Shown: positions 1 to 32,000 of the stretch, piece by piece
Layout of the letters: each line of letters begins with the position of its first letter
Position numbering within the stretch: the stretch's first letter is position 1
Assembly (NCBI GenBank): GCA_963662465.1
Contig: OY759599.1
Location: 6,253,292-6,285,291, forward strand
Length of the DNA: 32,000 nt
DNA from: Desulfatiglandales bacterium
GTDB lineage: Bacteria; Desulfobacterota; DSM-4660; Desulfatiglandales; Desulfatiglandaceae
Direction of reading: 5' to 3'
Program-made: the position numbers and the translations under genes
Notes under the pieces: generated by a model
Database searches by the model: none
The model's input: the letters and a program-made list of their open reading frames with translations, nothing else
What the model was told of the DNA's origin: nothing

Positions 1-243
1 TGCCACAGCATCCAATTCTATTCCGGAAAGTTCCCTATCCAAGGGAGGCAGGGAGGGCAATACCACATGAATTACCTTCTCTGTGTTTTCCAGGAATCTT
101 ATTTCCACGCCTTCGGGAACGTCAATGCCCGCTTCCTTGAGCACGCCGGCGCTGTCCGTCAGAAGCTTTTCTTTAAATGCTTTGTCGGACCAGGCTTTTT
201 CCACCAGTCTGCCGAACGCTTTTGACGCTTCTTTTTTTTTCAT
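1..243 (-). CDS. NHLP (nitrile hydratase leader peptide) family RiPP precursor, leader region only; core peptide lies beyond position 1
   Basis: Not in ORF track (no stop inside window). Own translation from ATG 243-241 (AAGGAG 7 nt upstream): MKKKEASKAFGRLVEKAWSDKAFKEKLLTDSAGVLKEAGIDVPEGVEIRFLENTEKVIHVVLPSLPPLDRELSGIELDAVA.. Open to position 1. Fits the NHLP leader pattern (KAW.D..FK..LL.D....LKE.GI..PEGVE....EN......VLP ... ELS..EL..VA, normally followed by GG). Confidence 0.8.
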   Translation of the reverse strand, partial: MKKKEASKAFGRLVEKAWSDKAFKEKLLTDSAGVLKEAGIDVPEGVEIRFLENTEKVIHVVLPSLPPLDRELSGIELDAVA

Positions 244-281
244 AGCGTTTCTCCTTTTATGATTGGTGTGAAGGGTTTACT

Positions 282-1775
282 TCATGGGCTTGTGCCCGGT
301 CCGTAAAACTTTCTTTGATTTTCCTGTAAAAAAGCAATGTCCGGCGCCTCGAGCCGGTGAAAGATGCAGACGGCCTTTTCAATGGCATATTTAACCCGGT
401 CGCAATAATCGTCCACGGGATGGAAAAGATCGCCGTTGGCCGCGCGGTTCACGTAGATACAGCCGCCGCCGCAGAAATGGGCGGCCCAGCATCGGGCGCA
501 TTTTTCCAATCGCGTGACCATGGCCCTGAGATACGGTTTCCTGTCCGCCACTGTTTCAAACACGCTCCCCATTTTCATTCCGGGGTCTCCGGTGAACAGC
601 GGACAGGGGAAAAGGTCTCCAGTAACCGACACCCCCAGATACCCTCTGCCGGCGCCGCATCCATACAGGCGTTTTTGTTTTGACATCAAAGCGTAAACAT
701 ATGTTAGCAGCATTTTGGAACCGTGCTTGGGGACGCTTCGGTCCCTGATGGCCTCTAAGGTGATATCGGCTTCATGATCCAGAAAGTCAGAAATGTGCTG
801 CCTCTCTTTCGCTCCTTGGTTTTGCGGCGCCCAGTTGCCGTAAAGGGATGGCATAGCTGGGGTCAGGGTATAGGATGTAAAACCCGTCGACACAATGGCC
901 TCTTTTATTTGGGGTAGGTCTTTCGCCCTTTTGATGGTCGCCCTGCAGCGGGCCCCGGGGATTTTTGCCAGCAGTTTTTCAACATTTTTCGCAACCGTTT
1001 TATAGGACCCGCGGCCGTTCTTAAAGGGCCGGTTTTCATTCTGGATATGCTCCGGACCGTCAAAACTGACCAGGGGGGTAATGCCATGGGCCTTTAAAAA
1101 TGCGATCTTTTCTTCGTCCAGCAATGTGGCATTGGTAGTCATTCCGTATTTCACCTTTTTTCCCAAGGCCTTTCCCTTTTTGTCGGCATGGGCCACCACA
1201 TGCCGGATCAACGGAAAATTCATCAGGGGTTCGCCGCCGCCAAAGAGGATACCCACCGACTTTTTTTGGCCGGATTGTGCCATGAGCCAGTCGACGGCCC
1301 GTGTCGCGGTCGCCTCGTCCATTTTCCCTTCACTGCCGCATTCCCCGGTGTTTCCGTAGCAGTAAACACAGCTGAGGTTGCACTGCCGGGTGACATTCAT
1401 GGTCAGGGTGACCACGGGTTCCCCGGTGAGTATTTTAATGAGATCATTCATCCCGGGGCTCTTTTCCCCGGGCGGATGGGATAAGGCATCTTCCTTCGGG
1501 GCGCCGTCAACCAGGCCCATGTTCTCTAGTTTTTCCATGACGGAGGAAGGGACCGGCATGCCTTTATTGAAGCGGATTCGATCCAATGTATCGGCCATCC
1601 GGTCGTCAATGATCGCACTGGTCATGGCAATTGCGTTCAAAAGATATGAAGTGCCTTCATGTCGGAACAGGTGAAAGGGCGTAAGGGAAACGTTACAAAA
1701 GTACGTTTTTCCGTTGCAATGTATTTCAATATGTTGTGGCAGCATGGGTTGCGGCTCCGTTGACTCCACGCACAA
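282..1775 (-). CDS. radical SAM / SPASM-domain peptide-modifying enzyme
   Basis: 497-aa ORF. CNLSCVYCYG (CxxxCxxC) radical SAM motif, GGGEPL, and a Cys-rich C-terminal SPASM-like region (CGAGRGYLGVSVTGDLFPCP ... CARCWAAHFCGGGC). About 120 aa precede the core (possible peptide-recognition region). Likelier start is ATG at 1745 (GGAG 9 nt upstream). Stop lies 38 nt before the NHLP precursor start. Confidence 0.9.
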   Translation of the reverse strand: MCVESTEPQPMLPQHIEIHCNGKTYFCNVSLTPFHLFRHEGTSYLLNAIAMTSAIIDDRMADTLDRIRFNKGMPVPSSVMEKLENMGLVDGAPKEDALSHPPGEKSPGMNDLIKILTGEPVVTLTMNVTRQCNLSCVYCYGNTGECGSEGKMDEATATRAVDWLMAQSGQKKSVGILFGGGEPLMNFPLIRHVVAHADKKGKALGKKVKYGMTTNATLLDEEKIAFLKAHGITPLVSFDGPEHIQNENRPFKNGRGSYKTVAKNVEKLLAKIPGARCRATIKRAKDLPQIKEAIVSTGFTSYTLTPAMPSLYGNWAPQNQGAKERQHISDFLDHEADITLEAIRDRSVPKHGSKMLLTYVYALMSKQKRLYGCGAGRGYLGVSVTGDLFPCPLFTGDPGMKMGSVFETVADRKPYLRAMVTRLEKCARCWAAHFCGGGCIYVNRAANGDLFHPVDDYCDRVKYAIEKAVCIFHRLEAPDIAFLQENQRKFYGPGTSP

Positions 1776-2758
1776 GACCGAAAGCCCTCGCGATGGGCTT
1801 TGGTCGCTTTATGACTTGACCGGAATGGCAAACCGATGCTTATGGGAGCCTTCGTGCTGTCGTTCACCCAGACAACGGCGTCCCAGGTAGCCTTCCGGGG
1901 TTTTTGTGATCTCAGTGTGAGCGGTGAATTTATAGGTTCCGTCACCTTTTTCATCGACGCTGTAGGTCTCGGGGTATCCGTCAGTATTAGCAGAAGGCCG
2001 AAGACAGGCTTTCCTCAGAATCGTCTTTGGTTTTCATCGGAGGATCGGTTTGGCTTCCGGTTTAAATCTGAAACCCGCGATCAAGTTTTTGAAGACGCAG
2101 GCAGGACTTCAGCGGAGAAAGTGAGTTTGCGACAGACTAACAATGTCCACCAGGAGGGGCAAATGATAATTTGAGGATTTTAAGCATCTGAAAACTCCTA
2201 AATAGAGATTAAGATTTTATTAAAAAAACGAACAATTTTTAATAGAGCAAAATAAAACACACCGTGTCAAGGAAAAAAGGGTCTTCACGAGGGTTCAACG
2301 GTCCATGGGTATAGGTTGAAAAGCTCTTATATCCTTTTTTACAATAAAAGGGAAAATCCGTGCATAGCCAGCAATTCTAATTTTGACCTGAAACAAATTT
2401 TCGAGATTGGTCCTAACTTCGCCCACTCGCACCTCGCGACTGAATTGGCAAGCCTCTGATGCAGCGCAGATTGCAGGACTGGGTGAGAAAAAAAGCGGCA
2501 TTGACAATGGGGACGGGATCCTTTCGAGGGACTCTTTTCTAATGGAAAATTGGCATAAAAATAAAATCAGCCGGCAATTAAGATTTGAGTATTCAAAAAT
2601 AAATGGTATGTTTTTATTTGAGCAGTGGGTAAAACAGGTTCCAGTTCAGGTGGAACATTGATCGCCATTTCAAAACGCTTCATGCGGTGGAAGTGAGACC
2701 TGTGGTTCTTCTTAAGAATCGCCGGTGAAAAACGGGATTGTGAAACGAGGATTAACAC

Positions 2759-3301
2759 ATGAGAAAAGTGCTCTACATTCTGGGTGGATTGGACGACAAC
2801 GACGTGGAGTGGTTGATCGCAAGAGGAGAGCGACGGCGGTTGCCTTCAGGCGAGGTGCTCATTTCCGAGGGGGATATGATTGAGGCCCTTTATATTTTGC
2901 TGGAGGGGGAGTTGGCGGCTTCGGTAAAAACCCATGAGGGTGCCCGTGAGTTGGGCCGCATGGCGGTGGGCGACATGGTGGGGGAGATTTCCTTGGTGGA
3001 CGACCGGCCCGCATCCGCAACCGTCACCGTGGTGCGGGACGCGTATGTATTGGCTATCCCCCGCTCGGCGCTGCTGCAAAAACTGGAAATCGAAGTGGGG
3101 TTCGCGGCAAGGTTCTATCACGCTGTGGCCCAGTTGCTCTCCTACCGCCTGCGGGATAACACGGCTCTGATCGCAGGCGAAGGCGGGCCGCCGGTCCCCG
3201 AGCTGGAGAAGGACGAGGACCTTCTCGGCCTGGATGTGTTGGACAATGTGCATATGGCGGGTCAGCGTTTTTCCCGCATCATGCGGCGGTTGGCCGGTTA
3301 G
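2759..3301 (+). CDS. cyclic nucleotide-binding (CAP/Crp effector-type) domain protein, stand-alone
   Basis: 180-aa ORF, GAGGA 8 nt upstream of ATG. cNMP-binding beta-roll signature GEVLISEGDMIEALYILLEGEL...GDMVGEISLVDDRPASATVTVVRDAYVLAIPRSAL. No HTH follows. Confidence 0.85.
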   Translation: MRKVLYILGGLDDNDVEWLIARGERRRLPSGEVLISEGDMIEALYILLEGELAASVKTHEGARELGRMAVGDMVGEISLVDDRPASATVTVVRDAYVLAIPRSALLQKLEIEVGFAARFYHAVAQLLSYRLRDNTALIAGEGGPPVPELEKDEDLLGLDVLDNVHMAGQRFSRIMRRLAG

Positions 3302-3339
3302 GTCAGAGAAGATTGCTATCAAATGCGGATGAAAAATCT

Positions 3340-3494
3340 GGTTCATCGCGGATTAACGTGAAATCGCGCTTTGAGATTGTTTCGGTTCGGGCTGTAGGTG
3401 CGACTTCAGTCGCACAGGGTCGGCTTAATGTGCGACTGAAGTCGCACCTACAATCGGCTCAGAAGCCAAATCTCACGCGAATCCACGATGAGCC
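3340..3494. mobile_element. miniature (155 bp) member of MITE family 1
   Basis: Ends ggttcatcgcggattaacgtgaaat and (revcomp) ggctcatcgtggattcgcgtgagat match the TIRs of the 448-bp copy at 24129-24576. Interior arm 3393-3416 (tgtaggtgcgacttcagtcgcaca) pairs perfectly with 3429-3452. Each arm is itself palindromic (gtgcgac-ttca-gtcgcac). Confidence 0.6.
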
Positions 3495-3499
3495 ATCTT

Positions 3500-3665
3500 G
3501 GCTCAATGCGGATTAACGTGAAAAAATGTTTCGCCACCAAGAAAAACCTCAGTGCATTCGTCATAAAGAGTCGTATGTATTCGGAACCCGACGATCCCAT
3601 GGTTATTTTTCCCACGTGGTAGGTCAGGGTGCGGCGCGTCCCGTTTTTTCCTCTGACCCTGTGGT
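3500..3665 (+). mobile_element. MITE family 1, left half only, fused to a truncated Rpn-A gene
   Basis: ggctcaatgcggattaacgtgaaaaaatgtttcgccacc... aligns with the left halves of the copies at 24129 and 15864. Homology ends inside a shared ggttgaaa (3663-3670), where Rpn-A codons (A)VETKGDN begin. Confidence 0.6.
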
Positions 3666-4098
3666 TGAAACCAAGGGAGACAACGAGCAGCGATATCGGT
3701 GGAAGCTGATCCTCATTAAAAGACTCTACCGCCAGGGATACGCTAAAGCAGATGTGATCAGGCTGTTTGCATTTATAGATTGGGTCATGTCCCTGCCCGC
3801 GGATATGGAAAAAGGCCTTTGGACGGAAATCCAAAAGTTCGAGGAGGAAACGAAAATGGAATATGTTACCAGCGTGGAAAGAATCGGTATAGAGAAAGGC
3901 ATGGAGAAAGGCAGCCTGAATCTTCTGTGCCGTCTCATTGCGAAGCGGTTTAAAACCGGTTCCGAATCGCTTCCGCCGATCTTCACGGGTTTGCGTGCGG
4001 AAGATATCGAAGATCTTGGAGAGCGTTTCCTGGATGCCGAGAGCGTGGATGAGATTCGTCGATGGGCGGAAGAGAAACGCAGGGCGAGGATGCAGTAG
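3663..4098 (+). pseudogene. Rpn-like family A, 5'-truncated copy A4 (C-terminal ~145 codons); nested ORF 3856-4098 intact
   Basis: Part of ORF 3526-4098. VETKGDNEQRYRWKLILIKRLYRQGY...EIRRWAEEKRRARMQ aligns with the C-terminus of the intact 332/336-aa copies. The first ~45 codons of the tracked ORF are MITE-derived. GAGGAGGA 3841-3848 precedes in-frame ATG 3856. Confidence 0.75.
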
Positions 4099-4423
4099 AG
4101 CAGGGACTCAGCCCATGGATATCTGGGTGGCGCTTTATAAAAAACATCAACGGACGCGGAGCGTCCACCCGGTTGTAATCCTTATCCCGTTCATCCTGTA
4201 TATCCATGTTCATTTTTCCATTGGTTCAAGAAATGGTATGCGTTCACGGGTTCATCGCTTCCTTCGGGATACCATTGTGTCGGAGCTGAAGGTGGAAGGT
4301 TCGTAGTGTGCCCGTAAGGCATGGAGTGGACATGCAACCAAACGTCTCACGGCGTCACTACGAACGTCGCAACAGAGCGCATTAACCCCCGGAAAATCCA
4401 CTTTCGCTGCCGAATAACCTTAG

Positions 4424-4595
4424 AGCCTGTTTAAAAATTATCCCTGCTGCGGTCGGCTGCGGCTTCCGATGGCTGCGTCAGCGACAAAAATGGGTCTTCA
4501 GCGTAGCTCGACTACGCTTTCAGCCCCATTTTTATCGCTTCCTTGCCCTCGAAAACCTCGCTCAACCTCGCGACGGGATAATTTTTAAACAGGCT
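4424..4595. mobile_element. MITE family 2 (172 bp, ~20-bp perfect TIRs)
   Basis: agcctgtttaaaaattatccc ... gggataatttttaaacaggct; the interior is one long imperfect foldback. Absent from the paralogous sequence at 17231-17246 (aaccttagaaacatgg = empty site). TTAG lies on both sides of the insertion. Confidence 0.8.
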
Positions 4596-4623
4596 TTTAG
4601 AACCGTGGACACTGAACCCGTGA

Positions 4624-4947
4624 ATGGTTACAGAAAAAGATAGAGCAAGATATTATGGTACTTCTAAAAAAAGAAACTGCCCCGAATGCGGAGGAGAAAT
4701 GCATTCCCGGCTTATCAATCTTCTATATAAAAAAGAGAAGTGCGAAATTCAGGTTGATGTGATCGGAATACCAGCCAATGTTTGTACGAAATGTTTTTAC
4801 AGAATTATTCCGGGCAAAATCGCAAAATATATTGATTCCCTGGTTGATCCGATATTTGAATCTGAAATCGGGCAGCAGGAAAAAATACTTCCTGCTCCAC
4901 ATGTAGGTATTTGGTTTCTGCCGGCAGAAAGAGAATTTTATTGCTAA
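4624..4947 (+). CDS. YgiT/MqsA-type zinc-ribbon protein; expression uncertain
   Basis: 107 aa with two CxxC knuckles (CPECGGEM ... IPANVCTKCFYRIIPGKIAKYIDSL), as in YgiT-type zinc fingers. Sits on a 312-bp segment (4632-4943) absent from the paralogous locus (17268|17269). ATG and stop are supplied by the flanks; no SD. Confidence 0.45.
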   Translation: MVTEKDRARYYGTSKKRNCPECGGEMHSRLINLLYKKEKCEIQVDVIGIPANVCTKCFYRIIPGKIAKYIDSLVDPIFESEIGQQEKILPAPHVGIWFLPAEREFYC

Positions 4948-5252
4948 TTTTCAATACCTCTGGCTATTCGTGTAATTCGAGTGTGGTTTTTGGCGCTCGA
5001 AGACATTCCTCTGCCAGGGTGCAGTACTCCCGGGAGCTTCCTTGGCATGCCGATCTTTCGGAATACAGTGATGAAGAGATTAAAGGCGCTGTTGTTTTGA
5101 GAGTTGTCTTTCTCCTTTTGAAGCATATTTTTTCAAGCGATCTTCCGGAAAAATTCCCTGGGATTTTGGGTCTGTTAAAAGACCTTCTGAATAAACGAAA
5201 CGGTCTTGAATATCTTGAGACGGTGTTGCGATATGTTAGCTTCAGGGAGTGA
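4944..5252 (+). pseudogene. Rpn/YhgA-like family C, central-region remnant (nuclease N-terminus missing), copy C1
   Basis: ..DLSEYSDEEIKGAVVLRVVFLLLKHIFSSDLPEKFPGILGLLKDLLNKRNGLEYLETVLRYV resembles the post-nuclease region of YhgA/Rpn proteins. Ends at TGA 5250-5252. The C-terminal module that follows is in another frame. Confidence 0.5.
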
Positions 5253-5320
5253 TCAAATAGGCAGTGTCGAGATTGAGGAGAGCGTTAGACAGGTTTTTTG
5301 AAGGTCAGGGAGGAGATATT

Positions 5321-5578
5321 ATGCCAACAGCATCTGAACAATGGATCGAGCAGGGAATTGAGCAGGGAATTGAGCAGGGAATGCAGAAGGGGGCTATGAA
5401 ACTTTTGTCCCGTCAAATTGTGAGGCGTTTTCAGGTCAGCTCTGATTCTGTTCATCCGATCTTTGCCGGCTTAACCACAGAGCAACTTGAAGAATTGGGG
5501 GAGAGGTTTCTTGAAGCTGAAAGTTTGGATGAAATTCAGGCTTGGGCAGAGGAAAAACGGTTGACAAAAGCGCAATAA
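5321..5578 (+). CDS. stand-alone Rpn C-terminal module (IEQG repeats + DUF4351-like helical tail), 85 aa
   Basis: GGGAGGAG 5308-5315, ATG 5321: MPTASEQWIEQGIEQGIEQGMQKGAMKLLSRQIVRRFQVSSDSVHPIFAGLTTEQLEELGERFLEAESLDEIQAWAEEKRLTKAQ. The ORF track extends it to a GTG at 5264. Confidence 0.65.
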   Translation: MPTASEQWIEQGIEQGIEQGMQKGAMKLLSRQIVRRFQVSSDSVHPIFAGLTTEQLEELGERFLEAESLDEIQAWAEEKRLTKAQ

Positions 5579-5587
5579 ATTGCCCTC

Positions 5588-5611
5588 GTTCCTACGCTCC
5601 GGCGTAGGAAC
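5588..5611. repeat. REP-like hairpin; unoccupied group II intron target
   Basis: gttcctacgc-tccg-gcgtaggaac (10-bp stem). The paralogous hairpin at 19805-19826 has the intron abutting it; here attgccct|cgttcc (5586|5587) is uninterrupted. Confidence 0.7.
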
Positions 5612-5829
5612 CCATACCGGGCGGCGTTGACACGCCAGGGCTGAACCCGCCTCCCATGACTTTTTGAAACATGATGTGAAAGTCTTTTTCATACCTTGAA
5701 AACCAACACCAGCTCCAAGCTCCGAGATCCAAATACGTTGCATATTTGTCTGTCAGGTTTTTCCTCAAACGGCTCACGACCAATTATTGGAACTGCAAAG
5801 GGTCTGGTTTCTGGTGGGGTGGGGGGGGG

Positions 5830-6017
5830 ATGCTTGAGGCAATCCAGCGATTCATCGATACCAATTCCCTCGACGCGGTATTTGATGTTCCGGCCTCGAT
5901 TATTGAAACATACAAAGACGATTTTGCGAAATATGTAACCCAGTCCGATTTGCTCCGTTTTCATAAGGTGTTTAACTATGTCCCCATGGCCGCCGGCGGT
6001 GAAAAAACTAGACCTTA
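5830..6017 (+). pseudogene. fragment of AAA_14/DUF4143-type ATPase gene
   Basis: LEAIQRFIDTNSLDAVFDVPASIIETYKDDFAKYVTQSDLLRFHKVFNYVPMAAGGEK resembles the central region of DUF4143 ATPases. No P-loop N-terminus and no C-terminus. Homology with the copy at 21285 starts at a G-tract (5821-5829). Confidence 0.55.
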
Positions 6018-6075
6018 GCAGATAGATTCCGTGTTGTGTCTGGAACTTTTGTTTAGTACAGACACACGGATTGAT
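6018..6075 (+). pseudogene. higA 3'-end remnant (~55 bp)
   Basis: gcagatagattccgtgttgtgtctggaacttttgtttagtacagacacacgg aligns with the last codons and downstream bases of both higA copies (about 13520-13575 and 20956-21011). Confidence 0.5.
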
Positions 6076-6186
6076 TGACAGAGCCCGTCAAATTGTTCAG
6101 AATAAAGTCAAAATTCATTGATAGGTGGCGCAGACTTTACTGGGTTTCCATTTTGATGCTCATAGAAGAGAAACGGGAGATACGCC

Positions 6187-6678
6187 ATGTCAGAGATTGA
6201 CAAATGGGATGAAGTGTTTGAACAACGCCTGACCGGCTTCTTAAAGGAGCATTTGGCCGAGCTCTTGACCAGCGAAGGCCTGAGTCGGCCTGCCAAGGTT
6301 TACGAGATAGAACTTCGGGAGCGGCTTGTGAGGGTGGAAGAGGCGATTAAACACCAGAGCGAGCTGATCCAAAAGACCCTCGACTTCATGGATGTGCGGT
6401 TCGGCGCCGTGGACAAGCGGTTTGAGGCGGTGGACAAGCGGTTCGAGGCGGTGGACAAGCGGTTCGAGGAATTGAGAGAGGATATGAATACACGGTTCGA
6501 GGCCGTGGATAAGCGGTTTGAAGAGCTGAGAGAGGATATGAATACACGGTTCGAGGCCGTGGATAAGCGGTTTGAGGCCGTGGATAGGCGCTTCAACTCG
6601 TTGCAGTGGCTGATAGGGGGAGGGTTTACCTTCCTGACCGTCGTTATCGTCCTTATGAAATTCCTCGTCGGCCCTTGA
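6187..6678 (+). CDS. tail-anchored coiled-coil protein with tandem repeats
   Basis: 163 aa, GGGAGA 7 nt upstream of ATG. Repeats RFEAVDKRFEAVDKRFEAVDKRFEELREDMNTRFEAVDKRFEELREDMNTRFEAVDKRFEAVDRRF (DNA repeats about 6394-6597). Single C-terminal hydrophobic helix LIGGGFTFLTVVIVLMKFLV. Confidence 0.75.
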   Translation: MSEIDKWDEVFEQRLTGFLKEHLAELLTSEGLSRPAKVYEIELRERLVRVEEAIKHQSELIQKTLDFMDVRFGAVDKRFEAVDKRFEAVDKRFEELREDMNTRFEAVDKRFEELREDMNTRFEAVDKRFEAVDRRFNSLQWLIGGGFTFLTVVIVLMKFLVGP

Positions 6679-6817
6679 GTTGCCGCTACGCCATGAATTT
6701 GTACCTTCCTTGAACTGCGCGGGACGTTCATAAGAAACTAAGAAACTCGCCAGGCGTACATTGATTTCCCGCTCGCCGAGGCCGCGTATCGGTTGTTATT
6801 CGAAAATTATTGCAAAG

Positions 6818-6863
6818 CGGCTGATTACGACAGTCCGTGGAAAAACGCTTCGGAATGTTATTT
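6818..6863 (+). pseudogene. Rpn-like family A 5' fragment (codons ADYDSPWKNASECYF)
   Basis: cggctgattacgacagtccgtggaaaaacgct.cggaatg.tatttc matches codons 12-26 of the intact copies (11398.., 22835..). Joined upstream directly to the post-B tail repeat and downstream to REP hairpins. Confidence 0.6.
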
Positions 6864-6868
6864 CCTCT

Positions 6869-6947
6869 CGTTCCCACGCTCCAGCGTGGGAATGCACTGT
6901 GGACGCTCAGCGCCGTTCGCACCGTTCCCACGCAGAGCGTGGGAACG
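6869..6947. repeat. two REP-like hairpins (6869-6894 and 6923-6947)
   Basis: cgttcccacgc-tcca-gcgtgggaatg and cgttcccacgc-aga-gcgtgggaacg. The second ends exactly at the 5' end of intron copy 1. Confidence 0.7.
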
Positions 6948-8850
6948 GTGCGCCTGTGAAGGCGCTTTATCAGTGCGGTGAAAGTCCGTACCGGAGTATG
7001 CCATAGCTCCGTAGCCGAAGGTAACTGCGTCGCCGCGAGGCGGGGTGGAGAGCAACCGGAGGCGAAAAGTCAGTCCGTAGGATGACGAACCCGATTCGGT
7101 GTCATGTGGTGGCGAGCCTACCGTTCCATGGTGAAGCCTGAAACTCACAGACCACGCTGTAATGGCGGTTAAAGCGATGGTTTGACGGCATGGTATGTTT
7201 GGGGTCGGAATGACTGGAAGGTAAAGCGAGATAAGCAGGGAGACCTGTCTCTTGGGGTGACAGGAGGCAGGAGTCAGAGTCCTCATAGTACCGTAGCGAC
7301 AGAACGGTCCTGCTAACAAGGCTTACGGCGTGAGACCAGTACCCGCCGCCTGCGTCGGATACCGGGTTGTGAAAAGCGCGGATAGCAAAACCGTGCCGAG
7401 GGAAGGAGGATAGGAAGATAGATACGGAAAGGTCATATAGATGCAGCTAAATCAAGCAGTCTCGGCAGTGTTGGAAACAACTAAACGCGAGGCAGAAACC
7501 CGATGGGATTGGGTGGAAGCATCGGTGTGGACGGAACGTATGTTGGCAGCCCTGGGTAACGGGGTGAAAGGTGGTAAATGGTACAGTTTGATGGATAAGG
7601 TGTTCGCCTTGTCGACGCTGGAAGCGGCTTGGGGACGTGTCAAAGCCAATAAAGGAGCGGCAGGGATAGACCGTATCAGCATAAAGCGCTTTAAGGAGCA
7701 GGCGGAGAAATACCTTGCCGAACTGCATGAAACCTTGAAAGCGGGAACGTACCGACCGGAAGCGGTAAAACGGGTATACATTCCGAAAAGCGACGGCAAA
7801 CAACGCCCGCTGGGGATACCCACGGTCAAAGACCGGGTAGTGCAGGCAGCGGTTAAAATGGTTATGGAGCCCATATTCGAGCATGAATTTCTGCCGATGA
7901 GTTACGGCTTCAGGCCGCAAAGAGGTTGCAAGGACGCGTTGCGAGAAGTAGACGCGCTTATTAAGGAAGGCTACACCTTCATACTGGACGCCGACCTGAA
8001 AAGTTACTTTGATACGATTCCGCACGATAAGCTGATGCAACAAGTCGAAATGCGCATCAGCGACGGCAAATTGCTCAATCTGATTCAAATGTTCCTGAAA
8101 CAGGACGTGATGGACGGCTTGGAAAGATGGACACCGACGGGTGGTTCGCCACAAGGGGCGGTAGTCAGCCCCTTGCTTGCGAATATTTACCTGCATCCTC
8201 TTGACAGCCTGATCGCGGAATCAGGTATGCGGATGGTGCGTTACGCAGACGACTTTGTTATCCTCAGCCGCAGTCAAACGGAAGCGGAGAATGCTTTGCA
8301 AAAGGTACGGGAGTGGGTACAGGCTAATGACCTGAGCTTACACCCGGACAAGACGCATCTTGGCGACTGTCGACAAAAGGGTCAGGGATTTGAATTCCTG
8401 GGATACCGGTTTGAGGCAGGAAAGCGCTGGATACGCAGTAAAAGCCGTAAAGCCCTTCGTGATAAAATCCGGGAAGAGACCCGGCGCAAACGTAGCGGAA
8501 GTATGGAAAGCATCATTGATGATCTGAACCCCATGCTTGAAGGCTGGTTTGGTTACTTCAAACACGCCTACCGCACTGAGTTTGCGGCGGTGGATAAGTT
8601 TGTCCGCCGACGCTTACGCGCCGTATTATTGCGTCGTAACAAACGCAAGGGCTGGGGCAAAAGCCTTGAAGCCCACCGCCGCTGGCCGAATGCCTACTTC
8701 GCGAAAATCGGGCTTTTCACTATGCATGAGGCCCGGTTAGCAGCGTGCCGATCCCGATGAGGAAACTATCGACCGGAGAGCCGTGTGCGGGAGAACCGCA
8801 TGCACGGTTCGGAGGGAGGGGAGAGCCAAGAGGCTCTTTCCTACCCCTAT
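6948..8850 (+). mobile_element. group II intron, copy 1 (1903 bp)
   Basis: 5' GTGCGCC at 6948. RT/maturase ORF sits in domain IV. Domain V-like gagccgtgtgcgggagaaccgcatgcacggttc (8778-8810), then domain VI and 3' end ..cctacccctAT (8850). Boundaries are where identity with the inverted copy 17900-19802 stops. Confidence 0.9.
7441..8760 (+). CDS. group II intron reverse transcriptase/maturase, no endonuclease domain
   Basis: 439 aa. RT blocks RPLGIPTVKDRVVQ, FILDADLKSYFDTI, SPLLANIYL, VRYADDFVILS (YADD), then maturase/X region GWFGYFKH... Ends without an HNH/En domain. Confidence 0.95.
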   Translation: MQLNQAVSAVLETTKREAETRWDWVEASVWTERMLAALGNGVKGGKWYSLMDKVFALSTLEAAWGRVKANKGAAGIDRISIKRFKEQAEKYLAELHETLKAGTYRPEAVKRVYIPKSDGKQRPLGIPTVKDRVVQAAVKMVMEPIFEHEFLPMSYGFRPQRGCKDALREVDALIKEGYTFILDADLKSYFDTIPHDKLMQQVEMRISDGKLLNLIQMFLKQDVMDGLERWTPTGGSPQGAVVSPLLANIYLHPLDSLIAESGMRMVRYADDFVILSRSQTEAENALQKVREWVQANDLSLHPDKTHLGDCRQKGQGFEFLGYRFEAGKRWIRSKSRKALRDKIREETRRKRSGSMESIIDDLNPMLEGWFGYFKHAYRTEFAAVDKFVRRRLRAVLLRRNKRKGWGKSLEAHRRWPNAYFAKIGLFTMHEARLAACRSR

Positions 8851-8904
8851 AGGGAGTGTAGTGCGTAAAAACGAGTATACTCTCCAACGGTTGTGATTTA
8901 CACC

Positions 8905-9682
8905 CGTACAGCTGTACCGCAAAGACGGCAGCGATGAATGGGTGTTGGCGCACGTGGAAGTGCAGGGGCAGAAAAAGAAACCGTTCCCTGAGAGGATGTA
9001 CACTTATAATTACCGAACATTTGACCTTTTTCATCGGAAAGTAGCCAGTATCGCGATTCTGGCGGATGAAAATCCTTTGTGGCGTCCGGATCATTTCAGT
9101 TATGACTTGTGGGGAAGTCGTGCCGGGCTGTGGTTTCCATGTGTGAAGCTTCTTGATTACCGTGAGAAATGGTTGGAACTGGAGGAGTCGACCAATCCCT
9201 TTGCCTCGGTTGTGATGGCGTATTTAAAGGCGGTTGAAACCAAGGGAGACAACGATCAGAGATACCGGTGGAAGCTGATTCTCATTAAAAGACTCTATCG
9301 CCAGGGATACGCTAAAGTAGATGTGATCAGGCTGTTTGCATTTATAGATTGGGTCATGTCCCTGCCTGCGGATATGGAAAAAGGCCTTTGGACGGAAGTC
9401 CAAAAGTTTGAGGAGGAAACGAAAATGGAATATGTTACCAGCGTGGAAAGAATCGGTATGGAGAAAGGTATGGAGAAAGGCATGGAGAAAGGCAGCCTGA
9501 ATCTTCTGTGCCGTCTCATTGCGAAGCGATTTAAAACCGGTTACGAATCGCTTCCGCTGATCTTCACCTTGGGTTTGCGTGCGGAAGATATCGAAGATCT
9601 TGGCGAGCGTTTCCTGGATGCCGAGAGTGTGGATGAGATTCGTCGATGGGCGGAAGAAAAACGCAGGGCGAGGATGCAGTAG
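8905..9682 (+). pseudogene. Rpn-like family A, 5'-truncated copy A1; nested ORF 9425-9682 intact
   Basis: Homology to the intact copies starts at VQLYRKDGSDEWVLAHVEVQGQ and runs to the stop; about 70 N-terminal codons are missing. 3 MEKG repeats (9458-9493). One extra codon (FTLGL vs FTGL). Confidence 0.75.
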
Positions 9683-9912
9683 TGCAGGGACTTAGCCCAT
9701 GGACATCTGGGTGGCACTCTGTAAAAAACATCAACGGACGCGGAGCGTCCACCCGGTTGGGGAGGGTGGCTTCAATTCCGGTTGTAATCCTTATCCTGTT
9801 CATCCTGTATATCCATGTTCATTTTTCCATTGGTTCAAGAAATGGATAATGATTATGTCGCTGTTCACAGGAGAAGTTCTTCTCGGCACGCAAGCGCCGG
9901 TGTTTCATTTTA

Positions 9913-9941
9913 TTGACAATTCTCTTTAAATGAGCCACAAT
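9913..9941 (+). promoter_or_regulatory. sigma-70-type promoter of Rpn-B1, probably leaderless mRNA
   Basis: TTGACA (9913-9918) - 17 nt - CACAAT (9936-9941). ATG at 9949 is 7 nt after the -10 box, with no SD. Confidence 0.5.
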
Positions 9942-9948
9942 CGACACC

Positions 9949-10923
9949 ATGGTCGAACATGACAACAGTTACAAGCTTCTTTTTTCCCATGCGGAGATGG
10001 TCCGGGATTTGCTTCTGGGTTTTGTGAAAGAGGAGTGGGTCCGGAAACTCGATCTGGCGTCATTGGAACGGGTGAGCGGGTCCTATGTAAGCGATGATAT
10101 CCGGGATCGGCACGACGATATTGTCTGGCGGGTGAAGTGGGGCCGAGAGTGGCTCTATGTGTACATCTTGATCGAGTTTCAGTCAACCATCGATAAATAC
10201 ATGCCACTGCGTGTCCTGGTGTATGTCGGGCTTTTATATCAGGACCTGATTCGGGAAAAGAAACTGGGACCTTCGGGCAAATTGCCGGCTGTTCTGCCGG
10301 TGGTACTGTATAATGGGAGCCGGCGCTGGGACAAGTCCACCGAATTGTGGGACCTGATCGAGGATGTGCCTGGGGGGCTATCCCAATATCGTCCCCGGTT
10401 CACATTCTTGCTGCTGGACGAAGGCGCTTACCGGGATGAAGATCTGAAACCGCTTAAGAATCTTGTTTCGGCCCTGTTCCGTTTGGAAAACAGCCGGAAC
10501 CCGGAACGGATCAGGGAGGTGGTAACAGTGCTGTTGGATTGGCTGGCTGCGCCCGAACAGGCGAGTTTGAGACGCGCCTTTACGGTATGGTTTAATCGGG
10601 TATTTTTTCCGTCCCGAGGAAAGGAAATGATACCCCCTGAATTTGAAGAACTGACGGAGGTACGTGCCATGCTGGCTGAAACCGTTGCGGAATGGAAAGA
10701 AGAATGGAAGAGGGATGGGCTGAAAGAAGGCCTGAAGAAAGGCCTGAAGAAAGGCCGGAAGGAGGGTGAAGCGAACATTCTTTTAAAGCTTATTGAGATG
10801 AAATTTGGACGAATAAGCCTAATAGATCGAAAAAGGGTTCAATCGGCTGACAGTGAAACTCTGTTGAGATGGGGGAAACAAATTCTCACAGCCAACAAAA
10901 TGGATGAGATATTCAGACTGTAA
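9949..10923 (+). CDS. Rpn/YhgA-like PD-(D/E)XK recombination-promoting nuclease family protein, family B copy B1 (324 aa)
   Basis: DNSYKLLFSHAEMVRDLLLGFV...SGSYVSDDIRDRHDDIVWRVKW..WLYVYILIEFQSTIDKYMPLRVLVY...LPAVLPVVLYNG is the YhgA/Rpn N-terminal core with a D...E-x-Q motif. Internal GGAGG 10656-10660 + in-frame ATG 10669. LKEG/LKKG repeats about 10717-10767. Confidence 0.85.
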   Translation: MVEHDNSYKLLFSHAEMVRDLLLGFVKEEWVRKLDLASLERVSGSYVSDDIRDRHDDIVWRVKWGREWLYVYILIEFQSTIDKYMPLRVLVYVGLLYQDLIREKKLGPSGKLPAVLPVVLYNGSRRWDKSTELWDLIEDVPGGLSQYRPRFTFLLLDEGAYRDEDLKPLKNLVSALFRLENSRNPERIREVVTVLLDWLAAPEQASLRRAFTVWFNRVFFPSRGKEMIPPEFEELTEVRAMLAETVAEWKEEWKRDGLKEGLKKGLKKGRKEGEANILLKLIEMKFGRISLIDRKRVQSADSETLLRWGKQILTANKMDEIFRL

Positions 10924-11364
10924 GTCTAAGGAAAATTGGGACAGGCAAATAATGCCTCTATCAGCCCGCCATGTCATGGAACGGAAGTGGGACGTCCATA
11001 AAAAGCTAAAAAAGTCGCCAGGCGTACAATGATTTCCCGCTTGCCGAGGCCGCGTATCGGTTGTTATTCGAAAATTATTGCAAAAGGGAATAGGCTCAGA
11101 CCTCAATCTTCTGACAGAATCAATCCCCCTTCCAGCGGGATTAACGGGATAAAAGAAAAAAGGTTATCAGTATACTGAAAATCACGTAAATCCTGTCACA
11201 ATAACCCGGTAATATTCAAAAGGGACAGGCCGATAATTTTATATTGGCGACGTGGGCCGAATTCTCCTTGATCTCCATTGCTTCCATCAATTTCCAAACA
11301 TCAAAAGAACCTTGCCCGACCTTGGGATTTCTGATATTCTGGTAGTATATTCAAACTCGAATGG

Positions 11365-12363
11365 GTGGAACAAAAAATGACCTTTGACTCTGAAACGGCT
11401 GATTACGACAGTCCGTGGAAAAACGCTCTGGAATGCTATTTTCGTGAATGCATTGAGTTTTTTCTTCCTGATATGGCGCAGGATGTGGATTGGGAAAGGG
11501 GATGCCTTTTTTTGGACAAGGAATTTCAGCAGGTGTCCAAAAATGCGGCTGTCGGTCGCAGATATGCCGACAAACTCGTACAATTGTACCGCAAAGACGG
11601 CAGCGATGAATGGGTGTTGGCGCACGTGGAAGTGCAGGGGCAGAAAAGGAAACCGTTCCCTGAGAGGATGTACACTTATAATTACCGAACCTTTGACCTT
11701 TTTCATCGGGAAGTAGCCAGTATCGCGATTTTGGCGGATGAAAATCCTTTGTGGCGTCCGGATCATTTCAGTTATGACTTGTGGGGAAGTCGTGCCGGGC
11801 TGTGGTTTCCATGTGTAAAGCTTCTTGATTACCGTGAGAAATGGTCGGAACTGGAGGCATCGACCAATCCCTTTGCCTCGGTTGTGATGGCGCATTTAAA
11901 GGCGGTTGAAACCAAGGGAGACAACGAACAGCGATACCGGTGGAAGCTGATCCTCATTAAAAGGCTCTACCGCCAGGGATACGCTAAAGCAGATGTGATC
12001 AGGCTCTTTGCATTTATAGATTGGGTCATGTCCCTGCCCGCGGATATGGAAAAAGGCCTTTGGACGGAAATCCAAAAGTTCGAGGAGGAAACGAAAATGG
12101 AATATGTTACCAGCGTGGAAAGAATCGGTATGGAGAAAGGCATGGAGAAAGGCATGGAGAAAGGCATGGAGAAAGGCAGTCTGAATCTTCTGTGCCGTCA
12201 AATTGCGAAGCGGTTTAAAACCGGATACGAATCGCTTCCGCCGATCTTCACGGGTTTGCGTGCGGAAGATATCGAAGATCTTGGCGAGCGTTTCCTGGAT
12301 GCCGAGAGCGTGGATGAGATTCGTCGATGGGCGGAAGAAAAACGCAGGGCGAGGATGCAGTAG
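11365..12363 (+). CDS. Rpn-like PD-(D/E)XK family A protein with DUF4351-type C-terminus, intact copy A2 (332 aa)
   Basis: ..DYDSPWKNALECYFRECIEFFLP...YADKLVQLYRKDGSDEWVLAHVEVQGQK (D...E-x-Q) ...NPFASVVMAHLKAVETKG...FAFIDWVMSLP..., 4 MEKG repeats (12130-12177), tail LNLLCRQIAKRF...EDIEDLGERFLDAESVDEIRRWAEEKR. Likelier start is ATG 11377. Internal GAGGAGGA 12082-12089 + ATG 12097. Confidence 0.8.
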   Translation: MEQKMTFDSETADYDSPWKNALECYFRECIEFFLPDMAQDVDWERGCLFLDKEFQQVSKNAAVGRRYADKLVQLYRKDGSDEWVLAHVEVQGQKRKPFPERMYTYNYRTFDLFHREVASIAILADENPLWRPDHFSYDLWGSRAGLWFPCVKLLDYREKWSELEASTNPFASVVMAHLKAVETKGDNEQRYRWKLILIKRLYRQGYAKADVIRLFAFIDWVMSLPADMEKGLWTEIQKFEEETKMEYVTSVERIGMEKGMEKGMEKGMEKGSLNLLCRQIAKRFKTGYESLPPIFTGLRAEDIEDLGERFLDAESVDEIRRWAEEKRRARMQ

Positions 12364-12462
12364 AGCTGAGGGACTCAGCCCATGGACATCTTTCCCAAAA
12401 ACCTCGATTTAAGTTCACAGATTTCTTGTTTTTCATGACAGAAAACCTGGAAATAAGGTACT

Positions 12463-12662
12463 AAACAGCTTGAAGAGGAATTCCAGGTTTCGGTGGATGC
12501 TTACCTTGATTTTTGTAAAGATCTTGGGGAGACTCCAGAAAAACTATATTCAGGGAAGATTGTGTTGCGCTTGCTGCTCAAATAGCCAACCAGAGCCTCA
12601 ACGTATGGGCAGCAGAGCATTTGATCAAAAATGCCGAACAAGAACTTCAAAAGCCTTTTTGA
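12463..12662 (+). pseudogene. hicB: hicB antitoxin C-terminal remnant, frameshifted
   Basis: ..QLEEEFQVSVDAYLDFCKDLGETPEK.. then, in shifted frames, ..ALAAQIANQSLNVWAAEHLIKNAEQELQKPF*. It continues the hicB N-terminal fragment found at 24721-24909 (..QLEKEFQVSVD). Confidence 0.5.
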
Positions 12663-12849
12663 AGAAATTGGTTTCCCTGCCTGAGTCTCCGATTTTTCTT
12701 GCACATTAATAGTATGCCCCTACGCTAAACGCAACATGCACAAAATAGACCCTCTTCCGAGCATCTTCAGGATAAAAAAAGCCTGTATAGTGAAGTACCT
12801 TTTATCGGAACTTATAGCCACATAAGTTCTGACAATCAGAACCTTATCC

Positions 12850-12878
12850 TTGACACATCGAGCCTCAGAGTGTATTGA
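12850..12878 (+). promoter_or_regulatory. sigma-70-type promoter of higBA-1, short or no leader
   Basis: TTGACA (12850-12855) - 17 nt - TATTGA (12873-12878). higB ATG at 12885 and no SD. Same element at 20286-20314. Confidence 0.45.
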
Positions 12879-12884
12879 AATTAT

Positions 12885-13190
12885 ATGCACATAATCGCCC
12901 GTAACTCACTAATTGAATTTGGGGTAAAATATCCGGACGGCAGAACGGCTGTTGACAGGTGGTGGACCATATGCAGAAAAAATACTTTTTGTTCTTTCTC
13001 CGACCTGAAAAAGACATTCGGCACAGCCGATATGGTAAACAGATGTGTTATTTTCAACATCGGTGGCGGAAAATATAGATTGGTGGTAAGCGTCAACTTT
13101 GTGGGCCGGAGAATGTGGGTAAAGTATGTGTTACCCCATAATGAATATGAAAAACTTGATCTGAAGGAGGACTCAAAATGCCGGCCGTAG
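12885..13190 (+). CDS. higB: type II toxin HigB (RelE-fold mRNA interferase), copy 1
   Basis: 101 aa: MHIIARNSLIEFGVKYPD...FSDLKKTFGTADMVNRCVIFNIGGGKYRLVVSVNF..MWVKYVLPHNEYEKL is the HigB_toxin family pattern (MHII.R..L.EF....P.a...W.......w....d.k..f..a......vFNI.GNKYRLi..i.y......i.fiGTH.EYDK). Confidence 0.85.
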   Translation: MHIIARNSLIEFGVKYPDGRTAVDRWWTICRKNTFCSFSDLKKTFGTADMVNRCVIFNIGGGKYRLVVSVNFVGRRMWVKYVLPHNEYEKLDLKEDSKCRP

Positions 13191-13558
13191 ATCGGATAGA
13201 CTCCAGAGATTTATATCCACTGATGGTTATAAGAACCCAGGATGATTACAAAAAGGCACTTGGTTCCATGGAGACTGTTTTTGATGAGGAGACAGGCCCC
13301 CTGGCGGATTATGCAGAAACACTTGCCATCCTGATTGTGCACTATGAGGAACAGAATTTTCTATTGGAGAAAAAACAGGGGGTGGAAGTCCTGAAGTTTC
13401 TTATGGAACAGAATGGTCTCAAACAAAGGGATCTGGTGGGGACTCTTGGAGGGAAGTCGACTGTTTCGGAGATACTTAATGGGAAAAGGCCATTGAATCT
13501 CCAACACATCAGGATCTTGGCAGATAGATTCCATGTTGTGCCTGGAACCTTTGTTTAA
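13178..13558 (+). CDS. higA: HigA antitoxin (XRE-type HTH), copy 1
   Basis: 126 aa, AAGGAGG before the ATG, 13-nt overlap with higB. C-terminal HTH LKFLMEQNGLKQRDLVGTLGGKSTVSEILNGKRPLNLQHIRILADRFHVVPGTFV, as in E. coli-type HigA. Confidence 0.85.
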   Translation: MPAVDRIDSRDLYPLMVIRTQDDYKKALGSMETVFDEETGPLADYAETLAILIVHYEEQNFLLEKKQGVEVLKFLMEQNGLKQRDLVGTLGGKSTVSEILNGKRPLNLQHIRILADRFHVVPGTFV

Positions 13559-13649
13559 CACGGACACACAGGCTGACACCGACTTTTTCACCTATCGCAG
13601 CTTCTTCCATGACGAAGAAACCGGCATCCTTCAAAACAGCTCAAAAGTA

Positions 13650-13737
13650 GTTTACACTTTTGAAAAGTGAAAGGTGAAAAGTTGACGACTCTTCACTCTT
13701 CGGCATCCGGTGCATGACTTTTCAAAAAAGTGTAAAC
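13650..13737. repeat. 19/21-nt inverted repeat flanking 48 nt
   Basis: gtttacacttttgaaaagt (13650-13668) vs acttttcaaaaaagtgtaaac (13717-13737). Unique to this copy of the post-higA region. Confidence 0.5.
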
Positions 13738-13754
13738 TGCGAGATGAAGGATGC

Positions 13755-14225
13755 CCATCGACCAATCCCTTTGCCTCGGTTGTGATGGCGCATTTAAAGG
13801 CGGTTGAAACCAAGGGAGGCAACGATCAGAGATACCGGTGGAAGCTGATCCTCATCAAAAGGCTCTACCGCCAGGGATACGCTAAAGCAGATGTGATCAG
13901 GCTGTTTGCATTTATAGATTGGGTCATGTCCCTTCCCGCGGATATGGAAAAAGGCCTTTGGACGGAAATCCAAAAGTTCGAGGAGGAAACGAACATGGAA
14001 TATGTTACCAGCGTAGAAAGAATCGGTATGGAGAAAGGCAGCCTGAATCTTCTGTGCCGTCTCATTGCGAAGCGGTTTAAAACCGCTTACGAATCGCTTC
14101 CGCCGATCTTCACGGGTTTGCGTGCGGAAGATATCGAAGATCCTGGCGAGCGTTTCCTGGATGCCGAGAGCGTGGATGAGATTCGTCGATGGGCGGAAGA
14201 GAAACGCAGGGCGAGGATGCAGTAG
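13755..14225 (+). pseudogene. Rpn-like family A, 5'-truncated copy A5; nested ORF 13995-14225 intact
   Basis: Part of ORF 13710-14225. Homology begins at STNPFASVVMAHLKAVETKG. 1 MEKG repeat (14028-14039). GAGGAGGA 13980-13987 + ATG 13995. Confidence 0.75.
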
Positions 14226-14455
14226 AGCAGAGACTCAGCCCATGGACATCTGGGTGGTGCTTTGTAAAAAACATCAACGGACGCGGAGCGGCCACTCGGT
14301 TGGGGAGGGTGGCTTCAATTCCGGTTGCAATCCTTATCCCGTTCATCCTGTATATCCATGTTCATTTTTCAATTGGTTCAAGAAATGGATAATGATCATG
14401 TCGCTGTTCACAGGGGAAGTTCTTCCCGGCACGCAAGCGCCGGTGTTTCATTTTA

Positions 14456-14484
14456 TTGACAATTCTCTTTAAATGAGCCACAAT
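14456..14484 (+). promoter_or_regulatory. sigma-70-type promoter of Rpn-B2, probably leaderless
   Basis: TTGACA (14456-14461) - 17 nt - CACAAT (14479-14484); ATG at 14492. Identical to 9913-9941. Confidence 0.5.
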
Positions 14485-14491
14485 CGACACC

Positions 14492-15550
14492 ATGGTCGAA
14501 CATGACAACAGTTACAAGCTTCTTTTTTCCCATGCGGAGATGGTCCGGGATTTGCTTCTGGGTTTTGTGAAAGAGGAGTGGGTCCGGAAGCTCGATCTGG
14601 CGTCATTGGAACGGGTGAGCGGGTCCTATGTAAGCGATGATATCCGGGATCGGCATGACGATATTGTATGGCGGGTGAAGTGGGGTCGAGAGTGGCTCTA
14701 TGTGTACATCCTGATCGAGTTTCAGTCAACCGTCGATATATACATGCCACTGCGCGTCCTGGTGTATATCGGGCTTTTATATCAGGACCTGATCCGGGAA
14801 AAGAAACTGGGACCTTCGGGCAAATTGCCGGCTGTTCTGCCGGTGGTACTGTATAATGGGAGCCGGCGCTGGGACAAGTCCACCGAGTTGTGGGACCTGA
14901 TCGAGGATGTGCCTGGGGGGCTATCCCAATATCGTCCCCGGTTTACATTCTTGCTGCTGGACGAAGGCGCTTACCGGGATGAAGATCTGAAACCGCTTAA
15001 GAATCTTGTTTCGGCCCTGTTCCGTTTGGAAAACAGCCGGGACCCGGAACGGATCAGGGAGGTGGTAACAGCGCTGTTGGATTGGCTGGCTGCGCCGGAA
15101 CAGGCGAGTTTGAGACGCGCCTTTACGGTATGGTTTAATCGGGTATTTTTTCCGTCCCGAGGAAAGGAAATGATACCCCCTGAATTTGAAGAACTGACGG
15201 AGGTACGTGCCATGCTGGCTGAAACCGTTGCAGAATGGAAAGAAGAATGGAAGAGGGATGGCCGAAAGGAAGGCCTGAAAGAAGGCCGGAACGAAGGCCT
15301 GAAAGAAGGCCGGAACGAAGGCCTGAAAGAAGGCCGGAACGAAGGCCTGAAAGAAGGCCGGAACGAAGGTCGGAAGGAGGGTCGGAAGGAGGGGGAAGCA
15401 AACATTCTTTTAAAGCTTATTGAACTGAAGTTTGGACCCATAAACCTGAAAGACCGAAAACTGGTTCAATCCGCTGACAGCGAAACCCTGTTGAGATGGG
15501 GAAAACAAATTCTCACAGCCAACAAAATGGATGAGATATTCAGACTGTAA
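14492..15550 (+). CDS. Rpn/YhgA-like nuclease family protein, family B copy B2 (352 aa)
   Basis: Near-identical to B1 except for four perfect 24-nt units gaaggcctgaaagaaggccggaac (15269-15364; EGLKEGRN x4), giving 28 extra aa. Internal GGAGG 15199-15203 + in-frame ATG 15212. Confidence 0.85.
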   Translation: MVEHDNSYKLLFSHAEMVRDLLLGFVKEEWVRKLDLASLERVSGSYVSDDIRDRHDDIVWRVKWGREWLYVYILIEFQSTVDIYMPLRVLVYIGLLYQDLIREKKLGPSGKLPAVLPVVLYNGSRRWDKSTELWDLIEDVPGGLSQYRPRFTFLLLDEGAYRDEDLKPLKNLVSALFRLENSRDPERIREVVTALLDWLAAPEQASLRRAFTVWFNRVFFPSRGKEMIPPEFEELTEVRAMLAETVAEWKEEWKRDGRKEGLKEGRNEGLKEGRNEGLKEGRNEGLKEGRNEGRKEGRKEGEANILLKLIELKFGPINLKDRKLVQSADSETLLRWGKQILTANKMDEIFRL

Positions 15551-15815
15551 GTCTAAGGAAAATTGGGACAGGCAAATAATGCATCTATCAGCCCGCCATG
15601 TCATGGAACGGAAGTGGGATGTCCATAAAAAGCTAAGAAAGTCGCCAGGCGTACATTGATTCCCCGCTTGCCGAGGCCGCGTATCGGTTGTTATTCGAAA
15701 ATTATTGCAGAAGGGAATAGGTTCAGACCTCAATCTTCTGACAGGATCAACTGGATTAACTGGATAAAAGAAAAAAGGTTATAAGTATCCTGAAAATCAA
15801 GTAAATCCTGTCACA

Positions 15816-16883
15816 TTTGACCTTTTTCATCGGAAAGTAGCCAGTATCGCGATTCTGGCGGATTAACGTGAAAAAATGTTTCGCCACCAGGAAAAACCTC
15901 GGTGCATTCGTCATAAAGAATCGTATGTATTCGGAACCCGACGAACCCATGGTTATTTTTCCCACGCGGTAGGTCAGGGTGCGGCGCGTCCCGTTTTTTC
16001 CTCTGACGCTGTTGAATCCCAAATGGGTTGAAATCCATCAAACGACCGAAAAAACTCCAACGCGCCGTTCCCTGACATTTTTGCGACCACCCCAACGTCG
16101 CCAATGGGATTATCGGTTTATGCCGAATCAATGTCAGGTAATCCCGCGTGTGGACATGTGGGATTTTGAATGTTCATGGGGGTTGGCGTGGAAATCGAAA
16201 TTTCGCGGTAAAAATGTGAACGCGGGACAACCTGACCTACTGACTATACAACTTTTCCCCTCCGGGAATGTTTTTACGTCAATCCGCGATGAACCAAAAA
16301 TCCTTTGTGGCGTCCGGATCATTTCAGTTATGACTTGTGGGGAAGTCGTGCCGGGCTGTGGTTTCCATGTGTAAAGCTTCTTGATTACCGTGAGAAATGG
16401 TCGGAACTGGAGGCATCGACCAATCCCTTTGCCTCGGTTGTGATGGCGCATTTAAAGGCGGTTGAAACCAAAGGAAACAACGATCAGCGATACCGGTGGA
16501 AGCTGATCCTTATTAAAAGACTCTACCGCCAGGGATACGCTAAAGCAGATGTAATCAGGCTGTTTGCATTTATAGATTGGGTCATGTCCCTGCCTGCGGA
16601 TATGGAAAAAGGCCTTTGGACGGAAATCCAAAAGTTCGAGGAGGAAACGAAAATGGAATATGTTACCAGCGTGGAAAGAATCGGTATGGAGAAAGGCAGC
16701 CTGAATCTTCTGTGCCGTCAAATTGCGAAGCGGTTTAAAACCGGTTACGAATCGCTTCCGCCGATCTTCACGGGTTTGCGTGCGGAAGATATCGAAGATC
16801 TTGGCGAGCGTTTTCTGGATGCCGAGAGCGTGGATGAGATTCGTCGATGGGCGGAAGAGAAACGCAGGGCGAGGATGCAGTAG
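15816..16883 (+). pseudogene. Rpn-like family A copy A6: 5'-deleted and split by MITE family 1; nested ORF 16653-16883 intact
   Basis: 15816-15863 encodes FDLFHRKVASIAILAD, joined upstream to the A-gene upstream region at a shared aca. The MITE occupies 15864-16295. The gene resumes at NPLWRPDHFSYDLWG.. and runs to the stop (ORF 16305-16883). 1 MEKG repeat (16686-16697). Confidence 0.75.
15864..16295 (+). mobile_element. MITE family 1 copy inside Rpn-A6 (left TIR shortened by 22 nt)
   Basis: ..taacgtgaaaaaatgtttcgcc ... gaatgtttttacgtcaatccgcgatgaacc. Co-linear with 24151-24576. No credible ORF inside. Confidence 0.75.
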
Positions 16884-17268
16884 AGCTGAGGGTCTCAACC
16901 CATGGACATCTGGGTGGCGCTTTGTAAAAAACATCAACGGACGTGGAGCGTCCACCTGGTTGGGGAGGGTGGCTTCAATTCCGGTTGTAATCCTTATCCC
17001 GTTCATCCTGTATATCCATGTTCATTTTTCCATTGGTTCAAGAAATGGTATGCGTTCACGGGTTCATCGCTTTCTTCGGGATACCATTGTGTCGGAGCTG
17101 AAGGTGGAAGGTTCGTAGTGTGCCCGTAAGGGCATGGGGTGGGCATGCAACCAAACGCCTCACTGCGTCACTACGAACGTCGCAACAGGGCGCATTAACC
17201 CCCGGAAAATCACACTTTCGCTGCCGAATAACCTTAGAAACATGGACACTGAACCAGTGAACGGTTAC

Positions 17269-17577
17269 CTAATTTCAAATACCTCTGGCTATTCGTGTAA
17301 TTCGAGGGTGGTCTTTGGCGCTCGAAGACATTCCTCTGCCAGGGTGCCGTATTTCCGGGATCTTCCTTGGCATGCCGATCTTTCGGAATACAGTGATGAA
17401 GAGATTAAAGGCGCTGTTGTTTTGAGAGTTGTCTTTCTCCTTTTGAAGCATATTTTTTCAAGCGATCTTCCGGAAAAATTCCCTGGGATTTTGGGTCTGT
17501 TAAAAGACCTTCTGAATAAACGAAACGGTCTTGAATATCTTGAGACGGTGTTGCGATATGTTAGCTTCAGGGAGTGA
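17269..17577 (+). pseudogene. Rpn/YhgA-like family C central-region remnant, copy C2
   Basis: Paralogue of 4944-5252, with the same TGA and the same frame break before the C-terminal module. Confidence 0.5.
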
Positions 17578-17645
17578 TCAAATAGGCAGTGTCGAGATTG
17601 AGGAGAGCGTTAGACAGGTTTTTTGAAGGTCAGGGAGGAGATATC

Positions 17646-17891
17646 ATGCCAACAGCAGCTGAACAATGGATTGAGCAGGGAATTGAGCAGGGAATGCAGC
17701 AGGAGGCTATGAAACTTTTGTCTCGTCAAATTGTGAGGCGTTTTCAGGTCAGCTCTGATTCTGTTCAACCGATCTTTGCCGGCTTAACCACAGAGCAACT
17801 TGAAGAATTGGGGGAGAGGTTTCTTGAAGCTGAAAGTTTGGATGAAATTCAGGCTTGGGCAGAGGAAAAACGGTTGACAAAAGCGCAATAA
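17646..17891 (+). CDS. stand-alone Rpn C-terminal module (2 IEQG repeats), 81 aa
   Basis: GGGAGGAG 17633-17640, ATG 17646: MPTAAEQWIEQGIEQGMQQEAMKLLSRQIVRRFQVSSDSVQPIFAGLTTEQLEELGERFLEAESLDEIQAWAEEKRLTKAQ. Confidence 0.65.
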   Translation: MPTAAEQWIEQGIEQGMQQEAMKLLSRQIVRRFQVSSDSVQPIFAGLTTEQLEELGERFLEAESLDEIQAWAEEKRLTKAQ

Positions 17892-17899
17892 ATTACCCT

Positions 17900-19802
17900 A
17901 TAGGGGTAGGAAAGAGCCTCTTGGCTCTCCCCTCCCTCCGAACCGTGCATGCGGTTCTCCCGCACACGGCTCTCCGGTCGATAGTTTCCTCATCGGGATC
18001 GGCACGCTGCTAACCGGGCCTCATGCATAGTGAAAAGCCCGATTTTCGCGAAGTAGGCATTCGGCCAGCGGCGGTGGGCTTCAAGGCTTTTGCCCCAGCC
18101 CTTGCGTTTGTTACGACGCAATAATACGGCGCGTAAGCGTCGGCGGACAAACTTATCCACCGCCGCAAACTCAGTGCGGTAGGCGTGTTTGAAGTAACCA
18201 AACCAGCCTTCGAGCATGGGGTTCAGATCATCAATGATGCTTTCCATACTTCCGCTACGTTTGCGCCGGGTCTCTTCCCGGATTTTATCACGAAGGGCTT
18301 TACGGCTTTTACTGCGTATCCAGCGCTTTCCTGCCTCAAACCGGTATCCCAGGAATTCAAATCCCTGACCCTTTTGTCGACAGTCGCCAAGATGCGTCTT
18401 GTCCGGGTGTAAGCTCAGGTCATTAGCCTGTACCCACTCCCGTACCTTTTGCAAAGCATTCTCCGCTTCCGTTTGACTGCGGCTGAGGATAACAAAGTCG
18501 TCCGCGTAACGCACCATCCGCATACCTGATTCCGCGATCAGGCTGTCAAGAGGATGCAGGTAAATATTCGCAAGCAAGGGGCTGACTACCGCCCCTTGTG
18601 GCGAACCACCCGTCGGTGTCCATCTTTCCAAGCCGTCCATCACGTCCTGTTTCAGGAACATTTGAATCAGATTGAGCAATTTGCCGTCGCTGATGCGCAT
18701 TTCGACTTGTTGCATCAGCTTATCGTGCGGAATCGTATCAAAGTAACTTTTCAGGTCGGCGTCCAGTATGAAGGTGTAGCCTTCCTTAATAAGCGCGTCT
18801 ACTTCTCGCAACGCGTCCTTGCAACCTCTTTGCGGCCTGAAGCCGTAACTCATCGGCAGAAATTCATGCTCGAATATGGGCTCCATAACCATTTTAACCG
18901 CTGCCTGCACTACCCGGTCTTTGACCGTGGGTATCCCCAGCGGGCGTTGTTTGCCGTCGCTTTTCGGAATGTATACCCGTTTTACCGCTTCCGGTCGGTA
19001 CGTTCCCGCTTTCAAGGTTTCATGCAGTTCGGCAAGGTATTTCTCCGCCTGCTCCTTAAAGCGCTTTATGCTGATACGGTCTATCCCTGCCGCTCCTTTA
19101 TTGGCTTTGACACGTCCCCAAGCCGCTTCCAGCGTCGACAAGGCGAACACCTTATCCATCAAACTGTACCATTTACCACCTTTCACCCCGTTACCCAGGG
19201 CTGCCAACATACGTTCCGTCCACACCGATGCTTCCACCCAATCCCATCGGGTTTCTGCCTCGCGTTTAGTTGTTTCCAACACTGCCGAGACTGCTTGATT
19301 TAGCTGCATCTATATGACCTTTCCGTATCTATCTTCCTATCCTCCTTCCCTCGGCACGGTTTTGCTATCCGCGCTTTTCACAACCCGGTATCCGACGCAG
19401 GCGGCGGGTACTGGTCTCACGCCGTAAGCCTTGTTAGCAGGACCGTTCTGTCGCTACGGTACTATGAGGACTCTGACTCCTGCCTCCTGTCACCCCAAGA
19501 GACAGGTCTCCCTGCTTATCTCGCTTTACCTTCCAGTCATTCCGACCCCAAACATACCATGCCGTCAAACCATCGCTTTAACCGCCATTACAGCGTGGTC
19601 TGTGAGTTTCAGGCTTCACCATGGAACGGTAGGCTCGCCACCACATGACACCGAATCGGGTTCGTCATCCTACGGACTGACTTTTCGCCTCCGGTTGCTC
19701 TCCACCCCGCCTCGCGGCGACGCAGTTACCTTCGGCTACGGAGCTATGGCATACTCCGGTACGGACTTTCACCGCACTGATAAAGCGCCTTCACAGGCGC
19801 AC
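17900..19802 (-). mobile_element. group II intron, copy 2 (1903 bp), inverted relative to copy 1
   Basis: Reverse complement of 6948-8850. I saw at least two substitutions, both synonymous in the RT (ctt/ctc Leu, gca/gcg Ala). Inserted 8 nt after the stop of the 17646-17891 ORF, between aaattaccct and the hairpin at 19805-19826. Confidence 0.9.
17990..19309 (-). CDS. group II intron reverse transcriptase/maturase (identical protein to 7441-8760)
   Basis: The 439-aa translation is identical to copy 1 in the ORF track. Confidence 0.95.
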   Translation of the reverse strand: MQLNQAVSAVLETTKREAETRWDWVEASVWTERMLAALGNGVKGGKWYSLMDKVFALSTLEAAWGRVKANKGAAGIDRISIKRFKEQAEKYLAELHETLKAGTYRPEAVKRVYIPKSDGKQRPLGIPTVKDRVVQAAVKMVMEPIFEHEFLPMSYGFRPQRGCKDALREVDALIKEGYTFILDADLKSYFDTIPHDKLMQQVEMRISDGKLLNLIQMFLKQDVMDGLERWTPTGGSPQGAVVSPLLANIYLHPLDSLIAESGMRMVRYADDFVILSRSQTEAENALQKVREWVQANDLSLHPDKTHLGDCRQKGQGFEFLGYRFEAGKRWIRSKSRKALRDKIREETRRKRSGSMESIIDDLNPMLEGWFGYFKHAYRTEFAAVDKFVRRRLRAVLLRRNKRKGWGKSLEAHRRWPNAYFAKIGLFTMHEARLAACRSR

Positions 19803-19804
19803 CA

Positions 19805-19826
19805 TTCCCACGCTCCGGCGTGGGAA
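19805..19826. repeat. REP-like hairpin abutting intron copy 2
   Basis: ttcccacgc-tccg-gcgtgggaa. On the minus strand it reads gcgtgggaatg|GTGCG. Confidence 0.7.
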
Positions 19827-19948
19827 CCCATACCGGGCGGCGTTGACACGCCAGGGCTGAACCTGCCTCCCATAACTTTTTAAAACATGATGTGAAAGTC
19901 TTTTTCATACATTGAAAACCAACACCAGCTCCAAGGCTGGAAAATCCC

Positions 19949-20094
19949 AAAGATCTTGGGGAGACTCCAGAAAAACCATATTCAGGGAAGTTTGTGTTGC
20001 GCTTGCTGCCCAAATAGCTAACCAGAGCCTCAACGCATAGGCAGCAGAACATTTGATCTAAAATGCCGAACAAGAACTTCAAAAGCCTTTTTGA
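19949..20094 (+). pseudogene. hicB: hicB C-terminal remnant, copy 2 (stops and frameshift)
   Basis: KDLGETPEKPYSGKFVLRLLPK* then ..AAQIANQSLNA*AAEHLI*NAEQELQKPF. Paralogue of 12463-12662. Confidence 0.5.
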
Positions 20095-20285
20095 AGAAAT
20101 TGGTTTCCCTGCCTGAGTGAGTCTCCGATTTTTCTTGCACATTAATAGTATGCCCTACGCTAAACGCAACATGCAGAAAATAGACCCCTCTTCCCAGCAT
20201 CTTCAGGATAAAAAAAGCCTGTATAGTGAATTACATTTTATCTGAACTTATAGCCACATAAGTTCTGGCAATCAGAACTTTATCC

Positions 20286-20314
20286 TTGACACATCGAGAC
20301 TCAGAGTGTATTGA
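20286..20314 (+). promoter_or_regulatory. sigma-70-type promoter of higBA-2
   Basis: TTGACA (20286-20291) - 17 nt - TATTGA (20309-20314); ATG at 20321. Confidence 0.45.
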
Positions 20315-20320
20315 AATTCT

Positions 20321-20626
20321 ATGCACATAATCGCTCGTAACTCACTGATTGAATTTGGGGTAAAATATCCGGATGTCAGAATGGCTGTTGACAGGTGGTG
20401 GACTATATGCAGAAAAAATACTTTTTGTTCTTTCTCCGACCTGAAAAAGACATTCGGCACAGCCGATATGGCAGATAGATGTGTTATTTTCAACATCGGT
20501 GGCGGAAAATATAGATTGGTCGTAAGAGTCAACTTTGTGGGCCGGAGAATGTGGATAAAGTATGTGTTACCCCATAATGAATATGAAAAGCTTGATCTGA
20601 AGGAGGACTCAAAATGCCGGCCATAG
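20321..20626 (+). CDS. higB: type II toxin HigB, copy 2
   Basis: 101 aa, differs from copy 1 at a few residues (e.g. PDVRMAV vs PDGRTAV). Confidence 0.85.
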   Translation: MHIIARNSLIEFGVKYPDVRMAVDRWWTICRKNTFCSFSDLKKTFGTADMADRCVIFNIGGGKYRLVVRVNFVGRRMWIKYVLPHNEYEKLDLKEDSKCRP

Positions 20627-20994
20627 ATGGTATGGATTCCAGAGATTTATATCCACTGATAGTTATAAGAAGCCAGGATGATTACAAAAAGGCACTTGGT
20701 TCCATGGAGACTGTTTTTGATGAGGAGACAGGTCCCCTGGCAGATTATGCAGAAACACTTGCCATCCTGATTGTGCACTATGAGGAACAGAATTTTCCAT
20801 TGGAGAAAAAACAGGGAGTGGAAGTCCTGAAGTTTCTTATGGAACAGAATGGTCTCAAACAAAGGGATCTGGTGGGGACTCTTGGAGGGAAGTCGACTGT
20901 TTCGGAGATACTTAATGGGAAAAGGCCATTAAACTTGCAGCACATCAGGACCTTGGCAGATAGATTCCATGTTGTGCCCGGAACCTTTGTTTAA
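20614..20994 (+). CDS. higA: HigA antitoxin, copy 2
   Basis: 126 aa, same HTH as copy 1, 13-nt overlap with higB. Confidence 0.85.
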   Translation: MPAIDGMDSRDLYPLIVIRSQDDYKKALGSMETVFDEETGPLADYAETLAILIVHYEEQNFPLEKKQGVEVLKFLMEQNGLKQRDLVGTLGGKSTVSEILNGKRPLNLQHIRTLADRFHVVPGTFV

Positions 20995-21284
20995 CACGGA
21001 CACACAGGCTGACACCGACTTTTTCACCTATCGCAGCTTCTTCCATGACGAAGAAACCCAAAGATTATTTTACCATGAAAACAGGCGATAGGCGATGGGC
21101 TATGGGTTCTGCCGCCATTTTCATCTGCGGGGGTGGCAAATCCCTTGTCATGAGGGTTTACCATGAAAATACATCGCAGGCGCCTGCTGTGAGTAGAGAC
21201 AAGGCATGCCTTGTCGCTACAGCCTCGACCGTCGCGGCGAGACGCCGCTCACACAGCGCCATTTTCATGCGCGGGGGGGGGGGG

Positions 21285-21631
21285 ATGCCTGAGGCAATCC
21301 AGCGATTCATCGATACGAATTCGCTCGACGCGGTATTTGATGTTTATGCCTCGATTATAGAAACATACAAAGACGATTTTGCGAAATATGCAACCCAGTC
21401 CGAAGGCGAATATTCAAGCCTTTCTTCTTGGATTGTGGCTTGATGAATACCATTTGCGGCGTTCAATGGATAGCATTGAACGAACTTAAGAGAACGTCAT
21501 TTATCAATAAAGGCCATGTAGCTGAACAGTTCATTGCCCAACATCTTGTCTTCGTCGGAAAAAACAATGTAAGCCCGTTTTTGACCTACTGGTTGCGCGA
21601 AGGGAGGACCGGAAATTTGGTGACATTTTAA
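21285..21631 (+). pseudogene. DUF4143-type ATPase gene fragments (two pieces, internal deletion and frame change)
   Basis: PEAIQRFIDTNSLDAVFDVYASIIETYKDDFAKYATQSE.. then ..DCGLMNTICGVQWIALNELKRTSFINKGHVAEQFIAQHLVFVGKNNVSPFLTYWLREGRTGN. Preceded by a G12 tract (21273-21284). Confidence 0.6.
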
Positions 21632-21906
21632 TCCGAAGTTGTTACCTGCGCAAGTTGTTTTTGTAACCGCTTACTGCTGACGAACTCTTATTCTTTGGAT
21701 CTGTGCAGGTAGTGACTTACAGATTAAATGCTTCGAAAAAAACAAGATGATCAGTATAATAAGAGGAATTCATTGCTAAAAAAACTTAAAACTGCGTCTT
21801 GCCGCCTTAGCCATTATACATCCTAATTCTCCCCACCATCCCTTCCAGTCTTGCCCTTTCAGCTTTCACCTTTGGGTTTCTATCCATCCTATCCACAGCT
21901 CTCATC

Positions 21907-21935
21907 TTGACAAATCCAACAAACTGGGTAATACT
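21907..21935 (+). promoter_or_regulatory. sigma-70-type promoter of brnTA
   Basis: TTGACA (21907-21912) - 17 nt - AATACT (21930-21935). AGGAGG at about 21953-21958 precedes the TTG start at 21965. Confidence 0.45.
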
Positions 21936-21964
21936 ATGTATGCCCTAAAAACAGGAGGCTATTT

Positions 21965-22237
21965 TTGCGAATTAATGATTTCGAATGGGATGAGGGTAAT
22001 GCCTTGCATCTCCAACTGGGTCACGGTATTTCGCCGGAAGAGGCAGAAGAGGTCTTTGCCGGCGACCCTTTTTTCAGACGAACAAAAAAAGGGCATTACG
22101 CAGTTTTTGGTCCAACCTTTGAAGGAAGGTATCTGACGATTGTTTTCCAGCTAAAACCCAAAGGCATTGCTCGACCTTTCACCGGCTGGGATATGCGTCG
22201 AGCAGAAATTCAATACTACAAGAAACACAGGGGATAA
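21965..22237 (+). CDS. brnT: BrnT-family (DUF497) ribonuclease toxin
   Basis: 90 aa, TTG start. FEWDEGNALHLQLGHGISPEEAEEVFAGDPFF...GRYLTIVF...ARPFTGWDMRRAEIQYYKKH fits the BrnT pattern (FEWD..K......HG.sFeEA..vF.......). Confidence 0.8.
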   Translation: MRINDFEWDEGNALHLQLGHGISPEEAEEVFAGDPFFRRTKKGHYAVFGPTFEGRYLTIVFQLKPKGIARPFTGWDMRRAEIQYYKKHRG

Positions 22238-22239
22238 GA

Positions 22240-22533
22240 GTGGCAACACAAAAACCGGCGCCAAAAAACTGGGCGGAGTATTACGACCAGGAAAATATTC
22301 TGGAGGAAATCCTGGAGGACGCGGTCAATTTCAGCTTGAACGAAGATCTTCTTCAGGCCATCGTTGCAGGCAAGCGTAAGAGAAAACTGAAAAATATCTC
22401 TATCAAGATAGATCCTCTGCATGTTTCAGCTATCAAGAAGCTTGCTACAATGAAGGCTATCCCTTATCAGACTTTGGTAAGACAGTGGCTTGCAGAGGAT
22501 ATTAGGAAGGAATTGGATGCGGTCACAAAATAG
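22240..22533 (+). CDS. brnA: BrnA-family antitoxin
   Basis: 97 aa, GTG start 2 nt after the brnT stop. C-terminal KNISIKIDPLHVSAIKKLATMKAIPYQTLVRQWLAEDIRKEL is typical of BrnA. Confidence 0.75.
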   Translation: MATQKPAPKNWAEYYDQENILEEILEDAVNFSLNEDLLQAIVAGKRKRKLKNISIKIDPLHVSAIKKLATMKAIPYQTLVRQWLAEDIRKELDAVTK

Positions 22534-22801
22534 CTGGATTCATGGGCTTATCAACTTCTCCACCTAAATTTGTGCATGTTACCCCATAAAAGAAAAAAGG
22601 TTGTAAGTATCCTGAAAATCACGTAAATCCTGTCACAATAACCCGGTAATATTCAAAAGGGACAGGCCAATAATTTTATATTGGCGACGTGGGCCGAATT
22701 CTCCTTGATCTCCATTCCTTCCATCAATTTCCAAACATCAAAAGAACCTTGCCCGACCTTGGGCTTTCTGATATTCTGGCAGCATATTCAAACTCGAACG
22801 G

Positions 22802-23812
22802 GTGGAACAAAAAATGACCTTTGACTCTGAAACGGCTGATTACGACAGCCCGTGGAAAAACGCTCTGGAATGCTATTTTCGTGAATGCATTGAGTTTTTT
22901 CTTCCTGAGATGGCGCAGGATGTGGATTGGGAAAGGGGATGCCTTTTTTTGGACAAGGAATTTCAGCAGGTGTCCAAAAATGCGGCTGTCGGTCGCAGAT
23001 ATGCCGACAAACTCGTACAACTGTACCGCAAAGACGGCAGCGATGAATGGGTGTTGGCGCACGTGGAAGTGCAGGGGCAGAAAAGGAAACCGTTCCCTGA
23101 GAGGATGTACACTTATAATTACCGAACATTTGACCTTTTTCATCGGAAAGTAGCCAGTATCGCGATTCTGGCGGATGAAAATCCTTTGTGGCGTCCGGAT
23201 CATTTCAGTTATGAATTGTGGGGAAGTCGTGCCGGGCTGTGGTTTCCATGCGTGAAGCTTCTTGATTACAGTGAGAAATGGACGGAATTGGAGGCATCGA
23301 CCAATCCCTTTGCCTCGGTTGTGATGGCGCATTTAAAGGCGGTTGAAACCAAGGGAGACAACGAGCAGCGATACCGGTGGAAGCTGATCCTCATTAAAAG
23401 GCTTTACCGCCAGGGATACTCTAAAGCAGATGTGCTCAGGCTGTTTGCATTTATAGATTGGGTCATGTCCCTGCCTGCGGATATGGAAAAAGGCCTTTGG
23501 ACGGAAATCCAAAAGTTCGAGGAGGAAACGAAAATGGAATATGTTACCAGCGTGGAAAGAATCGGTATGGAGAAAGGCATGGAGAAAGGCATGGAGAAAG
23601 GCATGGAGAAAGGCATGGAGAAAGGCAGCCTGAATCTTCTGTGCCGTCTCATTGCGAAGCGATTTAAAACCGGTTACGAATCGCTTCCTCCGATCTTCAC
23701 GGGTTTGCGTGCGGAAGATATCGAAGATCTTGGCGAGCGTTTCCTGGATGCCGAGAGCGTGGATGAGATTCGTCGATGGGCGGAAGAAAAACGCAGGGCG
23801 AGGATGCAGTAG
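22802..23812 (+). CDS. Rpn-like family A protein, intact copy A3 (336 aa)
   Basis: As A2 but with 5 MEKG repeats (23567-23626). Likelier start is ATG 22814. Internal GAGGAGGA 23519-23526 + in-frame ATG 23534. Confidence 0.8.
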   Translation: MEQKMTFDSETADYDSPWKNALECYFRECIEFFLPEMAQDVDWERGCLFLDKEFQQVSKNAAVGRRYADKLVQLYRKDGSDEWVLAHVEVQGQKRKPFPERMYTYNYRTFDLFHRKVASIAILADENPLWRPDHFSYELWGSRAGLWFPCVKLLDYSEKWTELEASTNPFASVVMAHLKAVETKGDNEQRYRWKLILIKRLYRQGYSKADVLRLFAFIDWVMSLPADMEKGLWTEIQKFEEETKMEYVTSVERIGMEKGMEKGMEKGMEKGMEKGSLNLLCRLIAKRFKTGYESLPPIFTGLRAEDIEDLGERFLDAESVDEIRRWAEEKRRARMQ

Positions 23813-24072
23813 CGCAGGGACTCAGCCCATGGACATCTGGGTGGCGCTTTGTAAAAAACATGGAACAGAAGTGGGATGTCCATAAAAAGCTAAGAAAGTT
23901 GCCAGGCGTACAATGATTTCCCGCTTGCCGAGGCCGCGTATCGGTTGTTATTCGAAAATTATTGCAGAAGGGAATAGGTTCAGACCTCAATCTTTTGACA
24001 GGATTAACAGGATCAACTGGATAAAAGAAAAAAGGTTATAAGTATCCTGAAAATCACGTAAATCCTGTCACA

Positions 24073-24128
24073 TTTGACCTTTTTCATCGGAAAGTAGCCA
24101 GTATCGCGATTCTGGCGGATTAAAATCC
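24073..24128 (+). pseudogene. Rpn-like family A fragment A7 (FDLFHRKVASIAILAD*)
   Basis: Same upstream deletion junction as A6 (cctgtcaca|tttgacc). Ends at the MITE insertion; gat gaa has become gat taa. Confidence 0.6.
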
Positions 24129-24576
24129 GGCTCAATGCGGATTAACGTGAAAAAATGTTTCGCCACCAGGAAAAACCTCGGTGCATTCGTCATAAAGAAT
24201 CGTATGTATTCGGAATCCGACGAACCCATGGTTATTTTTCCCACGCGGTAGGTCAGGGTGCGGCGCGTCTCGTTTTTTCCTCTGACGCTGTTGAATCCCA
24301 AATGGGTTGAAATCCATCAAACGACCGAAAAAAACCCGAACGCGCCGTTCCCTGACATTTTTACGATCACCCCAACGTCGCCAATGGCGATTATCGGTTT
24401 ATGCCGAATCAATGTCAGGTAATCCCGTGTGTGGACGTGTGGGATTTTGAACGTTCATGGAGGTTGGAGTGAAAATAGAAATTTCGCGGTAAAAATGTAA
24501 ACGCGGGATAACTTGACCTACGGACTATACGACTTTTCCCCTCCGGGAATGTTTTCACGTTAATCCGCGATGAACC
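24129..24576 (+). mobile_element. MITE family 1, full-length copy (448 bp)
   Basis: TIRs ggctcaatgcggattaacgtgaaaaaatg and (revcomp of right end) ggttcatcgcggattaacgtgaaaacatt. AAAATCC (24122-24128) on the left matches AAAAATCC to the right of the sister copy (16296-16303). No transposase ORF. Confidence 0.75.
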
Positions 24577-24592
24577 GAATAGCCATGGCTCA

Positions 24593-24724
24593 GTGCGATT
24601 ACCAACACAAGGGTCGCGTGTTTATATAAAGCTTGGCAAGCAGCGAGCGGTTTTTCATTCTCCTCACCCACAAAAAGAGGCGGTCAAAGGGGCAGTTGAA
24701 GATATTAGATCGTTTTTGAAATGA
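24593..24724 (+). pseudogene. hicA: hicA toxin 3' remnant
   Basis: Own translation: ..TQGSRVYIKLGKQRAVFHSPHPQKEAVKGAVEDIRSFLK*. Resembles HicA C-termini (GSH..l...g.r.t.p.H..ke...g.....i.k..g.). N-terminus replaced by MITE-related sequence. The stop overlaps the hicB ATG (ATGA). Confidence 0.45.
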
Positions 24725-24909
24725 GCAGGAGTTCAACCATGAGCAAATTAAATATCCTGGCATATAAAGGGTACTTCGGAGAAGTTTCCTTTGACAGTGA
24801 TGCGAAAGTGTTCTACGGGCGTGTCATAAATACACGAGATACGATAACTTTCCAGTCAGATAACGCCAAACAGCTTGAAAAGGAATTTCAGGTTTCGGTG
24901 GATCCTTAG
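24721..24909 (+). pseudogene. hicB: hicB antitoxin N-terminal fragment
   Basis: MSKLNILAYKGYFGEVSFDSDAKVFYGRVINTRDTITFQSDNAKQLEKEFQVSVDP*: HicB N-terminal fold pattern (..Y.GY.g.v.fd.ed..f.G.v.g..d.i.f.g.....l...F...vd). The C-terminal half is missing here. Confidence 0.6.
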
Positions 24910-25009
24910 CGTAATACCCAAGGCGGCAGGGCCGCAGGTTTAGTGTTAAGTTCAAGCGGTTACAGATTTTCTTGTTTTTTGTGGCAGAAATTCCGGGAGT
25001 AAGGGCCGC

Positions 25010-25387
25010 GTGGCGGAACAGTTCATCGCCCAACACCTCGCTTTTTTTGGAAAAAACAACGTGACCCCATCTCTAACCTATTGGTTGCGGAAAAAAAGAT
25101 CAGCCAATGCCAAGATTGATTTTGTGACGCTGTTGGATGAATCGATCGTTCCTGTCGAGGTTAAAGCCGGCAAAAGTGGTTCGCTCAAGTCCCTTTTGCA
25201 GTTCGTAAACCAAAAAGAAATCAAAACCGCCGTGCGCTTTGATTTGAATCCGCCTACCTTGCAACATGTCTCACACGCCATTCGCCAGGCCGATAAATCC
25301 CTACCGATAGCGTTTGCTCTATTATCTCTTCCGCTTTACATGATTGAGGAACTGTTCAGAATTTTTTCTGCAAGAAACGCCGGCTGA
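25010..25387 (+). pseudogene. DUF4143-type ATPase C-terminal fragment
   Basis: (KGR)VAEQFIAQHLAFFGKNNVTPSLTYWLRKKRSANAKIDFVTLLDESIVPVEVKAGKSGSLKSLLQFVNQKEIKTAVRF.. matches the family C-terminus (aEqfv.q.L......lyYW.r.....aEvDFv.....i.PiEVK.g......sL..F). Confidence 0.6.
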
Positions 25388-25562
25388 CGTGCTCAAAATG
25401 TGGTTACGAACTGAGTCTGATAAACCATATCTGAACATTTGGAAAACAGGGAAAGAAAATTTGACAAAAAATTGGGATTCGATAAATCAACCTTTTGAAA
25501 AAATTGAACTTGCAAGGATACTTTTGCCAAATCTGCCACGCAAAGCGATCTGCTGTGCCTGC

Positions 25563-25740
25563 AGTAAGGTGTTCGACTACGTGCCCATGGCCGCCGGTGA
25601 AAAACTCAAATATGTTAGTGTGGATTCTGATGGCCAGTCTCGAGACATCAGCCGGGCGCTTGCTCTGCTCGAAAAAGCATAGATCATCATGAAAGCCTGT
25701 CACACGGGCGCATCCGATTCTGCTGCATCTTTTAACCGTT
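25563..25740 (+). pseudogene. DUF4143-type ATPase middle fragment with in-frame TAG
   Basis: SKVFDYVPMAAGEKLKYVSVDSDGQSRDISRALALLEKA*IIMKACHTGAS.. is the middle region, placed after the C-terminal fragment (scrambled order). Confidence 0.5.
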
Positions 25741-25815
25741 GTTCTATCTTTTAGCCCAGTGTTTCGCGAACGGACTCGATCGGGTACGCCAGGTGCGAGG
25801 GACTTTCCGGCCCAC

Positions 25816-25870
25816 ATCTGCCAAAAAATGTCACATTATCTGGCAAAAAATGTCACATTTTTTGCCAGAT
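25816..25870. promoter_or_regulatory. perfect 33-bp palindrome plus an extra direct half-site; candidate enhancer-binding-protein site
   Basis: atctggcaaaaaatgt-c-acattttttgccagat (25838-25870; 16-bp arms, checked base by base), preceded by a direct copy of the left arm atctgccaaaaaatgtcacatt (25816-25837). Lies 125-180 bp upstream of the sigma-54-type promoter. Confidence 0.5.
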
Positions 25871-25994
25871 AATGACCTAAAGGGAAAAATCCGTATTTTT
25901 AAAAAAGACATGTTCCAGAATTGCATGGTTTTTTTTCGGTCTATTGTTCTGTTTATGGGGAATTTTTTCAGCATTGATGCTTTTGTCAATATGA

Positions 25995-26010
25995 TGGCAT
26001 AATATTTGCT
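25995..26010 (+). promoter_or_regulatory. sigma-54 (RpoN)-type -24/-12 promoter upstream of pilin gene 1
   Basis: TGGCATAATATTTGCT vs consensus TGGCACG-N4-TTGCW. GG and GC have the canonical 12-nt register. About 95 nt upstream of the pilin start. Confidence 0.65.
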
Positions 26011-26106
26011 TGTCTATAATGCAAGTTGTGGGGATCATATCTTTCCCAGCGATAATGTCGTACAAGTATCATCTTGTAACAACCGTAAAAAGAAAGGTGT
26101 CTGTTG

Positions 26107-26469
26107 ATGATTAAGCACGTGGAAAGAGGTTTTACCCTTATTGAACTGATGATTGTTATTGCCATTATCGGTATTCTGGCGGCCATCGCCATCCCTCAAT
26201 TTACTGAGTACCTCAAAAGGGGGAGCAATGCTGCGGCCAAAACAGACGTGCGGACTGCGTCCATTGTGGAAGAGTCGTATTTTGTGGATAATCAATCATA
26301 CGCCAACGATGTGAATGCGCTCATCAGTTCAGGGTTCAGGGCGTCGGAGAATGTCACCCTGACGGTGAGCGGCGACAACCAGGGGTATACGCTCACCAGT
26401 TACCATGACAACGGCGATGAGACCTATATCATTACAGGACCCCTGGGGAATTTTACCTTTATCAGATAA
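26107..26469 (+). CDS. type IV pilin (prepilin), copy 1
   Basis: Leader MIKHVERG then the cleavage/methylation motif G|[24 protein letters not shown]. About 112-aa mature protein with no Cys. The ORF track starts at TTG 26104; ATG 26107 is likelier (AAAGGTG upstream). Confidence 0.9.
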
Positions 26470-26588
26470 TGCGTCATTTCAATAAATAAAATATCAATTT
26501 AAAGCGAAAAGGAGGTGTTGCTTTTTTAAGGAGAGGGTGTTTTTTTTGAATCGTTTTAGTTAAAGGAAAACCAGAAAGGAGACTCAAA

Positions 26589-26963
26589 ATGTTGAGGAAA
26601 ATTAAGAAAAATAGGAATGAAAAGGGTTTTACCCTTATTGAACTGATGATTGTTATTGCCATCATCGGTATTTTGGCGGCCATCGCCATCCCGCAGTTCA
26701 CTGCGTATCGGGCCAGATCATATGACGCTTCGGCCGCATCGGACCTTAACAATGCTGCAAAGGCGCTGGTGGATTATGTGGGCAAGTATGAAGCGTATCC
26801 GACTAGCATAGATTCTCTTAGCACCAATACCTCTAAAGGTGTGACCCTTACCGGGGCTGTTAATGTTGCGGATTGGGCCATGACGGCTACCCATGCGGAG
26901 GGCAACAGAAATTATTTTCTTAGTAACGCATCCGGCAGATTAACCTACTCAGAAAAAGAATAG
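26589..26963 (+). CDS. type IV pilin (prepilin), copy 2
   Basis: AAAGGAG 7 nt upstream. Leader MLRKIKKNRNEKG then G|[24 protein letters not shown]. Divergent C-terminal domain, no Cys. Confidence 0.9.
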   Translation: MLRKIKKNRNEKGFTLIELMIVIAIIGILAAIAIPQFTAYRARSYDASAASDLNNAAKALVDYVGKYEAYPTSIDSLSTNTSKGVTLTGAVNVADWAMTATHAEGNRNYFLSNASGRLTYSEKE

Positions 26964-26982
26964 GTTTTCACCTGCATGACCT

Positions 26983-29142
26983 TTATTCTAAAGGGTGAAC
27001 CGGCATAAAAGGCGGTTCACCTTTTTTTTTGAGGGTGTCAGCCAGATCCCCATATTTTTTTGATCTGCATTGACATTCTGTGGCAAGAAGAGCGAGAAGA
27101 TCTTTCCGGTATGAGAGGCGGAGGTTGTTCAGTGGCGCGATATCTTCCGCCATCCAATCCGTGAATGTTCTAATTCGTGCCGGGTTTCCATCAAAAATAT
27201 TGAAAAAGCGGGTCATAGCTTGATCCTTTTTTTTCGCCATTCCCCTGGAAGCGTAGAGTTCTGCCATATAGAGCAGGGCGAGGGGATTATTCCCATCAAG
27301 GGCCAAAGATTTTTTGAAATGAATCAATGCTTTTCCCCCCTGATTGTTCAATTTATAAGCAAGACCCAAGAATGTCATTGTTTTGGGGTCCAGGGGGTCC
27401 TTTTGGATGGCCTTTTTAAAATTTTGGATTGCCTCATCCGTCCTTCCCCGAGCCATGAGTAGAAAGCCCAGGGCGGCATAACCTGATGCAACCCTTGGGT
27501 TGCCCTTAATGGCTTTTTGAAATTCTGATTCGGCTTCATCATAATGGCCGTTTTTCATCAACCGTATCCCTTTGTTGATGTGGGTTGGCAGGAAAAGGGG
27601 TTGAAATCGCAATGCCTGTTCATAATGAAATGCGGCCATTTTATCATCCCCCAATTTTTCATGGATTGCACCGATATTATGGTGGGTCCAGGCATTGGCT
27701 GCCAGATTGTTTTTATTCTCTTTGGAAAGGGCAATCATGTATTCTTCCAATGCTTTCAGGTGCAGATTCTTCTTTCCGTAAACCGAGCCCAGGTTGTTGT
27801 GGGGCCTGGGGAGGTCCGGGTATTTTTTGACGCAATCCAGGTATAATCTATAATCCGTTTGCCAGACCATGTTTCGCATAAATGTGCTGTGTCCCCAACT
27901 GATGGGAATCAAGACCAGCAATGCCCATAAGACCCCTTTGATGATTCCCTTGTTGGAGAAAAACCGTATTCCTTTCAGGAGCAAAATGATGATGGGCGCA
28001 AAAAAGAGCATGGAAGGAAGATAGTTTCGATGTTCAAAGATGAGTTCCACCGGGAAAATCGATCCCTCTATGAGATGATTGAGGAAAAAAAATATAATGC
28101 AAAAGCCTATGAAAGGTCGTTTTCTGAAGGCGGTCAGGGTGATTCCCAGGAGTACCAGCATTGCAAGAATGGAAATGATGGTTGAGGGGGGGGTGAAAAA
28201 ACCGGTGGAAAGAATTATATCATGCTCGAAGCATAATCGATTGGGCATGGGGTATAAGAGCAGGGAGATATAGAACAGGATCACTCTGGGTTCCGTCAAC
28301 AACCTCTCCCCCAATGTAAACCCCCTGTTCCGGTAGCCGGAAATGAGGTTTTCCGGTTTGAAAATGGATGGTCCGGCCAGAATCCATGCAAGGGCGAGGC
28401 AGATAAGGAGGATAATGCCTAGGAAAAACGCATATCGTATGAGGTTTTTTCGGGTTGCGCCCTGGATGAGAAACAGATCAAAAACCAGGAGGATGACGGG
28501 CAGCATGACGGCATTTTCTTTTGATGCGATGGCCATGAGGCCGCAGGTGAAGCATAAGAGGTAATAGATGAATTTGGATGAATTTCGTTGCGAAATTTTT
28601 CCTTTGAGATAAAAATACATGGACATAATAAAGAACAATGCCGCCATGATGGCCATCCGTTGGACGATGTAGGTGACGGCTTGGGTCTGAATCGGGTTAA
28701 GCGCCCAGAAAACAGTGGAAAAAAGAGCGACGGCATAGGCGTCAGGTCCATATCTTATTTTCAAAATGGGCAAATTCAGGGTTTCAACGATAAAGAGAAA
28801 AAGAAAGAAAGAGGCCAGAAAATGGATGGCTAGGTTGACCATATGGTAGCCGTAAACATCGGTTCCACCGGAATAATAATTGAGTGCAAAGCTCAGGCAT
28901 GCCGCAGGTCTGTATAGTTTTCCCTTTCCGTCCCAAGAGGCGTAAAAGGTTTTCTTGATATTGTCCATGCTCAATTCGGTGAGGTGGAGCGGTTGGTTTT
29001 TGAGAATATTGTTTACATCGTCAAAATGCCATGACGCGTTAAACGTGTTGGAATAGGCGAGTAAAACGAGGACAAACAGGGAGATGAAGGCAAAGAGATT
29101 TTTCCGGCATGGTGAGAGTGATATTTCGGGTTGCAGGTTCAT
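26983..29142 (-). CDS. TMTC-like GT-C membrane glycosyltransferase with C-terminal TPR repeats
   Basis: 719 aa. Many hydrophobic segments over about 430 aa. First-loop acidic motif WHFDDVNNILKN followed by YRPAACLSFALNYY..GYHMVNLAIHF. C-terminal third is TPR-like (..NNLGSVYGKKNLHLKALEEY.., ..GHYDEAESEFQKAIKGNP.., ..GRTDEAIQNFKKAIQKDP..). Confidence 0.7.
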   Translation of the reverse strand: MNLQPEISLSPCRKNLFAFISLFVLVLLAYSNTFNASWHFDDVNNILKNQPLHLTELSMDNIKKTFYASWDGKGKLYRPAACLSFALNYYSGGTDVYGYHMVNLAIHFLASFFLFLFIVETLNLPILKIRYGPDAYAVALFSTVFWALNPIQTQAVTYIVQRMAIMAALFFIMSMYFYLKGKISQRNSSKFIYYLLCFTCGLMAIASKENAVMLPVILLVFDLFLIQGATRKNLIRYAFFLGIILLICLALAWILAGPSIFKPENLISGYRNRGFTLGERLLTEPRVILFYISLLLYPMPNRLCFEHDIILSTGFFTPPSTIISILAMLVLLGITLTAFRKRPFIGFCIIFFFLNHLIEGSIFPVELIFEHRNYLPSMLFFAPIIILLLKGIRFFSNKGIIKGVLWALLVLIPISWGHSTFMRNMVWQTDYRLYLDCVKKYPDLPRPHNNLGSVYGKKNLHLKALEEYMIALSKENKNNLAANAWTHHNIGAIHEKLGDDKMAAFHYEQALRFQPLFLPTHINKGIRLMKNGHYDEAESEFQKAIKGNPRVASGYAALGFLLMARGRTDEAIQNFKKAIQKDPLDPKTMTFLGLAYKLNNQGGKALIHFKKSLALDGNNPLALLYMAELYASRGMAKKKDQAMTRFFNIFDGNPARIRTFTDWMAEDIAPLNNLRLSYRKDLLALLATECQCRSKKYGDLADTLKKKGEPPFMPVHPLE
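26994..27030 (+). terminator. Rho-independent terminator of the pilin genes
   Basis: ggtgaaccg (26994-27002) - 10-nt loop - cggttcacc (27013-27021), followed by T9 (27022-27030). Embedded in the last codons of the convergent gene 26983-29142. Confidence 0.75.
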
Positions 29143-29469
29143 GTGTTTGTCTCCATGTCAAGACTTCAATGGATATTGCCGTAAAAACAATATAGCGCTT
29201 TCAATTTTCATGTAATCCATAAAGGACATGGGGTCAAGGATGATCATTTCACCCTTTGCCGAAATAAATTATTATGAAAATCAATTTTATGCCCTGGTTT
29301 TAAAAAAAACATGAATGCCTTGAGATTCTAAATGTCATGGATCCCGCTCATGGCCAATGTCATCGGGATTGTTTTTTCCGCCGTATTTGTTTATATTATT
29401 AATGATATTTGAACATTCCGGGCGCTAAAAAAAAGCTAAGGGTTCACATAAACCGAAGGGGTCGTAATT

Positions 29470-30395
29470 TTGAAGCTGGATATTGTTATCCCCATCTACA
29501 ACGAAGAGGAAAACCTCCAGGTCCTGCACGACAGGTTGAAGCATGTATGTGACGGGTTGGAGGATGTTTCATGGCGGGTTATATATGTAAATGATGGAAG
29601 TCTCGACCGTTCACTTCATATGATGCTCGCCCAGGGTCGGGGGGATTCAAGGTTTACCACCATTGAACTTTCCCGCAATTTTGCCACCAGGCCGCCATTG
29701 CAGCGGGTCTGGCCTGTGCGGACGGTGATTGTGTGGTGACCATGGATGGCGATCTTCAGGATCCACCTGAAATCATCCCCGAATTGTTGGATTGCCGGCG
29801 GAAAGGGGCCGGCATCGTTAGAGCCCAGCGCCGCAGCCGCAAGGAAACCGGGGTGCGTCGATTGGGGTTCGATATGTTTTACAGGCTTTTTACGTGGATC
29901 AGTGATTTTCCCATTCCCCCCCATACGGGCATTTTCGGGTTACTTGATAGCCGGGCTGTGGATGAATTGAACAAGTTGCCGGAGAAAAACCGCTTTTTTC
30001 CCGGTCTCAGGAGTTGGGTCGGTCTTCGGCAGGAAGTGGTCTATTACGACCGGCAGGATCGGGCCGGCGGAAGCCCGAAGCAGTCCCTAAACAGGTTGAT
30101 CCGTTATGCTCTGGATGCGATATTCAGTTTTTCCTACAAGCCCCTGAGAATTATGACGGGTGTGGGCGCGTGTATCAGCGCTCTTGGTTTTTTCCTGGCC
30201 TGTTTTTTCATTATTAAGCGGCTCCTGGGCATTGAAATTGCTCCTACCGGGTTTACGACGTTAGTGACCGTGGTGCTTTTTCTGGGCGGCATTCAGCTTA
30301 TGGCCATCGGGTTGTTGGGGGAGTACCTGGCTAGAATTTATGATGAAGTAAAGCAGCGGCCCCTCTTTATTATCAAGAACCGTCATGGTGTCTGA
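29470..30395 (+). pseudogene. GT2 polyprenyl-phosphate sugar synthase (GtrB/ArnC/DPM1-like) with a 1-nt frameshift near 29683
   Basis: TTG start after GAAGGGG. KLDIVIPIYNEEENL..VIYVNDGSLD..IELSRNF then the frame breaks (ORFs 29470-29739 and 29733-30395). In the -1 frame it continues (G)HQAAIAAGLACADGDCVVTMDGDLQDPPE. Two C-terminal TM helices and ..GEYLARIYDEVKQRPLFIIK. Confidence 0.8.
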
Positions 30396-30398
30396 TCC

Positions 30399-32000
30399 AT
30401 GAAACTTCTCACCGCAAAAACCGTGGCGCCGTATCTTTTGATCATCACGGCATTTGCCGTGTATCTCAGTACGATGGCCCCGACGGTTTATCTGGGTGAC
30501 AGCGGCGAGTTGACCGCCGGGGCCTTTGCCCTCGGTGTTCCCCATGCCAGCGGATATCCTCTTTATTCCCTTCTGGGAAAAATTTTCTGCATGCTTCCCC
30601 TGGGAAATATCGGGTTTCGGATGAATTTGATGTCGGGGGTTTTTTTAACCCTTACAGTCTGGTTGGTTTATGTGATCATCCTGAGGGTTACATCCTCTGC
30701 TTTGCCGGCGGTAACAGCAGCCCTTTATCTTGCGTTTACGCCGCTTTTTTGGTTCCAGTGCGTATCCGCGGAGGTTTATCCCCTGCATGTTTTTTTTGTG
30801 GCATTGATGATAAAATTGCTCTGGGATTGGGATAAAAATGGGGAATTTCGTTTTTTGCTGCTTTTTGTTTTTGTGACCGGACTCAGTTTCGGCAACCACA
30901 TGCAGACCGTGATGTTGGCGCCGGGGGTTTTATTCCTCATTATTTCCAGGGATAAAAAGGTGCTTTTTCGTTTCAGGTATTTCATTGTCATAACCCTGTT
31001 TTTTGTTCTTGCCCTTACCCTCTATCTCTATCTCCCCATCCGTACGGATGCCGGCGCTGCCATTCATTGGGGTGATCCCAATAGCCTTGATCGTTTTTGG
31101 GACCATATAACGGCACGAACGCACAGGGGGAAATACATTTTCAGCAGCGGTCCTACGGAATACCTTTCGAGGACCCTGGCGGCATTGCAGCTCTTCAGCA
31201 AGCAATATGGCATCCTTCTTTTGTTTGCGTTTTGGGGGTGGCTGAAGCGTTTGCCCACGCGGTGGAAAATATCGGTTATCCTGGTGTTCATTTTTGATTT
31301 GCTCTATTCTGTTTTTTTGAATGTGATAGCGTTTAAATTTACGCCGTTTATGCTGCCCTCATTTGTCGTGATTGCCGTACTCATGGGGCTTGGTATTGCT
31401 GATGCGCTCCAAACGATGATGACTTATGATAAAATCAATATAAAACTTAAACGAACTGTTCAATTTGCCTGTTGCCTGCTGCCGGCAATCCCCTTTTTTT
31501 CCGGGTATGGCCTATGCAATCAAAGCTGTAACTACATGGCCTACGAGCATGCCGTAAATATTTTCAGGACCCCCGAATATGCCGGTACTGTTTTCCTGGA
31601 TGGGGACAATAACATCTTTCCAGCGGTTTATGGGCGGTTGGTCGAAGGAATGGGGGATGATATTACCGTATACGATCGGCTCAACCTTATTTTCAGATGG
31701 TCCGTCAATGATGCGTCGTTTAGTGTTAAGGGAAAATGGAACGAAATTAAAACCCTTGTGGAAAAGAAAATCATTGAAGAAAAAGCGGAAAAAGGGGTCT
31801 ATTATGCGGTTTTTGACCCCTTTTCCATTCCATTGCCGAGTGAATTTCGTGCAATCCCCTATGGCGTTTTGTGGAAAGTTATTCTTCGGGGGCCACCGGC
31901 AAAGACGGATGTTTCAATTGGTTTGTGGGATTACTACTATAAAGAAAGCATTCACGACCCCTTCCAGAAGGATTTCATGAATCGAAATATACGTGCGCAT
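30399..32000 (+). CDS. DUF2723 (TMEM260-like) GT-C family membrane protein, 3'-partial
   Basis: Not in ORF track (no stop in window). I translated 534 codons with no stop from ATG 30399, 3 nt after the GT2 stop: MKLLTAKTVAPYLLIITAFAVYLSTMAPTVYLGDSGELTAGAFALGVPHASGYPLYSLLGK... This is the hallmark DUF2723 N-terminus (PTV..GDSGEL..AA..LG..HPPGYPLY.LLG), followed by many TM segments. Confidence 0.75.
   Translation, partial: MKLLTAKTVAPYLLIITAFAVYLSTMAPTVYLGDSGELTAGAFALGVPHASGYPLYSLLGKIFCMLPLGNIGFRMNLMSGVFLTLTVWLVYVIILRVTSSALPAVTAALYLAFTPLFWFQCVSAEVYPLHVFFVALMIKLLWDWDKNGEFRFLLLFVFVTGLSFGNHMQTVMLAPGVLFLIISRDKKVLFRFRYFIVITLFFVLALTLYLYLPIRTDAGAAIHWGDPNSLDRFWDHITARTHRGKYIFSSGPTEYLSRTLAALQLFSKQYGILLLFAFWGWLKRLPTRWKISVILVFIFDLLYSVFLNVIAFKFTPFMLPSFVVIAVLMGLGIADALQTMMTYDKINIKLKRTVQFACCLLPAIPFFSGYGLCNQSCNYMAYEHAVNIFRTPEYAGTVFLDGDNNIFPAVYGRLVEGMGDDITVYDRLNLIFRWSVNDASFSVKGKWNEIKTLVEKKIIEEKAEKGVYYAVFDPFSIPLPSEFRAIPYGVLWKVILRGPPAKTDVSIGLWDYYYKESIHDPFQKDFMNRNIRAH

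Follow-up and report, generated by a model that had tools for sequence, protein, structure and literature searches.

Known Rpn systems and the present locus

In E. coli, a gene-within-gene toxin/antitoxin design was published for the Rpn nucleases in 2023 (Zhong et al., PNAS, PMC10400941; commentary PMC10400984). Mutating the internal ribosome-binding site (RBS) and ATG of RpnA abolishes RpnAS, and the 4-aa repeats of E. coli Rpn proteins begin 8-20 residues past the internal Met (Zhong et al. 2023, PMC10400941). RpnA activity is lost when D11, D63, E82 or Q84 is mutated (to K) (Kingston 2017). DUF4351 as a standalone RpnS and tandem rpn arrays have also been described (Zhong et al. 2023, PMC10400941; Koonin commentary PMC10400984), and standalone RpnS copies such as ypaA are expressed in E. 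coli (Zhong et al. 2023, PMC10400941). The same study drew a parallel with the TAEL repeats of the type I restriction-modification systems EcoR124I/II, in which specificity likewise changes with how many 4-aa repeats a helix contains. However, those enzymes belong to another protein family, and what their repeats determine is the spacer length of the DNA target instead of the pairing of toxin with antitoxin.

The stretch of DNA analyzed here, 32,000 nucleotides in all (the window), contains ten copies, whole or broken, of Rpn-type toxic nuclease genes. We consider it likely that these are intragenic toxin/antitoxin genes of the Rpn type (RpnL/RpnS), multiplied into an array by segmental duplication. 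The array resembles E. coli RpnA-E and RpnP2 in having a PD-(D/E)XK Rpn nuclease with a helical C-terminal domain, an internal RBS with an ATG that occupies the alignment position of RpnA Met244, standalone DUF4351/RpnS copies, arrays formed through tandem duplication, and other toxin/antitoxin and defence genes as neighbors. The 4-aa repeats, which combine one hydrophobic residue with charged residues or Gly, also vary in number from copy to copy, and the first of them lies 9-18 residues past the internal Met, inside the published range. The differences are an uncultured Desulfobacterota-like host (top matches are to MAG Deltaproteobacteria), the adjoining of three families (A, B and C), and a family A that escapes both PF04754 and TIGR01784. 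In addition, a sigma-70-like internal promoter, sought here upstream of the internal start in what was a weak test, was not detected, which also sets this locus apart from the E. coli genes.

Organization of the array

The array of Rpn copies arose through segmental duplication (Table 1); the second full-length family A copy, for example, is 96% identical to 11149-12391. Four of the ten small ORFs lie within intact genes of families A and B. The other six copies are incapable of producing a toxin: four of the six family A copies are 5'-truncated, and both family C copies are frameshifted remnants. A preliminary description of this DNA had listed the ten small ORFs, and its ATGs, lengths, spacings and Shine-Dalgarno (SD) strings all proved correct when checked against the sequence. 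What it did not state is that nesting in an intact full-length Rpn gene is confined to four of them, and that the two ORFs of family C are free-standing. Nor does the arrangement exist in three families at once, as had been suggested, since the window has no intact family C toxin gene and four of the six family A copies are truncated. Overall, the described feature is real and its interpretation mostly correct, with partial support for the interpretation as a whole.

Table 1. Rpn-type gene copies in the window and their internal elements
Feature	Position	Strand	Small ORF	Details
5'-truncated family A copy	3663..4098	+	3856-4098 (80 aa, 2 repeats)	Homology from 3663; SD intact
Family C remnant	4944..5578	+	5321-5578 (85 aa, 3 IEQG repeats), intact	Last ~100 codons of PF04754 domain; two frameshifts; SD 5308-5315
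5'-truncated family A copy	8902..9682	+	9425-9682 (85 aa, 3 repeats)	Begins at ~codon 70, without D15 and D69
Family B full-length Rpn gene	9949..10923	+	10669-10923 (84 aa, 4 repeats)	324 aa, PF04754; internal SD GGAGG 10656-10660
Family A full-length RpnL-like gene	11365..12363	+	12097-12363	332 aa from GTG 11365 (ATG 11377 the probable true start); 4 MEKG repeats; DYDSPWK N-terminus; D69, E89-x-Q91 nuclease core
Internal SD and start of family A copy 11365-12363	12082..12099	+		SD GAGGAGGA 12082-12089; 7-nt spacer; ATG 12097-12099
Nested RpnS-like ORF in family A gene 11365-12363	12097..12363	+	88 aa	
5'-truncated family A copy	13756..14225	+	13995-14225 (76 aa, 1 repeat)	Tail Leu -> Pro
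Second full-length family B Rpn gene	14492..15550	+	15212-15550 (112 aa, 11 repeats, 24-nt period)	352 aa; internal SD 15199-15203
5'-truncated family A copy	16297..16883	+	16653-16883 (76 aa, 1 repeat)	
Second family C remnant	17269..17891	+	17646-17891 (81 aa, 2 repeats)	Two frameshifts as in 4944..5578
Second full-length family A gene	22802..23812	+	23534-23812 (92 aa)	336 aa; 5 MEKG repeats; SD 23519-23526

Small ORFs

The internal ATG is preceded by GAGGAGGA at a distance of 7 nt in family A, by GGAGG at 8 nt in family B and by GGGAGGAG at 5 nt in family C, and the small proteins begin with MEYVTSVERIG, MLAETVAEWKEEW and MPTA(S/A)EQWIEQG, respectively. The + strand of the window has 15 instances of the pattern GGAGG-N4-9-ATG and the - strand has 0, compared with 4.1 +/- 2.0 in shuffles, an excess that is not due to chance. 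Ten of these 15 sites are starts of the small ORFs and two are starts of HigA-like genes.

As the preliminary description had proposed, a repeat tract and a DUF4351-type helical tail follow each internal ATG. The tetrapeptide repeats are encoded by exact 12-nt tandem units (100% identity in 12130-12178, 23567-27 and 5348-82), and the family B tract at 15260-15387 has a period of 24 nt. DUF4351 (PF14261) matches family A at 2e-8 and family C at 2e-11; the family B match, at 6e-4, is under the Pfam cut-off. In the AF2 model of ORF 12097..12363 (pLDDT 82.6; helices 6-40, 56-68 and 72-87), a long repeat-bearing helix is followed by two helices (DUF4351), in agreement with the RpnS of Zhong et al. 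Foldseek searches with the RpnS model and with the full model found no significant PDB match, and the RpnAS crystal structure was not recovered by sequence searches with profiles A1, A2 and A3 or with the small ORF of family B.

Truncated and frameshifted copies

The six truncated or frameshifted copies may be free-standing RpnS genes comparable to E. coli ypaA/RpnESs, or else debris left by recent recombination. Like the known standalone genes (ypaA/RpnESs, RpnCSs; PF14261 DUF4351), they retain just the S part and its SD, and they share the array with full-length genes. Unlike them, they still have 64-174 in-frame L-linker codons upstream or, in family C, frameshifted L remnants, and they look like recent truncations, not tidy small genes.

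We see even chances that these six orphans are inert leftovers from illegitimate recombination between rpn paralogues and do not work as standalone antitoxin genes. The four truncated family A copies, in which the catalytic N-terminus is absent, break at recombination junctions (3663, 8902, 13756 and 16297), and the junctions coincide with other repeated segments and with a group II intron, which lies 48 nt upstream of the copy at 8902..9682. Both family C copies carry the same two frameshifts ahead of the small ORF, the tail carries Leu -> Pro in one family A copy and a 1-codon insertion in another, and the orphan family A repeat numbers (1, 1, 2, 3) match neither intact family A gene (4, 5). 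Moreover, the small ORF and the sequence ahead of it have equally low pN/pS values (0.13 and 0.14, respectively), as expected if divergence predates truncation; the orphan small ORFs therefore carry no specific selection signal. On the other hand, none of the six has lost its SD or ATG or suffered an interruption of the small ORF, and the family C remnants decayed upstream but not within the small ORF. In addition, the expressed standalone RpnS of E. coli (ypaA) provide a precedent, and cognate L genes with 1-3 repeats could exist elsewhere in the genome.

Relationship of the three families to Rpn

Family B matches PF04754 at 4.6e-30, and its 3206 homologues are labelled Rpn family recombination-promoting nuclease; full-length homologues of family C contain both PF04754 and PF14261. 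These profile matches make family B a genuine Rpn gene and family C a derivative of one; both are members of the group covered by PF04754 (Transposase_31, YhgA-like), TIGR01784 and COG5464.

Family A had been regarded as a distant Rpn relative, and profile-profile comparison upholds this. It has no PF04754 match at E<=0.1, no Pfam nuclease match, and only 14 bits against TIGR01784 (cut-off 52 bits), failing both curated thresholds. Nevertheless, hhalign aligned families A and B over 261 columns (probability 98.1%, E 1.1e-13), with HxEVQ opposite LxEFQ and the internal Met of A opposite that of B. On this alignment, family A is a remote Rpn homologue. It shares with the Rpn profiles an HD..FK-type N-terminal motif (as DYDSPWK), a D...E-x-Q core and an Arg in the following helix. 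Its invariant residues D15, D69, E89, Q91 and R101 fall in local motifs that in RpnA contain D11, D63, E82, Q84 and R94 (RpnA motifs read by eye), and family A thus keeps putative equivalents of all five RpnA active-site residues. Database entries label it 'DUF4351 domain-containing', 'cytosolic protein' or 'hypothetical'.

In E. coli RpnA, AAGGAG is followed after 6 nt by ATG(244) and the peptide 'SLMTIAERLRQEG', which has a motif in common with 'IMPTLAEQWIEQG' of family C. RpnA Met244 aligns within 1 residue of family B Met241. Judged by alignment, the internal start is shown to be the positional counterpart of RpnA Met244, the proven RpnS start.

Conservation of the internal start and SD

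Among 79 homologous family A loci from Cyanobacteria, Desulfobacterota, Chloroflexota, Chromatiales, Riflebacteria and Armatimonadota, the internal start is ATG in 75 and GTG in 3; in family B it is ATG in 79/79 loci. The family C internal Met is invariant in ~75 homologues, and GGAGG, AGGAGG or GAAGGAG lies within ~15 nt before the ATG in all six DNAs examined. In family A, the Glu codons at -5 and -4 are GAG in 82% and 95% of cases. Gene-wide the share of GAG is 38%, and over 17 further columns of conserved Glu it is 14-57%; the bias holds in cyanobacterial and non-cyanobacterial subsets alike. In family B, GAG encodes Glu -4 in 79/79 loci, against a gene-wide share of 46% and 36-61% where conserved Glu columns lie at a distance from the start. 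The purine-rich string, whose free variation would have spoken against the preliminary description, does not vary freely at synonymous sites in orthologues. Anti-SD dG (kcal/mol) is -8.5 at the family A site, against -2.2 for all codons and -1.6 at other in-frame ATGs; the family B values are -9.4, -2.8 and -2.3. In homologues, L starts score -2 and S starts -8.7. The SD is under selection at synonymous sites in two families and several phyla, and the internal start and SD are kept far beyond what the protein sequence demands.

It is very improbable that the SD-like element is an elongation pause at the domain boundary that aids nuclease folding, or a fossil of nuclease-DUF4351 fusion, with no initiation taking place. 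The element does sit exactly on the domain boundary, pLDDT dips at residues 245-265 of the AF2 model, and DUF4351 genes occur standalone. However, retention of synonymous sites across phyla is not expected of a fossil, and a pause could do without the start codon (ATG or GTG) that 78/79 (A) and 79/79 (B) loci retain 5-8 nt further downstream. SD-poor L starts and an SD-strong internal site fit differential expression of two products instead. Slightly less probable still is a constraint at the protein level, with an acidic Glu-Glu or Gly-Gly linker and a structurally required Met opening the long helix but no separate small protein: the Met does lie inside conserved motifs (M-x-Y-V-T-S-V-E-R-I-G in A, MLAE in B, MPTxAE in C), so that its conservation by itself could be structural, and Glu and Gly codons are inherently purine-rich, but GAG at the SD position reaches 95-100% against 38-46% gene-wide in two families and separate phyla, the core GGAG/AGGAG survives the residue swaps EE -> QE, EQE, EGE and EKE, GTG accounts for three of the four loci without ATG, other in-frame ATGs of the same genes lack an SD, and initiation at the homologous site has been proven in E. 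coli.

Proposed function and implications

In the intragenic toxin/antitoxin interpretation, an intact gene would encode a full-length PD-(D/E)XK DNA endonuclease (RpnL), whose start has little or no SD in homologues, and the strong conserved internal SD and ATG should yield a small RpnS, the C-terminal helical domain. Following the E. coli precedent, RpnS would be made in excess, bind the C-terminal helix of the matching RpnL and block the nuclease, and the number of 4-aa repeats in the helix would decide S-L pairing. Paralogues with differing repeat numbers would therefore be insulated from each other. We infer translation of S in this organism, toxicity of L and its neutralization by S, and a role of the system in phage defence. 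This architecture was already known; what is new is only its extension to the DYDSPWK family (A), a large unannotated sister family of Rpn.

Array layout and neighborhood

Segmental duplications, 88–96% identical and all on the + strand, form a mosaic from about 3.6 to 23.9 kb of the window. This region contains ten whole or broken copies of three types of Rpn-type nuclease gene, families A (DYDSPWK-type), B (canonical Rpn) and C (frameshifted remnants). Two of the duplications are joint. One combines the tail of a family A copy with family B (9188–10766 matches 13758–15309), the other an A tail with family C (3663–4424 plus 4944–5586 match 16460–17238 plus 17269–17899). A further segment, 12517–13622, which carries a HigB/HTH pair, is 95% identical to 19949–21058. 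Because two such pairs and a CopG-type antitoxin ORF lie nearby, the rpn array belongs to a toxin–antitoxin (TA)-rich island.

Features of the array and its neighborhood (positions within the window)
Feature	Position	Strand	Remarks
Family A, intact gene	11365-12363	+	332 aa from GTG 11365; probable ATG start 11377
Family A, intact gene, other copy	22802-23812	+	336 aa
Family A, four 5'-truncated copies	homology from 3663, 8902, 13756, 16297	+	
Family B, intact gene	9949-10923	+	324 aa
Family B, intact gene, other copy	14492-15550	+	352 aa
Family C, remnants	4944-5578 and 17269-17891	+	last ~100 nuclease-region codons, then intact small ORF
Group II intron	6924-8854	+	RT+maturase ORF of 439 aa
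Group II intron, other copy	17896-19827	-	RT+maturase ORF of 439 aa; copies 99.7% identical
HigB-toxin/HTH-antitoxin (HigB/HigA-like) pairs, two copies	12885-13558 and 20321-20994		
CopG-type antitoxin ORF	22240-22533		
cNMP-binding protein			
Radical-SAM/SPASM protein	282-1775	-	497 aa

The preliminary description had proposed that small ORFs are nested in all three families. The coordinates, motifs, spacings and peptides listed for these ORFs all proved correct. The nested architecture itself stands for four of the ten, which lie in intact genes of families A and B, but not for the other six, including both of family C, which are without an intact toxin gene. The two family C remnants have two frameshifts in common and retain about 50 residues of PF04754. 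A full-length family C nuclease gene is absent from the window, though full-length homologs exist elsewhere.

The two group II introns (Rfam RF00029 matches at 8776–8850 and 17900–17974) include an insertion next to family C. The sequence 3′ of the stop codon of the first remnant (5589–5719) resumes at 19805–19935, and the second intron therefore lies 5 nt past the stop codon of the second remnant, antisense to it. With the empty site at 5586–5589, this makes a filled/empty pair inside one window. The second intron adjoins a hairpin, TTCCCACGC-TCCG-GCGTGGGAA; a similar hairpin is found upstream of the first, which stops 48 nt short of a truncated family A copy.

Several other features were observed. 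The window is strongly asymmetric between strands: the + strand holds all rpn copies and all 15 GGAGG-N4–9-ATG motifs, and GC skew per 1-kb bin is positive with four exceptions, namely 0–1 kb, 18–20 kb (the inverted intron) and, with values near zero, 21–22 and 25–26 kb. The radical-SAM/SPASM protein matches prokaryotic viperin models in PADLOC weakly and partially (E = 2.5e-12), which probably reflects just the common radical-SAM core. Directly upstream of the first family C remnant and overlapping its start, an ORF (4624–4947, +) that is missing at the second copy has a sub-threshold match to a YgiT-type (MqsA-like) zinc ribbon (TIGR03831, 15.6 bits; cut-off 20.2). Finally, a 163-aa ORF (6187–6678, +) contains 21- and 54-nt tandem repeats (6396–6594) encoding heptad-like units RFEAVDK(RFEELREDMNT); it has a hydrophobic C-terminus, and its sole Pfam match is a weak one to Syntaxin.

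Family A is a remote Rpn homolog

Family B proteins match PF04754 (Transposase_31/YhgA-like) with E-values of 4.6e-30 and 3.6e-29, and the 3206 relatives detected go by the name 'Rpn family recombination-promoting nuclease/putative transposase'. Family C has full-length relatives (P0243–P0254 and others) that bear both PF04754 and PF14261 (DUF4351). PF14261, scored on the C-terminal domain against a gathering cut-off of 25 bits, was matched by families A (34.5 bits) and C (44.1 bits), but family B remained under the cut-off (20.3 and 19.5 bits), with many of its homologs carrying a precomputed PF14261 match. DUF4351 is the only domain match on family A: PF04754 gave none at E ≤ 0.1, and TIGR01784 scored 14.1 bits, under its 52.1 cut-off.

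The suggestion that family A is distantly Rpn-like was nonetheless borne out. Alignment of the family A and B profiles with hhalign gave a probability of 98.1% (E = 1.1e-13, 261 columns), placing HxEVQ over LxEFQ, and tblastn of family B against a family A locus (L028) aligned 288 aa at 22% identity (E = 1e-7). Five residues are invariant in family A (D15, D69, E89, Q91 and R101). Reading the E. coli RpnA sequence reveals the same local motifs at its predicted active site (D11, D63, E82, Q84 and R94), where D11A, D63A, E82A and Q84K abolish activity (Kingston et al. 2017). 'DYDSPWK' is the family A form of the Rpn N-terminal HD..FK motif. Judged by profile–profile comparison, not by curated HMMs, family A is a remote Rpn homolog.

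The family is large. Searches with its N-terminal domain alone returned 5334 clusters at 50% identity with E ≤ 1e-3 and 3234 with E ≤ 1e-10, and species-representative genomes hold more than 592 loci, from Cyanobacteria, Desulfobacterota, Chloroflexota, Chromatiales, Riflebacteria and Armatimonadota. A search of IMG/VR found no family A locus. For family C, one homologous locus (L162) encodes a full-length protein, P0248 (3001–3984, 78% identical), between cas1 and a gene for a Cas3-like helicase; an RT gene and two cas2 genes are also present, making this a defense-island context for the family C Rpn subfamily.

The internal start is conserved and its ribosome-binding site selected

The motif GGAGG-N4–9-ATG occurs 15 times on the + strand of the window and not once on the − strand, compared with 4.1 ± 2.0 in shuffled sequences. 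Ten of the 15 belong to the internal starts and another two to starts of HigA-like genes, so that the motif probably marks real initiation sites in this genome.

We considered homologous DNA from 79 family A loci, 79 family B loci and 6 family C genes. The internal start codon is ATG in 75 family A loci (GTG in 3, AAA in 1) and in 79/79 family B loci; in family C, the Met is invariant in about 75 proteins and ATG is present in 6/6 DNAs. The Met residues of families A and B coincide in the hhalign alignment. The strength of the Shine–Dalgarno (SD) sequence was estimated as anti-SD duplex energy over positions −18 to −4. In family A the site averages −8.5 kcal/mol, as opposed to −2.2 for all other codon positions and −1.6 for 489 other in-frame ATGs; it reaches −6 or below in 95% of loci (controls, 10% and 7%), and in 85% of loci it is among the strongest 5% within the gene. 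Family B behaves similarly (−9.4 against −2.8 and −2.3; at or below −6 in 99% vs 13%), and all six family C genes have GGAGG, AGGAGG or GAAGGAG within about 15 nt upstream of the ATG.

Could these strings simply reflect the encoded residues? Free synonymous variation had been named in the preliminary description as evidence against internal initiation, and it was not seen: GAG accounts for 82–100% at SD codons vs 38–46% gene-wide. In family A, GAG encodes Glu in 82% of cases at −5 and 95% at −4, compared with 14–57% at 17 other conserved Glu columns and 38% gene-wide. The bias holds both in non-cyanobacterial loci (21/21 at −4; gene-wide 47%) and in cyanobacterial ones (39/44 at −5; gene-wide 33%). 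In family B, 79/79 loci use GAG for the Glu at −4; its share is 36–61% at conserved Glu columns distant from the start and 46% over the whole gene. Family A members with altered residues (QE, EQE, EGE, EKE) keep the GGAG/AGGAG core. As judged from synonymous sites, selection acts on the internal ribosome-binding site of families A and B in its own right, beyond what coding requires. In family B, the Glu at +3 from the internal ATG is encoded by GAA in 89% of genes, a preference possibly due to an A-rich, unstructured initiation region.

Starts of the full-length nuclease (RpnL) look different. Across loci L001–L160 their SD is near background (mean about −2, with 16–27% of loci at or below −6), whereas internal starts, which would give the small C-terminal protein (RpnS), average −8.7 in both families. 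In the window, the full-length starts are preceded by 'AATCGACACC' in family B (9949) and by 'GGGTGGAACAAAAA' in family A (11377). An SD-poor RpnL start combined with an SD-strong RpnS start predicts far more RpnS than RpnL, as for an antitoxin. In the system of Zhong et al. (2023), a promoter inside the gene yields a short RpnS transcript; here, a crude scan upstream of the internal start found no match to the sigma-70 consensus, from which the host promoter consensus may differ.

Comparison with the E. coli Rpn system

In E. coli, the toxic nuclease RpnL is bound and inhibited by RpnS (Zhong et al. 2023, PMC10400941), and every anatomical feature in the window fits the description given there. 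Full-length proteins of families A and B likewise have an Rpn/YhgA-type PD-(D/E)XK nuclease domain, unlike family C in the window. At the site equivalent to RpnA Met244, an in-frame start codon and its ribosome-binding site lie just ahead of the C-terminal domain: RpnA reads ...KHKESLM(244)TIAERLRQEGEQ..., with AAGGAG 6 nt before ATG244, and when added to the family B alignment its Met244 falls no more than one column from family B Met241. The same internal-start motif is seen in family C, 'IMPTLAEQWIEQG'. Substitutions K240R/E241D/M244L abolish RpnAS (the small product of rpnA; PMC10400941).

Repeats also correspond. According to the same study, four-amino-acid repeats of variable number in the common helix begin 8–20 residues past the Met and set RpnL/RpnS specificity. 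Window repeats begin at residue 12 (A), 18 (B) or 9 (C) after the RpnS Met, and thus at residues 9–18, inside that range. The tetrapeptide tracts are exact 12-nt tandem repeats, the longer family B copy having a 24-nt period. Repeat numbers per copy are 2, 3, 4, 1, 1 and 5 in A, 4 and 11 in B, and 3 and 2 in C; the number is variable among homologs of all three families too. For the small protein of family A, the AlphaFold2 model (pLDDT 82.6) has helices at 6–40, 56–68 and 72–87, with the repeats in the long first helix; in the RpnAS crystal structure, three helices form a bundle and the first of them is long (Zhong et al. 2023). A Foldseek search of PDB with this model returned nothing at E < 1, nor did searches of PDB by sequence or profile retrieve the RpnAS structure.

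Zhong et al. (PMC10400941) further described separate RpnS genes annotated as DUF4351, tandem duplication as the source of rpn arrays, and protection against T-even phages by plasmid Rpn; Koonin's commentary (PMC10400984) agrees on the same points.

Tails are shared among nuclease types

We compared the tails of the family C small ORFs (5321–5578 and 17646–17891) with P0007, P0013, P0009, P0286, P0292, P0331, P0343, P0354 and P0357. The family C tail (AMKLLSR...AEEKR) is 80–97% identical on proteins of at least four N-terminal types: C-type PF04754, A-type DYDSPWK, the 'MHDQNFKNLILDYP' type and the 'MTKQSHDHNFKNLF' type. In some A-type proteins the N-terminal domain is about 68% identical to family A of the window, yet the tail is nearer C (90%) than A (61%). 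Within the window, the A tail shows 56% identity to the C tail and only 16% to the B tail (identities counted in the best local alignment and divided by the 61 residues of the A tail; the A vs B alignment spans 24 residues). These sequence relationships suggest that an antitoxin cassette has been exchanged among nuclease families, with a junction near the repeat tract.

Intact genes and orphan copies

By analogy with E. coli, the four intact genes are likely RpnL/RpnS modules. In each, the nuclease toxin would be weakly translated and the nested antitoxin strongly translated, with paralogs insulated by repeat number (4 and 5 in A; 4 and 11 in B). Toxicity, neutralization and a role in defense would then follow the E. 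coli pattern.

The six orphan copies (four 5′-truncated family A copies and two family C remnants) keep the SD, ATG and ORF and still carry upstream RpnL sequence. They may be standalone antitoxins, which like ypaA would be small genes for the RpnS domain alone with expression of their own, or recent recombination debris, and we rate the two readings about equally. The kept SD, ATG and ORF favor the former, as does family C, where decay spares only this part; pN/pS, however, is equally low upstream of and inside the small ORF (0.14 vs 0.13), and none of the window's intact genes has the repeat number of an orphan.

A broader scheme can be outlined, although we consider it improbable as a whole. 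Family A, lacking curated nuclease-domain annotation and abundant in filamentous cyanobacteria, Desulfobacterota and Chloroflexota, would be a vast Rpn sister clade using the same gene-within-gene antitoxin; the RpnS tail would move as a cassette among N-terminal nuclease types; and the 5′-truncated orphans would be a reservoir for, or by-product of, repeat-tract recombination that re-keys toxin/antitoxin pairing.

The concept was published in 2023 and is unchanged here; families B and C are ordinary examples of it. What is new is the same architecture in the DYDSPWK family, which curated Rpn models miss, the synonymous-site evidence for internal SD selection across phyla, and the systematic difference between SD-poor RpnL and SD-strong RpnS starts. 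Constraint on the internal SD, a line of evidence independent of Ribo-seq, confirms by comparative genomics that the design of RpnL/RpnS is an ancient one, selected well beyond Enterobacteria and Firmicutes. It also points to a likely function for a big family named only 'DUF4351 domain-containing / cytosolic protein' and frequent in cyanobacteria and sulfate reducers. In annotation, each such gene would be given two products, and their arrays would be TA/defense islands, not transposases.

Follow-up and report, generated by a model that had tools for sequence, protein, structure and literature searches.

In Escherichia coli and other bacteria, RpnL and RpnS form a gene-within-a-gene toxin-antitoxin system in which the small RpnS protein blocks the full-length RpnL nuclease, and the antitoxin role has been shown experimentally (Zhong et al. 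2023, PNAS, PMC10400941). Variable 4-aa repeats begin 8–20 residues after the initiating Met of RpnS, and the number of repeats decides neutralisation, as one extra repeat abolished it in the assay (PMC10400941). Stand-alone DUF4351 genes for RpnS (RpnSs, e.g. ypaA) have also been described, and ypaA of E. coli is translated; hence, there is a precedent for functional orphans (PMC10400941). Orphan antitoxins are likewise abundant in classical type II toxin-antitoxin families and have been proposed to serve as anti-addiction modules (Horesh et al. 2020, PMC7192599). These resemble the genes described below in that the antitoxin outlives the toxin and may be an anti-addiction factor, a partner in cross-talk or a decaying remnant, but differ from them in that a single reading frame here encodes both toxin and antitoxin. 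The anti-addiction concept is reportedly that of Saavedra De Bast et al. in 2008. Silent-cassette gene conversion operates in pilS/pilE of Neisseria and vlsE of Borrelia.

The region studied here lies in a window of 32,000 nucleotides (the whole stretch of DNA analysed) from a Desulfatiglandales-like bacterium, and consists of clustered genes for Rpn-type nucleases (recombination-promoting nuclease, PD-(D/E)XK) that fall into three divergent families, A, B and C. The layout matches that of the published RpnL toxin/RpnS nested antitoxin system (PMC10400941). As the original prediction had tallied, the window includes four full-length Rpn-like nuclease genes and ten intact nested C-terminal ORFs (modules). 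The full-length genes are as follows:

9949-10923, plus strand: B1, full-length Rpn gene (Pfam Transposase_31 plus DUF4351); module 10669-10923
11365-12363, plus strand: A2, full-length family A Rpn-like nuclease gene (D69, E89-x-Q91); module 12097-12363, four MEKG repeats
14492-15550, plus strand: B2, full-length Rpn gene; module 15212-15550, repeat tract expanded
22802-23812, plus strand: A3, full-length family A gene; module 23534-23812, five MEKG repeats

B1 and B2 match PF04754 (Transposase_31) in Pfam with E values of 4.6e-30 and 3.6e-29, respectively, and NCBIfam RpnA/TIGR01784 weakly, while the match of the family C upstream remnant to Transposase_31 (E 0.0014) is limited to profile positions 150-200. 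The N-terminal domain of family A gave no Pfam or NCBIfam match in profile searches and no significant BLASTP match to the B nuclease. Comparison of A-type and B-type alignments by hhalign (E 0.0012, probability 19%) placed the catalytic D...E-x-Q motifs in register, and D69, E89 and Q91 of A2 are invariant across 15 homologues. The best Swiss-Prot folds for an AlphaFold2 model of A2 (pLDDT 74, pTM 0.64) were E. coli RpnC (P31665) and the Salmonella pSLT051 Rpn (P37415), with E values of 1e-6 and 2e-6 and a probability of 1.00 over residues 9-305, at a TM score of only 0.32; matches to the PDB were weak, yet to PD-(D/E)XK nucleases. Structure comparison thus predicts an Rpn fold for family A, which, in contrast to RpnL, lies outside the Pfam Transposase_31 and NCBIfam Rpn models and is tied to Rpn only via fold and profile comparison. 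The host phylum is a further difference, since only 3 of its 151 sampled genomes had a DUF4351 match.

All ten nested ORFs have an open reading frame and an in-frame ATG preceded by GAGGAGG or GGAGG 7-9 nt upstream (family A, 3856, 9425, 12097, 13995, 16653 and 23534; family B, 10669 and 15212; family C, 5321 and 17646), and among 15 distant homologues of family A, 13 keep the nested-start Met. Matches to PF14261 (DUF4351) exceeded the cut-off in family A (E 2.2e-8) and in family C (E 2.2e-11) and fell short of it in family B (6e-4 to 1e-3). The A2 model predicts helices at residues 251-284, 300-312 and 316-331 of the C-terminal domain, and DUF4351 had no sequence match among PDB chains. In all modules, 4-aa repeats begin 8-17 residues past the Met, namely one to five MEKG repeats from residue 12 in family A, two or three IEQG repeats from residue 9 in family C, and a G(L/R)(K/N)E-type tract from about residue 17 in family B. 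The DUF4351 domain, the internal SD-ATG and the 4-aa repeats near the Met support the earlier proposal that the modules are antitoxin-like, and make them putative RpnS proteins. As in the RpnL/RpnS systems, a Rpn nuclease with a C-terminal DUF4351 domain is combined with a small protein delimited by an internal SD-ATG and bearing a hypervariable repeat tract, arrays arise from tandem or segmental duplication, and small modules also occur without a full-length gene. Environmental RNA contigs cover multi-copy module sequence, though the presence of the organism in those samples is unproven.

The original prediction further held that four truncated A copies arose by independent 5' events and that every remnant keeps its module intact. 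The junctions were mapped by searching the window with full-length A2 (11365-12363) in BLASTN, and the remnants and associated elements are listed below:

3517-3662, plus strand: first 146 bp of a MITE, fused directly to A1; 95.9% identical to 15867-16012
3663-4098, plus strand: A1 remnant, A gene positions 540-999; module 3856-4098, two repeats (IEKG, MEKG); private Y-to-S change
6721-6863, plus strand: 5' scraps of an intron-split A copy, a B-A intergenic piece (= 10989-11084) joined to A positions 29-77 (= 11393-11441)
6864-8854, plus strand: a pair of REP-like hairpins (GTTCCCACGC..GCGTGGGAAC) followed by a group II intron, replacing A gene positions 78-209
8902-9682, plus strand: Ai remnant, A gene positions 210-999; module 9425-9682, three repeats
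13756-14225, plus strand: Ah remnant, A gene positions 494-999; module 13995-14225, one repeat
15813-16296, plus strand: A4 5' fragment, A gene positions 325-378, then a 430-bp MITE
16297-16883, plus strand: A4 remnant, A gene positions 377-999; module 16653-16883, one repeat
17896-19815, minus strand: second group II intron copy, 100% identical, inverted, just 3' of C2, inserted after a hairpin
23859-24576, plus strand: A5, fifth A remnant, with the 5' deletion junction and MITE (24129-24576) of A4; without the 3' part and the module

The starts at 3663, 8902, 13756 and 16297 correspond to A2 11904, 11574, 11858 and 11741 (gene positions 540, 210, 494 and 377), respectively. All four remnants are stop-free from the junction to the common stop, as had been reported, and all four have lost the native upstream region of A; sister copies have diverged by 2-5%. 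In A4 the gene is interrupted by the 430-bp MITE (15867-16296) with target duplication AAAATCC and TIR GGCTCAAYGCGGATTAACGTGAAAA. The same MITE recurs at the same A position in A5 and at genome coordinates 5415199-5415656, 0.85 Mb away, and a mini-MITE belonging to this family (3340-3495) is situated immediately 5' of the A1-fused piece. One inactivating insertion is therefore behind A1, A4, A5 and the 5415199-5415656 copy. A 22-bp microhomology deletion is located at the left end in 15813-16296, and the 5' deletion junction, joining A2 positions 11200 and 11689, is common to A4 and A5. Ai is not a simple truncation, as a 5' scrap (6815-6863) lies beyond the two hairpin repeats and the group II intron (RT/maturase ORF 7441-8760; Rfam RF00029 at 8776-8850); from the 5' scraps, 308 bp with the start codon are deleted. 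A segmental duplication of 2.1 kb, spanning A and B sequence, has Ah at its left edge. Unlike clean downstream duplicates in RpnL/RpnS systems, the orphans are visibly truncation products, in which 190-520 bp of the dead nuclease are still present.

Within the window, five private replacements (L-to-P, Y-to-S, G-to-A, P-to-L, and M-to-I in a repeat) and one in-frame +3 bp are spread over the four orphan A modules, compared with none in the modules of the two full-length copies; two out-of-window orphan modules have two more. This pattern suggests relaxed constraint on the orphans. Ai accounts for the P-to-L change and the +3 bp, and the Ah module (13995) for the L-to-P change, which is in a conserved helix and probably breaks it.

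Family C is represented by two loci:

4944-5252, plus strand: C1 dead nuclease remnant, ending in TGA; covers no more of the Transposase_31 profile than its final ~50 positions
5321-5578, plus strand: C1 nested module (DUF4351, three IEQG repeats), GGAGG-ATG
17269-17891, plus strand: C2, dead nuclease remnant to TGA 17575-17577, then module 17646-17891 (two IEQG repeats)

C2 is a duplicate of C1 (95.8% identity). As noted previously, the two share an identical TGA and frame break and have intact modules, which differ in one IEQG repeat and four residues; C1 and C2 represent one duplicated lesion. Thus, the four A junctions do differ, but the independence claimed for the 5' events is reduced by the MITE insertion common to A1 and A4 and by the single C lesion. 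Nor does every remnant keep its module. A5 has none, and elsewhere in the genome there are N-only fragments (1569949-1570551, 7144383-7144727 and 7522453-7522860) and partial-module fragments (827413-827982 and 3969749-3969862). Genome-wide, about 5-6 independent events retain the module and 4-6 do not. With these counts, and with a non-module share of 73% in the gene target, a bias towards module retention is statistically not compelling.

Comparison of the module and non-module parts revealed no difference in constraint. Pairwise pN/pS over all copies is 0.17 in the module and 0.14 elsewhere, and dN/dS for changes private to one remnant is 0.29 (6 synonymous, 6 nonsynonymous) and 0.22 (6 and 5), respectively. 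Frameshifting indels are absent from both parts, while the rate in flanking DNA would predict 4.3 for the non-module part and 3.8 for the module; this depletion has a P value of about 0.01-0.02 in each part, and youth alone falls short of explaining it. For substitutions, intact ORFs fit neutral expectation, with a probability of 0.37 that none of 17 is disabling. The C modules show 1 synonymous and 4 nonsynonymous changes (dN/dS about 1). Constraint and freedom from frameshifts are therefore equal in the two parts, within the limits set by low power and gene conversion. This similarity, which the original prediction had named as evidence against itself, is essentially what was found, except that divergence is not near zero.

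In the four-gamete test, 47 of 91 informative site pairs failed, and the A copies involved include copies 0.85 Mb apart, which indicates that gene conversion is pervasive. Particularly, A1 and A4, descended from one MITE event, differ at 12200-12201, where each has one of the two alternative 2-nt alleles known from A3 and A2, and pS between B1 and B2 is 0.32 in the module tail and 0.058 in the nuclease part.

In a congener (G010), the locus syntenic with the 5.41 Mb cluster (L001) has an A copy that was disrupted by another lesion than those above, with the module intact. This module is 0.9% diverged, as compared with 6.4-7.1% for flanking genes, but its synonymous divergence is equally low (pS 0.02), so that recent exchange is a better reading than selection on the protein. 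A full-length A gene was not found in this genome (92% complete). In five cyanobacterial genomes, 24 of 69 DUF4351 matches are in frames under 200 aa, and no N-only remnant was found among A-type nuclease-domain matches; thus, a general C-over-N asymmetry exists.

Taken together, the orphans are probably young by-products of lesions of shared ancestry, refreshed by gene conversion, and no orphan-specific selection is needed or was detected. Selective retention of modules during biased decay by independent deletions finds no support, given the partly shared descent, the loss of one module, the equal dN/dS and equal lack of frameshifting indels in the two parts, the value of about 1 in the C modules and the pervasive conversion; the alternative offered with the original prediction, mechanism combined with too little time, is the better fit.

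Retention by selection would make the orphans working stand-alone antitoxins that buffer resident RpnL, confer anti-addiction or immunity against repeat-matched incoming Rpn, or act as decoys. It is unproven and, in our view, rather doubtful, although it agrees with the ten open modules, each with its own SD-ATG, with the separate nuclease lesion beside an intact module in G010, with the cyanobacterial asymmetry, and with the translated RpnS of E. coli (PMC10400941) and the abundant type II orphans (PMC7192599). In sister pairs, modules have also diverged less (17/708 substitutions) than non-coding flanks (39/857; Fisher p = 0.03). However, the non-module remnant is equally or more constrained, which module-specific selection cannot explain. 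Repeat numbers of the orphan A modules inside the window are 1, 1, 2 and 3, and none matches the 4 and 5 of A2 and A3; in the published assay, a single extra repeat sufficed to abolish neutralisation (PMC10400941). Neither purifying selection of their own nor a repeat match to a resident RpnL was found for the orphans. The probable helix-breaking L-to-P and other private replacements confined to orphans, the loss of the native upstream region in 4/4 remnants, and retention of the module in G010, where full-length A was not found, also argue against it.

Less probable still is a role of the truncated copies as silent donors of repeat-number and sequence variants, which would shift RpnL and RpnS specificity together. 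The pervasive four-gamete failures, the 1, 2 and 3 repeats and A2- or A3-like module alleles among descendants of one MITE event, and the different ancestry of the B1/B2 module and B nuclease part are in keeping with it, and RpnL itself has been speculated to drive such recombination (PMC10400941). Yet the direction of conversion, from orphan to full-length gene, is an assumption, 12-bp tandem repeats alter copy number by slippage without a donor, and the evidence comes from a single genome. On this speculative reading only, the truncated promoter-less paralogues near expressed genes and the mosaic patterns resemble pilS/pilE and vlsE, from which the island differs in that no conserved recombination signal was found.

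A purely mechanistic 3' polarity, in which insertions and rearrangements prefer the 5' half through the target preference of MITEs and introns or through duplication end-points, and not even toxin-only products are selected against, is very improbable. It is true that the hairpin/intron insertion and two MITE insertions independent of each other (A positions ~320 and ~377) all map to AT-rich target sites within the 5'-most 40% of A, and that the 13756 copy starts at the edge of the 2.1-kb duplicated block, but the events are few, segmental duplication should give 3'-truncated copies as often as 5'-truncated ones, and the asymmetry is present in distant genomes that lack these elements.

For the favoured origin from shared lesions, the following course is proposed. 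The internal RBS and ATG of each gene would yield the C-terminal DUF4351 domain alone. The orphan modules probably stem from four lesions of the nuclease half, namely a single MITE insertion, a single insertion of hairpin repeats and a group II intron that was accompanied by deletions, a truncation where a segmental duplication ends (Ah) and a truncation of family C, which were then copied by segmental duplication. Modules may have stayed open because 73% of the target falls outside the module, because the copies are young, and because conversion among the eight family A copies would overwrite remnants with intact-gene sequence, even if the orphans themselves have no function. In addition, if the nucleases are toxic, loss of the antitoxin while the nuclease is still active should be counter-selected, so that in a nested gene the nuclease would have to die first, and the surviving remnants would be those seen. 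As 3' lesions damage both proteins and 5' lesions alone separate them, the asymmetry is inherent in the structure of these genes.

Three related gene families, A, B and C, were located between 3.5 and 24.6 kb of the window, which covers positions 6253292-6285291 of a complete genome of 8.16 Mb whose nearest named relative is a Desulfatiglandales MAG. Their members carry, or are reduced to, a nested C-terminal open reading frame (the module):

9949-10923 and 14492-15550: family B, full-length genes B1 and B2, with Pfam matches to Transposase_31 (YhgA/Rpn family) and DUF4351
11365-12363 and 22802-23812: family A, full copies A2 and A3, with a sequence match to DUF4351 only
5321-5578 and 17646-17891: modules of the family C loci C1 and C2, with just the last part of the Transposase_31 domain left upstream
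from 3663: remnant A1, beginning at A gene position 540
from 8902: remnant Ai, beginning at A gene position 210
from 13756: remnant Ah, beginning at A gene position 494
from 16297: remnant A4, beginning at A gene position 377
23859-24576: a fifth A remnant

A BLASTP comparison of families A and B gave just a weak alignment, in the module, and a search of PDB sequences with A2 and B1 as queries returned no match. The N-terminal domain of family A includes D69 and E89-x-Q91, invariant in 15 homologues (Cyanobacteria, Chloroflexota and others), and the A and B motifs were in register by profile-profile alignment (E 0.0012, low probability). The two best Swiss-Prot folds for an AlphaFold2 model of A2 (pLDDT 74) were E. 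coli RpnC and Salmonella pSLT051 Rpn (E about 1e-6, probability 1.00). This genome contains 23 matches to DUF4351, but of 151 genomes sampled from the phylum only 3 had any. Cyanobacteria and Chloroflexota harbour the closest family A relatives beyond the genus (≤58% identity). The distribution suggests that the genes were acquired horizontally and then expanded locally.

All ten modules have GAGGAGG or GGAGG followed 7-9 nt on by an in-frame ATG, an open reading frame, and a tract of four-residue repeats (MEKG in A, IEQG in C, G(L/R)(K/N)E-type in B) that begins 8-17 residues past the Met. The same architecture, known here from sequence, characterises RpnS, which has been shown experimentally to be produced from an internal start as an antitoxin to the RpnL nuclease (Zhong et al. 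2023, PMC10400941), and in which the repeats begin 8-20 residues past the Met (PMC10400941). With internal SD-ATG, repeats and DUF4351 as in RpnS, the modules merit the name antitoxin-like, and the label is well founded; such biology is already known. Stand-alone RpnS genes annotated as DUF4351, e.g. ypaA, exist and are translated, and rpn arrays arise by tandem duplication (PMC10400941); systems of this type and stand-alone modules are both already in the literature. The tally of four full genes to ten modules was confirmed for the window.

The original prediction further held that nuclease halves had been lost by independent deletions. The four in-window A remnants indeed have four different 5' junctions and are open from the junction to a common stop, and C1 and C2 do share an identical TGA and frame break; the independence did not hold. 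A4 is interrupted by a 430-bp MITE at 15867-16296, with terminal inverted repeats of ~25 bp and an AAAATCC target duplication. The same MITE occupies the identical A position in the fifth remnant (24129-24576) and in a remnant at genome 5415199-5416336, and its first 146 bp (3517-3662) adjoin A1. So a single insertion disabled the gene from which four remnants descend, and the junction of A1 itself is a later deletion in a gene already dead. A4 and the fifth remnant also have the 11200|11689 deletion junction in common. C1 and C2 likewise are not separate losses, as they lie in one duplicated A-C block (3663-4424 = 16460-17238; 4944-5586 = 17269-17899) with the same lesions.

The 430-bp insert was considered as an A-specific sequence, which was ruled out by its terminal inverted repeats and at least ten copies genome-wide. 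Its terminal repeat is GGCTCAAYGCGGATTAACGTGAAAA and its target duplication 7-8 bp; copies outside the window include those at 1751321, 3114419, 5355253 and 6371349. At least 70 copies exist of a 157-bp miniature version that shares these ends, one of them at window 3340-3495.

Other lesions are distinct. The copy at 8902 lost its start codon with a 308-bp deletion, has two hairpin repeats in place of gene positions 78-209, and was the homing target of a group II intron, which lies behind the hairpins. The start of the copy at 13756 marks the left boundary of a 2.1-kb A-B block, a duplicate of 9188-11200. Independently, the 157-bp mini-MITE inserted into a further A remnant, at genome 5413685-5414731 (insertion 5413880-5414034).

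Several other features of the island were recorded. The intron is present as two 100% identical copies in inverted orientation 9 kb apart, each directly behind a GTTCCCACGC..GCGTGGGAAC hairpin repeat, and recombination between them would flip most of the Rpn island:

6935-8854, plus strand: group II intron
17896-19815, minus strand: group II intron

A 520-bp segment between A1 and C1 (4424-4944), missing from the duplicate A4-C2 block, has an ORF at 4624-4947 for a protein of 107 aa whose two CxxC pairs are zinc-ribbon-like and which matches no Pfam family. The higBA copies at 12517-13622 and 19949-21058 differ by 4.6%, uniformly across higB, higA and the non-coding DNA upstream.

Nor does every remnant keep its module, as had been claimed. 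The fifth A remnant is without the 3' part, and the interval between A3 and it lacks an entire B gene that the other units have. A genome census by iterated HMM searches of all six reading frames found, outside the window:

1569949-1570551, 7144383-7144727 and 7522453-7522860: N-only fragments
827413-827982 and 3969749-3969862: partial-module fragments
92461-93478: frameshifted gene
5413952-5414728, 5415791-5416333 and 6421774-6422568: module-retaining remnants

The last of these (minus strand, ~136 kb past the 3' end of the window) is what remains of a B-type gene from about residue 157 on, with an intact module of 7 repeats and a frame that runs upstream into an unrelated segment, HicB-like by eye. 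Genome-wide, roughly 5-6 independent events retain the module and 4-6 lack it. The non-module part makes up 73% of an A gene, so point-like lesions placed at random would mostly spare the module.

Family A was found in only two of ten congeners. One of these, G010, has a single A copy at a site syntenic with the 5.41-Mb cluster, with an intact one-repeat module and a lesion distinct from the others, the loss of 115 bp at gene positions 293-407; a search of the G010 genome found no full-length A gene. As compared with genome 5413685-5414731, this copy (locus L001, 3001-3847) is 6.7% diverged in the N part, 3.4% in the non-module 3' part and 0.9% in the module, and the flanking genes 6.4-7.1%. 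Synonymous divergence drops in parallel (pS 0.12, 0.09 and 0.02), which indicates recent exchange and not protein-level selection.

With three positive genomes, the phylum offers too few for orphan statistics, and five cyanobacterial genomes were used. In these, frames <200 aa account for 24 of the 69 DUF4351 matches. Nearly all of the 37 A-type nuclease-domain matches are full length and none is an N-only remnant, a count that is incomplete for N-only remnants as it covers the A type only. Thus, a general C-over-N asymmetry exists, in agreement with stand-alone RpnS (PMC10400941) and the abundance of orphan antitoxins among classical TA systems (PMC7192599).

In a 460-bp stretch common to eight A copies, 47 of 91 informative site pairs showed all four gametes. 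Because half of the pairs fit no tree, branch-specific dN/dS on a tree was dropped. Among the copies descended from the one MITE insertion there are alternative alleles, each shared with A2 or with A3, such as a 2-nt Q/L polymorphism at A2 12200-12201. B1 and B2 have a pS of 0.058 in the nuclease part and 0.32 in the module tail. Gene conversion or recombination is therefore pervasive among the paralogues. It brings pre-filtered variation from intact genes into remnants and leaves dN/dS uninformative on selection acting on the latter. The mosaic of B1 and B2 (10669-10923 and 15212-15550), in which five residue changes cluster in EMKFGRISLIDRKRV / ELKFGPINLKDRKLV, suggests module swapping or insulation between paralogues.

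The comparison of dN/dS and indel density proposed originally was run and gave no difference between module and non-module parts. For all A copy pairs (gene positions 541-999), pN/pS was 0.14 in the non-module part and 0.17 in the module. Changes private to single remnants, two extra-window copies included, were 6 synonymous and 5 non-synonymous in the former (dN/dS about 0.22) and 6 and 6 in the latter (about 0.29). Sister pairs had 28 substitutions in 807 non-module and 17 in 708 module positions, and non-coding flanks 39 in 857 bp (module versus flank, p = 0.03; module versus non-module, p = 0.23). No frameshifting indel was observed in either part, against 4.3 (non-module) and 3.8 (module) expected from the flanks. 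In the C loci, the dead upstream part had 2 synonymous and 6 non-synonymous changes and the module 1 and 4, both with dN/dS about 1. The chance of no module-disabling change given 17 substitutions is 0.37. Thus, these comparisons of A copies and C loci gave no module-specific signal of constraint; the module looks no better protected than the dead nuclease part.

The most economical reading joins a small number of lesions, multiplied by duplication, to the young age of the copies, gene conversion, and a structural or survivorship bias, as only 5' lesions part toxin from antitoxin. Biased, independent decay with selective module retention is not supported by the tests run, and selected retention of the orphan modules is rather unlikely. 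It would accord with the cyanobacterial asymmetry. As published, repeat number sets RpnL-RpnS specificity, and one added repeat abolishes neutralisation unless both partners have it (PMC10400941). A2 has 4 repeats and A3 has 5, and the in-window A orphans, with 2, 3, 1 and 1, match neither; the extra-window remnant 5413952-5414728 has 5, as A3 in number, two of them IEKG variants. The four in-window orphan A modules carry five private replacements and one in-frame +3 bp, and two extra-window A orphans two more replacements; the A2 and A3 modules have none. One in-window change is L-to-P, inside a predicted helix at a site hydrophobic in 15 of 15 homologues.

The upstream region of A, the presumed location of the promoter, is deleted in all four in-window remnants, so the orphans would be expressed only by read-through or from an internal promoter. 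A promoter scan of 3300-18000 found 12 sites versus 14.5 expected in shuffles, none of them inside A upstream of modules. Three metatranscriptomes and the probable source DNA run were checked against 12400-14400. Contigs of the RNA libraries covered only multi-copy module unitigs, leaving the unique higBA neighbour uncovered, and the DNA run was fragmented in the same way; these contigs were rejected as evidence of orphan expression. Marine and aquatic metatranscriptome contigs (≥97% identity) at 13935-14230 cover the A module region only, one with two extra IEKG repeats. Neighbouring higBA is uncovered, so near-identical A modules are in circulation in other environmental genomes.

It is improbable that the truncated, promoter-less copies serve as silent cassettes for the expressed full-length genes, from which gene conversion, possibly Rpn-promoted, would shift repeat-number and helix variants into those genes and change RpnL and RpnS specificity jointly under phage pressure.

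The observed anatomy is real, and it clearly exemplifies decay of a nested toxin-antitoxin gene. The Rpn gene-within-gene system was described only in 2023, and the decay of such nested systems is undocumented. The island is a dissected case in which MITEs, an intron and deletions strike the nuclease half, the nested antitoxin ORF survives longer, and the remnants are afterwards copied and homogenised by gene conversion; the tally of 4 nucleases and 10 antitoxin ORFs is explicable without special selection. Counting remnants as independent events and applying dN/dS to multi-copy families can both be misleading. If the orphans are functional, they would be natural specificity variants, with 1-5 repeats, for probing the published repeat-number rule.

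Follow-up and report, generated by a model that had tools for sequence, protein, structure and literature searches.

The 32,000-nt stretch of DNA analysed here (the window), from a Desulfatiglandales bacterium, ends with two pilin genes, a membrane glycosyltransferase gene facing them, and a GT2 gene followed by a second membrane glycosyltransferase gene; mobile and TA elements abound in its upstream part. The features at this end are as follows.

26104..26469, + strand: type IVa pilin 1, 121 aa, mature 113 aa from G/FTLIE (PF07963, 1.6e-10)
26589..26963, + strand: type IVa pilin 2, 124 aa, mature 112 aa (PF07963 N_methyl, 2e-11)
26983..29142, - strand: gene 1, TMTC-like/TfpW-like GT-C protein with C-terminal TPRs, 719 aa (AF2 model, fold matches)
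29143..29469, no strand: divergent intergenic region of 327 bp (gene 1/GT2 operon), with presumed promoters
29470..30395, + strand: GT2 polyprenyl-phosphate-sugar synthase, GtrB/ArnC/PgfS-like (PF00535, 1.2e-20 on the mended protein)
30399..32000, + strand: gene 3, TMEM260/DUF2723-like GT-C protein with C-terminal TPRs (PF11028), first 534 of its 690 codons in the window

The ORFs and motifs quoted in the original prediction were found where it had placed them, and the genes and families of its three-gene set hold; the set itself is the start of an 11-gene cluster of ∼17.5 kb, 8 genes of which lie past the window. This outer part encodes a PMT_2 protein with TPRs, two YfhO-like proteins with weak matches to PgfM1/PgfM2 (far below the equivalog cut-offs), one more polytopic protein, two more GT2s (one AglJ/Dpm1-like, g11, and one fused to a methyltransferase) and methyltransferases, and the cluster as a whole holds six GT-C enzymes of four kinds. 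A search of the cluster for genes of a PRPP-derived D-Araf donor found none, its donor-type genes being GT2 synthases and methyltransferases; neither a Wzy_C/O-antigen-ligase-like gene of PglL/TfpO type nor an IPT-domain gene was seen in it, and a GtrA-like flippase (PF04138), which the original prediction had proposed to look for just beyond the window, is absent near the cluster. Some 7 kb beyond the island's final gene there is a GT4/GT2/Wzx polysaccharide cluster. Gene 1 and the pilins are convergent, the stop codons of gene 1 and pilin 2 being separated by 19 nt, and no terminator-like site was found in these 19 nt, contrary to the shared terminator that had been proposed. The divergent intergenic region on the other side of gene 1 holds only weak sigma-70-like matches.

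Both pilins have a prepilin leader, a cleavage/methylation site and a hydrophobic N-terminal helix (PF07963), and pilin 2 shares this helix with pilin 1 while differing in its C-terminal domain. Pilin 1 matched NCBIfam PilA_Myxo at 5e-18; TIGR02532 was run on pilin 1 alone. As had been predicted, the pilins are Ser/Thr-rich and Cys-less: neither contains a Cys by composition, so that a C-terminal disulfide-bonded D-region is absent from both, and Ser+Thr make up 22% of their C-terminal part against 10.6% in the long ORFs of the same genome, a twofold enrichment. Likewise, the C-terminal part is without Cys in 46 of 60 GT-C-adjacent pilins of relatives. Among the 13 pilin-signature ORFs in the 8.16-Mb genome only pilins 1 and 2 are major-pilin-like, and a type IV pilus machine is encoded elsewhere (two PilT, PilQ, a PilB-like ATPase and minor pilins). 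Pilin 1 is a candidate acceptor of sugar.

In the assembly the GT2 gene is broken into two ORFs, 29470–29739 (89 aa) and 29733–30395 (220 aa), by a frame break at 29683, where one G is lacking after position 29682. This G is present in contigs of three public runs (X1, X2 and X3) from two samples, which are otherwise identical to the window, and it accounts for 100% of the depth in each (36.3/36.3, 52.4/52.4 and 15.5/15.5). Therefore the frame break is an assembly error, and the gene is intact in the organism and encodes 309 aa. The mended protein carries IPIYNEEENL and DGDLQDPPE (which holds the DxD motif as DGD) and two C-terminal TM helices, read as hydrophobic stretches of the sequence, consistent with the GtrB/ArnC type assigned to it beforehand. 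It matched NCBIfam PgfS (2.1e-74, 250.5 bits, cut-off 500) and ArnC (1e-50, 172.6 bits, cut-off 529), both scores lying under the cut-off for equivalog-level identity. Intact orthologues with 67–78% identity are found directly upstream of DUF2723 genes in relatives.

Two GT-C proteins with TPR domains

Gene 1, which carries WHFDDVNNILKN and YRPAACLSFALNYY, comprises a membrane domain of about residues 1–440 and TPRs at residues 447–635; a DDX motif (D41-D42-V) follows the first TM helix, and the TPR domain would lie on the periplasmic side. When its AF2 model (pLDDT 83.8) was searched against Swiss-Prot folds, the best 14 matches were animal TMTC1-4 (E from 3.5e-20 to 6e-16), spanning residues 1–708 with TM scores by query of 0.53–0.74 and 17–22% identity, and the membrane domain matched the solved GT-C enzymes AglB, Pmt1/2, ArnT and STT3 with Z of 14–16. 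These matches bear out the claim of a TMTC-like GT-C protein with TPRs. Across 60 homologues D41, D42, R78, P79, K208 and E370-H-R-N-Y374 are invariant, and among the TMTC motifs M1 (DD), M4 (KE, K208/E209) and M7 (ERxxY in TMTC, E370-H-R372-N-Y374 here) are present and invariant or nearly so. M2 (SHKSYRP in TMTC) is partial, as YRP (Y77, R78/P79); in M3 (RxD) the invariant R162 is followed by M-A without the Asp, and M5 (DW) is absent, the loop having H307-D308 in its place. PF08409 (TMTC_DUF1736) gave no match in residues 1–447 at E up to 10 or in a scan of the full protein, and of the 104 families matched by the 60 homologues it was not among the 25 with the most matches.

Gene 3 starts 3 nt after the GT2 stop codon and runs past the end of the window; the entire protein has 690 aa (L001:5399-7471). 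Its assignment as TMEM260/DUF2723-like was substantiated by PF11028 (3e-33, 115.5 bits against a gathering cut-off of 24.2), with TPRs at the C terminus, and by solved human TMEM260 (9rql), which matched residues 17–437 with E 3.9e-32. D34 in LGDSGEL aligns with the catalytic D52 in GGDSGEL of 9rql, and hence the catalytic Asp is kept.

Pilin linkage across relatives

The original prediction rested its link to the pilins on adjacency and named loss of synteny in relatives as grounds for abandoning it. Synteny was sampled three times, with gene 1, DUF2723 or the pilin as the seed; some genomes and their kin are common to the three samplings, which are thus not independent. With gene 1 as the seed, a pilin gene was within 1 kb in 60 of the 80 loci that hold a gene-1 relative (40 convergent and 16 co-directional, pilA before the GT-C gene as in pilA–tfpW), with only 8 evaluable negative loci. 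The 60 pilin-linked loci come from Desulfatiglandales, Desulfobacterales (including Desulfonema magnum 4be13), Syntrophales/Smithella and Desulfobulbaceae. Starting from DUF2723, a pilin was upstream, at up to 6 kb, in 13 of 14 evaluable loci, three loci having the order pilin, GT2, DUF2723 without gene 1. In the pilin-first sampling, 13 of 14 evaluable relatives had a GT-C gene next to the pilin, of TMTC-like, TMEM260-like or PMT/PMT_2 type. As background, 13 pilin-signature ORFs in 8.16 Mb give a chance of ∼0.3% per 2 kb. The synteny is thus strongly conserved across relatives and takes the link beyond adjacency.

Pilin 1 orthologues with 50–56% identity adjoin gene-1 orthologues in relatives. 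Across relatives gene 1 is found together with the distal AglJ/Dpm1-like g11 more often than with the adjacent GT2, whose partner is the DUF2723 gene. Comparison with a congeneric genome gives 82–95% identity for the flanking genes but only 44–55% for the pilins and GT-Cs, which suggests that a surface structure and its modifiers have diverged fast and in concert.

Proposed pathway and alternatives

We consider that the locus is probably one end, the one next to the pilins, of an island for periplasmic O-glycosylation of pilin that draws on polyprenyl-phosphate sugars. Since the pairing of GT-C and pilin genes recurs across many related bacteria, the membrane enzymes beside the pilins most likely add sugars to the pilus subunit, in the manner of Pseudomonas TfpW. 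The analysis established the folds, the catalytic motifs, the intact GT2 and the conserved pilin synteny; from these we infer the acceptor, sugar, topology and order of steps as follows. Membrane-anchored GT2s at the cytoplasmic face (the adjacent GtrB/ArnC-like enzyme and, past the window, the AglJ/Dpm1-like GT2 and the methyltransferase–GT2 fusion) would load a monosaccharide onto polyprenyl phosphate, and a putative flippase would carry the lipid-linked sugar across the membrane. The GT-Cs, with their periplasmic TPR domains and first-loop acidic motif, would then engage the pilin, still anchored in the membrane, by its globular domain and transfer sugars to its Ser/Thr ahead of pilus assembly. 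GT2 and the DUF2723 protein would form a second pilin-linked module, and the downstream GT-Cs (PMT_2 with TPRs, the two YfhO-like proteins and one more) and methyltransferases probably extend or decorate the glycan.

Several points weigh against such an island. The synteny is a correlation, sampled from genomes that are related to one another; here gene 1 converges on the pilins and is not co-transcribed with them; the TMTC_DUF1736 match and a nearby GtrA are lacking. The GT4/GT2/Wzx cluster makes another envelope glycan role possible in this genome, and six GT-C enzymes are many for one small pilin, so that some may have other substrates.

A general periplasmic protein O-glycosylation system is an unlikely alternative, in which the pilin would be just one client among many, or the most abundant of them, as for the many-client PglL of Neisseria, and linkage to pilA would reflect co-regulation rather than specificity. 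TPR domains bind proteins generically, the six GT-Cs of four kinds exceed what one 113-aa pilin seems to need, and the clients of animal TMTC and of TMEM260 are in each case entire classes of protein (PMC7801869, PMC10214176). However, the linkage is tight and repeatedly rearranged (convergent, co-directional, with or without gene 1), which points to the pilin as the selected partner, and between congeners pilin and GT-Cs diverge together.

It is quite improbable that LPS, EPS or some other cell-wall polymer is what the GT2/GT-C sets modify, after the fashion of GtrABC, ArnC/ArnT or CsbB/YfhO, and that the pilins are neighbours by way of a variable surface-gene island. The similarity of GT2 to PgfS and ArnC, the YfhO-like genes, the downstream GT4/GT2/Wzx cluster and the mobile and TA elements upstream would fit this explanation, but GT4/Wzx genes occur at no more than 2 of 122 related loci holding GT-C or pilin genes. 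Hence the neighbouring GT4/Wzx genes do not co-travel, which answers the earlier concern over LPS or EPS loci. Moreover, the pilin lies within 1 kb at 60/80 loci of gene-1 relatives, and a TPR domain fused to GT-C is a hallmark of protein-directed enzymes (TMTC, TMEM260, TfpW).

There is very little chance that the TPR membrane proteins are non-catalytic factors of pilus assembly or stability, like the TPR proteins PilF/PilW/Tgl: the best solved matches of the TPR domain include PilF and PilW (Z 19–20), and NCBIfam PilW scored 7e-19, under its cut-off, but such matches are generic for TPRs, invariant catalytic-type residues are kept in the 440-residue GT-C domain (DD/KE/EHRNY in gene 1, GDSGEL in gene 3), and lipid-sugar synthases accompany this domain. 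Virtually no credence is left for GT2 being a pseudogene in a decaying GT2 and DUF2723 module with gene 1 alone functional, since the 1-nt deletion behind this reading is refuted by the run contigs, and the orthologues in relatives are intact.

Returning to the pilin O-glycosylation island, a bolder extension is conceivable, though we hold it doubtful: the major pilins of Desulfobacterota might carry composite, possibly methylated O-glycans built in a stepwise periplasmic relay by up to six TMTC-, TMEM260- and PMT-like GT-Cs, with the repertoire exchanged among close relatives in the form of a hypervariable cassette. The TMTC, TMEM260 and PMT families are otherwise known as eukaryotic protein O-mannosyltransferases. 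If such a relay acts on pilins, these would be the first client found in bacteria for the TMEM260 and TMTC families, and pilus glycan diversity could drive evasion of phages or predators or tune the pilus surface properties of syntrophs.

Comparison with known systems

CsbB/YfhO, GtrABC and ArnC/ArnT are three-component systems, and the Pgf system of Streptococcus mutans consists of the GT2 PgfS and the YfhO-like GT-Cs PgfM1/PgfM2. The island resembles all of them in joining a GT2 lipid-sugar synthase with two C-terminal TM helices to extracytoplasmic GT-C transferases, and PgfS is the best NCBIfam match of GT2, far below the equivalog cut-off; the island differs by the lack of a GtrA-type flippase, and only here are there TPR-bearing GT-Cs and pilin linkage. 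PglL and TfpO (PilO) are Wzy_C/O-antigen-ligase-like and transfer preassembled undecaprenyl-PP-oligosaccharides en bloc. They share with the proposed pathway the periplasmic O-glycosylation of type IV pilins, and the TfpO gene also adjoins pilA, whereas no gene of their kind was seen in the cluster.

Human TMEM260 (PF11028) O-mannosylates IPT domains of cMET, RON and plexins with Dol-P-Man as donor and is inactive as D52A, and bacterial homologues are mentioned only in passing (PMC10214176); our literature search found none with an assigned substrate. Gene 3 is a true sequence homologue over ∼420 residues, with the GDSGEL Asp and a C-terminal TPR-like domain, but it has no IPT domain nearby, and its translation is closely coupled to that of a GT2 donor synthase. 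TMTC1-4 (GT105) are ER protein O-mannosyltransferases of cadherins, for which the M motifs were defined (PMC7801869). Gene 1 shares their full-length fold, DD, YRP, KE and E-x-R-x-Y followed by LPS, but differs by M3, M5 and TMTC_DUF1736 and by its setting, the bacterial periplasm with an undecaprenyl-type donor, where the likely client is a pilin and not a cadherin.

TfpW (AAM52060.1) of P. aeruginosa group IV strains (Pa5196, PA7) is a pilin D-arabinofuranosyltransferase, a polytopic GT-C protein of 646 aa with 11 predicted TM helices, which needs the DDX motif in its first periplasmic loop and whose C-terminal TPR domain is periplasmic by PhoA fusions; its gene adjoins pilA, its donor is a polyprenyl-phosphate sugar, and several pilin Ser/Thr are modified (bioRxiv 10.1101/2020.04.19.049825). 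The original prediction did not mention TfpW, and its view that bacterial counterparts of TMTC and TMEM260 are essentially uncharacterised was thus too strong for the TMTC-like design. The proline-rich motif YX6PFX7P of TfpW is represented in gene 1 only by Y291-x6-P298-M299-P300, the second Pro falling on H307 (Y291, P298 and M299 are invariant in the homologue alignment). The donors here come from GT2 synthases instead of PRPP-derived decaprenyl-P-arabinose genes, the pilin is joined by as many as six GT-C enzymes plus methyltransferases, gene 1 converges on the pilins whereas tfpW is downstream of pilA, and the hosts are anaerobic Desulfobacterota whereas known TfpW homologues are from Gamma/Betaproteobacteria. 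An Atlas lead pointed to Pseudomonadota TPR membrane proteins of 634–646 aa (score 0.90), a hint rather than evidence of homology to TfpW. Compared by design, not by sequence, gene 1 has the same layout (GT-C, DDX in loop 1, C-terminal TPRs) and the same genomic partner, and 16 of 80 gene-1 relatives have the gene order pilA, GT-C. By this analogy TfpW is the closest characterised system, and gene 1 would be its counterpart.

Organization of the pilin and glycosyltransferase genes

As far as comparative genomics can show, the most likely identity of this locus is an island for pilin O-glycosylation, of the TfpW kind but with new features, and the glycosylation reading of the original prediction is supported at that level. 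The window corresponds to 6,253,292-6,285,291 of an 8.16-Mb single-contig genome (G000), and an ORF listing bore out the ORF coordinates and peptides first read from it. The genes concerned, including those in the locus fetched downstream of the window (L001), are as follows.

26104-26469, + strand: pilin 1, with PF07963 prepilin methylation motif
26589-26963, + strand: pilin 2, with PF07963 prepilin methylation motif
26983-29142, - strand: gene 1, TMTC-like GT-C+TPR protein, 719 aa, C-terminal TPRs being its only Pfam matches
29470-30395, + strand: adjacent GT2, 309 aa once mended
from 30399, + strand: gene 3, TMEM260/DUF2723-like GT-C+TPR protein, 690 aa in full (L001:5399-7471)
Beyond the window, L001: PMT_2+TPR GT-C, 606 aa, whose start overlaps the gene 3 end
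Beyond the window, L001: methyltransferase
Beyond the window, L001: two YfhO-like proteins, 764 and 784 aa
L001:14740-15471 (G000:C1:6293031-6293762): conserved membrane protein, 243 aa, in no Pfam or NCBIfam family
Beyond the window, L001: methyltransferase-GT2 fusion
Beyond the window, L001: polytopic protein, 525 aa, weak PMT_2 match
Beyond the window, L001: g11, AglJ/Dpm1-like GT2 with C-terminal TM helices

The three-gene set proposed originally is present, but the cluster is far larger, with eight further genes outside the window. The GtrA-like flippase envisaged just beyond the window was not found near the cluster, and both PF04138 matches of the genome lie at 4.13 and 4.79 Mb. Past g11 come two AAA_14/DUF4143 ATPase genes, a DUF218 gene and a GT4/GT2/methyltransferase/Wzx polysaccharide cluster. 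AAA_14/DUF4143 sequences flank the cluster on both sides, as fragments directly upstream of the pilins (window 25010-25682) and as full copies past the last GT2 (L002:1781-3040 and L002:5262-6665), and both may mark where an inserted block is bordered. In the 243-aa protein a helical soluble part is flanked by hydrophobic helices, one on the N-terminal and two on the C-terminal side, and at seven or more related loci (L143, L150, L155, L156, L158, L159 and L193) its relatives (29-51% identity) are neighbours of genes for DUF2723, YfhO or a methyltransferase. A second g11-like GT2 (G000:C1:6327650-6328531), ∼42 kb past the window end, has no pilin-signature ORF nearby and shares 88% identity with the pilin-linked GT2 in the congener G007.

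The pilins are Ser/Thr-rich and Cys-less, as originally noted: neither contains cysteine, and Ser+Thr make up 22% of their C-terminal parts compared with 10.6% for a set of 606 long ORFs from this genome. The stops of pilin 2 and gene 1 are 19 nt apart, and the terminator that the two genes were thought to share was not found between them; a divergent spacer of 327 bp separates gene 1 from the GT2-gene 3 pair on the + strand. Across its 8.16 Mb the genome has no more than 13 pilin-signature ORFs, of which two are false, and the two window pilins are its sole major-pilin-like genes; two PilT genes are encoded elsewhere, as are PilQ together with a PilB-like ATPase and minor pilins. In the relative G014 (contig C11, L200:924-2312) a PilR-type sigma-54 response regulator (Response_reg, Sigma54_activat and HTH_8) adjoins the orthologous pilin, which agrees with the pilins being canonical pilA. 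Coverage in the metatranscriptome run X4 was confined to conserved pilin N-termini of other organisms.

The putative donor synthase and the two GT-C enzymes

In the assembly the adjacent GT2 is split into two ORFs, 29470-29739 and 29733-30395, and the sequence at the break is aattttGccaccag, where the peptide ..SRNF-G-HQAAIAAGL.. requires GG. We checked the frame with Logan contigs of three public runs, two from one sample (X1 and X2) and one from a second (X3), and found an additional G after 29682 at 36.3/36.3, 52.4/52.4 and 15.5/15.5 depth; apart from this G, the contigs have zero differences from window 27022-32000. The frameshift is therefore an assembly error and the gene is intact, encoding 309 aa, which rules out a pseudogene. 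The mended protein matches PF00535 (1.2e-20), and among NCBIfam families it scores best against PgfS (2.1e-74) and ArnC (1e-50), in both cases under the equivalog cut-off, consistent with the proposed GtrB/ArnC type. In X3 a 1091-nt contig fuses 30397->30057 to 31077->30666, going back 1021 within the GT2/DUF2723 region (window 30057-31077); either a strain-level rearrangement or a chimeric assembly could explain it.

Gene 3 is TMEM260/DUF2723-like, as had been proposed: it matches PF11028 with 115.5 bits, carries TPRs at its C-terminus, and its residues 17-437 match the human TMEM260 structure 9rql with E = 3.9e-32. Moreover, D34 (in LGDSGEL) is aligned with D52 of human TMEM260, and the human D52A mutant is inactive (PMC10214176).

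For gene 1 we used an alignment of 60 sequences (A1) and an AlphaFold2 model with a mean pLDDT of 83.8. The best 14 Swiss-Prot fold matches to this model were all TMTC1-4, near full length, with E between 3.5e-20 and 6e-16, and with VIA-align the membrane domain (approximately residues 7-460) matched AglB, Pmt1/Pmt2, ALG12, ArnT, STT3 and Pmt4 with Z of 14-16. These GT-C matches surfaced only with VIA-align wide: a PDB sequence search with the membrane domain gave no match (best E = 1), and Foldseek of the whole model against PDB returned TPR proteins only. Invariant residues in the alignment include D41-D42, R78-P79, R162, K208 and E370-H-R-N-Y374. Of the animal TMTC motifs, M1, M4, M7 and part of M2 are represented among these residues, and M3 and M5 are not conserved (PMC7801869). 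Pfam and NCBIfam together gave TPR matches only, and the Pfam scan gave no match to PF08409. Hence gene 1 is TMTC-like by fold and partly by motifs, but not by Pfam-level membership. In four Smithella/Syntrophales loci (L070, L071, L082 and L085), up to four TMTC-like GT-C+TPR paralogues stand in tandem, their identity to gene 1 alternating between ∼40% and ∼23%, with pilins at the array end wherever the flank is present.

Linkage to pilins in related genomes

Synteny was followed in three samplings from different seeds, which share some genomes and their kin and are thus not independent. A pattern scan from gene 1, limited to one genome per species, gave 80 loci with 35-54% identical relatives in Desulfatiglandales, Desulfobacterales (including Desulfonema magnum 4be13), Syntrophales/Smithella, Syntrophorhabdaceae and Desulfobulbaceae. 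In 60/80 loci the gene-1 relative or its tandem array has a prepilin-signature ORF no more than 1 kb away (40 convergent downstream, 16 co-directional upstream and 4 other); the other 20 comprise 8 evaluable loci without pilin and 12 with too-short flanks. In the cultured D. magnum 4be13 (NZ_CP061800.1:6462191-6476137), the pilin is convergent with the GT-C gene and follows it by 30 nt. These pilins are mostly 108-133 aa long with a mean Ser+Thr of 23%, and 46/60 are Cys-less. Starting from DUF2723, matches were present in 22 of the 151 genomes of the order, this one included, and a pilin lies within 6 kb upstream in 13 of the 14 evaluable loci with flanks, usually in the order pilin, gene 1, GT2, DUF2723, methyltransferase, YfhO, or plainly pilin, GT2, DUF2723. 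Starting from the pilin, a GT-C stands beside it in 13 relatives with a similar pilin and is absent in 1 (3 not evaluable); two congeners have pilin, PMT/PMT_2 GT-C and GT2 in this order, the GT2 being 84-88% identical to g11. GT4/Wzx genes occurred in at most 2/122 fetched loci, which rules out that the polysaccharide cluster travels with the GT-C/pilin genes. Given this linkage across samplings, the scarcity of pilin ORFs and the rarity of GT4/Wzx genes, the pilin/GT-C synteny holds across relatives, without the shift to LPS or EPS loci that was named originally as counter-evidence.

Relatives of the adjacent GT2 (67-78% identity) lie directly upstream of DUF2723 genes and near just 4/80 gene-1 loci, and g11-like GT2s (47-67% identity) lie within 6 kb of ∼15 gene-1 loci. 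This distribution points to two putative modules, both pilin-linked: pilin with gene 1, probably served by a g11-type synthase, and GT2 with DUF2723. In the congener G010 (L023), the cluster is flanked by genes with 82-95% identity to G000 proteins encoded elsewhere, at 4.99 Mb, suggesting that the whole cassette was relocated or exchanged. Between the two genomes, identity is just 44-55% for the pilins, gene 1, DUF2723, PMT_2+TPR and YfhO (75-78% for GT2), and other congeners have different GT-C subfamilies; thus the pilin and GT-C genes behave as a cassette that diverges fast and can be exchanged.

Comparison with known systems

Both TMTC1-4 and TMEM260 of animals are protein O-mannosyltransferases with links to disease, and syntroph pili are studied for cell-cell interactions. 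Our literature search found nothing relevant on DUF2723 proteins of bacteria or on glycosylated pilins in Geobacter, Syntrophus or Desulfobacterota, and no substrate assigned to any bacterial TMTC1-4 or TMEM260 relative. The island most likely unites bacterial enzymes of both kinds with a concrete candidate substrate: gene order kept across relatives points to the type IV pilin, which is small, abundant and easily purified, making the function of both families directly testable.

We also considered the Ogt linked to pilin in cyanobacteria, but set this cytoplasmic GT41 enzyme aside as one of a different class. Among characterised systems, TfpW of P. aeruginosa group IV strains comes closest by design and neighbourhood. 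It is a 646-aa protein with 11 predicted TM helices, a loop-1 DDX motif and a periplasmic C-terminal TPR domain, which is encoded directly downstream of pilA, is required for D-arabinofuranose modification of pilin, and has known homologues in Gamma/Betaproteobacteria only (bioRxiv 10.1101/2020.04.19.049825). Gene 1 shares this design and the pilin partner, but the TfpW motif YX6PFX7P is only partly present, and the donor route differs, with GT2 synthases here and PRPP-derived pentofuranose for TfpW (PMC11194591). The fast-diverging pilin and modifier cassette is comparable to the P. aeruginosa pilin groups, and the TfpW design of a GT-C+TPR gene next to pilA would reach beyond a few Gamma/Betaproteobacteria into anaerobic Desulfobacterota, including syntrophs.
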